Shown one piece after another: positions 1 to 64,000 of a DNA stretch of 64,000 nt. Within the stretch, counting starts at the first letter, position 1, and every line of letters begins with the position of its first letter. The position numbers were made by a program, and so were the translations under genes. The stretch spans positions 7,604 to 71,603 of the forward strand of contig CAYSVS010000002.1 of assembly GCA_964434475.1 (NCBI GenBank). The letters run 5' to 3'. The notes below the pieces were generated by a model. It made no database searches. It worked only from the letters and a program-made list of their open reading frames with translations, and was not told the DNA's origin. The DNA comes from an uncultured Methanosarcinales archaeon. GTDB lineage: Archaea; Nanobdellota; Nanobdellia; Woesearchaeales; CAYSVS01.

Positions 1-28
1 TAATATATTTCTTCAAGCTTAACGCTAT

Positions 29-439
29 ATGGATATTGTTGGGAACTTTGGTTATAGCGTTCATAACATGGTTATTGTATTATACAAAAGTGGAGTCAAA
101 AATATGAACTCAAAACAAGCGTCATGGTATACTGAATTCTGGGCAGAATTTTACGCAATAATAGGTTTTGCGATAGGATTGCTTGTATCAATAAACATTA
201 AAAATTCCGCGATGTTTTTGGTGGTGCTTTTGATATTCGGATTGTTAGCAGGAAGATTATTATACGGCATGAAAAGACATCCTATGTTTCCGTATTATCT
301 TATAGTCATGCTTACATTCATAGGATTCATTATAGGAAACTGGCTTTCTGGAAAAAGGGTAAATATTTTAGTTTCAACATTAACGTATTTTCTTACAGCA
401 ATATTAAGCTATCAGATCCATAAGAAAGGATATGTATGA
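29..439 (+). CDS. hypothetical small integral membrane protein (3-4 predicted TM helices)
   Basis: The 136-aa ORF contains strongly hydrophobic segments (FAIGLLVSI, FLVVLLIFGLLAG, LIVMLTFIGFIIG). Its stop overlaps the next gene's start (ATGA), which suggests an operon. No motifs recognised. Confidence 0.4.
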   Translation: MDIVGNFGYSVHNMVIVLYKSGVKNMNSKQASWYTEFWAEFYAIIGFAIGLLVSINIKNSAMFLVVLLIFGLLAGRLLYGMKRHPMFPYYLIVMLTFIGFIIGNWLSGKRVNILVSTLTYFLTAILSYQIHKKGYV

Positions 440-999
440 TAAAAAAGATAGTTGAATGTATTTGGAAAATTCCAGCGGATTCTAATATATACTATGTTGA
501 GGATATAAACGCAGCGATAGATACAGGCAACAGAAAAAATAGAGAGATGGTAAAGACATTCTTAAGCAAAATTGTTGATTTAGAAAAGATAGAGATAGTG
601 ATATTTACTCATCTTCATTATGACCACATAGGTAACTTTGATCTTTTTCCTAATGCTAAATTCTATGCAAGCAAAGAAGCTATAGGAGATATAGAAAAAG
701 ATAAACATGGAACAATACTAGACAAAGATATGGAGAAAAAGTTCAATATTGAACTGATAGAAATAAGCAACATAAAATTACCAGACAAATACGAGATAAT
801 CCGCACACCAGGACATACTCGCGGCTCAATATGCTTATGGGACAAAGAAAAACAGATTTTGTTTTCAGGAGATACTTTGCTTAATGAAGGCCATGGAAGA
901 ACAGACTTGCCGACAAGCGATAATGAAGAGATTCAAAAAACATTAGTCAAACTGATAAGCTATAATTTTAAAATATTGTGTCCAGGTCATGAATATTAG
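436..999 (+). CDS. metallo-beta-lactamase fold hydrolase
   Basis: The canonical MBL zinc-binding motif THLHYDHIGN (HxHxDH) is present. Downstream His and Asp residues (TPGHTRGS, SGDT, CPGHE) fit the MBL superfamily. Confidence 0.7.
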   Translation: MIKKIVECIWKIPADSNIYYVEDINAAIDTGNRKNREMVKTFLSKIVDLEKIEIVIFTHLHYDHIGNFDLFPNAKFYASKEAIGDIEKDKHGTILDKDMEKKFNIELIEISNIKLPDKYEIIRTPGHTRGSICLWDKEKQILFSGDTLLNEGHGRTDLPTSDNEEIQKTLVKLISYNFKILCPGHEY

Positions 1000-1049
1000 A
1001 ATATTTAAAAATAATAAGTTTTTTAAAAGAAACGCATTCTCATAAAAAT

Positions 1050-1337
1050 ATGGTCCCAGATATGGCAGAAGAACTAGAAATATTGGTAAACAGAAAACTA
1101 CCAGAAACAACACACGTACATGGTACTTTGAAAACCATAATCAGAGGAAACAGGGAATTGTATGAAAAAGATGCGATTACCAAAGAAGAAATAGTAGAAA
1201 CATATCAAAAAGTAAAGATGAGGATTGCGATGTATGTGCTTCCTGGAAAATATAGGAAACATATAAAACAATGGTTTGAAAACAAGCATGAAGAAAACAT
1301 TAGTTCACCTTTATCTATCGCTTATTATAACAGATAA
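1050..1337 (+). CDS. hypothetical protein
   Basis: A 95-aa ORF sits in an otherwise empty intergenic slot. No recognisable motif. Confidence 0.3.
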   Translation: MVPDMAEELEILVNRKLPETTHVHGTLKTIIRGNRELYEKDAITKEEIVETYQKVKMRIAMYVLPGKYRKHIKQWFENKHEENISSPLSIAYYNR

Positions 1338-1449
1338 ACAAATACATTTATATAGTTCTGGTCAAATAGAACATATTAGTATAAATTGATGAGGTAAAAA
1401 AAGAAAAAGCATTAATTGATTTTAATCGACTTTTTCTTGAATTGTTAAA

Positions 1450-2703
1450 ATGAATGAATTTAAAGAATTAGGAATAAATAAAGATATATTGAAAGCGATA
1501 AACGAACAAAATTTTGAAAGCCCGACAGAGATACAAAAAAAAACAATACCTATTGCATTAAAAGGCAAAGATATAATTGCAGGTTCAGCAACAGGAAGTG
1601 GAAAGACATTAGCTTTTGGCGCAGGAATACTGCACAATTGTGAAAAACAAGGAGTCATCCAATCTTTGATATTGACGCCAACCAGAGAATTAGCTGAACA
1701 GATAAGAAAAGAAATAAAGAAATTCTCAAAGTATAAACAATTAAGGATTTGTTCTGTTTATGGAGGGGTTTCAATTAACCCGCAGATGAACCAATTAAGG
1801 ACAGCAGATATTGTTGTCGGAACTCCAGGAAGAATATTGGATCACATTGGAAGAAGGACAATAGATTTAAAAAATGTAAAAGTGCTTGTTCTTGATGAAG
1901 CAGACAGAATGCTTGATATGGGTTTTATCGATGATGTCAAGATGATAATCAAAGAATGCCCTAAGAAAAGACAAACAATGATGTTTTCTGCTACAATACA
2001 CGGAGAATTAAGCAAAATAGCAAAACATTACATGAATGAACCTACAAAGGTCAGCGTAGAATCATATGTAGATCCAAAAAAATTAAAGCAAGTATATTAT
2101 GATGTTGACAAAAAAATAAAGTTTGCATTGCTCGTACATCTACTAAAAAAAGATAAATCCAACATATCTATGGTATTCTGCAATACGCAAAGAAACACAG
2201 ATTTTGTTGCAGACAATCTCGTCATCAACGGAATAGATGCTATAGCTATACATGGCGGATTATCACAGGCAAAAAGAGAGAAGATGCTTGAAAAGTTCCA
2301 TTCTAAGAAAGCGAATGTTTTAGTCTGTACAGATGTTGCTGCAAGAGGTTTAGACATAAAAGAAGTTTCACATGTATATAATTACGACATTCCAAACGAG
2401 AGCAAGCAATACATACACAGGATAGGAAGGACAGCAAGAGCTGGAAAAGAAGGTATGGCTATCAATCTTGTTGGTGAAAGAGATCACGATAATTTCTCAA
2501 GAGTGTTCAGGGATTTTGATATTAAAGTAAAAAAAGAAGAAAAGCCGTTTGTAGAAAGAGTGAAAATTAAAAGAACCCAACAGAGAAGGGACAGCAGAGG
2601 ATTCAATAGAAGACCAAGAAAAACATTCGGAAGAGGTTCATCACAAAGAGGTCCGCCAAGAAGAAATAGAACTTCAGGCAGAAGTAATAACAGAAGAAGA
2701 TAA
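1450..2703 (+). CDS. DEAD-box ATP-dependent RNA helicase with Arg-rich (RGG-like) C-terminal tail
   Basis: The DEAD-box motifs are all present: Q-motif region, motif I AGSATGSGKT, Ia PTRELAEQ, TPGR, motif II VLDEADRMLDMGF, motif III SAT and motif VI HRIGRTARAG. The C-terminus is an RRxxRGF/RGxxxRR low-complexity tail. Confidence 0.92.
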   Translation: MNEFKELGINKDILKAINEQNFESPTEIQKKTIPIALKGKDIIAGSATGSGKTLAFGAGILHNCEKQGVIQSLILTPTRELAEQIRKEIKKFSKYKQLRICSVYGGVSINPQMNQLRTADIVVGTPGRILDHIGRRTIDLKNVKVLVLDEADRMLDMGFIDDVKMIIKECPKKRQTMMFSATIHGELSKIAKHYMNEPTKVSVESYVDPKKLKQVYYDVDKKIKFALLVHLLKKDKSNISMVFCNTQRNTDFVADNLVINGIDAIAIHGGLSQAKREKMLEKFHSKKANVLVCTDVAARGLDIKEVSHVYNYDIPNESKQYIHRIGRTARAGKEGMAINLVGERDHDNFSRVFRDFDIKVKKEEKPFVERVKIKRTQQRRDSRGFNRRPRKTFGRGSSQRGPPRRNRTSGRSNNRRR

Positions 2704-2730
2704 ATATTGATAAAATAAAGCAAAGGAAAA

Positions 2731-3039
2731 TTATTCCAGCTTTACTCTTTCTGTTTCAAGCAGTTTTTTTATATCTTTCTTTATTCTGGACAATCTTTTT
2801 ATGGAATCCTCTAGTTTCAACTTAGCCTCTTCCTTATTCCATGTAGAATGTCCACCAGAAAGCCATATAAGATTTTCATTATATAATCTAAGATTATGCT
2901 GCAGCCTATACATTATGCCATTTGTCTGAAGTATTACGTGTTTATTTGCATGTTCTTTGCATATCTTGAAATATTCTTTTTCATCTCCTTTTTCCAATGC
3001 TTTCAATGCGTCTTTAAGGTATTTATGAAACAAACCCAT
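2731..3039 (-). CDS. hypothetical protein (approx. 102 aa)
   Basis: The ORF start was trimmed to the ATG at 3039, which is preceded by a GGAGGT Shine-Dalgarno-like sequence. The longer track ORF begins at a TTG. No recognisable domain. Confidence 0.4.
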   Translation of the reverse strand: MGLFHKYLKDALKALEKGDEKEYFKICKEHANKHVILQTNGIMYRLQHNLRLYNENLIWLSGGHSTWNKEEAKLKLEDSIKRLSRIKKDIKKLLETERVKLE

Positions 3040-3167
3040 TGCAATCAACCTCCTTGAATAATGCAAGAATAATGTCGACTTATTTAAAAATTTCTGAAAT
3101 AGCACTGGACACACTGGACAGGTGTGCGCGTAAGGTATATAAACATACTATTACAATTTAATCAGAT

Positions 3168-5381
3168 ATGCTAAAAGATTTTAAGCCAAGGCTGTACCAA
3201 GAGACTATTTTTGCTACTGCTGCGAACTATAATACATTAGTTGTACTGCCTACTGGAATGGGAAAAACAAGTGTAGCATTGATGCTTGCTGCACAAAGGC
3301 TTAAACAGTATCCTGATTCAAAGATTCTTATTCTTGCTCCAACAAAGCCATTAGTAGAGCAAATTATGCAGGTGTTCAAAGCAAAGACCAATCTTGATGA
3401 CAGTAAGATAGCTATGTTCACTGGCAGCATCAAACCAGAAAAAAGACAAGAGATGTGGAAAACACACCAGATAATTGCGAGTACTCCGCAAGGATTAGAA
3501 AATGATATAATAAGCAACAGGATAGACTTAAAAGATGTTAGCTTGATGGTTTTTGATGAATGTCATAGAGCAGTAAAAGACTACAGTTATGTATGGGTTG
3601 CAAAACAATACAACAATAAAGCAAGGTATCCAAGGATATTAGGATTAACAGCTTCTCCTGGAAGCGATTTAGAAATAATCAATGAGGTTTGTCAGAATCT
3701 ATTCATAGAAGAGATAGAGATTAGAACAGATAAGGATCCTGATGTAAGGCCATATATACAAGATGTAAAGCTTGACTGGATAAAAGTACAGCTGCCTTCA
3801 GCATTCAAGGATATACAAAAATTGTTGAAGGATTGCATAAGGACAAAAGTTAAAGACATAAAAAATCACGGTATAATAACCAATATATCTTCGCAGTCAT
3901 CAAAAAGAGATCTGCTAGGAATACAGGCGCAGTTAAGAAAAGAGATAAGCCAAGGCAAAAGTATTGAAGCACTATTATCTATCAGCCTGATGGCAGAGAT
4001 AATGAAAGTTCAGCATGGTTTAGAGTTGCTTGAGACACAAGGAATTTCTGCACTAAATACTTACATGGAAAAAATATATCAAGAGTCATTTACAACAAAA
4101 ACAAGAGCAACCAAGAATTTAGCAAGAGATCTAAATTTCAGAAGTGCGTTGATAAAGACAAAAACATTGTTCGAGAAAAATATTGAGCACCCTAAACTTA
4201 ATGAATTAAGAAACATAATAATAAATGAATACAAAAAAAACAAAGGTGTAAAAGTAATAGTATTTAATCAATACAGAGACAGTGCAAAAAGAATTGTTGA
4301 AGAGATGAATTCTATAGATAACATTAAAGCGAAACTGTTCGTAGGACAAGCTAAGAAGAACGGCTCAGGATTAAGCCAAAAAAAGCAGATAGAGATGTTA
4401 GAAGAGTTCAGGAATGATGAATTCAATGTTTTAGTAAGCTCAAGCGTAGGAGAAGAAGGATTGGATATTCCGCAGGTTGACATAGTTATATTTTTTGAGC
4501 CAATCCCTAGCGCTGTAAGAACAATCCAAAGAAGAGGAAGAACAGGAAGATTAGAAAAAGGAAGAGTGCTTATACTTATGGCACAGGGAACAAGAGATGA
4601 AGGGTATAGATGGAGTGCTCATCATAAAGAAAATAGAATGCATAGAAACCTAGAGTTGTTGAGAAATAATTTTAGAAGACAGAAACAGATCAATACTGTG
4701 AAAAAACAGACTAACCTAAATAAGTTTGTGTATGACAATGTAAAAGTATATGTAGATTATAGGGAGAAAGGAAACAAGATAATAAAAGATCTGATAGAAA
4801 AAGGGTGCGATATAAAGCTTGATAAATTAACCCATGGAGATTACATACTAAGCGATAGGTGTGCTGTTGAGTACAAGACAAAAGAGGATTTTGTCAATAG
4901 TTTACTAGACGGAAGGCTTTTTGAACAGATCAAAGAACTAAGAAATAATTTCTCAAGACCACTCATTCTTGTTGAAGGACAAGAAGACATTTATCAAGTA
5001 AAAAATATACATTCAAACGCGATAAGAGGATTGCTTGCTTCTCTAACAGTAGGTTATGGTATTCCTGTGATATTTACTAAAGACAATAAGGACAGCAGTG
5101 CTATGCTTGCGATGATAGCTAAAAGAGAGCAGCAGGAATCTGGAAAAAACTTCACGCCTCATGGAAGCAACAAGCCAAAAACATCAGAGCAGCAGCAAGA
5201 GTATCTAGTCAGTGCATTGCCAGGAATAGGATTAGGGTTGGCAAAGCCGTTATTAGAAGAGTTTAAAACAATAAAGAATATAGTCAATGCTGATGTTGAA
5301 CAATTGAAAAAAGTAGAGAAGATAGGAGAGCTGAAAGCAAAAGCGATAAAGGAACTGATCGAGAAAGAGTATAAGGATTAA
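3168..5381 (+). CDS. hef: Hef-type helicase-nuclease (SF2 DEAH helicase + ERCC4/XPF nuclease + HhH2)
   Basis: The N-terminus has a Walker A (LPTGMGKT), a DECH box, TAS and motif VI QRRGRTGR. The C-terminus has an ERCC4 nuclease signature (GDYILSDRCAVEYKTKED, i.e. the GDx…ERK motif) followed by a helix-hairpin-helix (LPGIGLGLAKPLLEEF). Archaeal Hef has the same architecture. Confidence 0.85.
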   Translation: MLKDFKPRLYQETIFATAANYNTLVVLPTGMGKTSVALMLAAQRLKQYPDSKILILAPTKPLVEQIMQVFKAKTNLDDSKIAMFTGSIKPEKRQEMWKTHQIIASTPQGLENDIISNRIDLKDVSLMVFDECHRAVKDYSYVWVAKQYNNKARYPRILGLTASPGSDLEIINEVCQNLFIEEIEIRTDKDPDVRPYIQDVKLDWIKVQLPSAFKDIQKLLKDCIRTKVKDIKNHGIITNISSQSSKRDLLGIQAQLRKEISQGKSIEALLSISLMAEIMKVQHGLELLETQGISALNTYMEKIYQESFTTKTRATKNLARDLNFRSALIKTKTLFEKNIEHPKLNELRNIIINEYKKNKGVKVIVFNQYRDSAKRIVEEMNSIDNIKAKLFVGQAKKNGSGLSQKKQIEMLEEFRNDEFNVLVSSSVGEEGLDIPQVDIVIFFEPIPSAVRTIQRRGRTGRLEKGRVLILMAQGTRDEGYRWSAHHKENRMHRNLELLRNNFRRQKQINTVKKQTNLNKFVYDNVKVYVDYREKGNKIIKDLIEKGCDIKLDKLTHGDYILSDRCAVEYKTKEDFVNSLLDGRLFEQIKELRNNFSRPLILVEGQEDIYQVKNIHSNAIRGLLASLTVGYGIPVIFTKDNKDSSAMLAMIAKREQQESGKNFTPHGSNKPKTSEQQQEYLVSALPGIGLGLAKPLLEEFKTIKNIVNADVEQLKKVEKIGELKAKAIKELIEKEYKD

Positions 5382-5388
5382 ATCAATC

Positions 5389-6159
5389 TCATCTCATAAA
5401 AGCCATCACCATGAACCTTCCATTTTTGGTTCCTTTTTCTATATGCTGTCTATAAGAAGGATAATGGGGAGATTCATATGTGCAAATATTGGATATTTCC
5501 ATGTTTTCTTCTCTAATGCCCAGTTCTAATAATCTATTAAAGTTAAGATTGACCATATCAAACCCAAAGCCTTGCTTGGATGTTAGTTTGATATTGTTAT
5601 TATCTGTCGATTCAATATCATAACTTCCTATCAAAAAATCCTTAATATAAGCACATTCTTTGAATGAAAGAGTAAGATGATTCAATCTATAATGTTCTCC
5701 ACAGATAGCCGGAGCCATGAACACCTTTAGACCAAAAGTGTAATTGCGTAATTTAGTATTTAGATATTTAGCTGAATTCCTTATGGTTTTTTCGAGAATG
5801 CCTTTTACAGAACCGTTTCTTCCAGAATGAACCAAAGAAAGAAAATTATATTGGGGATTGTGAAGAACATAAACAGGACAATCTCCAGGATCACATTCAA
5901 GTCCTATGTTGTGCAGATTTGTTACCAAAGCATCAACTTCAGGCCTTCTATCATTAATCTGACCAAGCCATCTGTCCTTATTCACATCATCAATAAATAA
6001 GATGCCTGTATCTTGTTTAGGGTTCATGCGTACAAAATTATCTTTTATGCCCTTGGGTTTAAGTATCTTGTTTCTGTTTTTCTCTACAGAATCAAGACAG
6101 TCAAATCTAGGGTCAACCTCGCCTTGTTTCAGTTCTGTAATGATCATTTCAAGTGACAT
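5389..6159 (-). CDS. YfiH/PgeF (DUF152) family protein, purine-nucleoside phosphorylase / laccase-domain fold
   Basis: The sequence carries the family's conserved blocks: ECDPGDCPVYVLHNP (the xADCxPV block), LVHSGRNGSVKGI (the HAGWRG block) and a C-terminal GRFMVMAF. The start was set at the first ATG (MSLEM…) because the track ORF begins at a TTG that overlaps the htpX stop. Confidence 0.55.
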   Translation of the reverse strand: MSLEMIITELKQGEVDPRFDCLDSVEKNRNKILKPKGIKDNFVRMNPKQDTGILFIDDVNKDRWLGQINDRRPEVDALVTNLHNIGLECDPGDCPVYVLHNPQYNFLSLVHSGRNGSVKGILEKTIRNSAKYLNTKLRNYTFGLKVFMAPAICGEHYRLNHLTLSFKECAYIKDFLIGSYDIESTDNNNIKLTSKQGFGFDMVNLNFNRLLELGIREENMEISNICTYESPHYPSYRQHIEKGTKNGRFMVMAFMR

Positions 6160-6212
6160 GGAAAAAAGCGAGAAGTAATTATTTAAAAAAATATATGAAA
6201 AAGAGAATATAA

Positions 6213-7058
6213 TCAAAAACGCATATCCTTAAGCTTATTTATCCTGTTTTCTATAGGAGGATGTGTGCTCATCAGATGGAGCATCCCTCTTGCACTAAAA
6301 GGGTTAACTATAAACAAGGAGCTTGTAGCTTCACTGCCTATCTTCATCGGCATAACTTTGCCTGCTGCATCGAGCTTTTCCAAAGCTTTGGCTAAACCGA
6401 AGGGATTATGCAATATCTTTGCTGCTGACTCATCTGCCAGATATTCTCTGCTTCTTGACAATGCCAATTGCAATAGCGCTGCTATTATTGGAGTGATTAT
6501 GGCTAAAGCAAGCAGTTCAAATCCTCTGCCATTGTCTCTGTCCCTTCCGCCGCCGAATATAGCAGCCCACCTTGCCATAAAAGCTAGATAAGATATTACT
6601 CCTGCAATAGTTGCAGCTATTGTCTGTATAAGAGTATCCCTATTTTTAATATGACTTAACTCATGTGCAATAACGCCTTTAAGCTCATCTTTTCCCAATA
6701 GATTCATTATTCCTGCTGTAACTGCCACAGCACTATTTTTTGGATTTCTGCCTGTTGCAAACGCATTAGGGTTTGAAGAAGGTATAAAATACACCTTGGG
6801 CATAGGAAGCTTTGCAAGATGTACAACTTCTTTCACTAACTTGTAGAGTTCAGGATTATCCTTTTCTTTTATTTCTTTGGCTTTGTACATTGCAAGCACT
6901 ATCTTGTCAGAGAACCAGTATGAGCCAAAATTCATCAGCAATGAAAATATCAATGCTATTGTCATTCCGCTAGGTCCTGCAAAGTAATAGCCTACTCCTA
7001 ATAATAGTCCAGTTAGCAATCCCAACAACAGAACTGATTTTAATTGGTTTTTTATCAT
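6213..7058 (-). CDS. htpX: HtpX-like M48 zinc metalloprotease (membrane)
   Basis: Two N-terminal TM helices are followed by the HExxH motif (HELSHIKNRD) and then two further TM helices. The topology and motif spacing are typical of HtpX. Confidence 0.85.
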   Translation of the reverse strand: MIKNQLKSVLLLGLLTGLLLGVGYYFAGPSGMTIALIFSLLMNFGSYWFSDKIVLAMYKAKEIKEKDNPELYKLVKEVVHLAKLPMPKVYFIPSSNPNAFATGRNPKNSAVAVTAGIMNLLGKDELKGVIAHELSHIKNRDTLIQTIAATIAGVISYLAFMARWAAIFGGGRDRDNGRGFELLALAIITPIIAALLQLALSRSREYLADESAAKILHNPFGLAKALEKLDAAGKVMPMKIGSEATSSLFIVNPFSARGMLHLMSTHPPIENRINKLKDMRF

Positions 7059-7165
7059 TTTAAAGTATATTATAGATAGCCATTTATAAATTTTTCACAT
7101 AAGTGTCTATCCCTTCCACTTGAGTAAGGTTTGTATGCTTGAATATGAACTCTCTTATCTTTGTG

Positions 7166-7435
7166 TTAACTAACACCTAATCTCTGCAGACCAGAGTTTA
7201 GTGTACCAAACAATTTCTTGCCTGTAGTATCAAAGTCAGTCAATATTATTACATCATCGCTTTGCTTTGCAGCATCTTCAACAACAGAGAATATTGGCTT
7301 ATTCAGTATAAGTATATCATTCTTTATGCCTATGTTTTTCAAAGCTATCCTATCATTTATTCCTTCAACGATTATCAATGCTTTAGACTCATTTATCCTG
7401 TCTATCCAATCATTGATCAAAGCAAGCTCATCCAT
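7166..7435 (-). CDS. small stand-alone Toprim-domain protein
   Basis: It has Toprim signatures: a conserved Glu (IIVEGINDRIAL) and a DxD (VIILTDFDTTGKK). The start was set at the ATG (MDELAL…) because the track ORF begins with TTG. The gene is divergent from the primase gene. Confidence 0.6.
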   Translation of the reverse strand: MDELALINDWIDRINESKALIIVEGINDRIALKNIGIKNDILILNKPIFSVVEDAAKQSDDVIILTDFDTTGKKLFGTLNSGLQRLGVS

Positions 7436-7489
7436 ATCTACACTACAATATAACAAAATATATAAAATTGCTGGAATAAGCATAAGATA

Positions 7490-8923
7490 ATGGCAGACTA
7501 TAAAGAAATTGATAAGAATATAGTATTAAAGCATTACTCTAAAAAAGAGGTCCAGGAAGAGATAGTTAGATGCAGCAAGGATAAGGAAGTTGTGGGAAGT
7601 TATGGAGGACATGGTTATGCAAAACGCCCAGATATAATTATGCATCCAAGTGACGTATTAGAACTGGTTAAAAAAGGGATTACAAGCTTCCACATGTCTG
7701 AAGAGATCTGGGAAAATCCTCTTGCGATAGACCCTATGATGAAGAAAAAAGAGATTGAAGAGCTAAAGAAAGGCTGGGATCTTATTTTGGATATTGACTG
7801 CCATTTTCTCGAATACAGCAAGTTTGCAGCCCATCTTCTCGTAGAAGCTTTAAAATATCACAGCATAGAAAGTGTAAGTGTCAAATTTTCAGGCAACCAC
7901 GGGTTCCACATAGGTGTGCCTTTTGAAGCGTTTCCAGAGGAGATAAATGATACAGAAACCAGAAAAATGTTTCCAGAAGCACCAAGGAGAATTGCAGCTT
8001 ACCTAAAAGAGATGATAAAAAATCCGCTCTCAGAAATGATAATGAAGCATGAAAACAACGATTTCTCTGAAATCATGAAAAAAACAGAAAAGACCGCAGA
8101 AGAGATAACAAGATACGAATACAATGAAATGGGCGATAAGATACCTAAACTGGATTCAGAACCTTTTCTCGAGATAGACACAATACTCATCTCATCAAGG
8201 CACCTTCTCAGGCATGTATATAGTTTCAATGAAAAATCTAAATTAGTAAGTATACCTATCAAGACAAACCAAATATTAACTTTTGATAAAAAGTCTGCAA
8301 TACCAGACAATATAAAAGATTTTTCGACCAAGTTTTTGGAAAGAGAGAAAGCAAAAGAAGGAGAGGCAAATAATTTATTTGTACAAGCTTTTGATTTCAA
8401 GCCGCAGATAGAAAATGAATACCAACAACTGGCTGAAAAAAGCAAAAAAGAATATCAGATTCCAGAAGAAGCTATTCCAGAAGAACTATTTCCTCCATGT
8501 ATCAAAAGGATTTTAGAAGGACTGCAGGATGGCAGAAAAAGATCTCTATTCATATTGATTAATTTCTTGACATGTGCAGGATGGAGTTATGAACAAATCG
8601 AACAAAGACTAAAGGAGTGGAACAAATGCAATGAAGAAGAATTAAGGGAAACCATACTTATGGGGCAGCTAAGATACAATAAACAGCAGAAAAAGAAAAT
8701 ACTGCCGCCCAACTGCCTTAATTCATATTATAAAGATCTGCAGATATGTTCACCAGACAACTTATGCAAAATGATTAAAAACCCCATACAATATTCAAGA
8801 AGAAAAACATATTATTCTGAAAAGAAAAACAATAAAAAAAAGAACAAAGCTGAAAAAAAAGAGAAAGACAACAAATCAAATAAATCAGAATCAAATAATA
8901 AAAAAGATAAAAAGCAAGATTAG
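7490..8923 (+). CDS. priSL: fused archaeo-eukaryotic primase: PriS catalytic domain + PriL-like Cys-rich C-terminal domain, Lys-rich tail
   Basis: The N-terminal half has AEP primase motif I (LILDIDCH, hhhDhD) and motif II (FSGNHGFHIGVP, sGxRGxH). The C-terminal half carries the PriL/Pri2-type 'FPPCIKRIL…GxRxxxLFILINFL' motif and clustered cysteines (LTCAGW, NKCNEE, PPNCLNSYYKDLQICSPDNLC), consistent with a 4Fe-4S PriL C-terminal domain. It ends in a K/N-rich low-complexity tail. Confidence 0.7.
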   Translation: MADYKEIDKNIVLKHYSKKEVQEEIVRCSKDKEVVGSYGGHGYAKRPDIIMHPSDVLELVKKGITSFHMSEEIWENPLAIDPMMKKKEIEELKKGWDLILDIDCHFLEYSKFAAHLLVEALKYHSIESVSVKFSGNHGFHIGVPFEAFPEEINDTETRKMFPEAPRRIAAYLKEMIKNPLSEMIMKHENNDFSEIMKKTEKTAEEITRYEYNEMGDKIPKLDSEPFLEIDTILISSRHLLRHVYSFNEKSKLVSIPIKTNQILTFDKKSAIPDNIKDFSTKFLEREKAKEGEANNLFVQAFDFKPQIENEYQQLAEKSKKEYQIPEEAIPEELFPPCIKRILEGLQDGRKRSLFILINFLTCAGWSYEQIEQRLKEWNKCNEEELRETILMGQLRYNKQQKKKILPPNCLNSYYKDLQICSPDNLCKMIKNPIQYSRRKTYYSEKKNNKKKNKAEKKEKDNKSNKSESNNKKDKKQD

Positions 8924-9597
8924 CTTGCTTTAAATGTTTTTATGTAAGTATCTAAAGTACTGCCAGCAGAATCTTGGAAAACAACTTTCAATGTTTTTGT
9001 TTCATCAATGTCATTAAAACTTTCTCCTATTTCCTGTACAGATTCATAAATCTCTCCTTCTTCTATCTTTCTCAAGCTTACTGTTTCCTGGACAGCGTTC
9101 TTTACTATATCACCATCGTTATCATCATATATGTAAATATTATAGGTGATGTACACTCCTGCCAATCCATTCTCTATCTTAAGATTGAAATTTTTCAATT
9201 TTCCCCAATCTGATTCCTCGTTCTTGATTACAGCATCTATATCACTTATTGTGAACTTTCTTCTTCCAGGCAATGCTGTAGGTGTTGATGAATCTTCAGG
9301 TTCTAAATCTGCAGCTGACTCAGAATCAGTCTCTGGTTCAACGACAGGTTCTAAATCTGCAGCAGTTTCGTTCGCTATTGAGTCTTCATCAGAAGATTCA
9401 GCAGTTATTTCCTCTACTGCCTGCTCTTCAGGTGTTTGAACAGTTTCAAGCTCAGTTTGAGTAGCTAATCCTGTCACATTTGATTCAGGCAAATCCACCC
9501 TTTGCCAAAATATAATACCTGATAATACTATGATAATCAGAACAAAAATCAGCCTTTCTAAATGTTTTGGCCTTAATCTTATTACAATCTCATCCAT
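8920..9597 (-). CDS. hypothetical membrane-anchored protein with acidic low-complexity linker
   Basis: An N-terminal TM (LIFVLIIIVLSGIIFW) is followed by an E/D/S/T-rich spacer (EPVVEPETDSESAADLEPEDSS) and a C-terminal globular region. No known motif. Confidence 0.45.
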   Translation of the reverse strand: MDEIVIRLRPKHLERLIFVLIIIVLSGIIFWQRVDLPESNVTGLATQTELETVQTPEEQAVEEITAESSDEDSIANETAADLEPVVEPETDSESAADLEPEDSSTPTALPGRRKFTISDIDAVIKNEESDWGKLKNFNLKIENGLAGVYITYNIYIYDDNDGDIVKNAVQETVSLRKIEEGEIYESVQEIGESFNDIDETKTLKVVFQDSAGSTLDTYIKTFKAS

Positions 9598-9756
9598 CTA
9601 TAAACCCTCCTTTGTTGTTTCTTGTTTGTTTTGATAAATACAATCCATATCTTAAGGCATTATAAACTAATTATTTATAAATGTTATCTGAATTAAAAAA
9701 ACCATAAGATTTATAAATAGTACAAAATTCCTCTGACAAAAAGAGAATGTGAAAGT

Positions 9757-9778
9757 AAGCATTTATGAATAAATGCTT
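9757..9778. promoter_or_regulatory. perfect 10-bp-arm palindrome in the leader/divergent promoter region of the ribosomal-protein operon
   Basis: AAGCATTTAT-GA-ATAAATGCTT lies about 100 nt upstream of the rpl3 ATG and downstream of a TTTATAAATAG TATA-like element at 9710-9720. Confidence 0.4.
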
Positions 9779-9879
9779 AATATAAACAGCCTGAAAAGAA
9801 TCATTTTCAGTACAGTATTAAACTGTTTCTAATGAAAAGATTCAAAAATAGGCTTGTTTCAGAAAAAAGGTAATCCAAT

Positions 9880-10848
9880 ATGCCTACAAGAAAAAACCCA
9901 AAACACGGAAGCATGCAGTTTTGGCCAAGGAAAAGGGTCAAGAAAGAGACAGGTTTGATTAGATCATGGGCTAAAGTCAATGATCCTATAGCTTTAGGCT
10001 TTGCAGGATATAAAGCAGGCATGACACATCTAATAGCGACAGACAATAAGCCAAAGTCACAGACAAAAGGGCAAGATATAAGAGTGCCTGTAACAATTGT
10101 TGAATGTCCGCCATTAAAGGTTATGGGTATAAGATATTATAAAAACACACCTTATGGATTAAAGGTAGTTTATGATAAGATGGCTCAAAACCAAGACAAG
10201 GATCTTTATAGGAAACTAATAAAACCTAAGAAAAAACAGGAAAATAAAGAATTTAATTTTGATGATATTATGCTTATTGTATATGCACAGCCAAAGCTTA
10301 CAGGAATAGGCAAGAAAAAACCAGAAATATTTGAGCTTGCTATAGGCGGAAATAAGGAAGACAAGGTTAAATACGCTGAAGAAGTATTAGGAAAAGATAT
10401 CAAAGTTACTGACGTATTTAAAGAAGGTCAGCAGGTGGACTCACATTCTGTAACAATAGGTAAAGGATTTCAAGGATCTGTCAAGAGATGCGGAGTCTCT
10501 ATCAAGCAGCACAAAGCAGAAAAAGCGAAAAGAGTATCAAGTCCAGCAGGATCATGGAACAGAGAAAACCAGACAATGTGGAGAAACCCAAAAGCAGGCA
10601 AGATGGGCTATAATCTAAGAACGCAGTATAATCTACAGATAATCAAGATAAGCGACGATTTAGAAGGGGGAAACCCTAAACAAGGTATAAAGAGATTTGG
10701 AAAACTCAAGAACACATATGTTTATGTAAAAGGTTCAATACCAGGTGTAAGAAAAAGGATCATAAGATTTAATCGTGCGATAAGATCTAATAAAAAGATA
10801 CCTAAAGACGCACCATCCATAAATTATATTCATCTAGCAGGAATGTAA
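9880..10848 (+). CDS. rpl3: 50S ribosomal protein L3 (uL3)
   Basis: The N-terminus reads MPTRKNPKHGSMQFWPRKR, as is typical of archaeal L3. It is the first gene of the conserved L3-L4-L23-L2 cluster. Confidence 0.92.
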   Translation: MPTRKNPKHGSMQFWPRKRVKKETGLIRSWAKVNDPIALGFAGYKAGMTHLIATDNKPKSQTKGQDIRVPVTIVECPPLKVMGIRYYKNTPYGLKVVYDKMAQNQDKDLYRKLIKPKKKQENKEFNFDDIMLIVYAQPKLTGIGKKKPEIFELAIGGNKEDKVKYAEEVLGKDIKVTDVFKEGQQVDSHSVTIGKGFQGSVKRCGVSIKQHKAEKAKRVSSPAGSWNRENQTMWRNPKAGKMGYNLRTQYNLQIIKISDDLEGGNPKQGIKRFGKLKNTYVYVKGSIPGVRKRIIRFNRAIRSNKKIPKDAPSINYIHLAGM

Positions 10849-10849
10849 A

Positions 10850-11656
10850 ATGAAACTTAAAATATTAAATACAGACAATAAGGAAACAGGAAGCGTTGAG
10901 TTACCTAAACAGTTCAGCGAAGAAATAAGAGAAGATCTTGTCAAAAGAGCTGTTCTTGCCATACAAAGCCATAAAAGGCAGCCTTACGGTTCAAACAAGG
11001 ATGCAGGTAAAAGGCACTCCACAGAAGTCTCAAAAAGAAGAAGAGATTACAGAGGATCTTATGGACATGGAATATCAAGAGTTCCAAGAAAAGTGCTTAG
11101 CAGAAGAGGTACAAGGATGAATTGGGTAGGGGCTGAAGCACCGGGTACAGTAGGCGGAAGAAGAGCACATTATCCTAAAGCTGAAAAAATATGGGATCAA
11201 AAGATAAACGATAAAGAAAGGAAAAAAGCTATAAGATCCGCTCTTGCAGCAGTTATGGCAAAAGACATTGTTGCACAAAGAGGTCATGTACTGCCTGATG
11301 TTTATCCTTTTATTATAGATAATGATTTTGAAAAACTGAAAAAGACCAAAGATATTGTTGGTGCACTAAAAAAAATAGGTCTTGAAAAAGAACTGGAAAG
11401 AGCTACAAAGAAAAAAGTAAGAGCAGGAAAAGGCAAAACAAGAGGAAGAAAATACAGAAGAAAAAGCGGAATACTCTTGGTTGTCAATGATAACTGCGAA
11501 CTTATAAAAGCCGCAAATAATATTCCTGGTACATCAATAATCAAAATCAAAGACATAAATACAGAACTACTGGCTCCAGGAACAGATTTAGGAAGAATAA
11601 GCTTGTTCACAAAAGGAGCAATAGAAAACATCAAAAAAAATAACCTATTCACGTGA
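10850..11656 (+). CDS. rpl4: 50S ribosomal protein L4 (uL4/L1e)
   Basis: Position and sequence are typical of archaeal L4. Confidence 0.9.
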
Positions 11657-11922
11657 TTATCATGGAAGAACATAAAATAATAAAACATCCTTTGTCAACC
11701 GAAAAATCTATACGGTTGATGGAAGCAGAGAATAAATTGATATTCATAGTAGATAACAAAGCAAAAAAGAAAGACATAAAGAAAGCAGCAGAATCTTTGT
11801 TCAATGTGAAGGTAGAAAAAATAAACACTTTTATCGACACAAAAGGCAAAAAAAGAGCTTATGTTAAATTGAACAAGGATAATCCTGCAATAGATGTCGC
11901 AACACAATTAGGACTGATGTAA
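11653..11922 (+). CDS. rpl23: 50S ribosomal protein L23 (uL23)
   Basis: An 89-aa protein with the conserved L23 core in the expected position. Confidence 0.9.
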
Positions 11923-11961
11923 AACCAACTTGGTTGGTGAGAAAAATCAGAGGTTTTAAGC

Positions 11962-12687
11962 ATGGGAAAAAACATAATTACACAAGCAAGAGGAAGAGGA
12001 GGACCTACATATAGAGCGCCTAGTTTCAGATATAAAGGCATGGCTTTACAAAAGTCATTAAAAGATGAGATGGTCGAAGGAAAAGTGCTTGATTTTGTTC
12101 ACTGCGCAGGCCATTCAGCTCCTATGATGGTCGTCAGGTACAAAGACGGAGAAGATGTCATGACTCTTGCACCAGAAGGTATTGCAGTAGGTGACGAGAT
12201 TTGTTGTGGAAATGATGCAAAAATCAAACCAGGAAACACATTATCTTTAGATAATATACCTAATGGAACCTCAATATTCAATATAGAACAGAACCCTGGG
12301 GATGGCGGAAAGTTCGCCAGGACAGGAGGAAGCAGTGCAAGAATAATAGGAAAAACAAAGAATAAGATTATAATAACGCTGCCATCAAAAAAGCAAAAAC
12401 AGTTCCATAAAAAATGCAGAGCAACAGTAGGAGTATTGGCAGGCGGAGGAAGATTAGAAAAACCTCTGCTAAGAGCAGGCACAGCATATTATAAGTATAA
12501 AGCTAAAAATAAACTATGGCCTAAGGTAAGAGGGGCAGCACAAAATGCAGTGGATCACCCATTCGGAAACAAAAGGTCTTCAAGAAAATCAAAATCAAGG
12601 CCTACATCCAAAAATGCACCGCCTGGAAGAAAAGTGGGTGCTGTAGGAGCTAGAAGAACAGGCCAAAGCAAGAGGATTAAGATTTAG
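11962..12687 (+). CDS. rpl2: 50S ribosomal protein L2 (uL2)
   Basis: The N-terminus reads MGKNIITQARGRGGPTYRAPSFRYKG, and the GHxxPMMVV and Gly-rich C-terminus typical of L2 are present. Confidence 0.93.
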   Translation: MGKNIITQARGRGGPTYRAPSFRYKGMALQKSLKDEMVEGKVLDFVHCAGHSAPMMVVRYKDGEDVMTLAPEGIAVGDEICCGNDAKIKPGNTLSLDNIPNGTSIFNIEQNPGDGGKFARTGGSSARIIGKTKNKIIITLPSKKQKQFHKKCRATVGVLAGGGRLEKPLLRAGTAYYKYKAKNKLWPKVRGAAQNAVDHPFGNKRSSRKSKSRPTSKNAPPGRKVGAVGARRTGQSKRIKI

Positions 12688-12700
12688 GTGAAAAAATACA

Positions 12701-13084
12701 ATGGCTAAGAAAGAATTCAGATACAGAGGCTTCAAACTGGAAGAACTCAAGAGTTTAAGCATAAAAGAATTTGCAGATATAGCTGGAAGTAGAGTGAAAA
12801 GAAGCATACAAAGAGGCTTTACAGAAGCACAGAAAAAATTTTTGAAAGCTGTTGAAAAAAATCCTAATAAACTAAAAACACATTGCAGAAATATGATAAT
12901 ACTTCCTAACATGGTAGGTCTTACAATAGGAGTACATACCGGAAAAGAGTTTAAATCTATAATTGTACAGCCTGAAATGATAGGACATTATTTGGGAGAG
13001 TTCGCACTAAGCAGGGGAAGGGTTTCACACTCGTCACCAGGAGTAGGTGCAACAAAATCAAGCGCATCAGTGAGTGTCAAGTAA
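12701..13084 (+). CDS. rps19: 30S ribosomal protein S19 (uS19)
   Basis: The conserved S19 block GKEFKSIIVQPEMIGHYLGEFALSR is present. Confidence 0.92.
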   Translation: MAKKEFRYRGFKLEELKSLSIKEFADIAGSRVKRSIQRGFTEAQKKFLKAVEKNPNKLKTHCRNMIILPNMVGLTIGVHTGKEFKSIIVQPEMIGHYLGEFALSRGRVSHSSPGVGATKSSASVSVK

Positions 13085-13086
13085 AA

Positions 13087-13569
13087 ATGAGTAAATATAA
13101 TTATTCGACAAAAATGGAAAATGAAGAACATATCGCTAAAGTAGTAGGAAGAGATTTAGGGATATCTACAAAACAGGCGATACAGATAGCTAAATTCATA
13201 AGAAACAGAAAACTTGAAACCGCTAAAAATATGCTTAAGGAAGTTATAGATAAAAAAAGAGCAGTTCCTTTTACAAGATTCAATAGGGACATGGGGCACA
13301 AGGCTAAAATAGGGCCCGGAAGATACCCAATCAAGGCTAGTAAAGAGATATTAAGATTATTGTTATCTGTAGAGAACAATGCGCAGGTAAAAGGCCTTGG
13401 CACAGGTGATCTGTATATCACAAGAATAATACCTCAAAAAGGAGCTATAGAACACAGGCACGGAAGAAGATATGGAAGGACTATGAAAAGGACACATATG
13501 GAGATAATAGTAGAAGAAAAGATTGAAAAAAAACAAGAGAAAAAAGATAATAAGGAGACTAAAAAATGA
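13087..13569 (+). CDS. rpl22: 50S ribosomal protein L22 (uL22)
   Basis: Archaeal L22 sequence in the expected position between S19 and S3. Confidence 0.88.
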   Translation: MSKYNYSTKMENEEHIAKVVGRDLGISTKQAIQIAKFIRNRKLETAKNMLKEVIDKKRAVPFTRFNRDMGHKAKIGPGRYPIKASKEILRLLLSVENNAQVKGLGTGDLYITRIIPQKGAIEHRHGRRYGRTMKRTHMEIIVEEKIEKKQEKKDNKETKK

Positions 13570-14282
13570 TCGAAAGACACTTTGTTGCACAAAAACTGAA
13601 AGAGTTTCAGATTCAGGAATACATAAGGAATAATCTTGGCAAAGTAGGCCATTCACATACAAAGCTCCAGAGGACACCTCTTGGTGAAAAGATCATAGTC
13701 TATGCTTCAAGACCTGGTTTAATAGTAGGAAGAAAAGGAGCCAACATAAAAAAACTAACAATCACACTTAAGAAAAGGTTTGGTTTAGAAAATCCTCAGA
13801 TAGAGATCAATGAAGTTGAAAACATAAATCTTGATCCGCAGATAGTTGCAGAAAGAATTGTCAATTCCCTTGAGAGATTCGGATCAAAAAGATTCAAAGG
13901 ATTTGGTCATAAGGCAATATCAGATGTCATGAATTCCGGAGCAATGGGAGTAGAGATATTAATATCAGGAAAAATACCAAGCTCAAGGTCAAAAACATGG
14001 AGATTTTACAAAGGATATCTTAAAAAATGCGGAGATATATCTGATTCACAAGTAAATGTCGCTTATACGCAAGCATTGCTTAAAACAGGAATAGTAGGCA
14101 TAAAAGTGATGATAATGCTTCCAGACACAGAACTTCCTGACAAAGTAGAGATAAAAAAAGAAATTGAAGAAACAGAAGAAAAAAAAGAAGATAAAGAAAA
14201 GAAAAAAAGCAAGAAAAAGCCAGTTAAAAAAAACAAGAAAGATACTAATAAAAAAGCTAAAAAAAATACCAAGAAGGAATAA
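13566..14282 (+). CDS. rps3: 30S ribosomal protein S3 (uS3) with Lys/Glu-rich C-terminal extension
   Basis: A KH-domain region (IIVYASRPGLIVGRKGANIKKL) is followed by a roughly 45-aa K/E-rich tail. Confidence 0.9.
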   Translation: MIERHFVAQKLKEFQIQEYIRNNLGKVGHSHTKLQRTPLGEKIIVYASRPGLIVGRKGANIKKLTITLKKRFGLENPQIEINEVENINLDPQIVAERIVNSLERFGSKRFKGFGHKAISDVMNSGAMGVEILISGKIPSSRSKTWRFYKGYLKKCGDISDSQVNVAYTQALLKTGIVGIKVMIMLPDTELPDKVEIKKEIEETEEKKEDKEKKKSKKKPVKKNKKDTNKKAKKNTKKE

Positions 14283-14285
14283 AAA

Positions 14286-14498
14286 ATGCCAGTAGTAAAA
14301 GCAAAAGAACTGAAAAACATAAAGAAAGAAGAGCTAGATAAGAAACTTAAAGAGTTAAGGACAGAATTGATGAAAGAGAATGCTCAAATAGCTACAGGTA
14401 CAATTCCCAAAAATCCGGGCAATGTAAGAAATATCAAAAAAAACATTGCAAGGATTTTAACCGTAATTAATCAAAAACCGAAAGAGGTCAAAAAGTAA
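14286..14498 (+). CDS. rpl29: 50S ribosomal protein L29 (uL29)
   Basis: A 70-aa helical protein beginning MPVVKAKELKNIKKEELDKKLKELRTELMK, typical of L29. Confidence 0.85.
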   Translation: MPVVKAKELKNIKKEELDKKLKELRTELMKENAQIATGTIPKNPGNVRNIKKNIARILTVINQKPKEVKK

Positions 14499-14810
14499 AT
14501 GGGAGACGTTTGTAATCAATGCGGATTACCAAAAGAACTTTGCGTCTGTGAATCAATCGCAAAGGAAAGTCAAGAGATTGTTGTTTCAACAATCAAGAAA
14601 AAATTCAACAAACAATATACACAGATTACAGGAATAGATGAGAAAGAAATCAACATCAAAGACCTTGCAAAAAAGTTGAAACACAAGTTTGCCTGCGGCG
14701 GAACTGCAAAAAAAGGCAAGATAGAACTGCAAGGGGATCACAAACAAAAAGCAAAGCAATTCCTTGTCGAGATGGGCTTTGCGCCTGAAACGATAAAGAT
14801 TAAATCATGA
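14499..14810 (+). CDS. sui1: translation initiation factor SUI1 (aSUI1/eIF1 homolog)
   Basis: An N-terminal CxxC…CxC zinc knuckle precedes the SUI1 core (KQYTQITGID…KFACGGTAKKGKIELQGDHKQ). This is the conserved archaeal position after L29. Confidence 0.85.
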   Translation: MGDVCNQCGLPKELCVCESIAKESQEIVVSTIKKKFNKQYTQITGIDEKEINIKDLAKKLKHKFACGGTAKKGKIELQGDHKQKAKQFLVEMGFAPETIKIKS

Positions 14811-15037
14811 TAATAAGGAAAGAGTTCATCGGCAAAAAAGCAGAAGTCGTAGATGCCAAAAACAAAAGCAACATAGGAATAAAAGGAAAGATAAAAAACG
14901 AGACAAAAAACACGATAAGGATAAACGACAAGACACTGCTTAAAAAAAATATAACAATAAAAATCGATAACGTCCTGATCAACTGCGAAAAAATGGCCAA
15001 AAGGCCTGAAGAAAGAATAAAAATAAGGAGAAAATAA
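14807..15037 (+). CDS. rnp1: RNase P protein component 1 (Rpp29/Pop4 homolog)
   Basis: A short Sm-like basic protein sits in the conserved archaeal slot between SUI1 and S17. The repeated GKKAEVVDAKNKSNIGIKGKI pattern fits p29. Confidence 0.7.
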   Translation: MIIRKEFIGKKAEVVDAKNKSNIGIKGKIKNETKNTIRINDKTLLKKNITIKIDNVLINCEKMAKRPEERIKIRRK

Positions 15038-15039
15038 GA

Positions 15040-15465
15040 ATGAAAAACATCGGTATCAATGTAAAGGCACCAAAGGAAAAATGTGAAGATGTAAATTGTC
15101 CATTCCACGGCAATTTAAGAATTAAAGAGACGTTAATTACGGGAACAATCATATCTTCAAGGATGCAGAAAAGTGCAACTGTAGAGATACCAAGAACAAA
15201 ATATATTCCTAAATACGAAAGATACGAAAAGAAAATGACAAGAATAAAAGTACATAATCCTCAATGTATAAACGCAAAAGAAGGAGATGTAGTTAAGATT
15301 GCTCTTTGTAAGCCTTTAAGCAAGACAAAAACATTCGTGATAGTAGAAAAAACAGGCGGTCATAATATTATCTCTGAAAGAGAAGAAATATATGAAGGAA
15401 AAGAATCAAAAAAGAAGCATAAGGAAACACCTAAACCAGCAAAACAAGAAGAAAAGAGTGAATAA
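15040..15465 (+). CDS. rps17: 30S ribosomal protein S17 (uS17)
   Basis: An OB-fold S17 core (GTIISSRMQKSATVEIPRTKYIPKYERYEKKMTRIKVHNP) with a short K/E-rich tail. Confidence 0.9.
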   Translation: MKNIGINVKAPKEKCEDVNCPFHGNLRIKETLITGTIISSRMQKSATVEIPRTKYIPKYERYEKKMTRIKVHNPQCINAKEGDVVKIALCKPLSKTKTFVIVEKTGGHNIISEREEIYEGKESKKKHKETPKPAKQEEKSE

Positions 15466-15467
15466 AA

Positions 15468-15869
15468 ATGAAAGCAGTTAAAGCAAAGATTGTCAAAAGT
15501 TTACCTCTTGGCGCAGAAGTACCAACATGCGATAATAGTGGTGCTAAGATATTGAAATTGATAGCCGTAAAAGGGCACAAGACAGTCAAAAGAAGGATAG
15601 CTTCAGCAGGTATAGGCGATATGGTCATGGCTTCTGTTATCAAAGGAAAGCCAGATATGAGAAAACAAGTGGTGTTTGCTGTAATAGTGAGGCAAAAGAA
15701 AGAATATAGAAGACCAGACGGAAAAAGAATCAAATTCATGGATAATGCAGCAGTAGTGCTTAAGGATGAAAAAGGAAATCCGAAAGGCACGATATTCAAA
15801 GGCGCTATAGCCAAAGAAGCATGTGAAAGATATCCTGGGATATCGAAAGTAGCAAGCATAATAGTATAA
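15468..15869 (+). CDS. rpl14: 50S ribosomal protein L14 (uL14)
   Basis: The CDNSGAK motif and the overall L14 sequence are present. Confidence 0.92.
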   Translation: MKAVKAKIVKSLPLGAEVPTCDNSGAKILKLIAVKGHKTVKRRIASAGIGDMVMASVIKGKPDMRKQVVFAVIVRQKKEYRRPDGKRIKFMDNAAVVLKDEKGNPKGTIFKGAIAKEACERYPGISKVASIIV

Positions 15870-15879
15870 GGAGAAAAAA

Positions 15880-16272
15880 ATGAAAACCAAATTTTCAAGA
15901 TCATGGAAAAGAAGCGTACAGCCAAGAAAACAAAGAAAGTATAGAATGAACGCTCCTATTCATCTGGCAAAAAAATTTGTATCATCGCATCTCTCAAAAG
16001 AACTGATGAAAAAATACAATAAAAGAAACATCACCCTGATAAAGGGCGACAAGGTAAAGATAACAAGAGGATCTTTCAAAGGAAAGACAGGAACTGTCGA
16101 AGATATAGACAGAAAAAAATTCAAAGCTTATATAACAGGTATAGAAGTAATGAAAAAAGACGGATCAAAAACAAGATATCCTGTAGATACATCAAATTTA
16201 TTAATAACTGAACTTAAACTTGATGACAAAAAAAGACTAAAAAAATTATCGACAGAGGTTAAAAATGGTTAA
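15880..16272 (+). CDS. rpl24: 50S ribosomal protein L24 (uL24, KOW domain)
   Basis: KOW motif KGDKVKITRGSFKGKTGTV. Confidence 0.9.
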   Translation: MKTKFSRSWKRSVQPRKQRKYRMNAPIHLAKKFVSSHLSKELMKKYNKRNITLIKGDKVKITRGSFKGKTGTVEDIDRKKFKAYITGIEVMKKDGSKTRYPVDTSNLLITELKLDDKKRLKKLSTEVKNG

Positions 16273-16954
16273 AAATCATCTTAAAAGACTAAATGCTCCA
16301 AGAAGCTGGCCAATAGACAGAAAAAAGACAGTCTGGATAATGAGACCCAATCCAGGAGCCCATAAAATGGAATATGGAGTGCCTTTGACTATCGTACTTA
16401 GAGAAATGATAAAACACGGCAAGACTCTAAGAGAAGTAAAGCAAATAATGCATAATAAAGAAATATTAGTCGATGGAAAAATGAGAAAAGACAGAGCCCA
16501 CACTGTAGGGTTGATGGATGTGATAAGCATACCTGAACTTAAAGAAAATTACAGAATACTTTTTACTAAAAAAGGCAAGCTTAATGCGATAAACATAGAA
16601 GAAAAAGAAGCAAAAGTTAAGCTTTGCAAGATATCAGGCAAATCCAATGTCAAAGGCAAAACTCAACTTAATACTCAAGACGGCAGAAACATACTAGCAG
16701 AAAAGGATGAATATAAAGTTGGAGACAGCCTGGTTATAAAAATACCTGAACAAAAGATTGATCAGCATCTGAAATTCGAAAAAGGAGCTATGATATATCT
16801 TATAGGTGGAAAACATATCGGAGAGACAGGCCATATCGAAAATATAGAAAGGAATAAGATCATATTCAAGACAAAAGACAACAATGTATACGAAACTTTG
16901 AAGAAATTCGCGTTTGTCATAGGCAAAGACAAACCTATCATAAAAGTAGAATGA
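16265..16954 (+). CDS. rps4e: 30S ribosomal protein S4e (eS4)
   Basis: The N-terminus MVKNHLKRLNAPRSWPIDRKK is characteristic of S4e. Confidence 0.9.
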   Translation: MVKNHLKRLNAPRSWPIDRKKTVWIMRPNPGAHKMEYGVPLTIVLREMIKHGKTLREVKQIMHNKEILVDGKMRKDRAHTVGLMDVISIPELKENYRILFTKKGKLNAINIEEKEAKVKLCKISGKSNVKGKTQLNTQDGRNILAEKDEYKVGDSLVIKIPEQKIDQHLKFEKGAMIYLIGGKHIGETGHIENIERNKIIFKTKDNNVYETLKKFAFVIGKDKPIIKVE

Positions 16955-17472
16955 AAATGAACCCTATGAAACAGATAAGGATAGAGAAGCTTACGCTTAA
17001 TATAGGCGCAGGAAAAGATGCCAAAAAATTAGAGAACGGAATAAAACTCCTGAAGAAGATTACAGGTATAGAACCGATCAAAACAACGACTACAAAAAGG
17101 ATACCTGCATGGAACCTTAGGCCTGGACTTCCTATAGGATGTAAAATAACTTTAAGGAAAGAATATGCTGAAAAGCTGCTGCCTAAGTTGATCGAAGCAA
17201 AGGATTTTAAACTTAAAGAGGAACAATTTGACAATAACGGCAACCTATCTTTTGGAATACACGAGTATATAGACATAAAGGATGTAAAATATGAACCAGA
17301 CATAGGCATCATGGGATTTGAGATTAGCGTTACTTTAAAAAGGCCAGGATATAGGATAAAGAAGAGAAAATATCTCAAGAAAAAGATAGGAAACAAACAT
17401 AAGATAACCAAACAGGAAGCTATAGAGTTCATGAAATCAAAATTCAAAGTAAAACTAGGCGAAGAGGAATAA
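16951..17472 (+). CDS. rpl5: 50S ribosomal protein L5 (uL5)
   Basis: The L5 core is present ([13 protein letters not shown]… [19 protein letters not shown]). Confidence 0.9.
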
Positions 17473-17473
17473 A

Positions 17474-17704
17474 ATGACATATAGCAATTTTAAGAAAGAA
17501 ATCAAGCAACTGAAGGTCAAGCCTGCAAAGCTAAAAAAATACATAAAACATAATGCACCTAAAAAAAGAAGCTGCGGGACAGCTACAAGAAGATGCAAGA
17601 GATGCGGCAGGATAAGAGGACACATAAGAAAATATGGATTAGGGCTGTGCAGGCAGTGTTTCAGGGATATTGCCACAAGAATAGGATTCAAAAAATACGG
17701 ATGA
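17474..17704 (+). CDS. rps14: 30S ribosomal protein S14 (uS14, zinc-binding type)
   Basis: A CxxC…CxxC zinc ribbon is present ([13 protein letters not shown]…CRQCFRD). Confidence 0.9.
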
Positions 17705-17713
17705 GGTAAAAAA

Positions 17714-18103
17714 ATGCTTAATGACCCATTATCAAACGCATTATCAAAAATATTTAATGCTGAAAAAGCAGGAAAGAAGGTTTGTATAATCAAACCTTCA
17801 TCAAAAGTAATAAAGAATGTCCTTGATTTGATGAATATAAACGGATATATAGGTACTTACGAAGAAGTAGAGGATATAAAAGGAAATTACCTTAAGCTTA
17901 ACCTATTAGGAAATATCAACAGATGCGGTGCAATTAAGCCGAGGTATGCAGTATCAAAAGACAATTTCGAGAAGTTTGAGAAAAGATACCTGCCTGCAAA
18001 GGGCTTCGGAATGATCCTAATCTCGACTAACCAAGGACTGCTAACACACGAGGATGCTCAAAACAAAAAGATAGGAGGAAAGCTTATCGCTTATTGTTAT
18101 TAA
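17714..18103 (+). CDS. rps8: 30S ribosomal protein S8 (uS8)
   Basis: MLNDPLSNALSKIFNAEKAGKK is a typical S8 N-terminus. Confidence 0.9.
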   Translation: MLNDPLSNALSKIFNAEKAGKKVCIIKPSSKVIKNVLDLMNINGYIGTYEEVEDIKGNYLKLNLLGNINRCGAIKPRYAVSKDNFEKFEKRYLPAKGFGMILISTNQGLLTHEDAQNKKIGGKLIAYCY

Positions 18104-18104
18104 A

Positions 18105-18656
18105 ATGGCTGAAATCAAAGAAATAATCAAGGAAGTAGAAATGCCTGAAGGAGTTCAAGCCATTTTTGAAACTTATGCTTTGTCAGTAAAAGGACCCAAG
18201 GGAGATGTCAAAAAAAGACTGGCAAGCAAAAGAGTAGATATTAATATAGATGAGAATAAAATCACGATAAAAGGTAAAGATACTAGTAAAAAGGATAAAA
18301 AGATGGTGCATACTTTTGCAGCACACATAAAGAATATGGTGAAAGGGGCTGCAGAAGGTTTTGTATACAAGCTAAAAGTGTGCTCAGGACATTTTCCTAT
18401 GAACGTAAGCTTAAGCGGAGATACGTTAAGCGTAAAAAATCTTTTCGGAGAGAAAACGCCCAGAGTTTTGAAAATAAAAGAAGGTGCTAACGTTAAGGTA
18501 GAAGGAGACGTTATAACTGTAGAAAGCGCAGATAAGGAATCTGCTGGACAAGTAGCAGCAGACATAGAACAGCTTACCAGAAGGATAGGCTTTGATAGAA
18601 GAATATTTCAAGACGGCATATATATAACTGAAAAAGCAGGAAAAGATATAAAATGA
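18105..18656 (+). CDS. rpl6: 50S ribosomal protein L6 (uL6)
   Basis: A duplicated-domain L6 sequence in the expected position. Confidence 0.88.
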   Translation: MAEIKEIIKEVEMPEGVQAIFETYALSVKGPKGDVKKRLASKRVDINIDENKITIKGKDTSKKDKKMVHTFAAHIKNMVKGAAEGFVYKLKVCSGHFPMNVSLSGDTLSVKNLFGEKTPRVLKIKEGANVKVEGDVITVESADKESAGQVAADIEQLTRRIGFDRRIFQDGIYITEKAGKDIK

Positions 18657-19240
18657 AAGAACAAAAAGAACTTTTAGAGGTAAGAAAAAAACTGAAAGCT
18701 AAGAAACCCAAGTTCCTCAGGCAGGATGCTCATAAGAAAGGAAGAGTATCCAATAACTGGAGAAAACCTAAAGGCCTTCAATCAAAGATGAGGCTTAATA
18801 AAAAAGGATATAGAAAAAGCGTAACTACAGGATGGAAAAGTCCTGCTGCTGTCAGAGGTATGGATAAATCAGGATTGATTCCTATTATAATAAATAACAT
18901 AAAGGATATGCTTAAACTTGATAAGAACATCCACGGAATAATAATCGCAAAAAAAGTAGGTATAAAAAAAAGGGAAGATATTGTGCTTAAAGCTAAAGAA
19001 GCGGGCATGAAAATACTAAACATTGATGATCCTGAAAACTATCTTAAAAATATTAAAGAAAATATGAAACAAAGAAAGGACAAAAAGAAGAAAATAGAAA
19101 AAGATAAGCAAAAGAAAAAGGAAGAACATAAAAAAGATAAGGAAGAAGAAGAGAAAAAGGAAAAAGAAGAATTAAATGAAGAAGACACAAAGAAAAAAGA
19201 AAAACAAGAAAAAGATAAACTATTAACTAAAAAACATTAA
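18653..19240 (+). CDS. rpl32e: 50S ribosomal protein L32e (eL32) with long Lys/Glu-rich C-terminal extension
   Basis: The L32e core (KPKFLRQDAHKKGRVSNNWRKPKGLQSKMR) is followed by a roughly 75-aa K/E low-complexity tail. Confidence 0.88.
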   Translation: MKEQKELLEVRKKLKAKKPKFLRQDAHKKGRVSNNWRKPKGLQSKMRLNKKGYRKSVTTGWKSPAAVRGMDKSGLIPIIINNIKDMLKLDKNIHGIIIAKKVGIKKREDIVLKAKEAGMKILNIDDPENYLKNIKENMKQRKDKKKKIEKDKQKKKEEHKKDKEEEEKKEKEELNEEDTKKKEKQEKDKLLTKKH

Positions 19241-19241
19241 A

Positions 19242-19691
19242 ATGAGATTCACGATTCAAAGAAGGTTGGCTGCTGATGTTATAGGATGCGGTCTGAAAAG
19301 AGTATGGTTTGATGAAGAAAGGCTTGACGAAATAAAGGAAGCCATCACCAAAGCAGATATAAAAAGATTAGTTTCAGACGGAGCAATAAGAGAAAAACCA
19401 AAAAGAAACACTTCAAAAGCAAGAGCCAGAAAGATAAAAGAACAGAAAAAGAAAGGAAGAAGGAAAGGACACGGAAGCAGAAAAGGAAAGAAAACAGCAA
19501 GAACAGGAAAAAAGGAAGTATGGGTAGCAAAGATAAGAGTCCAAAGAAATTTCTTAAAGAATTTGAGAGATAAAGAACTTATAGACAAGAACACATACAG
19601 AGAACTTTTCATGAAATCAAAAGGCGGCTTTTTCAGAAGCAAAAGGCACATGAAATTATATTTAGAAGATAATGAGTTAATCAAAAAATGA
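19242..19691 (+). CDS. rpl19e: 50S ribosomal protein L19e (eL19)
   Basis: MRFTIQRRLAADVIGCGLKRVWFDEERL is the characteristic eL19 N-terminus. Confidence 0.9.
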   Translation: MRFTIQRRLAADVIGCGLKRVWFDEERLDEIKEAITKADIKRLVSDGAIREKPKRNTSKARARKIKEQKKKGRRKGHGSRKGKKTARTGKKEVWVAKIRVQRNFLKNLRDKELIDKNTYRELFMKSKGGFFRSKRHMKLYLEDNELIKK

Positions 19692-20242
19692 AAAAGACAA
19701 AAAGACATACAATTGGATATAGAAGAAAAAGGGAAGGAAAAACAAACTACAAAAAAAGGCTTAACATGCTAAAGTCTGGAAAAATTAGGTTTGTAGTAAG
19801 AAAAAGCCTTAACAATCTTACAGTACAATTAGTAGAATTCAGTCCAAAAGGAGATAAAGTGCTTGCAAGCAGCCACAGTAGAGAGCTTGAAAAATACGGA
19901 TGGAAAGCAATCAGATCAAATCTTCCTACAGCATATCTTACGGGTCTGTTAACAGGAAGAAAAGCAGTAAAAAAAGATATAAAAGAAGCTATTCTCGATG
20001 CAGGATTCTATAGTTCGATAAAAGGATCAAAGATATATACTGCAGTAAAAGGAGCACTGGATGCAGGATTAAAAATAAATGTAGACGAAAAGATACTACC
20101 AGACGAAAAAAGGATTTCAGGAAAACATATTGCAGATTATAAAGGAAATGAAAAAGATAATCAGTTCAAAAAATATGAGATTGATGTTTCAAGTATACCT
20201 AAACTGTTTGAAGATGTCAAAGCTAAGATCTTAAAGGTGTAA
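19688..20242 (+). CDS. rpl18: 50S ribosomal protein L18 (uL18)
   Basis: The L18/L5e signature is present (RRKREGKTNYKKRLNMLKSGKIRFVVRKS). Confidence 0.9.
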   Translation: MKKTKRHTIGYRRKREGKTNYKKRLNMLKSGKIRFVVRKSLNNLTVQLVEFSPKGDKVLASSHSRELEKYGWKAIRSNLPTAYLTGLLTGRKAVKKDIKEAILDAGFYSSIKGSKIYTAVKGALDAGLKINVDEKILPDEKRISGKHIADYKGNEKDNQFKKYEIDVSSIPKLFEDVKAKILKV

Positions 20243-20244
20243 AA

Positions 20245-21147
20245 ATGGTCGAAGAAGAAAATAAAGAAAAAACAGAAATAAAGGAAGAGAAGAAAGAAGA
20301 TTTAGATAAAAAAACAACCCAAAAAGAGAATAACAAAGATAATAGCACTAAAGCAAAAGACAAGAAAGGCACAGAAGAAGTCATGGAAAAAGGCACAGAA
20401 TCTCCTGAAGAAAGAAAAAGATTAGAAAGAAAAAAAGGGAATTTTGACAAAACAGGATGGAATCCAAAAACTTCATTGGGCAAAAAAATAAAAAATGGAG
20501 ATATAAAAGATATAGAAGTATTGCTTGACAAAGGCTATAAGATATTGGAACCAGAAATAGTAGATACCCTCATTCCTGAATTAGAAACAGAATTGTTGTT
20601 GATAGGCCAATCAAAAGGTAAATTTGGCGGCGGTCAAAGAAGAGTGTTTAAACAAACACAGAAAAAAACAAGAGAAGGAAACAAACCTAAATTCGCAACC
20701 TATGGTTTAGTAGGAAATAAGAACGGAATAGTAGGTATAGGTTATGGAAAAAGCAAAGAGACTGTACCTGCAAGAGAGAAAGCGATAAGATCCGCTAAAC
20801 TCAATATAATCAAGATAAGAAGAGGCTGCGGTTCATGGGAATGCGGATGCAGAGAACCTCATACTATCCCTTTTATGGTCAAAGGTAAATGTGGATCAGT
20901 GAAGATAGAACTTTTTCCAGCACCAAAAGGTACAGGATTGGTCGCTGAAAAAGAATGTCAAAAAATATTAGAGATGGCAGGAGTAAAAGATATATGGTCA
21001 AAAAGCTTCGGGAAAACAACAAGCAAGATAAATATGGTAAATGCTTGTATCGAAGCGCTAAAAAAATTGATGAGTTCAAAGATAAGGCCGGAACAAATAG
21101 AAAAGATAGGCATTATCGAAGGAGCTTTAAAGCAAAAGGTTGAATAA
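20245..21147 (+). CDS. rps5: 30S ribosomal protein S5 (uS5) with Lys/Glu-rich N-terminal extension
   Basis: A roughly 70-aa K/E-rich N-terminal extension precedes the S5 dsRBD-like and C-terminal domains (GRRVFKQTQKKTREGN…GIVGIGYGKSKE). Confidence 0.9.
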   Translation: MVEEENKEKTEIKEEKKEDLDKKTTQKENNKDNSTKAKDKKGTEEVMEKGTESPEERKRLERKKGNFDKTGWNPKTSLGKKIKNGDIKDIEVLLDKGYKILEPEIVDTLIPELETELLLIGQSKGKFGGGQRRVFKQTQKKTREGNKPKFATYGLVGNKNGIVGIGYGKSKETVPAREKAIRSAKLNIIKIRRGCGSWECGCREPHTIPFMVKGKCGSVKIELFPAPKGTGLVAEKECQKILEMAGVKDIWSKSFGKTTSKINMVNACIEALKKLMSSKIRPEQIEKIGIIEGALKQKVE

Positions 21148-21580
21148 GATGTCAGATAAGATGCTTGCAGCTATAAGGATAAGAGGAATGGTAGGAGTTG
21201 ATGTAAATATCAACAAGACACTGGAAATGCTTAGATTAAACAGAAAAAACGTATGTGTTGTAATGAAAGATACTCCTAGCATAAGAGGAATGCTTAATAA
21301 AGTAAAAGATTATATCACTTGGGGAGAAATAGATGAAGAGACATATAAATCATTAGTAGAAAAAAGAGGAGAAGAATACAAAGGCCTTTTGGAATCAAAA
21401 AACATAAAATATTCTGATAAATATAAAGAAGTGGACGGTAAAAAAATAAAACCATATTTCAGACTCTCACCACCTAAGGGAGGCTTTGAAAGAAAAGGTA
21501 TCAAAACCTCTTATATAAGAGGAGGAGCCTTGGGTTATAGAAAAGAAAAAATGAAAGAACTTATAATGAGAATGATATAA
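21140..21580 (+). CDS. rpl30: 50S ribosomal protein L30 (uL30)
   Basis: The L30 ferredoxin-like core is present (MLAAIRIRGMVGVDVNINKTLEMLRLNRKN). Confidence 0.88.
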   Translation: MNKMSDKMLAAIRIRGMVGVDVNINKTLEMLRLNRKNVCVVMKDTPSIRGMLNKVKDYITWGEIDEETYKSLVEKRGEEYKGLLESKNIKYSDKYKEVDGKKIKPYFRLSPPKGGFERKGIKTSYIRGGALGYRKEKMKELIMRMI

Positions 21581-21581
21581 A

Positions 21582-22085
21582 ATGACTGTCAATAAAAGAA
21601 GTAAAAACAGCAGGCAAAGAGGAAGCTGCACGCACGGATGGGGTTCTATGAAAAAACACAGAGGTGCAGGAAGCAGAGGCGGAAAAGGCAGAGCTGGAAG
21701 CGGGAAACGAGCAGATACAAAAAAAACTACCTTATGGAAAAATAAAGAAAAACCAGGTAAAACAGGCTTCACTTCTATATGCGGAAAAAAAGTTAATACT
21801 ATAACTATTTCAGATCTTGAACAACATCACAAAAAGTATGAGGAAAAAAATGGAATACTAGATGTTAATCTTAATAAATTAGGATATGATAAACTACTAA
21901 GCAACGGAATAGTAAAGCATAAGTTCAGTATCAAAATTGATCGATATTCTAAAAAAGCTAAAGAAAAGATAGAAAATGCAGGCGGAGAGATTATAGAAAG
22001 TACGCAAGAAAAAAAAACTTGCAAAACTAATAAATCTCAACCAAAAGAAGAATCTGTTGAAAAATCTGAAGTTAAGGAAAAATAA
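21582..22085 (+). CDS. rpl15: 50S ribosomal protein L15 (uL15)
   Basis: The Gly/Arg-rich L15 N-terminus (RQRGSCTHGWGSMKKHRGAGSRGGKGRAGSGKR) precedes secY. Confidence 0.9.
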   Translation: MTVNKRSKNSRQRGSCTHGWGSMKKHRGAGSRGGKGRAGSGKRADTKKTTLWKNKEKPGKTGFTSICGKKVNTITISDLEQHHKKYEEKNGILDVNLNKLGYDKLLSNGIVKHKFSIKIDRYSKKAKEKIENAGGEIIESTQEKKTCKTNKSQPKEESVEKSEVKEK

Positions 22086-22141
22086 ACAATTCTAACCGAT
22101 ACATTTTTAAATGAATAGATAAATCTTTTTCACGAGGTGTT

Positions 22142-23542
22142 ATGATGTCGTTTTGGGACGGAGTGATGGCTAATCTACCTGAAGTATCAGGACCTAAACA
22201 GAAAAGATTATCGTTCAAAGAAAAAATAAAATGGACAGGGATTATTCTTGTATTATATTTTATATTAGGTTTAATACCATTATTCGGTCTTGGAGAAAAT
22301 GCATTATCAAGATTCCAATATTTGTCGATAATCTTAGGTGCTAAATTTGGAAGTATAATATCTTTGGGTATAGGGCCAATAGTAACAGCTTCTATCGTAT
22401 TGCAATTGCTGAACGGTTCAGGAATAATAAAGATGGACCTTACATCCCAAAATGGCAAGAAAAAATTTCAAGGATGGCAAAAGATACTAGCTATATTTTT
22501 CATAATTTTTGAGGCTGCAATATACGTGTTTATGGGAGGATTAGCACCTGCGGCAGGTATTGCAGGATATTCAACATTTCAATTATTACTGATATTCCAA
22601 TTGATTCTTGGTGGATTATTGATAATGTTTATGGACGAGGTTATAAGCAAGTGGGGCTTCGGGTCAGGATTAAGCTTGTTCATCGCAGCAGGAGTAAGCC
22701 AGACTATATTTGTAAGATTATTAAGCCCTTTTACTAACGCGAACGTTTTAGGATGGCCTTTCGGAGAAGGCGCACCTGTCGGTAAACTGCTTGAGCTTTT
22801 CTATGCTTTGTCTATAGGCGATCCTACTACAGCAGGATTGGCATTTGCTACTATAACAGCAACAGCTTTGGTTTTTGCAGTATGCGTATATGCACAATCT
22901 ATGAAAATTGAGATCCCTTTGAGTTTTGGAAGGATCAGAGGACACGGAATAAGATGGCCTTTAAATTTCTTATATACTTCAAATATTCCAGTTATATTAG
23001 TTGCAGCTTTAATGGCAAACGTACAATTATGGGCAAGGCTGCTTCAAAACTGGGGATATCCTATATTAGGAACATTTACAGGACAAACACCTGCAACAGG
23101 ATTTGTCTCATGGGTTTACGCACCCTCTGTAGTACACAAATTCTTTACAGGAAGCCTTGTATTCAGTGATATGCTTCATGCACTCAGCTATATGTTCTTT
23201 ATGGTGGTAGGAGCAGTAATATTCTCTATTTTCTGGGTGCAAACAAGCGGAATGGATTCAAAAAGCCAAGCTAAACAGATAATGTCTTCAGGTCTACAGA
23301 TTCCTGGATTCAGAAAAGATCAAAGGGTATTAGAAAGATTGTTGGATAGATACATATGGCCTTTGACTGTAATGGGAGGTATTACTGTAGGGGTTTTGGC
23401 AGCAGTAGCAGACATAAGCGAAGCACTAGGTACAGGAACAGGTATTTTGTTAACAGTCATGATAGTATACAAACTATATGAAGAAATTGCTAAACAACAC
23501 ATGATGGATATGCACCCTATGATGAGGAAGATGATGGAATAA
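22142..23542 (+). CDS. secY: preprotein translocase subunit SecY (Sec61alpha)
   Basis: A 466-aa protein with about 10 TM helices in the conserved position after L15. The sequence is SecY-like throughout. Confidence 0.93.
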   Translation: MMSFWDGVMANLPEVSGPKQKRLSFKEKIKWTGIILVLYFILGLIPLFGLGENALSRFQYLSIILGAKFGSIISLGIGPIVTASIVLQLLNGSGIIKMDLTSQNGKKKFQGWQKILAIFFIIFEAAIYVFMGGLAPAAGIAGYSTFQLLLIFQLILGGLLIMFMDEVISKWGFGSGLSLFIAAGVSQTIFVRLLSPFTNANVLGWPFGEGAPVGKLLELFYALSIGDPTTAGLAFATITATALVFAVCVYAQSMKIEIPLSFGRIRGHGIRWPLNFLYTSNIPVILVAALMANVQLWARLLQNWGYPILGTFTGQTPATGFVSWVYAPSVVHKFFTGSLVFSDMLHALSYMFFMVVGAVIFSIFWVQTSGMDSKSQAKQIMSSGLQIPGFRKDQRVLERLLDRYIWPLTVMGGITVGVLAAVADISEALGTGTGILLTVMIVYKLYEEIAKQHMMDMHPMMRKMME

Positions 23543-23543
23543 A

Positions 23544-24284
23544 ATGGTGCTGTTAGATCCTATCCTAAATCCTTTGTTGGAATTAAACCCGTTAGTTGCA
23601 CTAATAATCATTTCTGGAATAATTGCCTTGTTTATGACAATCATATACAAGTGGATGACTGATCAAGAATTGATGAAAGTTCTAAAAGCAGATATGAAAA
23701 AATTTCAGAAAGAGATGAAAGAATTACGAGAACATCCTGACAAGATGATAGAAGCACAGAAAAAAGCGATGGAAACCAATATGAAATATATGAAACAAAG
23801 CTTTAAACCTACTTTGGTTACATTGCTGCCAGTATTGTTGATATTCGGATGGCTTAATGCGCATCTAGCTTTTATGCCTATTGTTCCAGCACAAGAATTC
23901 GGCACTTATGTAGAGTTTCAAGAAGGAGCATCAGGAAGTATAGAGATAATACCTCCAGAAGGATTCAAATTATTATCTGGAAAGGTTGTTGATATAAAGA
24001 ATTCAAGAGCGTTCTGGAAGCTTAAAGGTCCTACGGGAAGGCATATGATAGAATACAATTATAATAACATAACATATAACAAGAATGTATTAATCACCAA
24101 TACTCAAAATTATGAAGAGCCAGTAAAAGAAATAGATAAAAACAATATCAAAACAATCAACATAGATAATAAGCCAATGAAACCTTTGAATATCTTTGGA
24201 TGGGAAATAGGATGGCTTGGCACTTACATCATATTCTCTATAATATTCAGTATGACATTGAGAAAAATTTTGAAACTACATTGA
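23544..24284 (+). CDS. DUF106 family membrane protein (archaeal Oxa1/YidC/EMC3-like insertase homolog) with an extra-membrane insertion
   Basis: TM1 is followed by a basic coiled-coil (MKKFQKEMKELREHPDKMIEAQKKAMETNMKYMKQ), then TM2 and a C-terminal TM3. This is the conserved position downstream of secY. A roughly 110-aa hydrophilic insert lies between TM2 and TM3. Confidence 0.65.
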   Translation: MVLLDPILNPLLELNPLVALIIISGIIALFMTIIYKWMTDQELMKVLKADMKKFQKEMKELREHPDKMIEAQKKAMETNMKYMKQSFKPTLVTLLPVLLIFGWLNAHLAFMPIVPAQEFGTYVEFQEGASGSIEIIPPEGFKLLSGKVVDIKNSRAFWKLKGPTGRHMIEYNYNNITYNKNVLITNTQNYEEPVKEIDKNNIKTINIDNKPMKPLNIFGWEIGWLGTYIIFSIIFSMTLRKILKLH

Positions 24285-24370
24285 AAGTATATCTAATATT
24301 ACAGTAACCTTTATAAATAAGTCCTTTTTCTCTTGAACTGTACCGATTGGGTAATTCACGAGGTTAAAAA

Positions 24371-24634
24371 ATGGTAGAAGGAAAGAAAAAATCAAGATCA
24401 TTGAAGCGTATTAAAAGAAAAACACCAGGGAAAAAAACTGTTACCCATTATAGAAGAAAAACTCCGAATGTTGCAAAATGTGCAAAATGCGGAAATGAGC
24501 TTAAGGGAATACCTAGACTAAGATCTGCAAAATTAAAAAACACCACAAAAAGTCAAAAAAGTGTTGCAAGACCTTACGGAGGAAACCTTTGCTCCAAGTG
24601 TATGAGAACAGTAATTAAAGAAAAACACCAATAA
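24371..24634 (+). CDS. rpl34e: 50S ribosomal protein L34e (eL34)
   Basis: A CxxC…CxxC zinc ribbon and a basic sequence typical of L34e (HYRRKTPNVAKCAKCGNEL…CSKCMR). Confidence 0.88.
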   Translation: MVEGKKKSRSLKRIKRKTPGKKTVTHYRRKTPNVAKCAKCGNELKGIPRLRSAKLKNTTKSQKSVARPYGGNLCSKCMRTVIKEKHQ

Positions 24635-24742
24635 ACAATAAGAAATAGCCGCTTTAAACTTATAAGTTCATACGGCAACGATGAGCTGTTGTTTTAAGAG
24701 ACTATAGCAAGGCTATTTCTATATCTTAGGAGGATAATAAAA

Positions 24743-25165
24743 ATGATGAAAATAGGAAGATTATGTGTCAAGATAGCAGGCAGGGATGCTGACAAAAAAT
24801 GCGTTATTGTAGATGTTCTAGGAGATAATATGGTTATGATTGACGGCCAAACAAGAAGAAGAAAGTGTAATGTAAAGCATCTTGAGCCTTTGGAAACAAA
24901 GATAGATATAAAGAAAGGTGCAGACCACAACGCAATTGTTGAAGAATTCAAAATTTTGAAAATTCCTGTTTTGGAAAGAAAATCAAAAGAAAGAAAAGAA
25001 AAACCTAAGAAACAAAGAAAGTCAACCATGAAAGAGAAAAAACCTAAGAAAGAGAAAAAGAAAACAGCTAAAGCAGAGATAAAAAAAGAAAAAAAAGAAG
25101 AGAATACAGAGAAAAAAACTGATAAAAAGGATGAAAAAACAGATAAGAAAGATAAAAAGCAATAA
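24743..25165 (+). CDS. rpl14e: 50S ribosomal protein L14e (eL14) with Lys/Glu-rich C-terminal extension
   Basis: A KOW-like N-terminus (MMKIGRLCVKIAGRDADKKCVIVDVL) is followed by a roughly 70-aa K/E-rich tail. A GGAGGA Shine-Dalgarno sequence lies upstream. Confidence 0.85.
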   Translation: MMKIGRLCVKIAGRDADKKCVIVDVLGDNMVMIDGQTRRRKCNVKHLEPLETKIDIKKGADHNAIVEEFKILKIPVLERKSKERKEKPKKQRKSTMKEKKPKKEKKKTAKAEIKKEKKEENTEKKTDKKDEKTDKKDKKQ

Positions 25166-25199
25166 GCTTTTATTTATTCTTTTTCTAAATTAATTAAAT

Positions 25200-25976
25200 A
25201 TGGCGATAAGATTTGATACGCATATGCACACTGAACATTCTCCCTGTAGCATACTTACTATAGAGACTTTGGTCAGAACTGCATATGAAAAAGGTTTGCA
25301 AGAGATTGTTATTACAGACCACAATACATCAGAAGGAGCATTAGATGCAAAACTTTTTTCTCAAGCAGCAGATATAGATATTAAAGTTCACTTAGGGATA
25401 GAATTAAATACAGAATTTGGAGAATTAAATGTTAGTTTTCTTTCATATAAAGAATGCCAAAAGTTTGAGGGTATAAATAAAAAAAAAGAAAAGTTTGAGT
25501 TCAAAAAAATATATGAAACAATAAAAAAGATAAAAGATAACAAAACTGAAATGCTCATATGCCTAAACCACCCATATTCTTTATCTAAATGGAGCAAAAG
25601 AAGAGGTTTTAATTTTAAAGGAATCATAGAAACAGGGATGTTTAAAAATATGGAAGACCTTATGGAATTCTTTGACTATACAGAGATAAACACAAGCAAC
25701 ATATGTAAAGAAGATACAGATAAAGCCATAGGACTTGCTGAAAGATTCAAGATACCTTTAGTATGTGCAACAGATACTCACTTTAAGGAACAGATAGGAG
25801 AACACTATAGCATAGGATTCGAAAAGAGCACTAGAGAATCAATCATAACAAATAATATAGATAACAGTTGTGTACACAAAAAAATAAACTACAGTAAAAA
25901 TAAAAAATATAGAACAATAAGTGGAATTTTAAAAAAAGGAGCTAAACTTTTTATGCCTTATTTTTCTTATCAATAA
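25200..25976 (+). CDS. PHP-domain metal-dependent phosphoesterase
   Basis: The PHP motif I (DTHMHTEHSPCS) and motif II (VITDHNT) are present, along with later His and Asp residues. Confidence 0.75.
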   Translation: MAIRFDTHMHTEHSPCSILTIETLVRTAYEKGLQEIVITDHNTSEGALDAKLFSQAADIDIKVHLGIELNTEFGELNVSFLSYKECQKFEGINKKKEKFEFKKIYETIKKIKDNKTEMLICLNHPYSLSKWSKRRGFNFKGIIETGMFKNMEDLMEFFDYTEINTSNICKEDTDKAIGLAERFKIPLVCATDTHFKEQIGEHYSIGFEKSTRESIITNNIDNSCVHKKINYSKNKKYRTISGILKKGAKLFMPYFSYQ

Positions 25977-27612
25977 TATCAAAGATTTCAGTTAAATTAA
26001 GCTCAAGCGCAGCAACAGGATAATCTAACTCCCAATTTGCAAGTACTTGAGGATGAATCTCTCCCAGATATGCAACTTTTACACCCTGCACTACAGCTCT
26101 TCCAACCCTTCCGTCTATAAAAGAGGGATGCTCCACTTCTTCTATCTCGAATTCAAGATCCAAAGCAGACATAAGAACGTCTAAAATCTGTCTTATCTTG
26201 GTATAGTCCATCACTATATCGGTTAAAGCGACAGCTACCCTGGTAAATTCTTCAATGTTTGTTTCAAACTTATTGTTTTCCTTAAATGCTGTTCCTATTG
26301 TGAAAATATTTTGAGGATATTCGTTGTGTTTATTCTCAGATAATATTTGTATGGTGTTAGGGATAAGCCATGAACGTAAGACATTATAGTCTGCATTCAA
26401 CGCATTAGCCAACTTCACACAAGGTATCTCTATATTCATCTTTTGGTTAAGATTATCTATGTTTGTTATATTGAATGTATCGCATTCAAGCAAACCTAAT
26501 CCCGCCAATATTTCTGATACTTTTCTTTTAAATACTTCAAACTTGTTCTCTTCGCCTATTGTTGAAACATTAGGAATATCTGGAACAAAATTTTCATAAC
26601 CATACGCTATTGCAATATCTTCAACAAAATCAACCTGATGCATTATATCTGCCCTGTATGCAGGCACCAGCACTTTAGATTTTTCATAACCGAAACCCAT
26701 CTTTTCAAGAAGATTTTTCAAATCTTTCTTGTTAAGGTTAAGACCTAAAAGGCCGTTAACAAAATCTAAGTCTATATTCCATTTTTTTGGTTCTAGATTA
26801 GGAGTAACTATTTTCTTAGCATACATAACATCCACTGAGTATATATCTCCGCCCATATCACATAATGAAGTTACAATAATATTCAAGCAAATTTCCAAAA
26901 TATCAATATCAAAACCAGAACATTCTATGAATACTTCTTTAGTCTCTTCACTTACTTTTCCTGTTTTATGGCTGTTGATTATAGGAGGCATGGATAATAT
27001 CTCTTTGTTTGCGTCCAAAAAAATAGGAAACTTGTCTTTCCCTTCCAAGAGGTGAGCATATTCCCTGCCTGCAGGATGCTGACTAAGTATCTGAAGGCCA
27101 GTAATCTCTTTTGGCATCTCTAAAGGCTGAAAGATAATATCTTTAGGTTTTTTTGCAGTATATGTAATAGGAAATTTTATAGATTCCATAGGATATATGC
27201 CTATAGCGCCTTTTTTTCTTTTCCTGCATAAGGTTACGTGAAGCTTTTCCTGTATCTGTATTATCTCTCGTATCTTCTCGTCGTTTAATCTTAGATTCTT
27301 TACAACAGCACAAACAGTGTAAGGTCTTACTGATTTTACAGAATCGTCAACTTTAACCTTGTAATCTTGTTTTTTTACCTTATATTTTCTTAATCCTTTT
27401 TTTATCCCTATAAACGAACTGAATGCGCGTGCAAAACCTTGTTCGCTTAGCATGTCTGGACGGTTTGGAAAAACCTCTACAACAATCTCATTGTCTTCAA
27501 TCTTCTCTAAATCTGTTCCAAGCATGCTTATCCTGTCTTTTAGTTTATCGACAGACAGTTTCTTTCCGACAAGTTTTTCAAAAACCTTTTTGTTTAAATT
27601 TACTGTAGGCAT
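25951..27612 (-). CDS. pheT: phenylalanine--tRNA ligase beta subunit (archaeal type)
   Basis: The archaeal PheT N-terminal B1/B5 region reads MPTVNLNKKVFEKLVGKKLSVDKLKDRISMLGTDLE…FPNRPDM, and the C-terminal catalytic-like domain is present. Confidence 0.88.
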   Translation of the reverse strand: MPTVNLNKKVFEKLVGKKLSVDKLKDRISMLGTDLEKIEDNEIVVEVFPNRPDMLSEQGFARAFSSFIGIKKGLRKYKVKKQDYKVKVDDSVKSVRPYTVCAVVKNLRLNDEKIREIIQIQEKLHVTLCRKRKKGAIGIYPMESIKFPITYTAKKPKDIIFQPLEMPKEITGLQILSQHPAGREYAHLLEGKDKFPIFLDANKEILSMPPIINSHKTGKVSEETKEVFIECSGFDIDILEICLNIIVTSLCDMGGDIYSVDVMYAKKIVTPNLEPKKWNIDLDFVNGLLGLNLNKKDLKNLLEKMGFGYEKSKVLVPAYRADIMHQVDFVEDIAIAYGYENFVPDIPNVSTIGEENKFEVFKRKVSEILAGLGLLECDTFNITNIDNLNQKMNIEIPCVKLANALNADYNVLRSWLIPNTIQILSENKHNEYPQNIFTIGTAFKENNKFETNIEEFTRVAVALTDIVMDYTKIRQILDVLMSALDLEFEIEEVEHPSFIDGRVGRAVVQGVKVAYLGEIHPQVLANWELDYPVAALELNLTEIFDIIDKKNKA

Positions 27613-27852
27613 CTAAATTGCTCCTCCTGCGATATGAATAATATGCTTTAAAATAGCTCCAGGTCCTAAATATTTTTGACCACTAGAGTCTATTGAAAAT
27701 AAGGTTCCAAAAAATATTGATTCTATAAATACGATCATCGATACTTTTGATACAAACCAATTTGATTGAGCGTAGTTAACATATTTAGAAATCTTTTCGA
27801 AAAAATCCTTAGGCTCAAACATTATTTTTTTGTATTTTTCATAAGATTTCAT
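27613..27852 (-). CDS. small hypothetical membrane protein inserted between pheS and pheT
   Basis: A 79-aa ORF whose ATG start at 27852 lies 5 nt after the pheS stop and whose own stop abuts the pheT start. It has one hydrophobic segment (VSMIVFIESIFFGTLF). Confidence 0.4.
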   Translation of the reverse strand: MKSYEKYKKIMFEPKDFFEKISKYVNYAQSNWFVSKVSMIVFIESIFFGTLFSIDSSGQKYLGPGAILKHIIHIAGGAI

Positions 27853-27857
27853 TTTAT

Positions 27858-29393
27858 CTACCTCAACCAATATTTTATCTCTCTTAGTTGTTTGATATCG
27901 TTCTTATATAAATCACGTATGTCCGTTATATTATAGTATTCTAAAATTATCCTGTCAAAACCTGGACCCCATGCGAGAATAGGAATGAATTTTCCGAATA
28001 AAGGCTCCACCATCTCAGGCCTAAATATGCCTGCTCCGCCAAGCTCTATCCATTTTTTACGTATAGGATGATATACGTCAATCTCAACACTTGGTTCTGT
28101 ATAAGGAAAATGGGCAGGCCTGAATCTGGCATCAGGAAAACCCATCTGTTTGAAAAATTGTTTCAAGTAACCTAAAAGATGACGAAAATTAGCGTCAGGA
28201 TCTATGACTATGCCTTCTGTCTGATTGAACTCAAATAGATGACTCCAATCCATGGTCTCGTTCCTAAAGCATCTTCCAAGAGCAAAATATTTTTTAGGAA
28301 CATCGCTTTCCTTTAGTTCTGCTATGGTCTTTGCGCTTAATACAGTGGTATGTGTCCTTAATACGTTTTTCTTCGCATCTCCTTTCTGCCAATCATATCT
28401 CCAGCCTATGCTGCCGTTTGTACCTTTTTCATGGGCCTGCTTTACTTTATTAACTAATTTTTTATCTGGCAATCTGCCTTTTCCAGGAGTGCCAATATAG
28501 AAAGTATCCTGCAATTCTCTAACAGGATGATCCTGCGCAGTATATAATGCGTCAAAATTCCAAAAACTTGTGTTGACCATAGTGCCAGTCATCTCTTTGA
28601 AACCCATATTAAGCCATATCTTCTTTGCATAGTCTGTTGCAATCTTCACAAAGTGTCTTTTTCCTGATTTTATCTTTGGAACATTTATCTTAACATCATA
28701 TCTTCTGAACTTTTTGGTCTTCCATTCATCTGACCTTATAATCTTAGGAGTCAGTTTTTCTATGTATTCGACATCAAGATTGTGGCTTAGTACTGCTTTT
28801 CCTAATTCAGTGATGTTTATAAATTTAGTTTTTCTTATGTTTTTTCGAATTATATCTTTTCTTTTTCTGAGACTGTCGAAAGCGAACTTCTCTTCAGGTT
28901 TAAGTTCATTTAGATTGACCGGATGCTGCTTAATCTTATCGAGGAATATCTGTTCCAGTCCAGGATTATCTTTAAATTTTTTTCCGTTTGAAGTTATCTT
29001 TATCTCAAGCTCGTCATTTTTCCTTATGTCTATCGCAGATTTCTTTTTTAAAGTGCCTATACATATATTGAGTTCATCTTTTTCAAGGCCTGCTTCTTTA
29101 AGTATTTTTGAAACAGGTTTGAAATCTTTTTCCAAAACATTAAGAAATTTTATCTCAGGTAAACCGTTTTCTGCATACTTTTTTCCATTTTCACCCAGTT
29201 CAACAATCTCATCCACATCTTCTTTTATAATCACAAGATTTTTGTTCTGAAGCCATTGCAATGCGCGCATAACCTCTATATCCTTTAAACCTGATTCAGA
29301 AACTAATGAAGAAAACTCTTTTGCTTCCCTTATCAAAGGCAGTACTTTTCTTTCAAGATTGTTCAATGTTGAAGATAACTCCTTAGCATCCAT
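27858..29393 (-). CDS. pheS: phenylalanine--tRNA ligase alpha subunit (archaeal type)
   Basis: An N-terminal winged-helix region precedes a class II aaRS catalytic core with motif 2/3-like blocks (FRPAHFPYTEPSVEIDVY, GFGPGFDRI). Confidence 0.88.
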   Translation of the reverse strand: MDAKELSSTLNNLERKVLPLIREAKEFSSLVSESGLKDIEVMRALQWLQNKNLVIIKEDVDEIVELGENGKKYAENGLPEIKFLNVLEKDFKPVSKILKEAGLEKDELNICIGTLKKKSAIDIRKNDELEIKITSNGKKFKDNPGLEQIFLDKIKQHPVNLNELKPEEKFAFDSLRKRKDIIRKNIRKTKFINITELGKAVLSHNLDVEYIEKLTPKIIRSDEWKTKKFRRYDVKINVPKIKSGKRHFVKIATDYAKKIWLNMGFKEMTGTMVNTSFWNFDALYTAQDHPVRELQDTFYIGTPGKGRLPDKKLVNKVKQAHEKGTNGSIGWRYDWQKGDAKKNVLRTHTTVLSAKTIAELKESDVPKKYFALGRCFRNETMDWSHLFEFNQTEGIVIDPDANFRHLLGYLKQFFKQMGFPDARFRPAHFPYTEPSVEIDVYHPIRKKWIELGGAGIFRPEMVEPLFGKFIPILAWGPGFDRIILEYYNITDIRDLYKNDIKQLREIKYWLR

Positions 29394-29575
29394 AAGATAA
29401 AAACAATAGAGAATTTATATTTAAAATCTTCGTTTTTAAAAGGTTAAGAAGTAAGATAAAAAAGATTATTGAAAAAAACAACAATCCAAACCAATAAAAA
29501 TTCCTAAAATATGACTAACTTACTGCAAAAAGCTACAAGGCATAAAACCCTGTTCGTAATTAAAAAAAAATAAAA

Positions 29576-30391
29576 TCATGTAAATTTGTTTGCAGGTTTC
29601 ATATCTTTCCACGCCATGTGGAACATACTATCTAAAGCGTTGGCAAAGAAAGGAGTTTTTATCCATATACCCACATCGTATGTAGGGTGCACTTTCTTAT
29701 CGTCTGCAACCATAAACACGACATCTTTACCGTCAACTACAGCGAATCTTGCATTAACCTTATCAGTGTGTTTAACTTCAGCAAACTTAGCAATCTCTTT
29801 AACAGCGTTCTTTGATTCTTTATTGATAGGTGCTGCAACTTTTATCTTTACTCCTTTTTTCTTAAGTTTCTCGAAAACTTGCTTAAAACCTTCAGATTTT
29901 CTTATAAGCCCTTGGGTTGTAGTCATTAAAATAACTGATTTTTGCGCATTCCTTAAAGTTAATTCTATATGGTTGTATAAATTATGCCTTCCTTTTATAC
30001 TGCCTGCAAGATCGCTAGGCTCTATCAACTCGATACCCTTATCATGAAGGTTATTTAATTCCACGATAAGATCTGTGGTTTTAAGGTTTTCAAGTCTTTC
30101 TATCCTTTCATCAGCATCAAATTTCATGTTTTTCTTTACTCTCTCTACAACCTCGGATGGAGGAACAGCAAGATAGTTGATAGGTTTTCCTAATTTCATT
30201 ACAACAAATCCTTTTTTCTCTAAACTTTCAAGAACATCATAACTTCTGCTTCTCGGAACATTTGCAATGTCACTCAGTTCACCCGCAGTACTTACGCCTC
30301 TGGAAAGTAATGCGGTCCATATCTTAACCTCATAAAGATTTAAACCAAAATATCTTCTTAGTTTACTCAAAAACTCATCTTTCACTATCAT
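29576..30391 (-). CDS. TrmB-family transcriptional regulator
   Basis: The N-terminal winged HTH (LYEVKIWTALLSRGVSTAGELSDIANVPRSRSYDVLESLEKKGFV) is typical of TrmB, and a C-terminal TrmB-like domain follows. The start was set at the ATG at 30391, which is preceded by a GAGGGGTG Shine-Dalgarno sequence. Confidence 0.75.
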   Translation of the reverse strand: MIVKDEFLSKLRRYFGLNLYEVKIWTALLSRGVSTAGELSDIANVPRSRSYDVLESLEKKGFVVMKLGKPINYLAVPPSEVVERVKKNMKFDADERIERLENLKTTDLIVELNNLHDKGIELIEPSDLAGSIKGRHNLYNHIELTLRNAQKSVILMTTTQGLIRKSEGFKQVFEKLKKKGVKIKVAAPINKESKNAVKEIAKFAEVKHTDKVNARFAVVDGKDVVFMVADDKKVHPTYDVGIWIKTPFFANALDSMFHMAWKDMKPANKFT

Positions 30392-30590
30392 TTTCCAATA
30401 GCACCCCTCGTTTTTTAATGTGGTCAAGAACTACCTCTCTTATGATTTTGTTGCTTTTGTTATTGAGCAATAGTTGAAACCACACATCAATGACTAATCA
30501 AAAAACAAACTAATATTTAAACTTTGTGATATTAAAAAAACAAAACCTATTAAAATAGAGAAACATTTAGTTATTAATTGATTAAAGAAA

Positions 30591-31571
30591 ATGGTTATTG
30601 AAAAAATAATAGAAAAAAGCAAATCCTTGAACAAAAAGATAGTTTTGCCTGAATCAACCGAACCAAGGATCCTTAAGGCTGCAGATATTGCGACCAGAAA
30701 AAAGATAGCTAAAATAGTGTTGATAGGAAGCGAAAAGGAAATTAAAAAAGCAGCAGATAAGCACAACATAAAATTGAAAGGCATGGAGATAATAGATAAC
30801 GAAAAATATGAAAAAAACGAAGAACTTGCAGAGAGTCTTTATGAAACAAGAAAACACAAAGGCATGACCATGTCTAAAGCTAAGAAACTTCTAAAAAATA
30901 AAATATATTTTGCGACCATGCTTGTCAAAAACAATATTGTTGATGGATCATTAAGTGGAGCAGTGCATCCAACTGCTGATACGATAAGACCTGCATTCCA
31001 GATAATAGGGACAAAAGAAGATGTAAATGTGGCGTCTGGCGTTTTTCTTATGATAACTAAAGAAAAAGGCAAAGAAAAGATTTTTCTTTTCGGAGATAGT
31101 GCTGTTAATCCTAACCCTAGCAGCAGCCAATTGGCAGAAATAGCCATTTGTTCAGCTAAAACATATCAAAAATTAATAGGTAGAAAACCTAGAGTCGCTA
31201 TGCTTTCTTTCTCAACACATGGAAGTGCAAAACACGATATGGTGGATAAAGTAAAGAAAGCTACAGATATTGTTAAGAAAAAAAATACTGAACTCATCAT
31301 AGACGGAGATGTACAAGTTGATGCTGCTATAGTTCCAGAGGCTGCTAGGATAAAATGTCCCAAATCAAGATTGAAAGGAAAAGCAAATGTATTGATATTT
31401 CCTGACCTTAATGCAGGTAACATAGGGTATAAAATAGTAGAAAGATTAGCACATGCAAAAGCAGTAGGCCCTATACTTCAGGGTTTGAAGATGCCTGTAA
31501 ATGATCTTAGCAGAGGATGCAATGTTAAAGACATAGTCAATATGATAGCGATTACAAGCGTTATGGAATAG
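30591..31571 (+). CDS. pta: phosphate acetyltransferase (short-form Pta, PTA_PTB domain)
   Basis: Conserved Pta blocks are present (SGAVHPTADTIRPAFQIIGT, SDSAVNPNPS, FPDLNAGNIGYKIVERL). Confidence 0.85.
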   Translation: MVIEKIIEKSKSLNKKIVLPESTEPRILKAADIATRKKIAKIVLIGSEKEIKKAADKHNIKLKGMEIIDNEKYEKNEELAESLYETRKHKGMTMSKAKKLLKNKIYFATMLVKNNIVDGSLSGAVHPTADTIRPAFQIIGTKEDVNVASGVFLMITKEKGKEKIFLFGDSAVNPNPSSSQLAEIAICSAKTYQKLIGRKPRVAMLSFSTHGSAKHDMVDKVKKATDIVKKKNTELIIDGDVQVDAAIVPEAARIKCPKSRLKGKANVLIFPDLNAGNIGYKIVERLAHAKAVGPILQGLKMPVNDLSRGCNVKDIVNMIAITSVME

Positions 31572-32660
31572 GTGATAATAGTGCATGTTTTAGTGCTTAA
31601 TGTTGGAAGTTCGTCGGTAAAATATTCAGTCTATAAAGACAAGACACCATTGTTCGGAAAAAATTTTGAAAACATAAACAGTGTCGAAGATAGAGATGAA
31701 GTGATCAAAACAATTTTCAATACTCTGGAAGACAAAAACATAAAGATAGATGCTATAGGCAACAGGGTTGTTCACGGAAAGAATTTTACAGAAAGCTGCC
31801 AGTTGAACAAGGACAAGATAGAGATACTTGATAATTGCAAGGATCTTGCTCCACTTCATAATATTCCAGAACTCCAAGCAATAATGCTTTGCAAAAAGTA
31901 TTTTAAAGGGGTTAAGCAATATGGTGTTTTTGATACCTCTTTCTACACAAGGATGCCAGAATATGCAAAGATGTACGGAATTCCATATAAATATTATGAA
32001 AAAGGAATAAAAAGATATGGTTTTCACGGCACAAGCCACAGGTTTGTAAGCAGAAAACTGAAAGGAAAAATTATAACATGCCACCTGGGCAATGGAGCAA
32101 GCATAACTGCCATAAAAGATAAAAAAGCCATAGATACGACAATGGGGTTCACACCATTGGAAGGATTGATAATGGGAACAAGATGCGGAAATATAGATGC
32201 ATCTGTAATAAAATATATCTCAGAAAAATACAACATGAGCTTAGAAAATATATTTGATATGCTCAACAAGAAATCAGGACTTTTGGGTATTAGTGGAATA
32301 AGCAATGATATGAGAAAACTGCTTAAAAGCAAATCAAGAAGAGGCAAATTGGCGACAGAAGTTTTCTGCTATAATGCAAAGAAATACATAGGATCTTATG
32401 CAGCTGTATTGAACGGAGTAGATACCCTAGTTTTCACTGCAGGCATTGGAGAAGGCTCATGGAAGATACGAGAAAAGATATGCAAAAATATGGATTATCT
32501 AGGGATAAAGCTCGATAAAGAAAAAAACAAGAATAATGAAGCCATTATTTCAGGTGATGACAGCAAAGTAAGGGTGATGGTAATCCCTACAGATGAAGAA
32601 CTTATGATCGTCGAGGATGTTCTGAAGCTGCATAAAAGTAAGAAAACACTAAAAATATGA
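31572..32660 (+). CDS. ackA: acetate kinase
   Basis: A GTG start immediately follows the pta stop. The N-terminus LVLNVGSSSVKYSVY is the acetate-kinase phosphate-1 motif. GFHGTSH and later blocks (TCHLGNGASITAI, GTRCGNIDA) match AckA. Confidence 0.85.
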   Translation: MIIVHVLVLNVGSSSVKYSVYKDKTPLFGKNFENINSVEDRDEVIKTIFNTLEDKNIKIDAIGNRVVHGKNFTESCQLNKDKIEILDNCKDLAPLHNIPELQAIMLCKKYFKGVKQYGVFDTSFYTRMPEYAKMYGIPYKYYEKGIKRYGFHGTSHRFVSRKLKGKIITCHLGNGASITAIKDKKAIDTTMGFTPLEGLIMGTRCGNIDASVIKYISEKYNMSLENIFDMLNKKSGLLGISGISNDMRKLLKSKSRRGKLATEVFCYNAKKYIGSYAAVLNGVDTLVFTAGIGEGSWKIREKICKNMDYLGIKLDKEKNKNNEAIISGDDSKVRVMVIPTDEELMIVEDVLKLHKSKKTLKI

Positions 32661-32663
32661 TAG

Positions 32664-33722
32664 CTACTTTATCTTAAACCTCAATATACCTGCTATGCCG
32701 CCTAATCCATCAAGGATCTTTCCACCTTCGTGATTTGAACCTATAAGATGGACTTCACCTTTTGAACTATCTGCAAGTTTCATAGCTTTCTCTAACTTGC
32801 CATAGGTGTTGTTTAACCTTGCTTCTTTTATCTTGTTGTCGCTTACAAGCAGGATAGAAACAGCTCCAAGTTCTGCTGCATTCAAAGTTTCTTTAATACC
32901 GTAGACAGCAAGCCCGTCTTTTGATATCTCTTGCATGAGTTTTTCTACAAAAATTGTCTCTTTAGTAACCATATCCTGTTTAAGTACATTGCTCACTTCA
33001 GGACGTTTCATAACCTCATTTATTGCATTGGAAGTAACACTTGAACAGGTCGCAAAAGTTATTTTTTTCTTTAACACAGAATCTTTCATAGATTTTAAAA
33101 AATCTTCTTTAAAGAAAGCAGGACTTGCTGTAATTATGTGATCTGGCTTGTATCTCTCGACATAGTCCAAAAGCATCTTTTCCAGCTCAGAATAAAAAGA
33201 TCCCTTTACATTCACATTCTCATCCTTCTTTGCCACATTTCCGGAAATCTCTGCAAGAACCCTATAATTGTCACGCTCTGAAACAGCGAATATCGCATTT
33301 TCTCTATCTAGAACCAAAATAAGTATCTTTGTCTTAATTGCATGAATAGCCTCTTTTAGTTTATTCTTCTGATAAGTCAGCCAATTATTTTTTTTTAAAG
33401 TAAAAGGATATTTAGAAGGTTCAAGATTAAAAGTATGATAAGATCCAAGAGGTACATCATCAGGGCCTTGAGCAACTTTTCCACTTACCCTAATACAAGA
33501 CTCTGTCAATTCTATTTTTTCAACATTTATCTCAATAAACACAAGTTTTCTTGTCACTTTTCCTGACCTGTCGCCTTCATTACCTAATTTTATCTTCCTT
33601 TCAGTCTTACCACTAACAAAATCCCCTTGTTCGATTATCTGGCTCAAATACCATAAATCATCAAGAGAGTCTATCTTAAGTTTCACTATCCCTTTCTTGA
33701 AATCGCTGAATGTTTTTTTCAT
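32664..33722 (-). CDS. pelA: Pelota / Dom34 (aRF1-like ribosome rescue factor)
   Basis: A 352-aa three-domain protein with a Pelota-like N-terminal Sm-fold region, central domain and C-terminal eRF1 domain 3-like region (HLIGSNHEGGKILDGLGGIAGILRF). Confidence 0.8.
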   Translation of the reverse strand: MKKTFSDFKKGIVKLKIDSLDDLWYLSQIIEQGDFVSGKTERKIKLGNEGDRSGKVTRKLVFIEINVEKIELTESCIRVSGKVAQGPDDVPLGSYHTFNLEPSKYPFTLKKNNWLTYQKNKLKEAIHAIKTKILILVLDRENAIFAVSERDNYRVLAEISGNVAKKDENVNVKGSFYSELEKMLLDYVERYKPDHIITASPAFFKEDFLKSMKDSVLKKKITFATCSSVTSNAINEVMKRPEVSNVLKQDMVTKETIFVEKLMQEISKDGLAVYGIKETLNAAELGAVSILLVSDNKIKEARLNNTYGKLEKAMKLADSSKGEVHLIGSNHEGGKILDGLGGIAGILRFKIK

Positions 33723-33836
33723 ATTATCAAAATTCCCTTAATTTATTTTTTTGATAAAACCCATACAAAATAGAAATATATTTATATATAAAGGTATTTA
33801 TTTTTAAGTAATAAAGTATATATTAAAAAAGGTGAT

Positions 33837-35039
33837 ATGATGTATAAAAAAAAGAGAGCTCAGGAAACAGGCAGTGGAGCCGCTATCTTGGTTATAATAA
33901 TTACTATTTCAATAATATTATACATAATGTTCATTCCTCCTTCTGAAAGACAAAAATTGCTTGATGATGTAGAAACAACAAAAAACGGGAAAATAATAAA
34001 CGGCGATTATGAAGTTACAACACTGCTTTCGGAAAAGCCAGGAAAATTAACATACTTGAAAGAAAAAGAGATAGAGCATAATATTCCTTCGTTCAACATA
34101 TACACAAAAACAGAAGGGATAGTGCTGAAAGAAAAAAATACATTATACATTGAAAGAGAATTGTTCAATGAAGAAAAAGCCAACCTGAGTTTTGTTATAA
34201 AGGACATAGAAAACGCGAACAATCTTTTATTGAGTTTTCAGTCTGCAAAAAATTCAGGTTTCCTTGTCATAAAACTTAACGGAATAGAAATATTCAACAA
34301 AGAGATTACAGAAAACATAGTGAATCCTATAAAGATACCCAAAGAACACATCGAAAACGAGAACGTGCTTGAGTTCAGCACATCATCTATAGGAATAGCT
34401 TTCTGGTCAAAACACGAATATCTACTCGAAAATATAAAAATTACAGGAGATATAACAGATGTTAGCGCAAGAACAGCAAAAACCAATTTCATAGTTGATG
34501 AATTTGAAAAAGACAACCTTAAAAAGGTAAAATTAAGATATTACCCTGACTGTACTCCTACTGAAGTAGGCACATTAAGGATTAGACTTAATGACTGCAA
34601 GGTTTTTACAGGAGTTCCTGACTGCAATCAAGCAAGCATACATGAGATGCTTCCTTATTGTATGAGTGAAGGAGAGAATGTGTTGGAATTTGAAACAGAA
34701 AAAGGCCATTATCTTATTGATGGAATAAGAGTAAGAAGTGAGCTTAAAGAAGCAAGGGATTTCATATATGACTTTCACCTGAATTCATCCACCTATGAGG
34801 ATATAAAAACAGAAGAGTCTTATGTGAATTTAACTATGAAGTTCGCTGATCCTAACATAGAGAAAGAAGCAAGCATAATAATCAACGGACATGAAACAGT
34901 GCTTGATACTGACAAACTGGAGTTTGGAAGAAACATTAGATTATTCATCAATAAAGGCACAAACATAATCAAGATACTTCCAAAAGAGGATTTTTATGTT
35001 TCAGAACTAAACGTTGAACTATTTGAAAAAGAGGATTAA
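33837..35039 (+). CDS. hypothetical N-terminally anchored extracellular protein
   Basis: An N-terminal TM or signal anchor (AAILVIIITISIILYIMFIPP) precedes a roughly 360-aa hydrophilic domain. No known motif. It is the first gene of a five-gene surface-protein cluster. Confidence 0.45.
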   Translation: MMYKKKRAQETGSGAAILVIIITISIILYIMFIPPSERQKLLDDVETTKNGKIINGDYEVTTLLSEKPGKLTYLKEKEIEHNIPSFNIYTKTEGIVLKEKNTLYIERELFNEEKANLSFVIKDIENANNLLLSFQSAKNSGFLVIKLNGIEIFNKEITENIVNPIKIPKEHIENENVLEFSTSSIGIAFWSKHEYLLENIKITGDITDVSARTAKTNFIVDEFEKDNLKKVKLRYYPDCTPTEVGTLRIRLNDCKVFTGVPDCNQASIHEMLPYCMSEGENVLEFETEKGHYLIDGIRVRSELKEARDFIYDFHLNSSTYEDIKTEESYVNLTMKFADPNIEKEASIIINGHETVLDTDKLEFGRNIRLFINKGTNIIKILPKEDFYVSELNVELFEKED

Positions 35040-35061
35040 TTTTTTTCTTTTAAAACCAAAA

Positions 35062-36813
35062 ATGGCGCTTACACCTGAACAACAAGCAAGAAAAAAAGAG
35101 CTGCTCAGAAGAAAAGAAGAAAGAGAATCAGCAAAACCTTTGTCAACACTGGTAAAAGCTGAAAAAAAACAAGCGCAAGAAAGAATGGCTGCAGAAAAAA
35201 AAGAGACAGAAGAAAGTTTGGCAGGAAATAAAATAGAAACTGCTGCAAAAATAGGTTTAGGCGGTTTAGCAGGCAGAGCAGTCGGAAAGACCATTAGTAA
35301 AATAATGCCTAAAACAAAAGAGAAGACAGAAGAAGAGATAAACAAAGAATCAGAAAAACTCAAAAAAATAGTTTACTGCGGATGGTTCATCTATGCTATA
35401 CCTTTGATAGTAAATGCCATAGGTTTTGAACTTAACAGATCTTTATTGTTTTTTCTTAATCTAGGTTTGATCATGTATGCGCTGATACCTTTGAATGTAT
35501 ATGCGTTTGTTGCAGGAGTTTTAAGCTTTTGGCATACTGAAATATTTGCAGCTTTTGGATTAGCTACCAACAGGTTCTTGCTGCCTATATACTGGCCTTG
35601 GTGGGTGTTGTTTGCATTGTTCTATAAATGGAAGCAAGAGCAGACTAAACTGGTTGCATTATCAAGATTAGCTTTAGTTTATTTCATCGTTTTCGGACTT
35701 GTAATGATGGGTTTGACACAGACCATAGCACAAGTAGGACAAACAGAAGAAGTTGAAGAGATCAAACAAGAACAACAAGAAAGCGCATGGGAAGAATTCG
35801 CAAGGATTGCTAAGTGTACAATAAATCCAGGAGAAGAAGGATATGAATCATGTATGAATCCTCAAGAAGAAAGAGAAGAAGAACAGTTCAAAGGCGCTAC
35901 ATCTAAAAAAATAAACCAGAACAAGATAGAAATAAAAGCACCTAAACAATTGACGCAATTCGGACAGATAGAACTGAAAGATGCCGCAGGCAAAGTGCAG
36001 GCGAGTATGGAATATGAAGTAAATGAAAACATCAATGCAGGATTAAGCTGTTATTTTGAAAGAAAAGGAGAGCCAAGAATAAAGGGCATAATAGATAAGA
36101 CAGAGATAATTCTATTTAAAGATGAAGATAAAGCGACACTATTCTGTCAGCCTTCTAAACCTCTGGAAAACAAAGTATACAATGTACATTTTGTGGTAAA
36201 TGTTGATGATATGACTACAGAATCCATACTAAGAAGAATATTTATAGGGAGCATGACAGACAATAAAATAAAACAGGAACTGATAGATAGGTATATACTC
36301 AACACTTATCCTGATGCTGAAAAAGCAGGATCTTATGTAAGTGTAGCTCCTGAAAATGATTTCGTTGTACCGAGCATACTAATGGGAAATACAGACATAG
36401 AAAGCGGAACAATAAGCAACAGAAAACAGAAAAATGGCATGATTGAAATGGATTCTACATATGTCGTAGTTAACAATATAGATGGAAAAATAACAAAGAT
36501 AAAAGAGATAGAGATGACTTTGGCAGAAGGAATAAAGCCTGTTGAAGGAGAATGCACTAAATTCAGATATGACGAAGAAAGCAACAAGCTTTATCTTAAG
36601 GAAGAGAATATTGCAGGTGATTTTTCAGGCGTAGGAAAGAATGACATTGCCTTGTTCACAACATGTAAATTATATATCGATGAAACAGAAGGACAATACC
36701 TCATAGAACCAGAAGGCGATTATGAAGTTAAAGATTTCTTAGGAAGAGTAAGATATTCTTATAAGTATGACGAGACATTCAAAATAAAAGTCAATGTTCC
36801 GGTGGTATCATGA
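35062..36813 (+). CDS. hypothetical polytopic membrane protein with large C-terminal extracytoplasmic domain
   Basis: The start was set at the ATG at 35062 (MALTPEQQ) because the track ORF overlaps the upstream gene. A K/E-rich N-terminus is followed by about 4 TM helices (aa ~115-230) and a roughly 370-aa C-terminal domain. Confidence 0.45.
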   Translation: MALTPEQQARKKELLRRKEERESAKPLSTLVKAEKKQAQERMAAEKKETEESLAGNKIETAAKIGLGGLAGRAVGKTISKIMPKTKEKTEEEINKESEKLKKIVYCGWFIYAIPLIVNAIGFELNRSLLFFLNLGLIMYALIPLNVYAFVAGVLSFWHTEIFAAFGLATNRFLLPIYWPWWVLFALFYKWKQEQTKLVALSRLALVYFIVFGLVMMGLTQTIAQVGQTEEVEEIKQEQQESAWEEFARIAKCTINPGEEGYESCMNPQEEREEEQFKGATSKKINQNKIEIKAPKQLTQFGQIELKDAAGKVQASMEYEVNENINAGLSCYFERKGEPRIKGIIDKTEIILFKDEDKATLFCQPSKPLENKVYNVHFVVNVDDMTTESILRRIFIGSMTDNKIKQELIDRYILNTYPDAEKAGSYVSVAPENDFVVPSILMGNTDIESGTISNRKQKNGMIEMDSTYVVVNNIDGKITKIKEIEMTLAEGIKPVEGECTKFRYDEESNKLYLKEENIAGDFSGVGKNDIALFTTCKLYIDETEGQYLIEPEGDYEVKDFLGRVRYSYKYDETFKIKVNVPVVS

Positions 36814-37688
36814 AAAAAACAAGGATTATTCTTGCATTGGCACTTATAACTATTCTGGTTACAGGATGTGATATGTTAGTCAAAAAAAACCCTACAAAAG
36901 ACATATCCTCTCCCATAGATTATAATAAAGGAACAAAAGCTTTGGAAGTTGAAATATTAGAAAATATGCCGCCTGAAGAAATATATGAATACGAAGATTT
37001 TACCATAGGAGTGGCTATCAGAAATACAGGAAGATATGATGTAGAAGAAGCAGAAATATCCTTGGCAGGATTAGTAGATATGTATTTTGATGTTGAAAAG
37101 GAAGATTATAAAGAAAAGATAAACCTGAAAGGAAGAAGCCAAGATAATCCAGAAGGAGAGCTTAAATTCATCCAAATAAACGCGAAAAATAAAGGAATAC
37201 CTTTAGGTATGGAAGAATATGATGCATCTTTCGATATAGGCTTGTTCTACAGCTACGAAACAATAGCTAGCGCAGAAGTTTGCGTAAATCCTAATGCTTT
37301 GAAAAACATAAAATTAAGTGAAGATCTATGCGAAATGAAAGATGTAAGGTTAAGCAGCCAGGGAGCGCCAATAGCAGTAAAGAAGGTAGAACAATATATA
37401 AGTTCAGTAGGAAGTAAACTGAGAGCTAATTATGAAATATACCTAGATAATGTAGGAGATGGCAAGCTAACTTTTGATAAGATAAAGCTTGAAGAAGCCA
37501 TGCTGTCAACAAATGAACTTACATGCAAAAATTATATTATAGAAGATTTTAACGAACAAAAGGAACCAAAATTCGTATGCTATAGAGACATATCAAATGA
37601 AGAAGGAACAGATAGTACAATACTTAGCGTAAAATTATCTTATGACTATAAGACAGTACATCAAGGAGAGATAACTATAAAAAAATAG
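36810..37688 (+). CDS. predicted secreted lipoprotein-like protein, paralog 1 of 3
   Basis: It has a signal peptide with a lipobox-like Cys (ILVTGCDM). Motifs shared with the two following genes are ENMPPEE, YSYETIASAEVCVNP and QGAPIAVKKV. Confidence 0.55.
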   Translation: MKKTRIILALALITILVTGCDMLVKKNPTKDISSPIDYNKGTKALEVEILENMPPEEIYEYEDFTIGVAIRNTGRYDVEEAEISLAGLVDMYFDVEKEDYKEKINLKGRSQDNPEGELKFIQINAKNKGIPLGMEEYDASFDIGLFYSYETIASAEVCVNPNALKNIKLSEDLCEMKDVRLSSQGAPIAVKKVEQYISSVGSKLRANYEIYLDNVGDGKLTFDKIKLEEAMLSTNELTCKNYIIEDFNEQKEPKFVCYRDISNEEGTDSTILSVKLSYDYKTVHQGEITIKK

Positions 37689-37834
37689 CAGAGAAATAAT
37701 AATATTAATATGCTTAAAAAATAAAAAATCCCAACGCAGCAAAATCAAGTTTTTTACCGAAAAGCTTATATATTGTATAAAATGAATAATTAAGTGACAA
37801 TAATTATAATTGATTATAAAAAGAGAGCGTTAAG

Positions 37835-38758
37835 ATGACAAAAAAAAGAGTTATGGTAATAGTATTGATGCTTCTGCTAGTTTTTTCTACTGGCTGCGTA
37901 AAGAAAAAATCTACTGAAACATTCGGGCCAGGTGTGATGAGCAACAAGATATATACTGGAACAAATGGCATAAATATGAAATTCATGGAAAATATGCCTC
38001 CTGTAAGAACTTATGATAAATCAGGTTTGAATATTCTTGTAGAGCTTAACAACAAAGGTGCTTTTGAAACAAGCGGAGACATATACATTACAGGTTTTGA
38101 TAAAAACCTCATACCTCTTAAGCCACTGCACCATAGTTTCACTAACCTTGAGCCTAAATCAAATTTTAACGAACAGGGAGGATTTGAAAAGCTTTCTTTT
38201 GAAGCACAATCTTTTAGGCTGCCCGAAGGAACGGATTCGTTCCCTGTGAAAATGCTCGTATCTATGTGCTATCCATATGAAACAAAAGCAAATCCAGTAG
38301 TGTGTATAGACCCTAAGTTGTATGATGTTGATGTTTCAGAAAAAGCATGTGAAGCTAGAGATATTAGTTTAGGCGGAGGGCAAGGTGCTCCTGTAGCAGT
38401 TACAAGAGTTAGTGCAGACACAATAGAGGACAAAGTACATTTCAAGATAGATATTGCTAATGTGGGCGGAGGAGAAGTTATCAGAAGAAGTTCTGTTTCC
38501 TCAACAAAGTGCCCTTTTGACCTTGAATATGCAGACTTGAACAAGGTAAGGTATGATATTGATATGACAAGCGGAAGTTTAGAAAAATGCAATCCAAGCA
38601 ATAATGAAGTTCCATTAACAAACGGCAGAGGATCCATATATTGTACGTTTAGAGTAAACGCAGACAACTCTTATCAAACCCCTATCAAGATTAAATTAGA
38701 TTATGGTTATGTTGACTCAATATCAAAAAATGTTGAAATAGTCAGAATTCCGAATTAA
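37835..38758 (+). CDS. predicted secreted lipoprotein-like protein, paralog 2 of 3
   Basis: Signal peptide plus Cys (VFSTGCVKK). Shared motifs are ENMPPVRTY, CYPYETKANPVVCIDP and QGAPVAVTRV. Confidence 0.55.
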   Translation: MTKKRVMVIVLMLLLVFSTGCVKKKSTETFGPGVMSNKIYTGTNGINMKFMENMPPVRTYDKSGLNILVELNNKGAFETSGDIYITGFDKNLIPLKPLHHSFTNLEPKSNFNEQGGFEKLSFEAQSFRLPEGTDSFPVKMLVSMCYPYETKANPVVCIDPKLYDVDVSEKACEARDISLGGGQGAPVAVTRVSADTIEDKVHFKIDIANVGGGEVIRRSSVSSTKCPFDLEYADLNKVRYDIDMTSGSLEKCNPSNNEVPLTNGRGSIYCTFRVNADNSYQTPIKIKLDYGYVDSISKNVEIVRIPN

Positions 38759-38771
38759 AAGGTGATAAAAA

Positions 38772-39728
38772 ATGATGAAAAAAATATTTGCGATCATTAC
38801 ATTGGTCTTATTTATGTTTTGCGCTGTAGGATGCGAAGAACAAACAAATGAAAAGACATCTACAGGAGCAACAACAAAAGCGTTCATAGGCGGAAATAAG
38901 GGTTTAGACCTTAAGTTCGTTGAAGGTGCACCGCCTGAAGAAGTATATGATGCGGATTATCCTTTCAATATAAACCTAAGATTGGAAAATGTTGGAGAAC
39001 ACGATATTCCTGCAAACGAAGCAGAAATCAAGATAGTTGGAATAGATCCTGCTGATTTCGGTAATCCTGAAGTTGAGAAAAGCAATACAGTAGAACTTAG
39101 AGGCGCTAATCTGGATCCTCAAGGAAACGAAATTTCAGGAAGCATAGAAAATATTGACTTTGAGAATCTACAAGCTTCAACTGTTACAGGAAGCGTGCCT
39201 TACACAATAAGAGGAGAAGTATGCTATCCATACGGAACAACTGCTGTTTCACAGATATGTGTCCTTGAAGATATACTGGGAACTACAAGAAAATCAGGAG
39301 AAGAAGCATTCTGTGAAGTTACAGGGGATAAAGGAGTAGAAAATTCAGGAGCACCTGTGAAAATTGAAAATGTCAACCAAAGAGCTACTGGAAAAGATAA
39401 AATCTCTTTCAGTTTTGATATAGCACATACTGGAAATGGATTGATATTCAAGAAAGATAGTGATTGCAGTCAAGGACTAGAGAATAAGAACAAGGTTAAT
39501 GTAAAAGTAACAAGCGGAATTACCGGTGGAGAGTTATCATGTAGCGGGTTAAGCGCAGGAACTGAAGGAGAGCTAGCTTTATATGGCGAAGGCGGAAAAG
39601 AGAGAAGAACAGTAGTATGTACACAATCATTGCCTACAAAAACAGATTCAGAGAAACAGATAAAGATTGAGCTAGATTATGAGTATAAACAGCACATAGA
39701 TACACAGATAATAGTAAAAAACACATAA
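38772..39728 (+). CDS. predicted secreted lipoprotein-like protein, paralog 3 of 3
   Basis: Signal peptide plus Cys (CAVGCEEQ). Shared motifs are EGAPPEEVY, CYPYGTTAVSQICVLED and SGAPVKIENV. Confidence 0.55.
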   Translation: MMKKIFAIITLVLFMFCAVGCEEQTNEKTSTGATTKAFIGGNKGLDLKFVEGAPPEEVYDADYPFNINLRLENVGEHDIPANEAEIKIVGIDPADFGNPEVEKSNTVELRGANLDPQGNEISGSIENIDFENLQASTVTGSVPYTIRGEVCYPYGTTAVSQICVLEDILGTTRKSGEEAFCEVTGDKGVENSGAPVKIENVNQRATGKDKISFSFDIAHTGNGLIFKKDSDCSQGLENKNKVNVKVTSGITGGELSCSGLSAGTEGELALYGEGGKERRTVVCTQSLPTKTDSEKQIKIELDYEYKQHIDTQIIVKNT

Positions 39729-39744
39729 GAATAAATATTTTTTT

Positions 39745-41061
39745 TTACTTATTTCTTAATTCCGCAATATACTGCTTAAGTTTAGCTATCTCTTTTTTAC
39801 AATCTTTCTGTTGGACATACATAAGCAGAGGATAATAAGAATCCTTTTCCTGTACAGTTTTCCTTAATTTTTCTACCTCTACATTCATAGGAGTGAAAAT
39901 CTTTTCAAATTTCTGATTATCCTTAAGCAACTGCCTGTTGTTTTCCTTTAGAGTATGCATCTCCTTTTTCAATAGTTCCTGCTGCTCTTTTAAAGAATCA
40001 AGTTTTTTCTTGTAAACAAGTTCTTTTTTCTCATGGTCTTTAAGAACATCAACCTGTTTCTCAAGATTATGTATGTTTTTATTTAGATCAGATATATTTT
40101 CAAGTTTTTGTTTTATACTGTCTTTTGACGAATCAAGATATCTATAAAGATCGCCAATAAGTTTATCTTTTTTCTTAAGTTCTGATTTCAATGAAGATAC
40201 ATCCTTGGAAAGCTCTTTAACCTGAGACATATAAAAATCAGCTTTATCATAAGCTACATTTGATTTTTTTACTATCTTGTTATAATCATAAGTAAGCTTT
40301 TTGTTGGCTTTCTCTGCTTCTGACAAAGAAGGTTTGACTTCTGCTAATTTGCTTTTGAGTTCTTTTAGCTCTTTTTCCTTGTTATCTAAAATCTTTTTCT
40401 GTCTTTCTTTATCATTAGACAAATCATCAACTGATTTATGAAGATCGCTTATAACCTTGTTTTTCTGTATGAGATCATCTTTCTTTTGCTTAATCTCATT
40501 GTCTTTTTTCTTGATTTTTTTATTAAGAAGATCTATCTTTTCAAGGTAACCCATCCTTTTTTTGACATCTATACTTATACTTTTGTCCTCTTTAAATTTG
40601 TGCTGTTGAGTTTTACTCTTTTTCGATTCTACAGAACTCTTCTTTGTTTTAGGAATATTAAACCTTATTTGAGGTTTTGCCTTCTTAACAGGATTTTTAA
40701 TCTTTTTATCTTTCTTCTGTTTGGATTGTTTTTCCATGGATTTTCCTTTTTTTCCAAATAATTTGGATAAGAAACCTTTTTCAGATTTTTCAGAATATTT
40801 TTTTGTAAGAGACTTAATTTCTTTTGGCGGCAAAGGTATATCCATTTCTGTGTTTTTTTTGTTTTTATTTTTTTTAGATGATTTTTTTTGTTTTGTCTTT
40901 TTTGATTGTTTAGGTTTAGATTTTGATTTTTGCTTTTTAAATTTACTTCTAGACCTGGAAACTTTTTTTTTTGAACTAGTTGAAGATTTCTTTAGGGATC
41001 TGATTCTTGATTTAGATTTGCTTTTAGATTTCGCTGAACGAGATGTTTTTTTCTTTGCCAT
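39745..41061 (-). CDS. hypothetical protein: Lys/Ser-rich basic N-terminal tail + long coiled-coil
   Basis: The start was set at the ATG at 41061 (MAKKKTSR), preceded by an AAGAGGTC Shine-Dalgarno sequence. About 130 aa of K/S-rich sequence (SKSKSKSRIRSLKK…) precede about 300 aa of heptad-like coiled-coil. Confidence 0.5.
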   Translation of the reverse strand: MAKKKTSRSAKSKSKSKSRIRSLKKSSTSSKKKVSRSRSKFKKQKSKSKPKQSKKTKQKKSSKKNKNKKNTEMDIPLPPKEIKSLTKKYSEKSEKGFLSKLFGKKGKSMEKQSKQKKDKKIKNPVKKAKPQIRFNIPKTKKSSVESKKSKTQQHKFKEDKSISIDVKKRMGYLEKIDLLNKKIKKKDNEIKQKKDDLIQKNKVISDLHKSVDDLSNDKERQKKILDNKEKELKELKSKLAEVKPSLSEAEKANKKLTYDYNKIVKKSNVAYDKADFYMSQVKELSKDVSSLKSELKKKDKLIGDLYRYLDSSKDSIKQKLENISDLNKNIHNLEKQVDVLKDHEKKELVYKKKLDSLKEQQELLKKEMHTLKENNRQLLKDNQKFEKIFTPMNVEVEKLRKTVQEKDSYYPLLMYVQQKDCKKEIAKLKQYIAELRNK

Positions 41062-41153
41062 ATTTAAGACCTCTTTTTTATAATATATAGTATCCACTAT
41101 TTATTAATCTTTTGATAATTTTAGAATGATAAACAAGTTTTTTGATAATTGCA

Positions 41154-42110
41154 TCAATTCTTTGCTAAAGTAAATTGTGCCAGTAAAGCTTCCAGCTGAA
41201 CATAGTCGTCTGATCCTTCTACTAATCTAAACTCAATCTCGCCGCATTTATCTATAAGGATTATCTTTTGTTTTGAATCTATGTCTAATTCCCATACTTC
41301 TTTCTGTATCTGTTTTATGACATCTAATCCCGATAATCCGTAATTTAGCATCACTTTTAGAAGTTTTTTCTTTGCTTCTATAAAATTATTTTCTATAGCA
41401 AGCTGAAGAACTTCCTTAACCTCTTTTGGCCGCGCTACAGAAGATAAAGAATAAATATTCTCAGCGGTAATGGTAGGATTGATAGCTGCGCAGCTTTGCA
41501 TAACGTTCTCCACTCTTCTACAATCACCTTCGCTTACATCAACAAGCGCTTTTTTCGCTTCTGCATCAACTGTTAATTGTTCTTTTTCTGAAATGTAATC
41601 TATAAGTTCATTTATGTCTTCCTGCGGAAGCGGTTTAAAACGGAATATAGCACATCTGCTTTGTATAGGATCTATAATCTTGCTGCTGTAATTGCAGCTT
41701 AGTATAAATCTGCATGTCAAGGTATAGTTTTCCATGGTTCTTCTTAGAGCTTGCTGTGCGTCTTTTGTCAAAGCATCGCATTCATCTAGAAATATTATTT
41801 TGAATGGAACGTTGCCGATGGCTCGTGTCCTTGCAAAATCCTTTACTTTTACTCTTACTACATCTATTCCTCTTTCATCTGATGCGTTTAATTCCAAGAA
41901 GTTCTGTCTCCAACCTTCTCCAAACAACTGTTTTGCTATCACTAGTGCTGTTGTTGATTTCCCTACGCCAGCAGGCCCTGATAATAACAAGTGAGGCATA
42001 TTACCCTGTTTAACAAATGCTTTGATTCTCGGAATAGTCTCTTTCTGACCTTTGATCTCATCGAATGTTTTTGGCCTATATTTCTCTATCCATATCTTAT
42101 GTTCATACAT
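41154..42110 (-). CDS. rfcS: replication factor C small subunit (clamp loader AAA+ ATPase)
   Basis: The start was set at ATG 42110 (MYEHKIWIEKYRP). RFC box II/III are present, with Walker A (SGPAGVGKST), Walker B and DEAD-like (IIFLDECDALT), SRC (QSRC) and sensor motifs. The track ORF's upstream extension reads through AT-rich intergenic DNA. Confidence 0.88.
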   Translation of the reverse strand: MYEHKIWIEKYRPKTFDEIKGQKETIPRIKAFVKQGNMPHLLLSGPAGVGKSTTALVIAKQLFGEGWRQNFLELNASDERGIDVVRVKVKDFARTRAIGNVPFKIIFLDECDALTKDAQQALRRTMENYTLTCRFILSCNYSSKIIDPIQSRCAIFRFKPLPQEDINELIDYISEKEQLTVDAEAKKALVDVSEGDCRRVENVMQSCAAINPTITAENIYSLSSVARPKEVKEVLQLAIENNFIEAKKKLLKVMLNYGLSGLDVIKQIQKEVWELDIDSKQKIILIDKCGEIEFRLVEGSDDYVQLEALLAQFTLAKN

Positions 42111-42660
42111 AATCAAGAAGAAAAAGGAATCGTTTATATAGTTTATGATAATAGAGAAAATAGTATTACTCTTGATTTTTAGCAGTTTAATATTTACTAA
42201 ACGTCTCCTTTTGCTCTGGAACTTGAAATAATTCAATATTTTGGATTTGTCAACGCATTTATATTTCTGCAAATTTTCTTGAGATGTTTAAATATCATCA
42301 AAATTATCTAAGAAATCAACAAACCATATGGATTGTATATGACCTTTGAAAACTTTCTTTTTTGTAATTTTTCAGAATACCCATATTTGTTATAGGATGC
42401 TTCTTTATTATCCTTATTTTCACAACACCTATCTTTTCTTCTATCTCTCTAGATACTGCATCAATTTCTTCTTCATCTTCATCTTCATCAACACCGCCTT
42501 GGACAAAATACTAAATATATTTTTCCTGTTATTTAGAGTTGACAATCAGAATATCTATCATCTTTTTAAATTATAACCTAAACTGGTTTTCTGTATTTTT
42601 TAAAAAGCATTTCAAAAATAAAAATCAAAATTAATAAATTGAATAAATCAAAAAAGAAAT

Positions 42661-42921
42661 CTAAATAATATCTTCTTCAGATATTACCATGTAGTCACCG
42701 ATAGCTATAACTGCGCTGAATGGGATAAGTATGTTTCCAGCCTTGTCTTTCTCTAACTCTAGCTTATCAGTATATGAAGTAGGATTAGTCAATACCATAT
42801 GTATCAATTCACCAGATCTAGTCTCGAAAATAATGTCTCCGACATCACCAAACTTTTTTCCTGTTTTGCTTACAACTGTTTTACCGATCAATTGTTTTGA
42901 AAATTTTTTTTCTTCACTCAT
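42661..42921 (-). CDS. PRC-barrel domain protein
   Basis: The start was set at the ATG at 42921 (MSEEKKF), preceded by a GAGAGGGGA Shine-Dalgarno sequence. The PRC-barrel signature LIGKTVVSKTGKKFGDVGDIIFETRSGEL is present. Confidence 0.65.
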   Translation of the reverse strand: MSEEKKFSKQLIGKTVVSKTGKKFGDVGDIIFETRSGELIHMVLTNPTSYTDKLELEKDKAGNILIPFSAVIAIGDYMVISEEDII

Positions 42922-43397
42922 GAAATATCCCCTCTCTAAAAACATTATAAATAATATATTATGTTTTGATAGGCTAGTATTTAAATTTTGCTATTTATTT
43001 CATAAAAAGTGTTACGCAGGAGTGAAGAACTTTTCCTGTGTAATCTATATTATAAAAGCATTTAAATAGTATTATATAACTTGTTTTGAAAATAAATAAC
43101 ATAGATATATGACAAAAACAAATGCAATATAAGAAAAAAAGATTTCAGAAACAGTGTCATGGTTCGCAATTGCTGACTGATCGATTGTGATTGTATTTGC
43201 CATATACAAATTATTTAAAGGATTATAAACTTAATGTATTAAACATAGTATTAAATTGGGTTATGTTGATCTCAACAGACCCATTGTTATTATATGAACT
43301 TGCTTAAGACAAGATATAATTAGTAACCTATAATATATACTTCATAACAGCAACTACATATAATTAAAGAATTTTAAATGAAATCAAGGTGAATTGA

Positions 43398-44420
43398 ATG
43401 GATAAATATAAAAAAATCACAAGAAATCTTAAAGAGGTAGTAGGAGAAGATAAACTCAAGCAAATATTAACAGAAAGACATCTAAAAATATATTGGGGTA
43501 CTGCGCCAACAGGAAAACCGCATTTGGGTTATTTTGTTCCTATGCTTAAGATCGCAGATTTTCTGGAAGCAGGCTGCCAAGTTACAATACTTTTTGCAAA
43601 CATACATGCTTATTTAGACAATATGAAAAGCACTTGGGAATTGTTAGATAAAAGAACAAAATATTATGAAATTATGATCAAGGAAATGTTGAAATCTTTA
43701 GGCGTGCCTTTGGACAAGCTAAAATTCGTAAAAGGAACAGATTTCCAATTAAGCAAGGAATACACCTTAGATGTTTACAAAATAAGTGCATTAGCTTCAA
43801 CAAGAGATACTAAAAAAGCAGGTGCAGAAGTTGTCAAACAATTAGAAACACCAAAAATGTCTGGATTGTTATATCCTATCCTACAAGCATTGGATGAACA
43901 ATATCTGGATGTTGATGTTCAATTCGGAGGAGTAGATCAAAGAAAAATATTTATGTTTGCCAGAGAATTCTTACCTAAGATAGGATATGAAAAAAGATGT
44001 CATCTTATGAATGAGCTTATTCCAGGATTAGGAGAAAACGGAAAGATGTCCTCTTCTGAACCAAACTCGAAGATAGATTTTGATGATACTGATAAGAAGA
44101 TAAAGAAAAAGATTAACAAAGCGTTTAGTGTAGACGGAAAAGTGGAAGGTAATGGTTTACTCGCCATTTTAAGAGCAATAATTTTTTATAGACTAGAAAA
44201 AGAAAACAAAGAATTCGTGATAGACAGACCAGAAAAATATGGAGGGAAGATAAGCTTCAAGACATATGAAGAAGTCGAAAAGGCTTTTGCTGAAAAAAAG
44301 CTTGCTTCTGTTGACCTTAAGCAAGGAGTTGCTGAAGAAGTCATCCAAATTATTAGCCCATTAAGGGAAACTCTGGAAAAAAACAAGGAGTTGTATGAAG
44401 AAGCTTATCCAAGCAAATAA
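43398..44420 (+). CDS. tyrS: tyrosine--tRNA ligase (archaeal/eukaryal type)
   Basis: A class I HIGH-like motif (TGKPHLGYF) and KMSKS (KMSSS) with spacing typical of archaeal TyrRS. Confidence 0.88.
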   Translation: MDKYKKITRNLKEVVGEDKLKQILTERHLKIYWGTAPTGKPHLGYFVPMLKIADFLEAGCQVTILFANIHAYLDNMKSTWELLDKRTKYYEIMIKEMLKSLGVPLDKLKFVKGTDFQLSKEYTLDVYKISALASTRDTKKAGAEVVKQLETPKMSGLLYPILQALDEQYLDVDVQFGGVDQRKIFMFAREFLPKIGYEKRCHLMNELIPGLGENGKMSSSEPNSKIDFDDTDKKIKKKINKAFSVDGKVEGNGLLAILRAIIFYRLEKENKEFVIDRPEKYGGKISFKTYEEVEKAFAEKKLASVDLKQGVAEEVIQIISPLRETLEKNKELYEEAYPSK

Positions 44421-44436
44421 AAACATTTATTAAGCA

Positions 44437-45819
44437 TTGTTTTTTATATTTTATCATATGTTCGATAAGATATATAATATTCTAAAAAAAGAACAGAACA
44501 TTAAGTTCTGGGAGTATAGAGAAGACAATATTTCAGTTAATTCTCTAAGTGCTTGGAACGGAGATATCAAAAAGATAGAGTCTGGAGTAAAGCAAGGGAA
44601 TTCTTTTAGGGTGCTTTTTGGCAACGGATGGGGTTTTGTATATTCTGATAAAAAAGACATAGAAAAGTCTGTGAAAAATGCGATAAGAATCGCGAAAGCT
44701 ATGGGCAAACACAACAAGGAAAAAAAAGAAGTCTATATTGCAAAGCAGATAAAGAAAAAAGTCAAGAGTAAGTTCAAGATAAACAATGAAGATATTGAAC
44801 TAAAAGAAAAAAAAGATCTTGTAATTAATAATTCCATAGTGAAGAACAAAAATATCAAGAATTGTATGGTCTCTTATAATGACATAGATAAAATAAAAAG
44901 TTATGTTAATTCTGAAGGAAGTGAAATACAACAAAAATTAAGGTATACTATGACAGGCATAAACGTAACATCAAGAAAAAATAACAGGATGGAAAACTTT
45001 TTTGAAAGACACGGAGAATTAGCAGGATATGAGGTAACTCAAGACCTGAATAGGATGTTGAATAATTCAATAAAAAAATCTATAGATATGCTTGATTCAA
45101 AAATACCTAAATCAGGCAATATGCCAGTTATATGTGATGGAGCTTTGACTGATGTTTTTATACATGAAGCCCTAGGCCATGCTGCAGAAGCAGATCATCT
45201 TTTGCAGAACAGCAGCTGCCTTAAAGGATTGGGTGGAAAAAGTATTGCACCAGAAACAGTCAACATATATGATGATGCAACAATGCCTGGATTGTGGGGA
45301 AGTTATTTCTATGATGATGAAGGTATAAAAGCGCAGAAAACAAGCCTCATAGAGAAAGGACGACTAACAGGTTTTATGCATTCAAGAGAGACAGCCGCAA
45401 AATATGAATCAACACCAACAGGAAACGCAAGAGCTCAATCAGCAAGTTATATTCCTATAGTAAGGATGAGCAACACATATATAAAAAAAGGAAAAGATAA
45501 GTTTGAAGATATGGTAAAAAGCATAAAGAAAGGCGTTTATTTAAAGGGCAGTATAGGAGGACAAGTAGACCCAACAACAGGTAATTTTACTTTTTCAGCT
45601 CAAGAAGGTTTTGAGATAAATAAAGGAAAGATAGAAAAAAGGCTAAAAGGAGTTTCTTTGTCAGGAAATACATTAAAGATATTGCAGAATATAGGCATGA
45701 TATCAAATAAATACGAGAAAAGTTTTGCAGGACATTGCGGAAAAGCAGGACAGTATGTTCCGGTTTATGGACCTTGTCCGAACATATTGATAAAAAAAGC
45801 AACAGTAGGTGGAAACTAG
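44437..45819 (+). CDS. tldD: TldD-family metalloprotease subunit
   Basis: The HExxxH-type motif (HEALGHAAEADH) and a Gly-rich C-terminal β-domain are present. The start could alternatively be the ATG at 44458 (MFDKIYN). Confidence 0.8.
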   Translation: MFFIFYHMFDKIYNILKKEQNIKFWEYREDNISVNSLSAWNGDIKKIESGVKQGNSFRVLFGNGWGFVYSDKKDIEKSVKNAIRIAKAMGKHNKEKKEVYIAKQIKKKVKSKFKINNEDIELKEKKDLVINNSIVKNKNIKNCMVSYNDIDKIKSYVNSEGSEIQQKLRYTMTGINVTSRKNNRMENFFERHGELAGYEVTQDLNRMLNNSIKKSIDMLDSKIPKSGNMPVICDGALTDVFIHEALGHAAEADHLLQNSSCLKGLGGKSIAPETVNIYDDATMPGLWGSYFYDDEGIKAQKTSLIEKGRLTGFMHSRETAAKYESTPTGNARAQSASYIPIVRMSNTYIKKGKDKFEDMVKSIKKGVYLKGSIGGQVDPTTGNFTFSAQEGFEINKGKIEKRLKGVSLSGNTLKILQNIGMISNKYEKSFAGHCGKAGQYVPVYGPCPNILIKKATVGGN

Positions 45820-47070
45820 ATGTTTGATGAAGCCAGAAAGATGCTGAAATTTGCAGAAAATAAATGCGACTATGTTCAGATAAATATAGATACAAATGAC
45901 GAAAAAAGCATAAGTTTGATGAACAACAATATAGATCTGTTTCAAAACAAAAAAACAACACAATATTCTATAAAAGTATGGATTAAAGGAAAAGAAGGAA
46001 GCTCTTACAGCAACAATTTTGACATGGATACAGTAAAGAAAGCGATAAAGATAGCGAAACTTAACTCAAAAAAAGAATATTTCTATGGTTTGCCAAAAAA
46101 ACAAGATTATAAACAGCCGGATATTTTTGACAAAAGGATAGAAGCGTTGTCAGAAGAGAAACTTATAGATATGTCAAAGAAAATATTAGATGAAACTTCA
46201 GATAACAAGGTAAAATTAAGTTCAGGAGATATAGATACTAGCATTTCAGAAGGATATATATTGAATTCTAACGGAATCGAAGCAGTAGAAAAAGCATCAG
46301 ATATGTCTATCAACATAGGTACAGTAGCAAAATCAGGAAAAAATATAAGCAGCTGGTATGATTATAAGCAAGGCAACAGAATATTTGATGTTCGCGAGAT
46401 AGGAAAAAAAGCAAAAGAAAAGACATTGTTATATCTTGATGCAAAAAAGATTGCGAAAAAACCAAAAGTTGTTGTGTTGAACACAAGAGTATTGGCGCAA
46501 TTGCTTAACTATAGTTTTTTACCTAACCTGAACGGAAAGAACGTTGAAAAGCACAAATCACTATTCTGCGGAAAGATAAATGAAAAAGTTTTAGACAAAA
46601 ATATGTCAATCTATGATAACGGCACACTTAACAAAGGACTGCAGTCAGCTGCTTTTGATTCAGAGGGAACAGCAAGCAAAAACACATGCCTTGTTAAGGA
46701 CGGAGTGATAAAAAATTTTATCTATGATTTTAATACAGCAAAGAACAACAATACAGCATCGACAGGCAATGCAAGCAACGGAGATATAGACTTCACCAAC
46801 GTGGTGATCAAAGCTCCTAAAAAAGATATTAAAGATGCTTTGTTTATTGAAAGCATAATGGGAGCACATACAAGTAACAGCTTAACAACCGATTTCTCAG
46901 TTAAAGTCGAGCACGGAATGATAGATAACAAGCCAGTAAAGGATTTTATGATATCAGGAAAGATGATAGATGTGCTTAACAATATAATTAGCATGGGTAA
47001 AAAGGTTGAACAAAAAGGATTTCTTGTTTCTGGAAGTTTGGCTACAAATCGCATCAATATTATCAAATAA
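45820..47070 (+). CDS. pmbA: PmbA/TldE-family protein (TldD partner)
   Basis: A TldD/PmbA-family fold without the HExxxH motif lies immediately downstream of tldD, which is the typical paired arrangement. Confidence 0.75.
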   Translation: MFDEARKMLKFAENKCDYVQINIDTNDEKSISLMNNNIDLFQNKKTTQYSIKVWIKGKEGSSYSNNFDMDTVKKAIKIAKLNSKKEYFYGLPKKQDYKQPDIFDKRIEALSEEKLIDMSKKILDETSDNKVKLSSGDIDTSISEGYILNSNGIEAVEKASDMSINIGTVAKSGKNISSWYDYKQGNRIFDVREIGKKAKEKTLLYLDAKKIAKKPKVVVLNTRVLAQLLNYSFLPNLNGKNVEKHKSLFCGKINEKVLDKNMSIYDNGTLNKGLQSAAFDSEGTASKNTCLVKDGVIKNFIYDFNTAKNNNTASTGNASNGDIDFTNVVIKAPKKDIKDALFIESIMGAHTSNSLTTDFSVKVEHGMIDNKPVKDFMISGKMIDVLNNIISMGKKVEQKGFLVSGSLATNRINIIK

Positions 47071-47089
47071 GCAAGTTTATTTCTTACAT

Positions 47090-47213
47090 ATTAAGTATTA
47101 TATAATACAGATTAAGTATAAATAAATACAAATTAAGTACAATTATTTATATTAAACAAATATTTCTTATAAATTAAGTATTTTTTCTTACAAAATAGAA
47201 AAGTTTATAAATA
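47090..47213 (+). promoter_or_regulatory. phased array of four ATTAAGTA boxes (21-nt spacing) plus TATA box for the HTH/giant-gene operon
   Basis: ATTAAGTA occurs at 47090, 47111, 47132 and 47173, giving spacings of 21, 21 and 41 nt. TTTATAAATA lies at 47204-47213, about 30 nt upstream of the ATG at 47241, which implies a leaderless transcript. Confidence 0.5.
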
Positions 47214-47240
47214 GTTTTTATAAAATATTATACCAGTTAT

Positions 47241-47741
47241 ATGAAAAAGAGGTTAAGCGATAAAATAAATAAAAATAACATAGATCTTGATAGTTTAAAT
47301 TCTGAAAATATAATAAAATTGCTTCTTGAGAAGATTTCTGAAACAAAAAAAAGTAGAGGGTTGATAGAAAAAAGAAAAAATATCCCTTTGTCTGTATTCA
47401 AAAATAAAAAATTAGGCATCCTTGAAGCCATAGTTAAATATCTAAAAGAAGAATGCAAGTACAAATACAGCAAGATAGCAAAAATACTTAACAGAGACGA
47501 TAGGACAATATGGACGACATACAATAATGCGAAGAAAAGAAGCAAAAAACCATTGTATATAAAAGAAAGCGATTTTGATATCCCTGTTGAAATATTTTCT
47601 AAGAAAAAATACAGCGCATTAGAAAGCATGTCTGTTTACTTAAGAGACAAGTTTGAACTAGGATATACAGATATCGGAAAAATGCTTGGAAGAAATCCTA
47701 AAACAATCTGGACAACATACAAAAGAGCAAAGAAAAAATGA
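47241..47741 (+). CDS. small basic protein with tandem duplicated HTH (sigma-70 region-4/LuxR-like) modules
   Basis: Two internal repeats carry similar cores: IAKILNRDDRTIWTTYNNAKKRSKK and IGKMLGRNPKTIWTTYKRAKKK. The stop codon overlaps the start of the giant gene (ATGA at 47738-47741). Confidence 0.6.
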   Translation: MKKRLSDKINKNNIDLDSLNSENIIKLLLEKISETKKSRGLIEKRKNIPLSVFKNKKLGILEAIVKYLKEECKYKYSKIAKILNRDDRTIWTTYNNAKKRSKKPLYIKESDFDIPVEIFSKKKYSALESMSVYLRDKFELGYTDIGKMLGRNPKTIWTTYKRAKKK

Positions 47742-50700
47742 ATGAAAAGCTGATGGAAGGACTGAGCATAATTGTTTTGCTAGTTGTCAGTTTAGTATTA
47801 GGATTAAGCGTCAATTATGAAGATAACATAACAGGATTCAGTATTGCAAACTTTGAAAACACATATATGGCGAATGATTCGATAAACATCAATACAGATT
47901 TTAAATTTAATTGCTTTGACATGAACAATACAAAGATATTGGTTGAATTCAACAACAATACAGAGATATACCATATTGAAGAGTTAGAGCACAGTGCAGT
48001 TTATGATAAAACATATGTATTGAACATAAAGGTTAAGTTGGATAATCCTGAACAGATAGGAGAGTATCTGCTAAAGATAAAAGCTACTAGCGACAATGAA
48101 ACGCACAATCTTGAAAAGAAGATACTCATAATGAATAAGACCAATCTTATAGAGATAGAAAAAGAAGCAAGCAATTCTACAGATATCGAAACTAATGAAA
48201 CAAATGTTGTAGAAATAAATGAAACAGAAAAGAAAACAGATATTGAAAATGTCATAAACGAAACACAAATATCAAATCAAACAGAAGCACATAATGATTT
48301 GGCAACAGATGATACAATGCATCAGGATAATAATGAAACAGGAAATATTACAATAAGGATTAACCAAAGCCAAACAAACACAGAAGGAAATGAGCATATG
48401 GATGATGCGTTTAATGAAACAAACATCACAAAGAATATTAAACAAACGCAAAAATATGAAACATTCACATTACAGAGCAAGGAAGGTAAAGACATAGGGG
48501 TTTTTGAGATAAGTGCAAAAGATTCGAAGTATAACTTAAAGATATATGAAGTCGCGAAAAATTCAACAATTCAAGCAGAAGCTACAATAAAGGGGATGAA
48601 AGACATACCTATAGTAAAGACGAAAATAGGCAGAATAAATGAAAAGCACATAAAAACAAAAGTGTTTGCTATAGAGCATATAAAGATACAGGAAGCTGAA
48701 ATAATTCTTCCTAAGACAGGATATGTAGATACAATCTATAGATGCAACAATTTTGATATCGATATCTTCGAATGTGAGGAGGAATGGCAAAAGACAAATA
48801 TAGAGTTCGAAGATCTTGAAAATAGAATAAAATTTACTGTTGATCATTTCAGCGCTTATGCTGGCGGAATAGGTTATGATTCAAGACTGTACATATACGA
48901 TGATACTGACTTTGAGATAAAACAGGTTGAAGAGAATATTTTGTTCTATGCCAACTATACCAACTCAAGTAACCAGACAATATTAGATTCTAATTGCACA
49001 ATAGAATTCAACATTACAGGCAACTGGGAAGGATTATCTAATATGCATTATAATGAGTCTTTGGAATTATGGTTTTTTAACAGAAGCTTTAACGCGTCAG
49101 GAGAAAATCAGTTCAATGTAAGCTGCACTTCCAGTTATGATAATTTAAGTGCGATAGATAGCATCACTATCTACAATGACCATTCAGGACCATATTGGAC
49201 AGAGAATAAGACAAACTTCGAAGGAGTTTCGACATATGAAAAAGATAAAGAGTATATGTTCAATGTTACGTGGAATGATGCAAATGATATAAATGAAGTA
49301 ATTATAGAACATGATTTCAACAGCAGCGTGCACAACTATTCTGTAAATAACATAGGAAATGAATACTATTACACATATACAGGATTAAAGACAGGAACAT
49401 ATAATTGGAAAGAGTATGCATATGACATATTAGGTAATCTTAACTCAACTGATGAATGGCAGTTTGAAATAGTAAAAGCCGAACCTGTGTTGAATTTAAC
49501 TTTGAACAGAATACAAGGAAATGTTTTGGTTAATGAAAATCAAAACTTAAACATTAATGCTTATTGTCAAGAGCCGCATAATGAATATGTGGAATTGTAT
49601 CTTAATGATAGTTTGATAAACAAAGGAACAGGAATATTAAGCAACACAACATCATTTGCAAACGCAGGATTGCATAATTCAACAATAAGGTATCTTGGCA
49701 ATGAAAATTATACTTCAGCAAATATAACATATAATATAAGTGTGAATTCTCAGCCATACATTGATCCGGCAGTACCTAATGTTTCAATATACAGAGATTA
49801 TGGAGATTATGAAATCAATCTTACACATTATGAAAATGATCTTGAAGATTCAGCAGAAAATCTCAGTTGGAGCATAGGGTACATAAACAACAGCTTATTA
49901 CAATACATATTTAATGAGGATGTATTGACGCTGACAACTGTTTCAGCAGCTCATGGAGTAGATAAGCTGGAATTAATATTGACAGACAGCAATGGATTAA
50001 ATGATACGCAGAATATAACTGTATTTATACCTTCAATAGAGCTGCATTCAGAGATAGGAGAATTGTTCATAATAGTTAATAATACGAATTCAACCAGTAT
50101 AATATTGAATGTTACTGATTATTATGCTGATGTTAATTTAACTGTAAACAACAGCAAATGCTCATTAGACAATTATAGTCTAGTAAATTTCATAGGAAAA
50201 AAAGACATAAACTTATCATGTAACTTCAACTACAGCCAAAACATAAGCGAGTATGTATTGATAGATACAAACAAAAGCAACAACCTGACAATAAAGATAA
50301 CTCCTGTTGAACCAAGGTTTAATCTTGAACAGATAAGCGGATACAATATAGTTTCAGGAGGAAGCTTTGATAATTCAATTATGTTGAATGTTTCCTATGT
50401 TTTTGCATTAGATGTAAACAATACAATAGATTGTCCAAATAATTGGGGATGTAATGTTAGTCCAGAGCATTATGCTAAACTAGAGATAGGAAATTATGGA
50501 ATCAATTATTCAATCATAGTGCCCGATGATGAATCTGCAGGAAATTATAGGATAAATTACAGCACATATGACCAATACGGAAGAAAAGAAGATAATTTAT
50601 TTTATGTCAATGTTTCGCAAACACCATTCATCTTTGTTGAAAAGAATAATTTAAGCGCTTATGTTGATATCTGCGAAGATATAGAATATAATATCTATTT

Positions 50701-53700
50701 TGAGAACAATGATCTTGTTAACCTAGACAACATAACAATAATAGATTATCTACCTAGTGATCTTGAGTTTAATTCGTGGAGTACGGAAAACAACAGAACT
50801 ATTGTCGATATGTACAATACAAACTCAAGGATAGTATGGAACAAGAGCAGCATGGAGATAGGAGAAAATATAAGCATAAGCTTGAACTTAACAGCCAACT
50901 GCAGTGCTTATGGTTATAATATCAACAAGGCAAACATAACATATTATTGGAATACTACATCAGGAGCAAGAAGGAATAAAACAACAGAAATCGAAGCACA
51001 CAGAGTTTATGTCAATAAACCAAAGATTGAGCTAGAGATTGTTCCAGATCAAACATTGAAAAATCTCAATCAAACAATAACATGGACATTGAGAATAAGA
51101 AACACAGGAAATGCAACAGCTTACAACATAAACATAAGCTATCTTACAGAGCAAGGTTTTGAATATATAAGTTTCTCGGATATGAGCAACATAAGCAACA
51201 GTAAACCAGGATATGGAGTTGACAATAATCATTCTATACTGTGGATTGCAAACATAACTAAAGGAGATGAATGGACAGCAGAAGTATATGCAAATCCTAA
51301 GTACTGCGATGAAAATTTATTGGATTCTAACTTAAGCGTAAAAGATATCTGCGGATGTGATGAGTTTGATAAACATCTTGAAAGCAATATTAGTTTAAGA
51401 AAAATAATAATTAACAAGACAACAAAGAAAACCGAGTTAGGAATTGGTGAACTTAACACATACACAATCGAAGCACTGGTTTGCGGCGAATATAAAAATT
51501 TGACAATAACAGATAGTTTTCCCAATCTTTTGAATTTTACTAAGAATGATAGTTATGTTGATGATAATGATATAAACATAACAACAATAAAAACAGACAG
51601 AAACTTCAGATGGACACTAAAAAATCACACAGGAAACATGAAGAGCCTTGAAAAATATGTTCACATTAGACTAAACATAAGCCAATACCCTAATAATCTA
51701 TCAAATGACAATGACGAGATAACCAACAATGCAACACTATTGTACTACAATTCTTCAGAGGATGAATCTGATAAATTCTATGAAACAGGAACAAGCGCAG
51801 GAGAAACAAGCATAAGCCAATCTACTATTACAGTATATGAGCCAGATGTACAAATAAGTGTTGAGACTTTGAAAGATACATGGAACATAAGCGATGAACT
51901 GCATGTGAATATTACATTAGTAAATATAGGAAACAATGATGCTTATAATCTGACTATCAACAGCTCGTATGTTGATGGTTTGGAACTGATAAATTCGAGC
52001 TATGAGATGGATTATAATGATACGGAGTTGTTTAGTTGGAAGATAGGCAAACTTGAACAAGCGCAGCAGTTCAGCATAATAGTGAATTATCTAGTCAATG
52101 AAACTTACAAAGATGCAAGAAGAGTGTTAGCTGATGATTATTTAGGAATAGATGCAGATATTGAATACTACAGTTATTACCTCGATAATGAACATAATGC
52201 TGTTCCAAGAGAATATTATGATCAAGACAATAAGCAGATAAAAATAGACAGAGCATATCTTAATTTTGATACTGACAAAATAGTTGCAGCGATAGGAGAA
52301 AAGATAACATATGACATAACAGCAGACTTCAGCAAAGTATATGCTAATGATGCACATATAATAAATAAGATTCCTTTTGGAACAGAATTTATCAGATATA
52401 CTAACTCAAGCTATATGGATCTGACTGTTGATATGAACAGATTGATATTCAATCTTACTAACATTACGGAAAGGAAAAAGATAAATCTAAGCATAGAAGT
52501 TTATGTTAATTCTTCTGCATACGACGGACAAAACTTGATAAATTATGTTAACTTAACATATCAAAACAGCACAGATGATGAGTTTGTCATTCAACATAGT
52601 TCTACTGTAACAGTAAGAGAACCATTCATAGACATAATAAAAGAATTGATGAGCAGCCAAGAAATAAAGATAGGAGATGTTGTTGAATACAATATTACAA
52701 TAATCAATAATGGACTATATGATGGATATAATGTTACTATGCAAGAGAACATATCTGACGGACTGATACTTAATTCATCTTCTCCTGCTTATGATTCTAA
52801 AAACGGAAACATATTAGTATGGCATTACAGCAAATTCCAAAAACAGACAACCAAGAACATATTGCTTAATCTTACAGTCAACAGGACATACAAAAGTGGC
52901 GAGTATGTTAGTGCAAATGATGTTTTCAATAATCATGTTGATATAAATTATTATGGCTTCAATTCAACAATAGCAGAAGAGTATAATGCAACAGTAAATG
53001 CGTATTATAATGAAACATATTCTGATAACAAGGTAGAACTGATAAAACCTCGAATATATGTATTTAGAGACAAGACAAACGCAACAATAGGAGAAAATGT
53101 CAGCTATAATATAGTATTGAATTTCACAGAAACAGCAGGCAATTATGTTGAGCTTAATAACACGCTTGATCAAGGGTTTGTGCTGATAAATGCAACGAAT
53201 AATCCTAGCTATAACGGAAGAAATCTGCTGTGGAGTTTTGGCAATATATCCTTACAAAGAATAGAGATAAACTACTCAGTATATATCAATGATACTTCTA
53301 TAAACGAAAAAGGAAGGAATGTTGAACAAAAGTTTGACTTGAAATATGAAAGCCATAATCTTACTAAACATTATCTAAACAATAAAACATACATTGAGAT
53401 AAAAGAGCCTAATGTTACAATATTTAAACAGCTTATGAGCGATCCTAATTCAGGGATAGGAGAAGTTATAGAATACAATATAACCATAGTCAATCGAGGA
53501 AATTCGGATGCGTTCAATGTTACAATAAAAGATAGGATTCCTAATGGAACATATTACAATACATCTAATCCTGGCTTTGTTAAGGAAGAAAATAAATATC
53601 TGCTTTGGAACTATTCAAGACTAGATGCAGGAGATTATAGGACAATCTTATTGAATTTCACTATAAACAACAGCTATGATGACAGAAGCATTGTCAATTC

Positions 53701-56700
53701 AGGAGACATATTCGGCAACAGCGTAAATATGACATACTATAGCTACAATTATACTCTTGCAAATCCTTACAAAGGAAAAACAAGAAAGTATTACATAGGA
53801 ACCAACAGCGATGCTTTTGTCATAATATCGCCTGAATTCGGAAAAATTACTTCGCCATTGAAGACTATTGCAGGAATAGGAGAGAATATCAACTATGTCA
53901 TAAATGTAAATTATACTGCAGGTGCTAACAATGTTACAGTCAATGACCTATTGCCCGATAATATTGTTCTTGTAAATTATAGCTTTGAAGATAATGCGAC
54001 AACAGATAACAAAACAATACAATGGAACTTTGGAAGAGTTGGAGAGATAAGGCAGGATAATATCAACATAAGAACTTATGTGAATGATTCTAGCTCAGTA
54101 TATGATGGAATAGAGATAGAAAAGAATTATGCTAACCTTACATATATAGGAGAAAACAATACAGTGTACAATCTTTCGTCTTTAAGCAATACAGTTACAG
54201 TGAGAGAACCTAATGTAAACTTGAGCATAGTGTTGATAGGAAACAAGCATCTGAAAATAAAGGATAATGTTGAGTATAAAATATCAATAGAGAATATAGG
54301 GAACTATGCTGCATATAATGTTACTTTACATGACAAGATTCCAGACGGATTATTTTACAATAGTTCAAACATAGGATATAAGGCATTTGAAGATAATATA
54401 TTAGAGTACAATTATCCAAAAATATCTGCAGGAACAGTTAAAAATATTTTGCTGAACTTAACCATAAATGGAACATATGCAGACGGAAATTTAGTGAGTT
54501 CAAACGACAGCATATATGACTCTATCAATACAACATACTATAGCTTTAACCAGACAAAAGCAAAAGAATACGGAGGCATAGTGAGAGAATATTTTAACTC
54601 AAGCTATTCTGAAAACATAAGCTTGATTGCACCTACAATAGAGAAATATGTTAATTCAAGTTTTGGTTATGAAGGAGATATTATCAAATATGTCATAGAA
54701 GTTAACGCAAGCAATGGGTTAAGAAATTTTACTGTTGAAGATAATCTGCCAGAAGGTTTGACTTATGTAAATGATACCAGGCACATTTATTCTAGTTTGG
54801 ATGGAAACAATATAACATGGGAATTTGGAGATGTTCCTAATCAGTTTACATATATCAACATCACTGTAAACATAAGCTCAAGTCCAGATCAAGGAGATGG
54901 AGTATATATAGACAATAATACTGCAACGATATATTACATGAACTCTAACAAGAAAGTATTCAGTCTAAATTCAACAAGCAGCAGGACAGAGATGAATGTG
55001 CCTCCTGAACAGATCAATCTGACATCTCCAGTAGATGAGCATAATACAACTAATAGACAGCCAAGCTTTGACTGGGGTGATTCAAATGATTTAGACATAG
55101 TAGATTCAATAAAGTACTATCTTGAAATATCAAATTCAAGCTGTTTTGAATATTTGTATGCTGATCAGAATACGACACTATCAGAATATACATTGACAGG
55201 AGTGCAGAGTTTAAGTGATGGACAATATTATTGGAGAGTCAAGATATGCGATGATTCTTTAAAGCTAAACAACTGCAGTTATTCTTATGAAAACTTCACA
55301 TTTAGAGTTGATAATGGAGCTCCTGAAATAACAATACATGAGCCTGATGAAGATGAAGTTGTAGCTTGGTTAGTTTACTTTATAGCTAACGCCACAGATA
55401 ATCTGACACATACAGATAAAGTATGGTACACAATAAGCAACAATACATTGATGCAGCAAGGTTTCCTAAACATGTCAAACAGTTGGGAAGCAGTATGGAA
55501 TACTGCAAATATTGTAAGTAATTCAACTGACATAAACCATTTCAATTTTACAGTTTATGCTAATGACACATTGGACAATACAGCAAATAAGACAATTGCA
55601 TTTGTTGTTGATAACAGAAACCCAGGATTACAAATAATATCTCCAGATAAGACCTACCATAATGCAAATATTGGTTTGGATATAAGGCTGAGCAATGAAC
55701 ATCTTAACAAAAGCTGGTTTGAGATAAATTATAGCAGCAGAGCATTGCTGATTTCAAATAATACAGAGATAGGGAAACCTAGGTTCAATTGGACACAACA
55801 AATAGATCTTAGCATAGAGGATAATTACACATTAACTGTTTATGCAGAGGATGAAGTAGGGAATAACATAACTAAGCAAACATGGTTTGTGTATGATACA
55901 AGTGCACCAAACCATCAATTATTTAGAAGTCCTATTCCTGCCTATACTACAGATAATATAACATTATCTGTAATAGTCAATGACAATTATAATATTGATA
56001 CTGTTTACATAACACATAATGCATCTGGAACATATGAAAATCATAGTGTGCAGATCAGCGGAAACAATTATTCAAGAATAATATACCATAATGAAACAAG
56101 CAACCAAGAAAACATAGGATGGTATACTTGGATAAACGACAGCGCCAAGAATGTTAACATATCAAGCATCGAGGCTATAAAAATAGAGAACAGAGTACCT
56201 GTATTCAGTCCTTTGTTAAGCAATAAGATAGCGCAGGAGGATCAAGAGTTTAGATACAATATAAATGCAACAGATTATGATTATGAAGACAGCATAAACT
56301 ATACGACCAATGCAACAGAGTTTATGATAAATAAAAATACAGGATTAATTAATTGGACTCCGACAAATGAGGATGTGGGAGTATTGGTCGTCAATGTTAC
56401 AATATGCGATAATAGCACTGCAGCTGCATATTGTAATTCAAGTGTGTTTAACATTACTGTGAATAATACCAACGATGCGCCTTATGCAGTAAGTTTGGGA
56501 CTGCCTGAAAACAATTCAATTACAAATGATCCTAATCCTTATTTCAACTGGAGCGTTGCAAATGACGTTGATGCAGGAGATAGTTTAACCTATTATTTGA
56601 TTTTAGACAATAACAGTGATTTTAGTTCTGTTGAGTTGATACAAAACACAACAAATAATTTGTATGGATTGACAAATTCACAGAACCTATCAAACGATCA

Positions 56701-59700
56701 ATGGTATTGGCGTGTAAGAACTTGTGACGACAGCTATTCTACGAATAATTGCACATATTCTGCAGAAAACTTTACTTTTACAATAGATGAAAGTACAAGC
56801 ATAGTTACACTGACTGAGCCCATAGATGGCCATAATGCCACCAAAAATAATATGACATTTATCTGCAATGTTACAGATAATTATGGACTAAAGAACATAA
56901 CTTTATTTGCAAATATCACTGGATGGAACAAGTTTGGATCAACTAATATATCTGGTAAGAAAAATTCTTCTGTATTTGTTGTTACAAACATATCAGATGG
57001 ATCATATGTATGGAACTGCCTTGCTTATGATATGGCGGGCAACTATAATTGGGCGCTGAGCAACAATACATTTAGGATAGATACTAATGCGCCTAATATA
57101 ACATACTATTATCCTTCAAATGGCGCAAGTTTAGGATATACAACAACAAAAGTTGAAGCAGAGATAAGGACTGATGAATTGTCTGTATGCTGGTATAATT
57201 TTACAAATAAAAGTTTTGTATATTCACAAGGAAATAATTTCAATGACAGCTATAGATACAATCACAGCCTAAATATTAGCATTAGCCAAGGACAAAGCTA
57301 CAGCATCTATTATCTATGCAATGATAGTTACGGCAACCTAAACAATGAGTCTTATGTGCATAGTTTCTCTGTACAGACGCAGCCAGATGATCCAAGCGGA
57401 GGAGGGGAAGAAGAACCGCCTGCTGAACCAGAATGCACAGCAAGCTGGGAGTGCACAGCTTGGAGTCCTGCAATATGTCCTCCAAGCGGAATACAGACAA
57501 GATCTTGTACATGTTCATGTCCAGGAGGAACTGGGTGTACAGGAGATTATAGTACATCAAGAACTTGCGTATACACGCCAACATGCGATGATGGAATAAA
57601 GAATCAGGATGAAACAGATGTAGATTGCGGAGGAAGCTGTCTGGGATGCAGCACAGGAAAGCAGTGCAGCCAGCAGACAGATTGTTTATCAGGGTTATGC
57701 GTAAGTAATGTATGCAGAGAAGTAGGATGCTTCAACAATATCAAAGATGGAGATGAAACAGATATAGATTGCGGTGGAAGCTGCAGTAAATGCGCGGTGA
57801 ATAAAGCATGTTCAAGCAAAAGCGACTGTTTGTCAAATTTATGTATCAATAATATATGTAAAAATCCTTCTTGCACAGACAGCTTAAAAAACCAGGATGA
57901 AACTGATATAGATTGTGGAGGAAATATTTGTTCAGGATGTGCAGTAGACAAGAACTGCAATGCTAATTCAGACTGCCAAAGCAATTATTGCATAGGAGGA
58001 AAATGCAAGATAGCTTCGTGTTCAGATGGTTTGATGAATCAGGATGAGACAGATGTAGACTGCGGAGGAAGCATATGCGGAAAGTGCAGCATAGGCAAAG
58101 AATGCCTGATAGATCCTGATTGTATCAATAACAACTGCGTTTTAGGACAATGTGTTGAAGTAAGCTGTGATGATGGAATACAAAATGGAGATGAAACAGA
58201 TGTAGATTGCGGAGGAGTATGTGGAAAGTGCAGAATAGGAAGTAGCTGTGCTTTGGATAGCGATTGCGAGAATAATAATTGCTTATCAAACGTATGTGCT
58301 GCAGAGAATTGCGATGACAATATAAAGAACGGAGATGAAACAGATGTAGATTGCGGAGGAAGCTGTCCTAGATGCGATACAGGAAAATCTTGTTCTGTTA
58401 ATTCTGATTGCTCCAGCAACAGCTGCATAGACAACATATGCGGAGCTCCAAACTGTGAAGATAATTCCAAGAATCAGGATGAGACAGATGTAGACTGTGG
58501 AGGAAGCTGCTATGCTTGCGAGGATGGCAAGCAATGTTCTGTAAATTCAGATTGTGCTAGCTTGTTCTGTAAAGAAAATGTTTGCAGACAAGCTTCATGC
58601 ACAGACACTATAATTAACCAGGACGAAACAGATGTAGATTGCGGAGGACCTTGTCAAGGTTGTACTGCAGGAAAGAATTGTATGGTTGATAGCGACTGTA
58701 TAAGCAAATATTGCGTCGCAGGAATGTGCGAAACAGCAAGCTGCACTGACGGTGTGCTCAACGGAGATGAAGAAGGCATAGACTGCGGAGGAAGCTGTCC
58801 AGCGTGTGCTAGCTGTGATGATGGGATCAAGAACGGAGATGAAAAAGGAATAGATTGCGGAGGAAGCTGCCCAGCGTGCTTCTTGGAATGTAGCGATGGA
58901 ACACAGGCAGGAAAATGCTCTGTTGAAAAGCCAAAATATTGTACATTGGATGAGGCTTTGGTGTTTGATTGCGAAAATTGCGGATGTCCTAATACAGGAG
59001 ATGTTTGTCAAGCTGATGGAAAATGCAGAGGAATAGGTAGCTGTTCAGACAGAATACAGAACCAAGGCGAAACAGGAGTGGATTGCGGCGGACCTTGTAA
59101 AGCGTGTGAAGCTACTTGTTTTGATGGATTAAAAAATCAAGGCGAAACAGGAGTAGATTGCGGAGGACCTTGCGAACCTTGCGCTAAAGAGCCTTTGCTT
59201 GAAAAACCAGGGCAATTTGAATTTGATGAAATACAAAGCTATGAATTTATGTTATATGAAAATGATATGCAAGAGTTTGAGATAGACAATATTAAACATA
59301 CAGTGCATGTATCAAAAGTTTATCTGGATAGTGCTGATCTAATAATAAGTTCTGACCCTATAAAGGTTAATGTTAAACTTGGAAAAGAAAGTTATGTAGA
59401 TATTGACGGAGATAATATTTATGATATTAGATTATTAATAAAAGATATAGCAGACAAAGGAATAAGCCTAAAGATAACTGTGCTTGAAGAAAGGATAACT
59501 GCTGCACAAAGAATAAGGCAGTTGTTGGGTCTTGAGGAGAGAGAAAGTTCCATTATACCTCAGGACATAAACATAGATAATATGCCTTGTCTCAAGGATC
59601 CTAAATCCAGCCAAAACAAGATTTCTGTTTTTGGTTCTGATTTTAAGTTTGATACACCTATAGGTTATGATGTCCTGATTGATGGTTTCAATATAATGTG

Positions 59701-62700
59701 CAATAATGGCGCAACAAATTTGACACTGACAATACCTAAGAATTACGCAGATATTTTCGCCTTGGATAAAAACGGAAATAGGATAAAATTGGCAAGCACT
59801 GGCTTGAAATGCGGAGAAGAGTTTGAGGAATTTGCAAAAGATGAAATGTTTGTAAGGGAGTATGAAGATTTTGAAGTTGCAGGAAATATTGATGAAAACA
59901 ATAAAAATATCAATCATGAATATTATGATTTTGAATTCATTACAGATGATAAATTTAAGGTTGTTTTGAAAAAACCAAAAGATCCAGTTTTAGAGCCTAA
60001 AAATAATCTTTTGAAGATAAGCGGAAAAGCCATTGCATTGCATATAGATAAAAAAATAGTATCTGGAAATCTAAAGATAGCCTTGCCTTTGGTAAAAGAT
60101 GAAAAGATAGAAGAAGGAAGCTATAATGTTTATGTTATGGTTCCTGGTCAGCAATGGAAGTTGTTGGAAAGTGATGAATATGAAAAGATAATAAGTTCTA
60201 GATTAAATAACCTTAGCAGTTACATAAACAGAAATAATGAGATTGTTTTGGCTGTAATAGGTAAGATATGCGCTAACTGTAAGTACAGCACACTAAAAAA
60301 AGCGTATGATCCTGGCAATACAAGAGATGCATTGCTGATGATACATGGATTAGGAAGCTCGCCAAAAACATTTGAGAATGTGCTTAAGGATATAAGGATG
60401 ACTAACCAGCCATGGCAGGCTTGGACTTACGGATATCCTACAGAAAAGAGCGTTAGTAAAAATGCGATTGAGCTTGCACACCATCTTGAAGCAAATGCAG
60501 ATGAATTTGATTATATGTATATTGCAGCGCACAGCATGGGCGGACTAGTAGTAAGAGAAGCGTTGTATTATAGCTATCTTGTAAATAAGGAAAAACCAGG
60601 AACATTCAAGTATTTGGATAAGATCAAGAAAGTAATACTTATTAGTGTTCCGAATAAAGGGAGCCCTGGCGCAGAGTTCTTATTAGGATTATCTCAATAC
60701 CTGACAAACGACAAATCAGACACAGCAATAGTGAATCTGGATAGCAAAGGCGTGCAAGATCTTATCAATGGTACAGAGACACCTATGGTGTCTGGAATAA
60801 AGTATTATGTTATTGCTGGAACAAAAAGCTATGAATTCGGAAAAAGCATATTAAGGGTTGAGTTGTTTGAACAAAACGTAACAAACGACGGACTTGTTTC
60901 TGTAGATAGTGCACAAAAAGTAGGGGGGGCTGTACTTGATGATGAGTGTGAAAACTATTGGGAAATATATGAGACACATACAGAAATATTAGATAATCCT
61001 ATATCACGAAGATTAGTAGAAAAGATAGTAGCTGAAGAGATAGCTAAAGGAATAAAAAACACTGCAATATTAGGAAATATAGTCTATTATGATCTGCCTA
61101 TCAAATGCGGAGAGGATTATGTTGTTCTTGGCAAGAAAGTTAATCCAAATAAACAGTATGATCCAACAGGATGCTTATGCGGAAATGGATACTGCGGCGA
61201 AGGAGAGGATAAAGAGAATTGCGCAATAGACTGCGATACTTTATTGAATAAAGAGAATATATGTAAAAGTTCGCCATTTGCAATATTATTGCTTATTGTT
61301 GTTATGCTGATAATAGGAGCCCCTTATGTTTATGAAAAATATATCAGACGCTTGAGATTTGCAACAGTTTTGAAAAACAGGATGGTATGCTGCTTTGTGT
61401 GGACAGCATATATTATTGCTGCTGTCAATCTTATGCTGTTCTTGTATTATAAGCAGTTTTGTATCAGCTATTATAGTGTGGGGCTGGGTAAGAATATGCT
61501 AATAGCTTTAGGCATGTTGATTGTTGTATTGTTAATATATGATTGGTTCATATATAAGTTTAGGAAAGAAGAGAAGAAGCTTGAGAAAGAGTTCAAGTTT
61601 ATGAGTAATATTGCAAGATTGTTTAGACTCCATGTTAAGTTGATGTTATGGATAGTTTGGATATTGATAGTTATAGGTTATGCTGCAGGAATGATGGTTG
61701 TGTTTAACATCAGTGAAGAGTTATTTGCAAATCTGTTGTTCAATGTTATATTGGTGATATTGACGTTTGTAGCTGTAAATACCTTGAACTTCTTTGTTTA
61801 CGAAGAAAGGAAGATAGTTACAGGATTGGAGAAGAAAGAGAAAGAGATAGAGAAATTGGAAAGATTTGAAGAAAAAGAGATCAAGAAAGAGAAGAAGAAG
61901 ATATGGGAATTGGAGTTTAAGGAATTGTTTAAGTCCAAAAAAGAAGTCAAGAGATTGAAATCTTTAGAAAAAGCAAGGAAAGCCAGGTTTAAAAAACTGA
62001 AGAAAAAAGAAAGGAGAGAGAAGATAAGAATATTCAAGATAAGGGTTAGGAAGGTCAAGGACAGGCTTTTGCATAAATTAGGTTTAAAATATACTATAAA
62101 GGAAAAGGAAAGGCTGTTTAAGAAAGAAAGATTAAAGAATTTAGAAAAAGCTAGAAGGGTTAAGAAAAGGAAAGCGAAAATAAAAAATATGAACAAATAC
62201 CTCAACAAACTAAAAAACAAGATTAAAAGGTATTTCAAGAAAGAATTGAAAGAGGTTAATGAAGATTACAAAGAATGGTATGAAAAAGAACTGCGTAAAA
62301 TTGAAAGAGAGAAAATCAGAAGGATGGTAAGAGCAAAGAAATGGTATAAATTCTTAAGAAAGATTGGATTGTACCATACCAAAAAAGATAAGCAGATGTT
62401 GTTAGATAAGAAGAGATTGAAAAGTTTAGAAAAAGCAAGAAGAGTTAAGAAATTTAATTCTATAATTAAAAAATTGCATAAAAGAAAGCTAAAACCTCTA
62501 GAGAAAGCAAGAAAAGCCAGGAAGAGGAAAGCAGAGCTTAATAGGATTAAAAGAAAAATCAATAAGTTGAAACAAAAAATAATCAAAAGTTTTGGAAAAA
62601 TAAAGATAAAGCCAAGCTGGAAAACAAAAGAAAGGCTGGCTAAATTAGGATTATACAGCAAAAGAAAGATTATTGAACATAATGAAAGAGTGGAAAGAGC

Positions 62701-62803
62701 AAAGATTGTGAAACTCATGAAGAAAGATAAGAAAAAAAGGAAAAGAGAAGCTGATAAAGAATATGATGATCTAAAGTATGGAGAGCAGACAGATTGGGAG
62801 TAA
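47738..62803 (+). CDS. giant (5,021 aa) multidomain cell-surface protein with embedded lipase-like hydrolase domain and C-terminal 5-TM anchor
   Basis: A single uninterrupted 15,066-nt ORF. An N-terminal hydrophobic signal or anchor (LSIIVLLVVSLVLGLSV) is followed by an Asn-rich region dense in N-x-S/T sequons. Next come DUF11-like β-sandwich repeats, FN3-like and cadherin-like domains, 8 full and about 5 half Cys-rich repeats, an α/β-hydrolase domain (IHGLGSS, AHSMGG), five C-terminal TM helices and a K/R-rich repeat tail. Confidence 0.85.
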   Translation: MNEKLMEGLSIIVLLVVSLVLGLSVNYEDNITGFSIANFENTYMANDSININTDFKFNCFDMNNTKILVEFNNNTEIYHIEELEHSAVYDKTYVLNIKVKLDNPEQIGEYLLKIKATSDNETHNLEKKILIMNKTNLIEIEKEASNSTDIETNETNVVEINETEKKTDIENVINETQISNQTEAHNDLATDDTMHQDNNETGNITIRINQSQTNTEGNEHMDDAFNETNITKNIKQTQKYETFTLQSKEGKDIGVFEISAKDSKYNLKIYEVAKNSTIQAEATIKGMKDIPIVKTKIGRINEKHIKTKVFAIEHIKIQEAEIILPKTGYVDTIYRCNNFDIDIFECEEEWQKTNIEFEDLENRIKFTVDHFSAYAGGIGYDSRLYIYDDTDFEIKQVEENILFYANYTNSSNQTILDSNCTIEFNITGNWEGLSNMHYNESLELWFFNRSFNASGENQFNVSCTSSYDNLSAIDSITIYNDHSGPYWTENKTNFEGVSTYEKDKEYMFNVTWNDANDINEVIIEHDFNSSVHNYSVNNIGNEYYYTYTGLKTGTYNWKEYAYDILGNLNSTDEWQFEIVKAEPVLNLTLNRIQGNVLVNENQNLNINAYCQEPHNEYVELYLNDSLINKGTGILSNTTSFANAGLHNSTIRYLGNENYTSANITYNISVNSQPYIDPAVPNVSIYRDYGDYEINLTHYENDLEDSAENLSWSIGYINNSLLQYIFNEDVLTLTTVSAAHGVDKLELILTDSNGLNDTQNITVFIPSIELHSEIGELFIIVNNTNSTSIILNVTDYYADVNLTVNNSKCSLDNYSLVNFIGKKDINLSCNFNYSQNISEYVLIDTNKSNNLTIKITPVEPRFNLEQISGYNIVSGGSFDNSIMLNVSYVFALDVNNTIDCPNNWGCNVSPEHYAKLEIGNYGINYSIIVPDDESAGNYRINYSTYDQYGRKEDNLFYVNVSQTPFIFVEKNNLSAYVDICEDIEYNIYFENNDLVNLDNITIIDYLPSDLEFNSWSTENNRTIVDMYNTNSRIVWNKSSMEIGENISISLNLTANCSAYGYNINKANITYYWNTTSGARRNKTTEIEAHRVYVNKPKIELEIVPDQTLKNLNQTITWTLRIRNTGNATAYNINISYLTEQGFEYISFSDMSNISNSKPGYGVDNNHSILWIANITKGDEWTAEVYANPKYCDENLLDSNLSVKDICGCDEFDKHLESNISLRKIIINKTTKKTELGIGELNTYTIEALVCGEYKNLTITDSFPNLLNFTKNDSYVDDNDINITTIKTDRNFRWTLKNHTGNMKSLEKYVHIRLNISQYPNNLSNDNDEITNNATLLYYNSSEDESDKFYETGTSAGETSISQSTITVYEPDVQISVETLKDTWNISDELHVNITLVNIGNNDAYNLTINSSYVDGLELINSSYEMDYNDTELFSWKIGKLEQAQQFSIIVNYLVNETYKDARRVLADDYLGIDADIEYYSYYLDNEHNAVPREYYDQDNKQIKIDRAYLNFDTDKIVAAIGEKITYDITADFSKVYANDAHIINKIPFGTEFIRYTNSSYMDLTVDMNRLIFNLTNITERKKINLSIEVYVNSSAYDGQNLINYVNLTYQNSTDDEFVIQHSSTVTVREPFIDIIKELMSSQEIKIGDVVEYNITIINNGLYDGYNVTMQENISDGLILNSSSPAYDSKNGNILVWHYSKFQKQTTKNILLNLTVNRTYKSGEYVSANDVFNNHVDINYYGFNSTIAEEYNATVNAYYNETYSDNKVELIKPRIYVFRDKTNATIGENVSYNIVLNFTETAGNYVELNNTLDQGFVLINATNNPSYNGRNLLWSFGNISLQRIEINYSVYINDTSINEKGRNVEQKFDLKYESHNLTKHYLNNKTYIEIKEPNVTIFKQLMSDPNSGIGEVIEYNITIVNRGNSDAFNVTIKDRIPNGTYYNTSNPGFVKEENKYLLWNYSRLDAGDYRTILLNFTINNSYDDRSIVNSGDIFGNSVNMTYYSYNYTLANPYKGKTRKYYIGTNSDAFVIISPEFGKITSPLKTIAGIGENINYVINVNYTAGANNVTVNDLLPDNIVLVNYSFEDNATTDNKTIQWNFGRVGEIRQDNINIRTYVNDSSSVYDGIEIEKNYANLTYIGENNTVYNLSSLSNTVTVREPNVNLSIVLIGNKHLKIKDNVEYKISIENIGNYAAYNVTLHDKIPDGLFYNSSNIGYKAFEDNILEYNYPKISAGTVKNILLNLTINGTYADGNLVSSNDSIYDSINTTYYSFNQTKAKEYGGIVREYFNSSYSENISLIAPTIEKYVNSSFGYEGDIIKYVIEVNASNGLRNFTVEDNLPEGLTYVNDTRHIYSSLDGNNITWEFGDVPNQFTYINITVNISSSPDQGDGVYIDNNTATIYYMNSNKKVFSLNSTSSRTEMNVPPEQINLTSPVDEHNTTNRQPSFDWGDSNDLDIVDSIKYYLEISNSSCFEYLYADQNTTLSEYTLTGVQSLSDGQYYWRVKICDDSLKLNNCSYSYENFTFRVDNGAPEITIHEPDEDEVVAWLVYFIANATDNLTHTDKVWYTISNNTLMQQGFLNMSNSWEAVWNTANIVSNSTDINHFNFTVYANDTLDNTANKTIAFVVDNRNPGLQIISPDKTYHNANIGLDIRLSNEHLNKSWFEINYSSRALLISNNTEIGKPRFNWTQQIDLSIEDNYTLTVYAEDEVGNNITKQTWFVYDTSAPNHQLFRSPIPAYTTDNITLSVIVNDNYNIDTVYITHNASGTYENHSVQISGNNYSRIIYHNETSNQENIGWYTWINDSAKNVNISSIEAIKIENRVPVFSPLLSNKIAQEDQEFRYNINATDYDYEDSINYTTNATEFMINKNTGLINWTPTNEDVGVLVVNVTICDNSTAAAYCNSSVFNITVNNTNDAPYAVSLGLPENNSITNDPNPYFNWSVANDVDAGDSLTYYLILDNNSDFSSVELIQNTTNNLYGLTNSQNLSNDQWYWRVRTCDDSYSTNNCTYSAENFTFTIDESTSIVTLTEPIDGHNATKNNMTFICNVTDNYGLKNITLFANITGWNKFGSTNISGKKNSSVFVVTNISDGSYVWNCLAYDMAGNYNWALSNNTFRIDTNAPNITYYYPSNGASLGYTTTKVEAEIRTDELSVCWYNFTNKSFVYSQGNNFNDSYRYNHSLNISISQGQSYSIYYLCNDSYGNLNNESYVHSFSVQTQPDDPSGGGEEEPPAEPECTASWECTAWSPAICPPSGIQTRSCTCSCPGGTGCTGDYSTSRTCVYTPTCDDGIKNQDETDVDCGGSCLGCSTGKQCSQQTDCLSGLCVSNVCREVGCFNNIKDGDETDIDCGGSCSKCAVNKACSSKSDCLSNLCINNICKNPSCTDSLKNQDETDIDCGGNICSGCAVDKNCNANSDCQSNYCIGGKCKIASCSDGLMNQDETDVDCGGSICGKCSIGKECLIDPDCINNNCVLGQCVEVSCDDGIQNGDETDVDCGGVCGKCRIGSSCALDSDCENNNCLSNVCAAENCDDNIKNGDETDVDCGGSCPRCDTGKSCSVNSDCSSNSCIDNICGAPNCEDNSKNQDETDVDCGGSCYACEDGKQCSVNSDCASLFCKENVCRQASCTDTIINQDETDVDCGGPCQGCTAGKNCMVDSDCISKYCVAGMCETASCTDGVLNGDEEGIDCGGSCPACASCDDGIKNGDEKGIDCGGSCPACFLECSDGTQAGKCSVEKPKYCTLDEALVFDCENCGCPNTGDVCQADGKCRGIGSCSDRIQNQGETGVDCGGPCKACEATCFDGLKNQGETGVDCGGPCEPCAKEPLLEKPGQFEFDEIQSYEFMLYENDMQEFEIDNIKHTVHVSKVYLDSADLIISSDPIKVNVKLGKESYVDIDGDNIYDIRLLIKDIADKGISLKITVLEERITAAQRIRQLLGLEERESSIIPQDINIDNMPCLKDPKSSQNKISVFGSDFKFDTPIGYDVLIDGFNIMCNNGATNLTLTIPKNYADIFALDKNGNRIKLASTGLKCGEEFEEFAKDEMFVREYEDFEVAGNIDENNKNINHEYYDFEFITDDKFKVVLKKPKDPVLEPKNNLLKISGKAIALHIDKKIVSGNLKIALPLVKDEKIEEGSYNVYVMVPGQQWKLLESDEYEKIISSRLNNLSSYINRNNEIVLAVIGKICANCKYSTLKKAYDPGNTRDALLMIHGLGSSPKTFENVLKDIRMTNQPWQAWTYGYPTEKSVSKNAIELAHHLEANADEFDYMYIAAHSMGGLVVREALYYSYLVNKEKPGTFKYLDKIKKVILISVPNKGSPGAEFLLGLSQYLTNDKSDTAIVNLDSKGVQDLINGTETPMVSGIKYYVIAGTKSYEFGKSILRVELFEQNVTNDGLVSVDSAQKVGGAVLDDECENYWEIYETHTEILDNPISRRLVEKIVAEEIAKGIKNTAILGNIVYYDLPIKCGEDYVVLGKKVNPNKQYDPTGCLCGNGYCGEGEDKENCAIDCDTLLNKENICKSSPFAILLLIVVMLIIGAPYVYEKYIRRLRFATVLKNRMVCCFVWTAYIIAAVNLMLFLYYKQFCISYYSVGLGKNMLIALGMLIVVLLIYDWFIYKFRKEEKKLEKEFKFMSNIARLFRLHVKLMLWIVWILIVIGYAAGMMVVFNISEELFANLLFNVILVILTFVAVNTLNFFVYEERKIVTGLEKKEKEIEKLERFEEKEIKKEKKKIWELEFKELFKSKKEVKRLKSLEKARKARFKKLKKKERREKIRIFKIRVRKVKDRLLHKLGLKYTIKEKERLFKKERLKNLEKARRVKKRKAKIKNMNKYLNKLKNKIKRYFKKELKEVNEDYKEWYEKELRKIEREKIRRMVRAKKWYKFLRKIGLYHTKKDKQMLLDKKRLKSLEKARRVKKFNSIIKKLHKRKLKPLEKARKARKRKAELNRIKRKINKLKQKIIKSFGKIKIKPSWKTKERLAKLGLYSKRKIIEHNERVERAKIVKLMKKDKKKRKREADKEYDDLKYGEQTDWE
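57580..59200 (+). repeat. in-frame tandem array of ~48-aa (144-nt) cysteine-rich repeats within the giant gene
   Basis: The repeat consensus is C-x-D-x-I/L-K-N-G/Q-D-E-T-D-V/I-D-C-G-G-S-C-x-x-C-x-x-G-K-x-C-x-x-x-S-D-C-x-S-N-x-C-x-x-x-x-C, with 8 Cys per full unit. There are eight full units and about five 24-aa half units. The periodicity is visible at the DNA level. Confidence 0.85.
60300..61000 (+). other. lipase-class α/β-hydrolase domain inside the giant protein (aa ~4190-4420)
   Basis: It has an oxyanion-hole HG box (LLMIHGLGSS) and a nucleophile elbow AHSMGG (GxSxG). A downstream candidate catalytic Asp (TNDGLVSVDS) and His (YETHTEIL) follow. The order and spacing resemble Bacillus LipA-type (Lipase_2/PGAP1-like) enzymes. 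Confidence 0.75.
61250..62803 (+). other. C-terminal 5-TM membrane anchor and cytoplasmic K/R/E-rich repeat tail of the giant protein
   Basis: Five hydrophobic helices are present: FAILLLIVVMLIIGAPYVY, MVCCFVWTAYIIAAVNLMLFLYY, MLIALGMLIVVLLIYDWFIY, LMLWIVWILIVIGYAAGMMVVF and LLFNVILVILTFVAVNTLNFFVY. A roughly 330-aa tail follows, with reiterated KLGL-Y…RLK-S/N-LEKARRVKK units. Confidence 0.7.
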
Positions 62804-62857
62804 AAGAAAATATTTATATAATAAATAATTTATTAATAATGAATAAAGGGGTTAACT

Positions 62858-64000
62858 GTGAAAAAATTGGTGAGTTTAGGGATTGCATTATTGTTTCTGT
62901 GTAGTTTAGCTTACGCAGATGAAGTATGGCATAGTTCTCAATATATAAGATTAAATGGAGATCCTTCTCATAACTTATCTACTTGGAGAGATTCAGGAGA
63001 TTATACTAAGATAAATGCAGCTTATCTGTGGAGTTTGGGAAATGTTCCATCAGGAGCAGGAACATTGCCAGCAGTAAATATTCCTAATCTAGATGCTGAT
63101 AAAATAACTACAGGATCAATAGATAATTCTGTATTCAGCGCATATTCAGATTTAACTGCAGAAGGATATCTTGATAATGATGCTAATGGTGATCTGCTTA
63201 CAAGAACACAATCAGATTCTAGATTCGTAAATGAAGGGCAAGCAGATTCGATAACTTCTGGAATGGTTAATTTCAATTACGCTGCTTCAGGTTCAGAAGG
63301 AGGGGCTGCTACAGGATTAGCTTGCTCAGGAACTTGTGTATCTTCAGGAGAGGTTGATTTTAATTATGCAGCTGGCGCAACCAAAGGCGGCGCTGCTACT
63401 TCGGGCGATTCGGCAACAGCATTCTTTTCAACCGGAACATTAGAGGATGAGAGGATAGCATCAACGATCGCAAGAGATTCTGAAGTCACAGCAGCAATCG
63501 CAACTAAAGATGAGTGCTCAGAAATAAGTGGATGCGTTGTTGGCGCGATAACTGACGATACATCAGTTCCAAAAAATCATATGGCAAATTCAGGAACATT
63601 AGGATTTGATTGGGCTGATAGTGAGGTTGTTAATGATTTGACAATTACAAGTTCAGGCAGTGTTGATGCTGGTGCGATTAAGTCTGGCACTGTGGCTGAT
63701 GCGAGGATAGCATCAACGATTGCAAGAGATTCTGAAGTCACAGCAGCAATCGCAACTAAAGACCAATGTTCAGAAATAAGCGGATGCGTTGTTGGCGCGA
63801 TAACAGATGATACATCAGTTCCAAAAAATCATATGACAAATTCAGGAACATTAGGATTTGATTGGGCTGATAGTGAGGTTGCTGATGCTTTGACAATTAC
63901 AAGTTCAGGCAGTGTTGATGCTGGTGCGATTAAGTCTGGCACTATGGCTGATGATAGATTATCTTTTACTTTACAAGATGCTGTAAATGATGGCGGTTGT
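62858..64000 (+). CDS. secreted repeat protein (GTG start; 3' partial, continues beyond window)
   Basis: The frame opens after a TGA at 62840. GTG at 62858 is preceded by an AAAGGGG Shine-Dalgarno sequence 6 nt upstream. A signal peptide is present (VKKLVSLGIALLFLCSLAYA). The product is Gly/Ser/Ala/Thr-rich and contains near-identical 84-aa (252-nt) tandem repeats. It is absent from the ORF track because it lacks an ATG start. Confidence 0.6.
   Translation, partial: MKKLVSLGIALLFLCSLAYADEVWHSSQYIRLNGDPSHNLSTWRDSGDYTKINAAYLWSLGNVPSGAGTLPAVNIPNLDADKITTGSIDNSVFSAYSDLTAEGYLDNDANGDLLTRTQSDSRFVNEGQADSITSGMVNFNYAASGSEGGAATGLACSGTCVSSGEVDFNYAAGATKGGAATSGDSATAFFSTGTLEDERIASTIARDSEVTAAIATKDECSEISGCVVGAITDDTSVPKNHMANSGTLGFDWADSEVVNDLTITSSGSVDAGAIKSGTVADARIASTIARDSEVTAAIATKDQCSEISGCVVGAITDDTSVPKNHMTNSGTLGFDWADSEVADALTITSSGSVDAGAIKSGTMADDRLSFTLQDAVNDGGC
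63452..64000 (+). repeat. 252-nt near-identical tandem repeat (>=2.2 copies, runs off window)
   Basis: The unit starting at 63452 (gaggatagcatcaacgatcgcaagagattctgaagtcac…) recurs at 63704 with only a handful of substitutions. The encoded unit is ARIASTIARDSEVTAAIATKD(E/Q)CSEISGCVVGAITDDTSVPKNHM.NSGTLGFDWADSEV…SGSVDAGAIKSGT.AD. Confidence 0.85.

Follow-up and report, generated by a model that had tools for sequence, protein, structure and literature searches.

The 64-kb stretch of DNA that we analyzed (hereafter the window) contains two genes that point away from each other across a short gap. The rightward gene is an open reading frame (7490..8923, +) that encodes a 477-aa protein plus a stop codon, and its matches to Pfam, NCBIfam, and PDB entries identify it as a fused PriS-PriL(CTD) primase gene. 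The leftward gene codes for a Toprim protein and can be read as a frame of 105 aa (7166..7483) or of 89 aa (7166..7435). Beyond the Toprim gene lies a gene for an HtpX-like M48 peptidase (6213..7058, -; Pfam PF01435, E = 2e-36). Downstream of the primase is the gene for uL3 (9880..10848, +), the first gene of a large ribosomal-protein operon. A second PriS, PriL, or Toprim gene was not found within the window. Rfam and tRNA scans of the window gave no matches, and defence-system and phage libraries returned nothing relevant for the primase or the Toprim protein.

In the 477-aa protein, PriS and the PriL CTD are united in a single primase chain, as has been reported for Nanoarchaeum and other DPANN archaea. 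A sequence-only reading of this DNA had proposed such a fusion, and sequence, profile, and fold evidence together with the literature bear the proposal out. An AEP/PriS catalytic domain forms the N-terminal part of the protein and is joined by a helical linker to a PriL C-terminal domain. In the C-terminal half, the PriL model Pfam PF04104 scores above gathering over residues 277-430 (27 versus 22.4 bits, E = 3.6e-6). The match of PF01896 (PriS) to residues 113-258 falls below gathering when the single sequence is used as the query (19.7 versus 26.8 bits, E = 1.2e-3). NCBIfam PriL models align only through their C-terminal parts (positions 204-358 of 360, E = 2e-11), and the PriL structure 9f26_B in the PDB is also matched (E = 9e-9). 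This architecture is shared by no fewer than 1,899 homologues, which are 422-503 aa long, and many of them carry both PF01896 and PF04104. Where these homologues are named, they are assigned to Woesearchaeota or Nanoarchaeota.

We aligned the primase with its homologues (alignment A1) and judged residue invariance across 30 of them. The AEP/PriS catalytic domain (residues 1 to ~275; 7490..8314, +) was defined by A1 invariance, Foldseek, and the A1 profile. Its motif I (DxD) is LILDIDCH at residues 98-105 (7781-7804, +), and motif II (SGxxGxH) is FSGNHGFHIGVP at residues 133-144 (7886-7921, +). Motif III, with the third Asp, H, and R/K, reads D230...H238..R241...E248-K249-S250 (8177-8239, +). 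All three motifs are conserved in A1, where D101, D103, S134, G135, H140, D230, R237, H238, and R241 are invariant. Motifs I and II had already been picked out in the N-terminal half, and the invariance of their catalytic residues substantiates that assignment. In an AlphaFold2 model of the whole protein (pLDDT 85.8), the PriS domain and a helical CTD are connected by a linker whose hinge is modelled with low confidence. Foldseek searches with this model retrieved PriS, Pri1, and other AEP polymerases at probability 1.0. The E-values were 2e-8 for Prim-PolC, 2e-6 for human Pri1, and 9e-6 for PriS from P. furiosus (1g71). The A1 profile also matched human Pri1 over a region spanning motif III (E = 3e-3).

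The linker (residues ~276-329; 8315..8476, +), delimited by AlphaFold2 secondary structure and pLDDT, contains helices at residues 294-302 and 308-318 and has its low-confidence hinge at 307-325. It is followed by the PriL C-terminal (Fe-S) domain (residues 330-431; 8477..8782, +), recognized by its invariant Cys residues and the NCBIfam PriL match. The signature FPPCIKRIL...GRKRSLF occupies residues 334-354, with FPPC at 8489-8500 (+) and R349, R351, and F354 at 8534-8551 (+). The Cys cluster LPPNC...QIC...NLC follows at residues 405-426. Four Cys residues, C337 (8498-8500), C409 (8714-8716), C420 (8747-8749), and C426 (8765-8767, all +), are invariant across the 30 homologues and align with the Cys residues of Pyrococcus abyssi PriL. 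They are the predicted [4Fe-4S] ligands. The earlier claim of a PriL/Pri2 Fe-S domain rested on this motif and Cys cluster, and it is upheld by the PF04104, NCBIfam, and 9f26_B matches. When the PriL-CTD was modelled alone (pLDDT 87), the top Foldseek hits were PriX and the PriL Fe-S domain at a non-significant E of ~0.9, and the domain is therefore assigned by sequence and profile. The PriL models match through their C-terminal 40-45% only. The N-terminal, PriS-docking domain of PriL is absent, and the covalent helical linker stands in its place. A Lys-rich C-terminal tail (residues 432-477; 8783..8920, +) has 18 K/R in 46 residues, is modelled as one long helix, and varies in length among the homologues in A1.

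The Toprim gene next to the primase is frameshifted. Pfam Toprim_4 and Toprim both match its open reading frame above gathering, and the product contains the family-invariant E24 and D67-x-D69 (alignment A2). The 5' part of the gene (7169..7435, -) encodes residues 1-89 from the Met codon at 7435, as supported by Pfam, A2, and profile matches, and runs into an in-frame stop at 7166-7168. The 3' part, VNTKIREFIFKHTNLTQVEGIDTYVKNL with its stop codon (7084..7170, -), is out of frame and was identified from its translation, the A2 alignment, and profile matches. At the frameshift site (7169..7172, -), frame A ends ...GGT GTT (7177-7172) AGT TAA, and frame B resumes with GTT AAC (7170-7165). The frame-corrected protein is ~117 aa long. 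The sequence-only reading was right about a divergent Toprim protein with a conserved E and DxD, but the 89-aa length it gave comes from a truncated reading of a longer, frameshifted gene.

Homologues of the Toprim protein support this reconstruction. A single-sequence query with the 89-aa protein, limited by a word prefilter, retrieved four proteins only, and we redid the search with an alignment of ORFs from related loci. The homologues are 111-147 aa long overall. Each of the 45 extracted from related loci has a length of 112-131 aa and closes with ...GVKVDxxFREFLFKxTKLRQIEG.... A profile built from the homologues alone aligned through its positions 6-90 to the first ORF (E = 3e-30) and, in a search of 1,631 ORFs, through its positions 90-118 to the second one, of 30 codons (E = 2e-8). 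The out-of-frame segment could be aligned to all homologues and keeps the family-invariant R and G and the nearly invariant E. Either the loss of 2 nt or the gain of 1 nt at the codon homologous to the K of GVKVD would explain the lesion. We discarded programmed frameshifting as an explanation: GGU GUU AGU UAA C offers no slippery re-pairing, and a programmed +1 slip would give a product one residue shorter than every homologue. We favour Met-7435 as the start codon on the basis of homologue N-termini and the spacing to a TATA-like element. Starting at the ATG at 7483 would add a 16-residue hydrophobic extension that is missing in the homologues and would leave only 6 nt between the genes; we found no record of this 105-aa version as a called gene.

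Every conserved residue is kept in the out-of-frame remnant, and the lesion is therefore recent, polymorphic, or artefactual. We asked how well an error in the consensus or assembly, or a variant carried by a minority of the population, would account for it, in which case an intact protein of ~117 aa would be made. The remnant retains the invariant and nearly invariant R, T, E, and G and terminates normally, with a stop codon 25 nt ahead of the next gene, and the gene bears no second lesion, all of which would fit such an error. Against it, the Logan assembly of SRR7048224 is identical to the window over 5,779 nt including the frameshift, so that two assemblers gave the same sequence over 5.8 kb, although both assemblies possibly derive from the same reads of that one run. 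The frameshift site is also not a homopolymer. Among the three closest relatives, the Toprim gene is intact in one (L090, a 112-aa protein) and absent near the primase in the other two (L001 and L089). Because the gene is independently missing in these relatives, its loss appears to be ongoing in the clade. We regard an artefact or minority variant as rather unlikely. Given its absence in close relatives, the Toprim gene, dispensable and frameshifted in this genome, is probably decaying and not a component of the priming machinery. The appropriate annotation is a frameshifted gene or pseudogene, instead of a protein of 89 aa.

We compared the Toprim family to known proteins. Its profile matched PDB 1T6T, a 118-aa stand-alone 'putative protein', over the full length (E = 4e-23). 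It also matched five NCBIfam PRK04017 'hypothetical protein' models, the best at 65.2 bits versus a cut-off of 124 even for the frame-corrected sequence. Intact homologues likewise fall below the PRK04017 cut-offs, and the match is at the family level only. The divergent neighbour is a small stand-alone Toprim protein whose relatives include 1T6T, the PRK04017 models, and the core of RNase M5. Like other small stand-alone Toprim proteins (1T6T, PRK04017, 2I5R, and 2FCJ), it has a conserved E and DxD and a similar length. It differs from the 1T6T/PRK04017-like proteins in that the gene is frameshifted and the conserved C-terminal R...T...EG segment is out of frame. Such Toprim proteins had been described as a feature of small archaeal genomes. 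The matches to 1T6T and PRK04017, and more weakly to RNase M5, tell against that description, and we saw no sign in the sequence comparisons of a family peculiar to small genomes. Bacterial and archaeal DnaG share only the Toprim core with this protein (~60 residues, model positions 159-218 of 419, E = 1e-4). Unlike DnaG, it has no zinc-binding domain, N-terminal RNA-polymerase-core subdomain, or C-terminal domain. At ~117 aa, the Toprim protein is too small for a primase.

The resemblance to RNase M5 raises the possibility that the Toprim protein is an RNA-processing nuclease of ribosome biogenesis and that its position reflects the ribosomal-protein operon, not the primase. The Toprim domain of RNase M5 (6tg6) is hit by the family profile at E = 1e-4, and TIGR00334 is hit weakly. 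One homologue was named ribonuclease M5 by JGI, and in most loci the block containing the Toprim gene adjoins the uL3 operon. However, the C-terminal domain that binds 5S rRNA/uL18 is missing (~117 versus 174-187 aa), and TIGR00334 scores 16-23 bits against a cut-off of 110.65 over the Toprim core only. The primase gene also lies between the Toprim gene and the operon, the Toprim gene is transcribed away from the operon, and it stays with the primase where the operon is elsewhere. We consider an RNase M5-like role unlikely.

The gap between the two genes contains a candidate regulatory element. The head-to-head intergenic region is 54 nt long (7436..7489) and has a central A/T-rich TATA-like element, TTTTATATATTTT (7455-7467). 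This one element lies ~22-24 nt from both start codons, which makes the gap a putative bidirectional promoter, a function that we infer in a genome of 33% G+C. Related loci with gaps of ~44-59 nt have one central TATA-like box, and longer gaps have two. In about half of the related genomes, the Toprim gene and the primase gene start head-to-head on either side of a short promoter that is probably bidirectional.

We examined how often the arrangement recurs. The two genes are head-to-head in 34 of 71 related loci anchored on the primase, with start codons 35-242 nt apart (median 73). Toprim-anchored look-ups found the primase next door in five cases out of five. Wherever a Toprim gene lies within 10 kb of the primase, it is upstream and divergent. 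The conserved block reads HtpX - Toprim <> primase -> uL3 operon. Within 3 kb of the primase, uL3 is found downstream in 34/44 loci and the M48 peptidase, the usual gene beyond Toprim, upstream in 23/44; Toprim is next to the primase in 22/44. The Toprim gene is absent within flanks of up to 10 kb in 25 of the 71 loci, and in several of these HtpX directly abuts the primase. The primase-Toprim pair persists in three loci where other flanking genes have changed (L082, L084, and L091), in seven loci without uL3, and in five without M48. This recurrent head-to-head arrangement is apparently unpublished. The observation is modest, but it could guide a functional test of an uncharacterised Toprim family.

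These data bear on the proposal that the two genes form a 'minimal priming apparatus', a functional pair co-expressed from a shared promoter in which the Toprim protein acts in priming or primer processing. The frequency of head-to-head starts, the consistent result of the Toprim-anchored look-ups, the invariable orientation, the survival of the pair amid changed flanks, and the single central box in gaps of ~50 nt all speak for it. The absences speak against it: Toprim is missing from the flanks of up to 10 kb in more than a third of the loci and from two of three close relatives, and it is broken here. Since uL3 lies beside the primase more often than Toprim does, inherited gene order explains much of the pairing signal. 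The ~117-aa protein is also a Toprim core without the zinc-binding or helicase-binding parts of DnaG. NEQ395, the biochemically characterised fused primase of Nanoarchaeum equitans, is monomeric and primes alone (PMC10250227). In the collection of papers that we searched, none linked a fused primase with a small Toprim protein. We therefore find a functional pair improbable, and a link between the small Toprim protein and priming is not supported; the neighbour should not be read as a component of the priming machine. We give similarly little credence to a version in which the Toprim protein is a facultative partner of the primase that is expressed from the shared bidirectional promoter and has RNA primers or RNA-DNA junctions as substrates, which it might for instance trim or remove. 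If it were true, the recurring Woesearchaeota pair would be an undescribed two-gene replication module that is being lost in some lineages, including the present one.

The idea that the fused primase derives from a plasmid, virus, or integrated element (like PolpTN2 of pTN2, or RepB') instead of being a cellular replicative primase can point to the fused PriS-PriL-like primases of mobile elements and to a weak PHROG 'primase' match (E = 2e-8), but it is scarcely credible given a position between HtpX and the uL3 operon that is stable across dozens of species-level genomes, a G+C content typical of the window, no integrase, defence, or viral neighbours found, and the report that Cluster 2 DPANN have the fused form only and inherit it vertically (PMC7414124). 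We hold with high confidence that the locus combines a fused DPANN replicative primase with a Toprim neighbour that is probably decaying and outside the priming machinery.

We read the 477-aa protein as the primase that replicates the chromosome of a DPANN archaeon resembling Woesearchaeota, with a mechanism that was shown for its orthologue NEQ395 and is predicted here. Two metal ions would be held by D101, D103, and D230 of the PriS domain, and the elongating NTP would be bound through H68, S134, H140, H238, and R241. The flexible helical linker would carry the PriL-CTD and take the place of the missing PriL N-terminal docking domain. R349, R351, and F354 of the PriL-CTD would then grip the initiating nucleotide and the 5' end of the primer. 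Because these residues are supplied by a tethered domain, dinucleotide formation would occur in cis, and the length of the tether would limit the length of the primer. C337, C409, C420, and C426 would coordinate a [4Fe-4S] cluster with a structural or regulatory role, not a catalytic one.

The closest known systems are NEQ395 and the fused primases of DPANN Cluster 2 and Undinarchaeota (PMC7414124, PMC3914693), in which the fusion is a shared derived character (PMC7414124). Like NEQ395, the primase here combines in a single polypeptide a PriS domain at the N terminus and a PriL Fe-S CTD, joined by a helical linker that contains a flexible hinge, and has no PriL N-terminal domain. Its linker resembles the linker helix and flexible loop described for NEQ395. 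Mutagenesis of NEQ395 showed that H58, D87/D89, S119, H125, D194, H202, R205, R301/R303, and F306 are needed (PMC10250227). We matched residues between the two proteins by motif identity and spacing, not by direct alignment. On this basis, D87/D89 of NEQ395 correspond to D101/D103 and S119..H125 to S134..H140. D194, H202, and R205 (+8, +3) correspond to D230, H238, and R241 (+8, +3), and C289, R301, R303, and F306 (+12, +14, +17) to C337, R349, R351, and F354 (+12, +14, +17). The catalytic Asp/His/Arg residues, the R-x-R...F patch, and the four Cys thus appear to be shared, with matching spacing. The proteins differ in length: the primase here has 477 aa, whereas residue numbering for NEQ395 in the published work stops at ~393. 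The additional residues come from three places: an extended linker region, the 46-residue Lys-rich tail, and an insertion near residues 200-225 that only some homologues have. The primase described here also comes from a mesophile-type genome of 33% G+C.

The canonical PriS and PriL proteins (P. abyssi 9f26/9f28, P. furiosus 1g71, and human Pri1/Pri2) have the same AEP fold and catalytic motifs, and the FPPC / PPNC..C..C signature of the CTD is found in P. abyssi PriL. In contrast to the canonical heterodimer, two genes are merged here into a single ORF and the PriL N-terminal domain is missing. PriS from P. furiosus contains a Cys-rich zinc knuckle. The N-terminal 300 residues of the 477-aa protein include only two Cys (C28 and C104), which makes a zinc knuckle of this type unlikely. 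Primases fused in this way are a textbook marker of DPANN Cluster 2, and an orthologue has already been dissected biochemically. The gene matters little for discovery and simply confirms a Woesearchaeota-like origin of the window. We conclude that it is an ordinary representative of the one-chain PriS-PriL primases already known from small DPANN archaea.

The sequence-only reading proposed that the 477-aa ORF at 7490..8923 (+) encodes PriS and PriL in one chain. This assignment is correct and is supported by sequence matches, invariant residues and an AEP fold match, but primases of this type have already been published. All of the motifs on which the proposal was built are present in the ORF: LILDIDCH (residues 98-105), FSGNHGFHIGVP (133-144), FPPCIKRIL...GRKRSLF (334-354), and the Cys cluster LPPNC...QIC...NLC (405-426). 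The Pfam PriL profile (PF04104) matched residues 277-430 above its gathering threshold, and the PriS profile (PF01896) matched residues 113-258 slightly below. The protein covers just the C-terminal ~155 positions of the NCBIfam PriL models (E = 2e-11). The sole significant PDB match of the single sequence was P. abyssi PriL (9f26_B, E = 9e-9), and in this alignment FPPC and PPNC..C..C pair with PriL cysteines. With a profile built from 30 homologues, human Pri1 was also matched, over motif III (E = 3e-3).

In the AlphaFold2 model (pLDDT 85.8), an alpha/beta catalytic domain leads into linker helices (294-318) that have a low-confidence hinge (307-325); next come a helical domain (330-430) and, at the C-terminus, a long basic helix. 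A Foldseek search with this model recovered AEP enzymes at probability 1.0, including mycobacterial Prim-PolC, human Pri1, and PriS from P. furiosus and P. abyssi. When the C-terminal domain was modeled by itself (pLDDT 87), PriX and PriL Fe-S domains topped the Foldseek list with non-significant E-values (~0.9), so the assignment of a PriL C-terminal domain (PriL-CTD) rests on sequence evidence.

At least 1,899 primase homologues are present in the protein database. Lengths among the best 120 span 422-503 aa, many of these proteins have precomputed PF01896 and PF04104 matches, and the named ones are labelled Woesearchaeota or Nanoarchaeota. An alignment of 30 homologues showed invariant catalytic residues (D101, D103, S134, G135, H140, D230, R237, H238, R241) and four invariant cysteines (C337, C409, C420, C426). 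The Woesearchaeota-type fusion, together with its syntenic block, occurs in many TPA MAG records (related loci L001, L003, L006, L011, L013 and many others) that bear the title 'uncultured Methanosarcinales archaeon'; this organism name looks like a placeholder or a mislabel. In a JGI contig (L083, 2589-3957), gene calling splits the primase into ORFs of 288 and 87 aa; an otherwise similar ENA contig (L082) has one 456-aa gene. The split probably reflects an error in assembly or sequencing, or else a further broken copy.

The divergent Toprim gene had been described as encoding an 89-aa protein; this must be corrected, since the gene carries a frameshift. The ORF (7166..7483, -) codes for 105 aa, or for 89 aa if translation begins at the Met at 7435, and terminates at ...LQRLGVS*. 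We took 45 Toprim ORFs from 80 related loci, and all 45 are 112-131 aa long and end in ...GVKVDxxFREFLFKxTKLRQIEG.... The lost C-terminal segment, VNTKIREFIFKHTNLTQVEGIDTYVKNL*, lies in another frame at 7084-7170, and once the frame is corrected this segment aligns perfectly with the homologues, including the invariant R and G. A Toprim profile made without the window sequence matched the first ORF over positions 6-90 (E = 3e-30) and the 30-codon second ORF over positions 90-118 (E = 2e-8). A sequencing artefact is a possible, though doubtful, source of the shift; the Logan assembly of SRR7048224 is identical to the window over 5,779 nt, shift included. Among the closest relatives (primases 65-70% identical), L090 has an intact 112-aa Toprim gene 59 nt from the primase, L001 has an unrelated ORF of 342 aa at that position, and L089 has lost both Toprim and the adjacent M48 peptidase gene htpX. 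We read the frameshift and the state of these relatives as ongoing gene loss.

The Toprim and primase genes had also been interpreted as a minimal priming apparatus. The arrangement itself is real: in 34 of 71 related loci with sufficient upstream sequence, the two start codons lie 35-242 nt apart (median 73; 54 nt in the window), and in another 12 Toprim lies upstream at a distance of 315-2,229 nt, on the same strand. Toprim-anchored look-ups found an adjoining primase in 5/5 cases, with otherwise different flanks in three. Short gaps contain a single central TATA-like box and longer gaps two. In the window (G+C ~33%), the placement of this box (TTTTATATATTTT, 7455-7467), ~22-24 nt from each ATG, suggests a putative bidirectional promoter. 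However, in 25 of the 71 loci Toprim was absent from the flanks examined (up to 10 kb), and many lineages can do without the gene. The whole block from htpX (6213..7058, -) through Toprim and primase to the uL3 operon (from 9880, +) is also syntenic across the related loci. In the 44 that have 3 kb or more on each side of the primase, uL3 follows it in 34 cases, Toprim adjoins it in 22, and htpX lies close by in 23. This synteny indicates that inherited gene order explains much of the pairing signal. A true functional partnership is improbable, and the minimal apparatus is unsupported.

The Toprim family has at least 2,604 members, and the best 120 are 114-147 aa long. Nothing was seen that marks it as a hallmark of small archaeal genomes, as had been suggested. 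The family matched five NCBIfam PRK04017 'hypothetical protein' models, all below cut-offs. Our literature search found no paper giving it a function or tying it to the fused primase.

Several other features of the window and of related loci were recorded. In 34 of 44 related loci, the fused primase lies directly upstream of the large uL3-uL4-uL23-uL2 operon, an adjacency better conserved than the Toprim pairing and reminiscent of replication-translation gene links described in other archaea (PMC2643942). A G-rich Shine-Dalgarno-like run (GGGGG/GGGGGAG) sits just 5' of the primase ATG in L005, L013, L040, L051, L057, L067, L068 and L079. No such run precedes the window primase ATG, where the spacing would fit a leaderless transcript. 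The gene at 8920-9597 (-), convergent with the primase and sharing 4 nt with it at the stop codon, codes for an acidic protein of 225 aa whose N-terminus has a hydrophobic segment. This protein has no Pfam, PADLOC or PHROG matches; a homologue in the equivalent position was found in L001 only, with two weak matches elsewhere (L025, L027), and L089 has a 228-aa ORF there. Genes for DNA/RNA transactions include those for a Hef-type helicase-ERCC4 nuclease (3168-5381, +), a DEAD-box helicase (1450-2703, +) and the RFC small subunit (41154-42272, -). Hef belongs to the conserved neighborhood, upstream of htpX. In L090 (positions 1-3002), hef contains an intein (PF14890) and codes for 1,271 aa versus 737 in the window, and the M48 peptidase is 544 versus 281 aa. 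Six consecutive ORFs (33837-41097; 400, 599, 292, 307 and 318 aa on + and 450 aa on -) had no Pfam match at E <= 1e-5; their neighbors are an eRF1-family gene with eRF1 domains 1-3 on one side and the RFC gene on the other. A 5,021-aa ORF (47738-62803, +) contains DUF7507, a He_PIG Ig-like domain and DUF11 in four repeats, and probably encodes a surface protein of giant size; its start is overlapped by a gene (47241-47741, +) whose 166-aa product has HTH motifs and sigma-70 region 4.

We compared both proteins to known systems. A solved 118-aa 'putative protein' (1T6T) matches the Toprim family over its full length (E = 4e-23), and weaker matches are the Toprim domain of RNase M5 and two structures described as 'small Toprim domain'. 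DnaG shares the Toprim core alone, and the size of the protein falls far short of a DnaG-type primase. Pfam scans of larger ORFs and family profiles against all ORFs revealed no further PriS, PriL or Toprim gene in the 64-kb window. PriS-PriL fusion was noted in Nanoarchaeum equitans and then in further nanosized archaea (PMC3914693; PMC2643942). It is common to all DPANN Cluster 2 archaea and Undinarchaeota, and priS and priL are still separate in Cluster 1 (PMC7414124). The N. equitans enzyme, NEQ395, is active as a monomer, requires its PriL domain for initiation, has an Fe-S cluster that is dispensable in vitro, and makes primers whose length is affected by linker length (PMC10250227). Residues mutated in NEQ395 are present in the window primase with equal spacing, from which their equivalence is proposed: D87/D89 would correspond to D101/D103; S119..H125 to S134..H140; D194, H202 and R205 (+8, +3) to D230, H238 and R241; and C289, R301, R303 and F306 (+12, +14, +17) to C337, R349, R351 and F354. 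Because this mapping rests on spacing, we infer for the window primase a mechanism shown for its orthologue, in which the PriS domain would perform catalysis and the tethered PriL-CTD, acting in cis, would hold the initiating nucleotide as well as the 5' end.

What the first reader, a model, noticed from the sequence alone, without database searches (positions are those of the whole stretch)
47738..62803. 5,021-aa mosaic surface protein combining adhesin-type repeats, a disulfide-rich module, a lipase domain and a C-terminal 5-TM anchor
One uninterrupted 15-kb ORF, about a quarter of this window, encodes a protein anchored at both ends: an N-terminal signal or TM segment and a C-terminal five-helix bundle with a highly basic cytoplasmic tail. 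The region between them carries at least six different extracellular module types: an Asn/sequon-rich region, DUF11-like super-repeats, FN3-like domains, a cadherin-like domain, 8-Cys repeats and an α/β-hydrolase. Giant surface proteins are known from small-genome episymbiotic archaea and are assumed to mediate host contact. An embedded lipase-type catalytic domain together with a multi-pass C-terminal anchor and a cytoplasmic repeat tail is a combination I do not recognise from any described family. A plausible role is an attachment and host-membrane-remodelling 'weapon', with the tail signalling or attaching to the cytoskeleton inside the cell.
Basis: partly seen in the sequence, partly recalled or inferred. 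Interest (0 to 1): 0.88.

Follow-up and report, generated by a model that had tools for sequence, protein, structure and literature searches.

The report
Giant archaeal surface adhesin with lipase
This is a real, intact 5,021-residue surface protein of a tiny symbiotic-type (Woesearchaeota-like) archaeon: a long sugar-coated sticky stalk ends in a lipase-like enzyme held at the cell's own membrane. It belongs to a sizeable family, so far undescribed, that could help explain how such cells stick to partners and harvest lipids.

Summary
Window 47738-62803 (+) is one uninterrupted 5,021-codon ORF in a core archaeal chromosome region. It has an N-terminal hydrophobic segment, about 3,200 aa of sequon-dense DUF11/Ig-like domains and twelve 'DCGG' Cys-rich units. 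A beta-sandwich follows, then an alpha/beta-hydrolase with a Ser4266-Asp4384-His4414 triad, a Cys knot, five TM helices and a 332-aa basic tail.

It is not a one-off. The beta-sandwich + hydrolase + knot + TM + basic-tail cassette defines an unnamed family: at least 237 clusters at 50% identity and 38 GTDB species, nearly all Woesearchaeota/Nanoarchaeota. N-terminal extensions in this family range from almost nothing to more than 6,800 aa.

New here: the beta-sandwich resembles GAIN/ZU5 domains but lacks their cleavage motif. A small tandem-HTH gene is directly adjacent in 17 of 38 loci, with a phased repeat array upstream. Substrate, tail function and any signalling role remain untested.

The parts
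47073..47194 (.). Phased repeat array upstream of the operon: a 21-bp unit x5.9, with ATTAAGTA at 47090, 47111, 47132 and 47173. Candidate operator.
   Evidence: TRF. ATTAAGTA occurs four times here and only once elsewhere in the 64 kb. Heptamers with similar ~20-21-nt phasing lie upstream of HTH homologs in L008, L014, L027, L032 and L036. Function is inferred.
47204..47213 (+). TATA-box-like TTTATAAATA, about 28 nt upstream of the HTH start codon.
   Evidence: Read directly from the sequence. Inference only.
47241..47741 (+). 166-aa tandem-HTH protein (two ~60-aa repeats, pI ~10). Its stop codon overlaps the start of the giant gene (ATGA).
   Evidence: Pfam Sigma70_r4_2 at 35.8 bits, above the cut-off, plus HTH_23. 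Sequence. Homologs lie directly adjacent on the same strand in 17 of 38 related loci.
47738..62803 (+). Giant gene, 5,021 aa plus stop codon.
47750..47818 (+). N-terminal hydrophobic segment (aa 5-27), either a signal peptide or a signal anchor.
   Evidence: Kyte-Doolittle peak 2.55. Complete family members also start with such a segment. Whether it is cleaved was not tested.
47819..57487 (+). Sequon-dense (predicted heavily N-glycosylated), acidic outer ectodomain, aa 28-3250.
   Evidence: 221 N-x-S/T sequons against 73 expected (z 20.5), pI 4.5. The same contrast between extension and cassette is seen across the family.
50636..54487 (+). DUF11 repeat array (aa ~967-2250), with ~262-aa super-repeats.
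   Evidence: Pfam DUF11 E 1.7e-20, 9.5e-31 and 3e-17 in successive tiles. TIGR01451. Internal BLAST repeats.
54605..57487 (+). Ig-like beta-sandwich region (aa ~2290-3250). It includes He_PIG (aa 2821-2908) and a duplicated ~140-aa unit (aa 2404-2544 and 2900-3030).
   Evidence: He_PIG 31.4 bits, above the cut-off. Cadherin, Big_3_3 and Big_9 are below their cut-offs. Duplication. No PDB sequence match.
57581..59227 (+). Cys-rich array (aa 3282-3830): eight 48-aa 8-Cys units plus four 24-aa half units (C-x-D-G-x2-N-x-D-E-T-D-x-D-C-G-G...). It contains no sequons.
   Evidence: The same repeat occurs in more than 6,000 proteins, mostly Myxococcota, with no Pfam model. Within this family only the window protein carries it as an array (at least three DCGG units; a few members have a single one).
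59618..60313 (+). Conserved beta-sandwich domain next to the enzyme (aa ~3961-4192), with a GAIN/ZU5-like fold.
60323..61057 (+). Alpha/beta-hydrolase (aa ~4196-4440): oxyanion H4203-G4204, nucleophile S4266 in AHSMGG, D4384 in NDG, H4414 in THTE.
61172..61234 (+). Cys knot C-x-C-G-N-G-Y-C-G-E-G-E-D-x3-C-x2-D-C (aa 4479-4499), directly before TM1.
   Evidence: Cysteines conserved in 151-155 of ~155 aligned members.
61253..61804 (+). Five hydrophobic helices (aa 4506-4689). K/R-rich loops follow TM1 and TM3, which fits an N-out/C-in topology.
   Evidence: Hydropathy and sequence. Family members have 1 (73), 2 (23), 3 (36) or 4-5 (4) helices here.
61805..62800 (+). Cytoplasmic basic tail (aa 4690-5021): 41% K+R, with repeated LEKAR(K/R) and LxK[LI]GL[KY] motifs.
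   Evidence: repeat family D4. It aligns with the tails of P0221, P0207 and P0296. The motif LHxxGL[YR][RK]T is shared with P0221 and L003. Tails are net-positive in 98 of 101 members.

Best explanation
The gene encodes a C-terminally membrane-anchored ecto-esterase/lipase that carries a very long, N-glycosylated adhesin stalk. It belongs to an unnamed family specific to Woesearchaeota/Nanoarchaeota.

Shown:
- The family is defined by a conserved cassette: a GAIN/ZU5-like beta-sandwich, a Ser-Asp-His alpha/beta-hydrolase, a Cys knot, 1-5 TM helices and a net-basic cytoplasmic tail.
- In front of the cassette lineages have placed hypervariable arrays of adhesion-type domains. Here these are DUF11, Ig-like and a Cys-repeat array of the type most common in Myxococcota.

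Inferred mechanism:
- The protein is exported by Sec, with its N-terminus outside and the basic tail inside.
- The acidic, glycan-coated stalk reaches outward and binds partner cells, vesicles or particles.
- The serine hydrolase, held within a few nanometres of the archaeon's own membrane, cleaves carboxyl-ester bonds. The most likely substrates are acyl esters of bacterial-type or environmental lipids. Fatty acids or lyso-lipids would then be released right at the surface of a cell with limited lipid synthesis.
- The co-encoded tandem-HTH protein, with a phased repeat array upstream, probably controls transcription of the pair.
For: Intact gene in a core chromosome region.

Cassette and family:
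- Cassette conserved at 28-46% identity in 38 GTDB species and at least 237 clusters, nearly always at the C-terminus.
- Triad conserved in about 97-100% of members, which argues for selection on catalysis.

Enzyme type:
- Confident model of the hydrolase core.
- Pfam matches in the family are to lipid-acyl hydrolase groups: DUF676, PGAP1 and DUF7379.
- The AHSMGG elbow matches the Bacillus-type lipase pentapeptide (own knowledge).

Topology and stalk:
- Positive-inside topology.
- Sequons are three-fold enriched in the extension and at or below expectation in the cassette, in this protein and across the family.

Regulator: HTH adjacency in 17/38 loci plus phased repeats upstream.

Biological context: Woesearchaeota and Pacearchaeota already have large extracellular enzymes proposed to act on bacterial hosts, and some carry bacterial-type fatty-acid genes (PMC8204110).
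Against: - No substrate was tested.
- In this protein the Pfam hydrolase hits are below the curated cut-offs.
- Archaeal ether lipids are not esterase substrates, so the target must be foreign or non-lipid, and the partner organism is unknown.
- The function of the tail is unexplained.
- It is not known whether the N-terminal segment is cleaved, so the protein could be anchored at both ends.
- Four family members have Ser->Gly at the nucleophile position.
Confidence: 0.5

Rival explanations
1. The protein is a contact-dependent weapon: the adhesin array docks on the host and the embedded lipase remodels or perforates the host membrane, while the tail signals or attaches to a cytoskeleton.
For: - Lipase-like fold and a conserved triad.
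- Giant DPANN surface proteins with enzyme domains are proposed host-interaction factors (SPEARE, PMC6642349).
- Large extracellular enzymes of Woesearchaeota are proposed to act on bacterial hosts.
Against: - The hydrolase is at the membrane-proximal end, ending about 40-70 aa before TM1. About 3,900 aa of stalk lie between it and the distal tip.
- Many family members have little or no stalk, so the enzyme works without long-range docking.
- No pore-forming or toxin domain was found.
- The tail has no recognisable domain.
Confidence: 0.2
2. The enzyme acts on the archaeon's own envelope or on non-lipid esters. It could be a PlaF-like remodeller of self membrane lipids, a processing enzyme for lipid- or acyl-modified surface proteins, or an esterase for acetylated polysaccharides or polyesters captured by the stalk.
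For: - Its position next to the membrane mirrors membrane-tethered PlaF (PMC10976570).
- PGAP1 and DUF676 relatives deacylate lipid anchors (Pfam hits; the function is own knowledge).
Against: - Archaeal membranes are ether-linked, so there is nothing for an esterase to cut unless this lineage uses ester lipids.
- The best-scoring neighbours are true lipases.
- A huge adhesin array is hard to explain for a purely housekeeping role.
Confidence: 0.17
3. The protein is a contact or force sensor, analogous to adhesion GPCRs, microbial MAIN-domain proteins or RsgI anti-sigma factors. Pulling on the stalk would change or cleave the GAIN/ZU5-like domain, and the signal would pass through the TM bundle and tail to the co-encoded tandem-HTH regulator.
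For: - GAIN/ZU5-like fold immediately outside the membrane region.
- A highly conserved N-P and G-T-P motif in that domain in the family. Asn-Pro autocleavage is known in RsgI (PMC10328401).
- Microbial GAIN (MAIN) domains are autoproteolytic (bioRxiv 10.64898/2026.05.12.724683).
- A sigma70-region-4-like HTH gene is adjacent in 17/38 loci.
Against: - No conserved H-x-S/T in the last beta-turn.
- The window protein itself has N-N and G-K-A in place of N-P and G-T-P.
- Both the tail and the HTH protein are strongly basic (pI 10.6 and 10.0), which makes direct sequestration unlikely.
- Tails differ widely among members that keep the HTH neighbour.
Confidence: 0.1
4. Artefact: an assembly chimera, or several genes fused by sequencing errors.
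For: The Logan contig of the same genome ends inside the gene, at window 50592. Full-length support comes from a single NCBI contig.
Against: - No stop codon in 15 kb of 32% GC DNA.
- Internal repeats are too diverged to collapse in assembly.
- Each C-terminal junction (beta-sandwich, hydrolase, knot, TM, tail) is reproduced in dozens of independent genomes.
- Proteins of 4,000-7,600 aa with the same layout exist.
Confidence: 0.03

Closest known systems
SPEARE proteins of Nanohaloarchaeota (PMC6642349)
   Same: Giant (up to 8,553 aa) DPANN proteins. Most of the length is extracytoplasmic and carries adhesion domains and an embedded hydrolytic enzyme, with a TM segment near the C-terminus and a cytoplasmic C-terminal region. 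They are proposed to mediate host interaction.
   Different: SPEARE proteins carry a serine protease, laminin-G and toxin-like domains, and a cytoplasmic type III restriction-enzyme region, which is their most conserved part. Here the enzyme is an alpha/beta-hydrolase next to the membrane and the cytoplasmic part is a basic low-complexity tail. No sequence relationship was detected.
Microbial GAIN ('MAIN') domain surface proteins, and adhesion-GPCR GAIN or ZU5/FIIND domains (bioRxiv 10.64898/2026.05.12.724683)
   Same: A signal peptide, a long array of adhesion domains, then a GAIN_B/ZU5-like beta-sandwich close to the cell-surface anchor. Archaeal examples exist.
   Different: The defining H-x-(S/T) autocleavage motif is absent. 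The enzyme lies C-terminal to the beta-sandwich, so it would stay on the cell rather than be released. The anchor is a multi-pass TM region plus a tail.
Bacterial secreted lipases (BlEst2 6wpx/6wpy; family I.1/I.2 lipases 1ex9, 4hs9; Bacillus-type A-H-S-M-G lipases) and Pfam DUF676 / PGAP1 / DUF7379
   Same: Alpha/beta-hydrolase fold, H-G oxyanion motif, [AG]-H-S-[LM]-G nucleophile elbow and a Ser-Asp-His triad. These are the best structural matches.
   Different: Only 13-19% identity. In this protein the Pfam scores are below the curated cut-offs. The enzyme is fused to a beta-sandwich, a Cys knot, a TM anchor and a giant stalk, and it occurs in an archaeon whose own lipids should be ethers.
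PlaF, the membrane-tethered phospholipase A1 of Pseudomonas aeruginosa (PMC10976570)
   Same: An alpha/beta-hydrolase held at the outer face of the cytoplasmic membrane by a TM helix, acting on lipids at the membrane surface.
   Different: PlaF is small, anchored at its N-terminus, and remodels the cell's own ester lipids. No homology beyond the fold was tested.
Large extracellular murein-transglycosylase proteins of Woesearchaeota/Pacearchaeota (PMC8204110)
   Same: Same lineages and the same logic: large surface proteins with a bacterial-type hydrolytic domain, thought to act on bacterial partners.
   Different: A different enzyme, acting on glycan rather than on esters. That paper does not mention a lipase or esterase family.
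48-51-aa 8-Cys 'DCGG' repeat arrays of Myxococcota secreted proteins (unnamed, no Pfam model)
   Same: The same unit, C-x-D-G-x2-N-x2-E-x-D-x-D-C-G-G...D-C-x-S-x2-C, in tandem arrays at 40-54% identity.
   Different: In Myxococcota the arrays are attached to discoidin, fibrinogen-C, CBM3 or FGE-sulfatase domains. In the lipase family only this protein has such an array.

Membership tests
Alpha/beta-hydrolase serine esterase/lipase | Alpha/beta-hydrolase fold | tested here: met
Alpha/beta-hydrolase serine esterase/lipase | Nucleophile elbow [GA]-x-S-x-G with a Ser-Asp-His triad and an H-G oxyanion motif, conserved in relatives | tested here: met
   AHS4266MGG, D4384, H4414 and H4203-G4204. Invariant in 14 sequences. 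Ser 154/158, Asp 157/157, His 156/157.
Alpha/beta-hydrolase serine esterase/lipase | Hydrolysis of long-chain acyl esters (true lipase) rather than short esters | not testable with these tools
   Needs an enzyme assay. Structural neighbours include both lipases and other esterases.
Pfam DUF676 (PF05057) / DUF7379 (PF24096) | Score at or above the Pfam gathering threshold | tested here: not met
   Window protein: DUF676 18.5-18.7 bits against a cut-off of 20.3, and DUF7379 21.6-21.8 against 33. All 7 scanned family members match DUF676 (best E 2.3e-08) and 5 match DUF7379. It is therefore a related but divergent lineage.
Unnamed Woesearchaeota/Nanoarchaeota cassette family (beta-sandwich + hydrolase + Cys knot + TM + basic tail) | Full-length match to the cassette profile, with the same order of parts at the C-terminus | tested here: met
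   E 1.5e-234 for the window protein (P0205) in the profile search. 237 clusters at E<=1e-30. Same order in 38 GTDB loci and in 139 of 150 representatives.
DUF11 repeat surface proteins (PF01345 / TIGR01451) | Repeated matches above the curated cut-off | tested here: met
   73.9, 106.9 and 63.4 bits in three tiles against a cut-off of 24.6. TIGR01451 up to 89 bits.
GAIN / microbial MAIN autoproteolytic domains | GAIN_B-type beta-sandwich fold | tested here: inconclusive
GAIN / microbial MAIN autoproteolytic domains | Conserved H-x-(S/T) cleavage motif in the turn before the last beta-strand | tested here: not met
   In 146 aligned members no column in aa 4140-4185 has more than 7 His, and the window protein has no such motif.
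GAIN / microbial MAIN autoproteolytic domains | [quoted passage not shown] | tested here: not met
   Here the hydrolase follows the beta-sandwich and sits between it and the anchor. The MAIN order is taken from the preprint.
SPEARE proteins | Cytoplasmic type III restriction-enzyme region, extracellular serine protease and laminin-G domains | tested here: not met
   No such Pfam or NCBIfam matches in any tile of the protein. The tail has no domain hit.
SPEARE proteins | Giant ectodomain, C-terminal TM and cytoplasmic C-terminus | tested here: met
   Hydropathy and charge distribution.
   Cadherin 17.1 bits against 28.8, and no FN3 hit at all. He_PIG (Ig-like) does pass, at 31.4 against 24.

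The most novel reading that the evidence does not exclude
The cassette is an archaeal counterpart of adhesion-GPCR or RsgI-type mechanosensing. The giant glycosylated stalk would transmit pulling force from a bound partner to a GAIN/ZU5-like domain. In most family members that domain carries a conserved Asn-Pro / Gly-Thr-Pro motif and so may self-cleave. This would expose or activate the membrane-proximal lipase and signal through the TM bundle and basic tail to the co-encoded tandem-HTH regulator. Partner contact, lipid harvesting and gene expression would then be coupled in one two-gene module.
Probability: 0.1. Interest if true: 0.85.

Novelty: new variant of a known kind. Interest (0 to 1): 0.56.

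Why it matters
Most DPANN archaea are thought to depend on other cells for lipids and other building blocks, and the molecules that do the docking and harvesting are largely unknown. This family offers a concrete candidate that can be purified.

- It has a conserved, probably active, surface-displayed lipase-type enzyme.
- It is found nearly only in Woesearchaeota/Nanoarchaeota.
- It is wired to hypervariable glycosylated adhesin arrays and to a dedicated small regulator.

It also extends the recently recognised theme of GAIN/ZU5-like domains at microbial cell surfaces to a new arrangement. The conserved cassette with a hypervariable stalk gives a natural system for studying how partner specificity evolves.

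Tried and rejected
Searches that found nothing:
- tRNA and Rfam scans of the window.
- PDB sequence searches with the hydrolase (only E ~0.8), the Cys array, the Ig-like region, the N-terminal 930 aa and the HTH protein.
- NCBIfam added only DUF11.
- No Pfam or NCBIfam model matched the Cys repeats, the TM bundle, the tail or aa 1-960.

Technical dead ends:
- The AFDB Foldseek library was not available.
- Whole-protein self-BLAST returned only the diagonal, so I used chunked BLAST instead.

Ideas tested and dropped:
- Neighbour conservation: only the HTH gene recurs next to family members. TldD/PmbA, TyrRS and the downstream repeat protein do not.
- SPEARE membership: no shared domains.
- MAIN/GAIN membership: no H-x-S/T motif and a different domain order.
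- Homologous N-terminal stalks in the largest relatives: only scattered shared domains, not colinear.
- The tail as a conserved domain: only a short LHxxGL[YR][RK]T motif is shared, and only with the closest subfamily.
- Mis-assembly: judged unlikely.
Full report
OBSERVATION

Window 47738-62803 (+) is a single ORF of 5,021 codons with an ATG start and no internal stop. In DNA of this composition (32-39% GC along the gene) a random frame hits a stop about every 12 codons. The chance of 5,021 stop-free codons is about 5e-187.

The window is ordinary archaeal core chromosome. It carries the L3-L4-L2-S3...S5-SecY ribosomal operon, Hef, the primase large subunit, PheRS alpha and beta, Pta-AckA, eRF1, RFC, TyrRS/TrpRS and a TldD/PmbA pair.

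The exact 5,021-aa protein is present in the public protein collection, from an NCBI contig of 72 kb, unnamed. An independent Logan assembly of run SRR7048224 matches window 44241-50592 at 100% and then ends. DNA-level repeats inside the gene are at most 83% identical over at most 77 nt, so repeat collapse is unlikely. I consider the gene real and intact. Full-length support still rests on one contig.

ANATOMY

Membrane segments and topology
- Hydropathy finds one N-terminal hydrophobic segment (aa 5-27) and five C-terminal ones (aa 4506-4689).
- The loops after TM1 and TM3 and the whole tail are rich in K and R. This fits an N-out/C-in topology with the tail in the cytoplasm (sequence; inference from the positive-inside rule).

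Outer ectodomain (aa 28-3250)
- It is acidic (pI 4.5) and carries 221 N-x-S/T sequons against 73 expected from shuffles (z = 20).
- The Cys-rich region has none, against 5.9 expected. The cassette has about the expected number.
- Pfam and NCBIfam confirm a DUF11 array at aa ~967-2250 (E down to 1e-30) and an Ig-like He_PIG domain.
- The Cadherin, Big_3_3 and Big_9 matches are below threshold, and nothing matched FN3.
- Internal BLAST shows ~262-aa DUF11 super-repeats and a duplicated ~140-aa unit.

Cys-rich array (aa 3282-3830)
- It holds eight 48-aa units of eight cysteines and four 24-aa half units.
- This repeat is not peculiar to archaea. More than 6,000 proteins match it, mostly from Myxococcota. 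They carry arrays of typically eight units, attached to many different domains, and no Pfam model exists.

CONSERVED CASSETTE AND ITS FAMILY

Size and distribution
- Searching with aa 3880-4700 found six relatives at 31-45% identity.
- A profile built from them found ten strong hits. These were followed by a gap of about 150 orders of magnitude down to generic alpha/beta-hydrolases.
- An exhaustive profile search of 1.84 billion cluster representatives gave 237 proteins at E<=1e-30.
- A scan of one genome per GTDB species gave 38 loci. By record title, 17 are Woesearchaeota, 9 are Nanoarchaeota or Nanoarchaeia, 1 is 'archaeon' and 11 are 'uncultured Methanosarcinales archaeon'. I suspect, but did not verify, that the last label is a pipeline mislabel.

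Shared layout
- Relatives share aa 3935-4502 of this protein: a beta-rich domain, the hydrolase and the motif C-x-C-G-N-G-x-C-x3-E-x4-C-x2-D-C.
- This is followed by 1 (73 cases), 2 (23), 3 (36) or 4-5 (4) hydrophobic helices and a tail that is net-positive in 98 of 101 cases.

Variable stalk
- What precedes the cassette varies from almost nothing to more than 6,800 aa.
- Ten of the best-scoring representatives that show the knot motif exceed 4,000 aa, and the longest is 7,646 aa.
- The extensions are not colinear. L005/P0221 (5,003 aa, annotated 'hypothetical protein', Ca. Woesearchaeota) has no DUF11. BLAST between the giants finds only scattered shared domains.
- Sequon density is 4-8 per 100 aa in most extensions and 0-2 per 100 aa in the cassette across the family.
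- Only the window protein carries an array of the DCGG Cys units; four relatives have a single DCGG.
- P0221, P0207 and P0296 align with this protein through the cassette, the TM region and the entire tail (about 23-30% identity over ~1,100 aa).
- The tail motif LHxxGL[YR][RK]T recurs in P0221 and L003.

THE ENZYME
- In 14 aligned sequences H4203-G4204, S4266 (in A-H-S-M-G-G), D4384 (in N-D-G) and H4414 (in T-H-T-E) are invariant.
- Among 158 aligned family domains Ser is kept in 154, Asp in 157/157 and His in 156/157. Four have Gly at the nucleophile position.
- An AlphaFold2 model built on the family alignment has pLDDT 84-97 through the hydrolase core.
- Foldseek against the PDB ranks lipases first: BlEst2, then the Proteus, Pseudomonas and Burkholderia family I lipases, with PlaB also listed.
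- In this protein the Pfam DUF676 and DUF7379 matches fall just below the curated cut-offs. All seven scanned cassettes match DUF676 and four match PGAP1.

The domain is therefore an alpha/beta-hydrolase that is almost certainly catalytic and is nearest to secreted lipases. The substrate is not established.

THE BETA-SANDWICH BEFORE THE ENZYME
- A May 2026 preprint reports that GAIN-like 'MAIN' domains are widespread on bacterial and archaeal surfaces. They self-cleave at H-x-(S/T) and sit between N-terminal adhesion or enzyme domains and the anchor.
- I tested that membership. The family has no conserved His, and no H-x-S/T, in the last turn, and the enzyme lies on the anchor side. It is not a MAIN domain by those criteria.
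- The family does have a strongly conserved (E/Q)-P-x-N-P...G-T-P motif: N in 134 of 146, P in 104, G in 114 and P in 136. Asn-Pro self-cleavage is documented in RsgI anti-sigma factors.
- The window protein has N-N and G-K-A at these positions. This remains an untested idea.

GENOMIC PARTNER
- The 166-aa gene at 47241-47741 overlaps the start of the giant gene (ATGA). It encodes two ~60-aa HTH repeats (Sigma70_r4_2 above threshold, HTH_23; pI 10).
- Homologs lie directly adjacent on the same strand in 17 of 38 loci: 12 abut the start, and 5 lie downstream (three within 9-27 nt, two 296 and 1,288 nt away). About eight loci with both flanks visible lack it.
- No other neighbour is conserved.
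- Upstream, four ATTAAGTA copies at 21-bp phase (47090-47180) precede a TATA-like element. Only one other copy exists in the 64 kb.
- Heptamers repeated at ~20-21 nt also precede HTH homologs in several loci, for example ACTTACA in L008 and L014. This resembles the CTTACA inside the window's repeat unit.
- A dedicated, probably autoregulated, transcription factor is the simplest reading (inference).

MECHANISM

Shown: a conserved, selectively maintained serine-hydrolase cassette anchored by C-terminal TM helices, a hypervariable sequon-rich stalk, and a linked regulator.

Inferred
- The stalk binds partners or particles.
- The enzyme ends only about 40-70 residues before TM1, so it works at the archaeon's own surface.
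- Archaeal lipids are ether-linked while bacterial lipids are ester-linked (abstract of PMC9385802, listed). The likely substrates are therefore foreign ester lipids or other esters.
- This fits published suggestions that Woesearchaeota and Pacearchaeota interact with bacteria through large extracellular enzymes and carry some bacterial lipid genes (PMC8204110).
- If the stalk domains are extended tandem beta-sandwiches, it could span on the order of 100 nm. This is a rough inference from typical Ig-domain dimensions and was not computed here.
- The tail is unexplained. It is 41% K+R, predicted to be cytoplasmic, and conserved mainly in charge.

COMPARISON AND NOVELTY
- The closest described analogues are the SPEARE proteins of Nanohaloarchaeota. 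They have the same topology and logic, but different enzyme and cytoplasmic domains.
- I found no paper describing this lipase-cassette family. Public annotations read 'hypothetical protein' or 'esterase/lipase family protein'.
- I rate it a new variant of a known kind: giant DPANN surface proteins with embedded enzymes.
- Three features deserve follow-up: the GAIN/ZU5-like juxtamembrane domain, the HTH partner and the basic tail.

Noticed in passing
window 47073-47194: A phased 21-bp repeat array (ATTAAGTA x4, with a CTTACA-containing unit) sits just upstream of a TATA-like element and the HTH-plus-giant gene pair. Heptamers with similar ~20-21-nt phasing lie upstream of HTH homologs in L008, L014, L027, L032 and L036. 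It is probably an operator array.
   Followed up: partly
window 47241-47741; L003, L005, L008, L013-L015, L018, L024-L027, L032-L034, L036, L040: A small tandem-HTH protein (sigma70 region-4-like) is directly adjacent to the lipase-cassette gene on the same strand in 17 of 38 species. It is upstream and abutting in 12 and downstream in 5.
   Followed up: partly
window ~62839-64000 (+), runs off the window: The next gene encodes a secreted protein (signal peptide ...KKLVSLGIALLFLCSLAYA) with a 252-bp (84-aa) tandem repeat at 63446-63954 that is 94% identical between copies. This is probably another surface protein.
   Followed up: no
giant protein aa 4086-4098 (window ~59993-60031) and family alignment: The family-wide conserved motif (E/Q)P-x-N-P-x-L-K-I-x-G-T-P lies in the GAIN/ZU5-like domain. 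The window protein has N-N and G-K-A instead. Asn-Pro is a known self-cleavage site in RsgI, but nothing was tested here.
   Followed up: partly
window 57581-59227: The 48-aa 8-Cys 'DCGG' repeat has no Pfam model, yet it matches more than 6,000 proteins, mainly from Myxococcota, plus one rotifer record. Within the lipase family only this protein has it as an array, which suggests horizontal acquisition of the array.
   Followed up: partly
P0333 (5,821 aa) and P0285 (7,646 aa): One family member has the cassette at its N-terminus (residues 2-570), followed by more than 5,000 further residues. Another reaches 7,646 aa. The first may be a truncated start, a fusion or a reversed architecture.
   Followed up: no
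L007 (tail of at least 831 aa) and L034 (tail of 791 aa, 262 K+R): Some relatives have enormous cytoplasmic tails of quite different kinds. L007 has ~50-aa helical repeats, and L034 has an extremely K/R-rich repeat region. The cytoplasmic part therefore diversifies as well.
   Followed up: no
window 30591-32660: A bacterial-type phosphotransacetylase and acetate kinase pair lies in this archaeal genome, consistent with a fermentative DPANN lifestyle.
   Followed up: no
window 33837-41097: Six consecutive ORFs of 292-599 aa were noted. Five of them were scanned and have no Pfam match; the sixth, at 36810-37688, was not scanned. None was examined further.
   Followed up: no
L006-L008, L011, L013, L014, L027, L029, L031, L035, L036: Eleven related loci come from MAGs titled 'uncultured Methanosarcinales archaeon'. 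All the other loci are Woesearchaeota or Nanoarchaeota, so this may be a taxonomic mislabel in those records.
   Followed up: no

Follow-up and report, generated by a model that had tools for sequence, protein, structure and literature searches.

A cysteine-rich tandem-repeat array as a likely spacer segment in a giant membrane-anchored surface protein of a probable DPANN-type archaeon

Positions 57386 to 59200 of the window, the 64,000-nucleotide stretch of DNA that was analysed here, encode a cysteine-rich tandem-repeat array that contains 96 Cys in 605 aa and is read in the frame of one 5,021-aa open reading frame (47738-62803, + strand); an identical protein is already recorded in NCBI as a called gene, on a contig of 72,335 nt, and sequencing run SRR7048224 shares the 5' end of the gene. 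The array pattern is far beyond chance: among 2,634 distinct homologous units of other organisms, 2,575 retain the same 8-Cys architecture. On balance, we consider it likely that this array is an extracellular, disulfide-stapled, semi-rigid spacer or stalk segment in a giant membrane-anchored surface protein. The host is probably an archaeon of DPANN/Woesearchaeota type; no tRNA and no Rfam match were found in the window.

The Cys content of the array stands out from the rest of the protein, where most 100-aa bins contain 0-3 Cys, and agrees with a sequence-only reading of the same DNA that had proposed about 100 Cys in about 600 aa. As this reading had also described, the array comprises a Cys-rich lead-in and eight full 8-Cys units (Table 1). 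These units start at nt 57584, 57728, 57872, 58019, 58166, 58310, 58454, and 58598, with a DNA periodicity of 144-147 nt and with C1 at aa 3283, 3331, 3379, 3428, 3477, 3525, 3573, and 3621. All eight show a Cys spacing of 14, 4/5, 3, 6, 6, 5, 5, followed by 5 to the next unit, such that C8 and the next C1 are separated by a constant 4-residue linker. Each unit is composed of two separable 4-Cys modules, A (consensus CxDGxxNGxETDVDCGGxCxxC) and B (consensus xxGxxCxxxxDCxSxxCxxxxC). While five A-only half-units had been proposed from the sequence, we found four (nt 58742-58813, 58814-58888, 59042-59116, and 59117-59191), bringing the DCGG motifs in the array to 12; the Cys-rich insert between the two pairs probably accounts for the supposed fifth. 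The motif of this insert was absent from all other proteins and loci fetched. The lead-in is a separate module type and not an array unit; four archaeal loci (L042, L061, L064, and L068) share its motif W.C..WS..C, and in two of them, L042 and L064, A modules come after it. The GC content of the array (0.37-0.39 versus 0.32) was rejected as a signal of horizontal gene transfer, as this small rise fits the Cys/Gly/Asp codon content.

Table 1. Features of the host gene and its predicted protein (nucleotide positions refer to the window; aa positions refer to the 5,021-aa protein).
Feature	Position	Strand	Description
Host gene	47738..62803	+	Single 5,021-aa ORF; giant membrane-anchored surface protein
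Signal/anchor	aa 5-23		N-terminal end of the protein
Sequon-rich ectodomain	aa 1-3216		DUF11, He_PIG, Ig-like domains
Acidic/Pro linker DDPSGGGEEEPPAEPE, then 9-Cys lead-in	57386..57583	+	Lead-in W.C..WS..C...G.Q.R.C
Lead-in ECTASWECTAWSPAICPPSG...CTCSCPGG	57434-57568 (Cys span)	+	9 Cys
Eight tandem A+B units	57584..58741	+	aa 3283-3668; 48-49 aa, 8 Cys each
Two A-only half-units	58742..58888	+	aa 3669-3692, 3693-3717; CxDGxxNGDExGIDCGGSCPAC, 4 Cys each
Unrelated Cys-rich insert CSDGTQAGKCSVEKPKYC...CENCGCPNTGDVCQADGKC	58889..59041	+	aa 3718-3768; 9 Cys
Two further A-only modules	59042..59191	+	aa 3769-3793, 3794-3818; CxDxxxNQGETGVDCGGPCxxC
Membrane-proximal extracellular region	59201..61270	+	aa 3822-4511; alpha/beta-hydrolase-like core
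HGLGSS motif	60344-60361		In alpha/beta-hydrolase-like core
AHSMGG motif	60527-60544		In alpha/beta-hydrolase-like core
NDGLVS motif	60884-60901		In alpha/beta-hydrolase-like core
ETHTE motif	60971-60985		In alpha/beta-hydrolase-like core
CGNGYCGEGEDKENCAIDC motif	61172-61234		Same membrane-proximal region as the hydrolase-like core
Five predicted TM helices	61277..61777	+	aa 4514-4680; Kyte-Doolittle scan
K/R/E-rich tail, presumed cytoplasmic	61790..62800	+	337 aa; 29% K, 11% R, 12% E

Profile A2, by which we define the family of A+B 8-Cys repeats, matched 12 stretches of the window protein (E=9e-120). This family is carried by 16,744 cluster representatives, mostly from Myxococcota; other carriers belong to Woesearchaeota, Nanoarchaeota, Altiarchaeota, Bacteroidota, and Patescibacteria, and one is a protein attributed to a bdelloid rotifer. 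All 8 Cys are kept in 97.8% of the 2,634 distinct complete units, and all 8 window units show the family spacing (14, 4-5, 3, 6, 6, 5, 5). Beyond the Cys, the family signature includes D/N at C1+2, N/D at C1+6, an invariant E at C1+9, D-C-G-G at C2, and a D immediately before C6. Conservation across the family is highest for E13 (100%), D17 (99%), G19 (99%), G20 (94%), and D37 (95%), all of which the window units carry, and is lower for D6 (88%) and N10 (75%). Although the sequence-only reading had regarded such arrays as rare in archaea, about half of 69 loci, retrieved from species-representative genomes with a single protein as the query, were archaeal (Woesearchaeota, Nanoarchaeota, Altiarchaeota, and others). 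The myxobacterial relationship that it had suggested stands insofar as proteins of Polyangia, Sandaracinaceae, and Nannocystaceae match best, with 40-50% identity across the whole array, but not as membership in TIGR02232 or TIGR04201. Copy number, which had been singled out for comparison across relatives, varies widely, with 1 to 31 units in the loci that were fetched and as many as 39 matched stretches in database proteins. A modules also occur in tandem without B, indicating that A and B are separable, and arrays are fused to unrelated globular domains, including fibrinogen_C, TSP_C, Phi_1, and DUF6252, as well as a purple acid phosphatase with GEVED and a T9SS tail. Literature searches on the motif and on Cys-rich repeats in DPANN, Woesearchaeota, and myxobacteria yielded no account of the repeat.

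Searches of curated families did not place the repeat. At the loosest setting (E<=10), neither Pfam (array, single units, unit pairs, lead-in, and half-unit block) nor NCBIfam (including TIGR02232 and TIGR04201) gave a match, with HMMER filters dropping most matches above about 0.1, such that very weak ones may escape. The Myxococcus cysteine-rich repeat (TIGR02232/PF13948, DUF4215) was consequently rejected for the array, units, and unit pairs, as was membership in the TraA-type TIGR04201, the unit found here having 8 invariant Cys. EGF-like, EGF-Ca, LDL-receptor class A, Notch LNR, TSP type 3, and TNFR CRD families were rejected for lack of a Pfam match, and they were also absent when profile A2 was compared with PDB sequences. 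When 14 homologs, some with 28-39 repeats, were scanned with Pfam, matches fell in flanking domains only; sub-threshold matches of homologs to Dumpy_DPY (E=0.002-0.055) were rejected as noise, and the best PDB sequence match to the whole array, nsp7 (E~0.6), was attributed to chance. Profile A2 found nothing below E=0.07 among PDB sequences (LEAP2, 0.077; spider toxin, 0.25), the A-module profile A3 had no match there at E<=10, and Foldseek found nothing below E=2 in PDB. The case that the units might belong to a well-characterised common family, raised when the array was first noticed, thus found no significant match in Pfam, NCBIfam, or PDB. The weak nearest structural and sequence neighbours are all disulfide-rich peptides (LEAP2, spider and cone-snail toxins, and colipase).

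A pairing of the Cys was derived from their loss among the 2,634 units. Two Cys were lost together in three combinations only, namely C5+C7 and C1+C3 in 11 units each (from 5 and 3 proteins, respectively) and C2+C4 in 4 units (from 2 proteins), from which we infer disulfides C1-C3, C2-C4, and C5-C7, with C6-C8 following by elimination. Each module would be locked by two overlapping disulfides, C1-C3/C2-C4 in A and C5-C7/C6-C8 in B, which would be expected to form in vivo; the habitat of the host may be a reducing one, in which disulfides outside the cell are less easily maintained. An inhibitor cystine knot (ICK; six Cys, 1-4, 2-5, 3-6) was rejected, as the co-losses imply 1-3/2-4 pairing within each 4-Cys module, and the earlier suggestion of Cys-knot-like modules is not supported for the same reason; Foldseek matches to ICK toxins were found at E>=2 only and over 21-32 columns. 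Structure prediction with AF2, a check suggested by the sequence-only reading, yielded confident models (pLDDT 91-95), with a pLDDT of 94.6 and a pTM of 0.72 for units 5-7 and a pLDDT of 91.4 for unit 6 alone. The invariant residues Glu13, Asp17, and Asp37 probably either engage in a network of hydrogen bonds or make up a cation site; E13 and D17, which are as invariant as the Cys, would also fit a cation- or ligand-binding function, and the invariant acidic residues suggest that the array may bind calcium.

With regard to the host protein, the N-terminal signal/anchor and the five C-terminal TM helices predict a topology in which the array is extracellular and the tail lies inside the cell. 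After aa 3216, the domain order is Cys array, hydrolase-like module, five TM helices, and K/R/E-rich tail, and the window array is followed by approximately 690 aa more of ectodomain; it does not, in this protein, adjoin the membrane, which counts against the spacer reading. The hydrolase-like region showed weak Pfam matches to DUF7379 and DUF676 and matched a putative lipase in PDB at E=0.74; an ortholog search with the post-array region yielded a set of one protein, the single homolog P0244, which carries PF05057 and PF24096. NxS/T sequons are distributed unevenly, with 0 in the array versus 6.1±2.2 expected and 221 in the preceding 3,216 aa versus 73±7 expected.

The disulfide-dense extracellular stalk that had been proposed from the sequence is plausible, given the position of the array between the signal/anchor and the five TM helices and the paired Cys losses. 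As a mechanism, the twelve consecutive modules would form a compact, sequon-free rod of tunable length, probably protease-resistant, and this rod would hold the sequon-rich, DUF11/Ig-like adhesin-type part of about 3,200 aa away from the hydrolase-like module and the 5-TM anchor. The array would be rigid, with a structural rather than a ligand-binding role. The contrast in sequon content between the array and the preceding region is consistent with a spacer that is not glycosylated. We also entertain, as a speculation that we consider rather unlikely as a whole, a joint reading in which the A/A+B family, absent from curated databases, may represent an unsolved mini-fold with an invariant Glu/Asp cation site that serves as a portable surface-display "ruler", which in DPANN archaea would set the reach of host contact and in this protein would fix where the lipase-like hydrolase and the glycosylated adhesin region stand with respect to the symbiont membrane, possibly so that host lipids can be harvested.

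Among alternatives to a spacer, it is possible, though in our view doubtful, that the repeats themselves are ligand-binding or adhesive, mediating cation-dependent binding of host glycans or proteins in the manner of LDL-A, EGF-Ca, or TSR modules. Conservation of E13, D17, D37, D6, and N10 provides an oxygen-ligand pattern compatible with a Ca2+ site, the remainder of the protein is adhesin-like (DUF11, He_PIG, and Ig domains), and giant surface proteins of DPANN archaea are believed to make contact with hosts (PMC10266531). A purely structural role of the conserved acidic residues is, however, conceivable, and no known binding module was matched in Pfam, NCBIfam, or PDB. Several observations argue against binding and at the same time for a spacer, namely the wide variation in copy number, the fusion of arrays to many unrelated globular domains, catalytic as well as binding, the substitution of a Pro/Ala linker for the array in one homolog (P0244), and the relatives in which the array directly adjoins a TM helix (L008, L009, L027, and L019).

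An improbable alternative to disulfides is that the Cys coordinate metal, as Zn(Cys)4 or similar, with one site per 4-Cys module. Four Cys are indeed present in each 24-aa module, DPANN archaea are often found in anoxic settings, and the binding of several metal ions was put forward as a possibility for small 8-Cys domains in a 2026 survey of "dark" domains in archaea (PMC13607799); by contrast, Cys losses are strictly paired (C1+C3, C2+C4, C5+C7) and never occur in sets of four, module B has no CxxC knuckle but 5-4-4 residues between successive Cys, and the extracellular location, the abundance of the family in Myxococcota, its presence in a rotifer protein, and the disulfide-rich peptides among the weak structural neighbours all point away from metal. 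We regard it as very improbable indeed that the array is a recent tandem amplification or a repeat-region assembly artefact whose length is biologically meaningless. Its periodic layout and the reiterated antisense PPQS[IT]SVS translations had prompted the proposal of recent unit duplication, but the units share only 42-63% aa and 49-69% DNA identity, which is too diverged for a short-read assembler to collapse or expand, and Tandem Repeats Finder was silent at 57-59 kb, yet detected a 94%-identical repeat at 63446-63954. The units are also no closer to one another than to those of unrelated organisms (similarity of 61-68% to neighbours versus 64-69% to other phyla), and gene conversion was rejected along with recent duplication. 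The antisense open reading frames do exist as had been described; their cause, however, is the reverse complement of the conserved ETD[VI]DCGG, written in preferred codons ending in A/T, and not recent duplication.

Disulfide-rich tandem-repeat stalks are a familiar design of surface proteins, and the view of archaeal cell surfaces is unchanged by a spacer of this kind. The repeat nevertheless constitutes a very large family with a confident predicted fold but without a Pfam or NCBIfam model or a solved relative, and hence an annotation blind spot that affects thousands of secreted Myxococcota, Bacteroidota, Patescibacteria, and DPANN proteins, for which sequence data alone yield a testable map of all four disulfides per unit. 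Among DPANN-type archaea, the array is found repeatedly as the stalk of membrane-anchored giants that are rich in sequons and are candidates for host contact, and its coupling here to a lipase-like module is the more interesting lead for symbiont biology.

Compared with known systems, the window array shares its 8-Cys unit and spacing, as well as the E13, D17, GG, and D37 signature, with secreted A+B arrays of Myxococcota, e.g., P0001 (Polyangia, "fibrinogen-like YCDxxxxGGGW domain-containing protein") and P0017 (Sandaracinaceae). These proteins, whose repeats were covered by no Pfam model when the proteins were scanned, carry a median of 10 units each and are 650-950 aa long with one C-terminal globular domain (fibrinogen_C, TSP_C, or Phi_1), whereas the window protein is a TM-anchored giant of about 5,000 aa. 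The Woesearchaeota/Nanoarchaeota proteins at L008, L009, L027, and L019 resemble the window protein in being archaeal and low-GC and in having a sequon-rich ectodomain, AB units ahead of A-only modules, and then a TM anchor with a charged tail in the cytoplasm; they differ in that 2-4 AB units and 1-2 A modules are flanked by a Ser/Pro linker and a single TM helix, while the window protein has 8 AB units and 4 A modules, a 690-aa hydrolase-like module, and 5 TM helices. In P0244, a Pro/Ala-rich linker stands at the place of the array. A-only arrays of Bacteroidota and Altiarchaeota (P0124, P0130, P0137, P0255, and P0184) consist of the 24-aa 4-Cys A module, of the same type as the window half-units, but have no B module; they come after a signal or lipobox-like N terminus and before a globular domain, and the Bacteroidota carriers are small proteins of about 200-280 aa as well as the large T9SS cargo P0255.

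More distant comparisons involve peptides and giant surface proteins. The LEAP2 core, which has 1-3/2-4 disulfides, a beta-hairpin, and a 3-10 helix (PMC11722547), has four Cys in register with module B (GxxCxxxxDCxSxxCxxxxC) at a non-significant E=0.077 and superposes on the model with an rmsd of 0.6 Å over 21 columns in a likewise non-significant Foldseek match (E>=2); its pairing agrees with the one proposed for B, and its secondary structure with the DSSP pattern seen in the models. LEAP2 is, unlike the window array, a free, non-repeat vertebrate peptide, and the three-disulfide knot of ICK toxins is not supported for the window unit. The colipase/Dickkopf fold is a further weak comparison of this kind, again at non-significant scores. 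The nanohaloarchaeal "SPEARE" proteins (8,880 and 9,409 aa), giants of DPANN archaea thought to mediate host contact, combine a Sec signal and a membrane anchor with ectodomains that are mostly Ig-like (PMC10266531); by this description they are like the window protein, but they contain a VirB4/TraG-like ATPase domain, and the available text of that source mentions no Cys-repeat array. Finally, the Cys-rich tandem repeats of TraA from Myxococcus xanthus have been proposed to act as a rigid stalk (PMC3325183) in a cell-surface receptor whose distal recognition domain they separate from the membrane-sorting tag. While the TraA repeat belongs to a different family (TIGR04201, with three invariant and two marginally conserved Cys; PMC3325183), the window array, by analogy, most likely works like the TraA stalk.

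The Cys-rich array proposed in the sequence-only reading is real, as in-frame translation of nt 57386-59200 yields 605 aa with 96 Cys within a single ORF of 5,021 aa, a protein in which most 100-aa bins elsewhere hold 0-3 Cys. In DNA of 32-39% GC, such an ORF cannot have arisen by chance, and the protein is also recorded as a called gene on an NCBI contig (72,335 nt). The repeat is defined by twelve DCGG motifs and combines an A module (CxDGxxNGxETDVDCGGxCxxC) and a B module (GxxCxxxxDCxSxxCxxxxC), with four Cys each, into AB units with eight Cys (C1 to C8); half-units consist of the A module only. The eight full units counted previously were recovered, with a Cys spacing of 14, 4/5, 3, 6, 6, 5, and 5 and exactly four residues between C8 and C1 of the next unit, while the half-units number four, not five. 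The motif of the insert that parts these half-units was absent from all other related proteins and loci compared. The lead-in module, which is reminiscent of thrombospondin type-1 repeats and had no Pfam match, shares its motif with four Woesearchaeota/Nanoarchaeota loci (L042, L061, L064, and L068); in L042 and L064, A modules directly follow it.

Features of the giant protein (nt positions in the window unless marked aa)
Feature	Position	Strand	Basis or remark
Giant protein ORF, 5,021 aa	47738-62803	+	single uninterrupted ORF enclosing array
N-terminal hydrophobic signal/anchor	aa 5-23	+	predicted
DUF11 repeats, He_PIG, Ig-like domains	~3,200 aa before array	+	Pfam/NCBIfam-type domain matches
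Cys array	57386-59200	+	after ~3,200-aa domain region
Lead-in Cys module, W.C..WS..C...G.Q.R.C	57434-57568 (Cys span)	+	module separate from array units
Eight AB units, 48-49 aa each	57584-58741 (aa 3283-3668)	+	8 Cys per unit
Half-unit, first four Cys only, 24-25 aa	58742-58813	+	sequence
Half-unit, first four Cys only, 24-25 aa	58814-58888	+	sequence
Insert, 51 aa, 9 Cys, CSDGTQAGKCSVEKPKYC...CENCGCPNTGDVCQADGKC	58889-59041	+	distinct Cys-rich module, parts half-units into two pairs
Half-unit, first four Cys only, 24-25 aa	59042-59116	+	sequence
Half-unit, first four Cys only, 24-25 aa	59117-59191	+	sequence
Region with alpha/beta-hydrolase-like core, ~690 aa	59201-61270	+	between array and membrane anchor
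Five predicted TM helices	from 61277 (aa 4514-4680)	+	after hydrolase-like region
C-terminal tail, 337 aa, 29% Lys, 11% Arg, 12% Glu	to 62800	+	after TM helices

The layout, with an N-terminal signal/anchor and with five TM helices followed by the tail, places the array outside the cell, as had been claimed. Reiterated KSLEKARKAR- or KNLEKARRVKK-like stretches occur in the tail and may mark it as a cytoplasmic coiled coil or as a segment that binds nucleic acids. The first 3,216 aa (nt 47738-57385) hold approximately three times as many NxS/T sequons as expected (221 vs. 73 ± 7 in shuffles) and the 605-aa array holds none (6.1 ± 2.2 expected; zero in only 0.12% of shuffles), suggesting that the distal part may be heavily glycosylated and the spacer unglycosylated and disulfide-stabilised. 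Between array and membrane, the hydrolase-like core (60332-60985) carries the motifs HGLGSS, AHSMGG (nucleophile-elbow type), NDGLVS, and ETHTE and gave weak matches to Pfam DUF7379 and DUF676 as well as, in the PDB, to a putative lipase (E = 0.74); among 5.8 billion proteins searched, the sole homolog of the post-array region was the database protein P0244 (40% identity, 83% of the query). This candidate surface-tethered esterase or lipase on the giant adhesin of a putative symbiont is worth testing, and we consider the adjoining lipase-like module a more intriguing lead than the array. Directly before the first TM helix lies a small motif (CLCGNGYCGEGEDKENCAIDC, 61172-61234), the pattern of which (CG[ND]GxC...E....C..DC) is common to P0244 and the Woesearchaeota locus L045, where it is found directly upstream of an AB unit.

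Neither the array nor its parts matched Pfam-A or NCBIfam at the loosest setting (E ≤ 10), and no significant PDB sequence match was obtained from the array, from a profile of 93 unit sequences (A2), or from a profile of 50 A-module sequences (A3). Both named myxobacterial Cys-rich repeat families, TIGR02232 and TIGR04201 (TraA repeat), thus failed to match, and membership in TIGR02232, as raised previously, is not borne out. Myxobacterial kinship did hold, with the named matches of the array search (of 8,000 scored candidates, >6,800 proteins reached E ≤ 1e-3) assigned almost wholly to Myxococcota, the exceptions being an unclassified bacterium and the bdelloid rotifer Adineta ricciae. Two proteins attributed to this rotifer (P0053 and P0120) carry long arrays of the AB unit, which could represent horizontal acquisition or contamination. 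Of 1.84 billion cluster representatives, 16,744 matched the unit profile at E ≤ 1e-3 and 2,570 did so at E ≤ 1e-30, with 12 matched stretches in the window protein and a maximum of 39 in any one protein; eight Cys were present in 628 of the 642 full-length units of the top 120 matches (median of 10 units per protein). Pfam scans of the homologs matched flanking domains only. The repeat is hence extremely common, and its very large family is without a name in curated databases. Since A modules also form tandem arrays alone, in Bacteroidota and Altiarchaeota proteins (some just after an N-terminal signal-like segment; 39 copies in a T9SS cargo protein), the unit is a composite of two separable modules; B-only matches were almost absent. 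In the signature computed from 2,863 units, Cys occupies seven of the eight Cys columns at 99-100% and the C3 column, which has a variable register, at 84%, accompanied by E13 (100%), D17 (99%), G19 (99%), D37 (95%), G20 (94%), D6 (88%), and N10 (75%); the invariant acidic residues point to putative calcium binding.

All eight Cys were kept in 2,575 of 2,634 distinct complete units, and among units lacking exactly two Cys only 3 of the 28 possible pairs were seen, i.e., C5 and C7 (11 units, 5 proteins), C1 and C3 (11 units, 3 proteins), and C2 and C4 (4 units, 2 proteins). These paired losses imply a probable disulfide map of C1-C3 and C2-C4 in module A and C5-C7 and, by elimination, C6-C8 in module B, in agreement with the earlier description of the array as disulfide-dense; the strictly pairwise loss argues against four-Cys metal sites and against the cystine knot that had been suggested. 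Variant units without C5 and C7 or without C2 and C4 recur in a 1,671-aa myxobacterial ORF fragment with 31 units (L006, Deltaproteobacteria MAG JACKFA010000003.1) and represent natural "disulfide knock-outs" usable for study of the fold. AlphaFold2 gave a pLDDT of 91.4 for unit 6 (93 rows) and, for units 5-7 (50-row alignment), a pLDDT of 94.6 and a pTM of 0.72, which for an elongated three-unit chain suggests that the predicted inter-unit orientation may be defined.

Recent duplication of the units had been proposed from reiterated antisense translations. The antisense PPQS[IT]SVS ORFs are present; they are, however, simply the (D)ETD[VI]DCGG motif read in reverse complement, and as the genome favours A/T-ending codons, nearly the same DNA encodes this motif at every occurrence. 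Recent duplication is ruled out by the low identity among the eight units (DNA 49-69%; protein 42-63%), by equal outside similarity (C1-C8 cores are 64-69% identical to units of unrelated organisms vs. 61-68% to the best in-array partner), and by Tandem Repeats Finder, which reported no repeat within the array although it detected a 252-bp (84-aa) repeat of 94% DNA identity downstream (63446-63954). The strong divergence among units also makes assembly collapse or expansion unlikely. The downstream repeat, unlike the array, is a genuinely recent duplication; it lies inside a gene (62855-64000) that runs off the window and encodes a secreted-looking product with no Pfam match.

The window genes, including those for a Hef-type helicase-ERCC4 nuclease, a eukaryotic/archaeal primase large subunit, SecY, both PheRS subunits, an RFC small subunit, an eRF1/Pelota-type factor, and Pta-AckA, identify the host as an archaeon; tRNA and Rfam searches of the window gave no match. 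From the low GC and the closest archaeal relatives of the array only, we infer a DPANN/Woesearchaeota-like host. Upstream, a gene for a 166-aa HTH protein (47241-47741; Sigma70_r4_2 and HTH_23 matches) overlaps the giant ORF by 4 nt (ATGA), suggesting possible translational coupling or co-transcription; the gene pair also occurs on an independent Logan contig (run SRR7048224, L001). A search with array peptides, run on a single genome for each GTDB species, confirmed 69 loci, about half of them archaeal, proportions biased by the low-GC archaeal protein from which the peptides were drawn. At least 17 are from Candidatus Woesearchaeota, and other archaeal loci are from Nanoarchaeota/Nanoarchaeia, Altiarchaeota, and several MAGs labelled "uncultured Methanosarcinales archaeon"; the remainder are from Myxococcota, Bacteroidota, Patescibacteria, and one Geobacteraceae MAG. 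The array type is thus recurrent in those archaeal lineages rather than rare, as had been assumed.

At the archaeal loci, AB units number 0-4 and A modules 0-11, compared with 31 units at one myxobacterial locus. Three loci (L008, L009, and L027) encode a sequon-rich ectodomain, a Ser/Pro linker, four AB units, one A module, a single TM helix, and a charged tail, and another (L019) encodes two AB units and two A modules followed by a TM helix; judged from sequence, these arrays would be literal membrane-proximal stalks. In P0244, the position of the array is occupied by a Pro/Ala-rich linker together with a single small Cys motif. These observations, together with the variable copy number, fusion to unrelated globular domains, and lack of sequons, fit the stalk-like role envisaged earlier, in which the array would act as a structural, length-setting extracellular spacer.

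The analysis chiefly contributes a definition of the family, a disulfide map derived from sequence, and the stalk context in DPANN archaea. With regard to known structures, the four Cys of module B are all in register with the LEAP2 core (profile A2 against PDB sequences, E = 0.077, short of significance; Foldseek rmsd of 0.6 Å over 21 columns, E-value non-significant). In LEAP2, disulfides of the 1-3/2-4 type accompany a beta-hairpin and a 3-10 helix (PMC11722547), and the DSSP strings of our models likewise show a hairpin preceded by a short helix at the SDC turn. Other DPANN archaea are already known to possess giant membrane-anchored ectoproteins (PMC10266531). A spacer-like role has also been proposed for the TraA Cys-rich repeats (PMC3325183), which resemble the array repeat in this proposed role but are unrelated to it; disulfide-rich tandem-repeat spacers of surface proteins are a well-known kind, to which the array adds a family that lacks a curated name.
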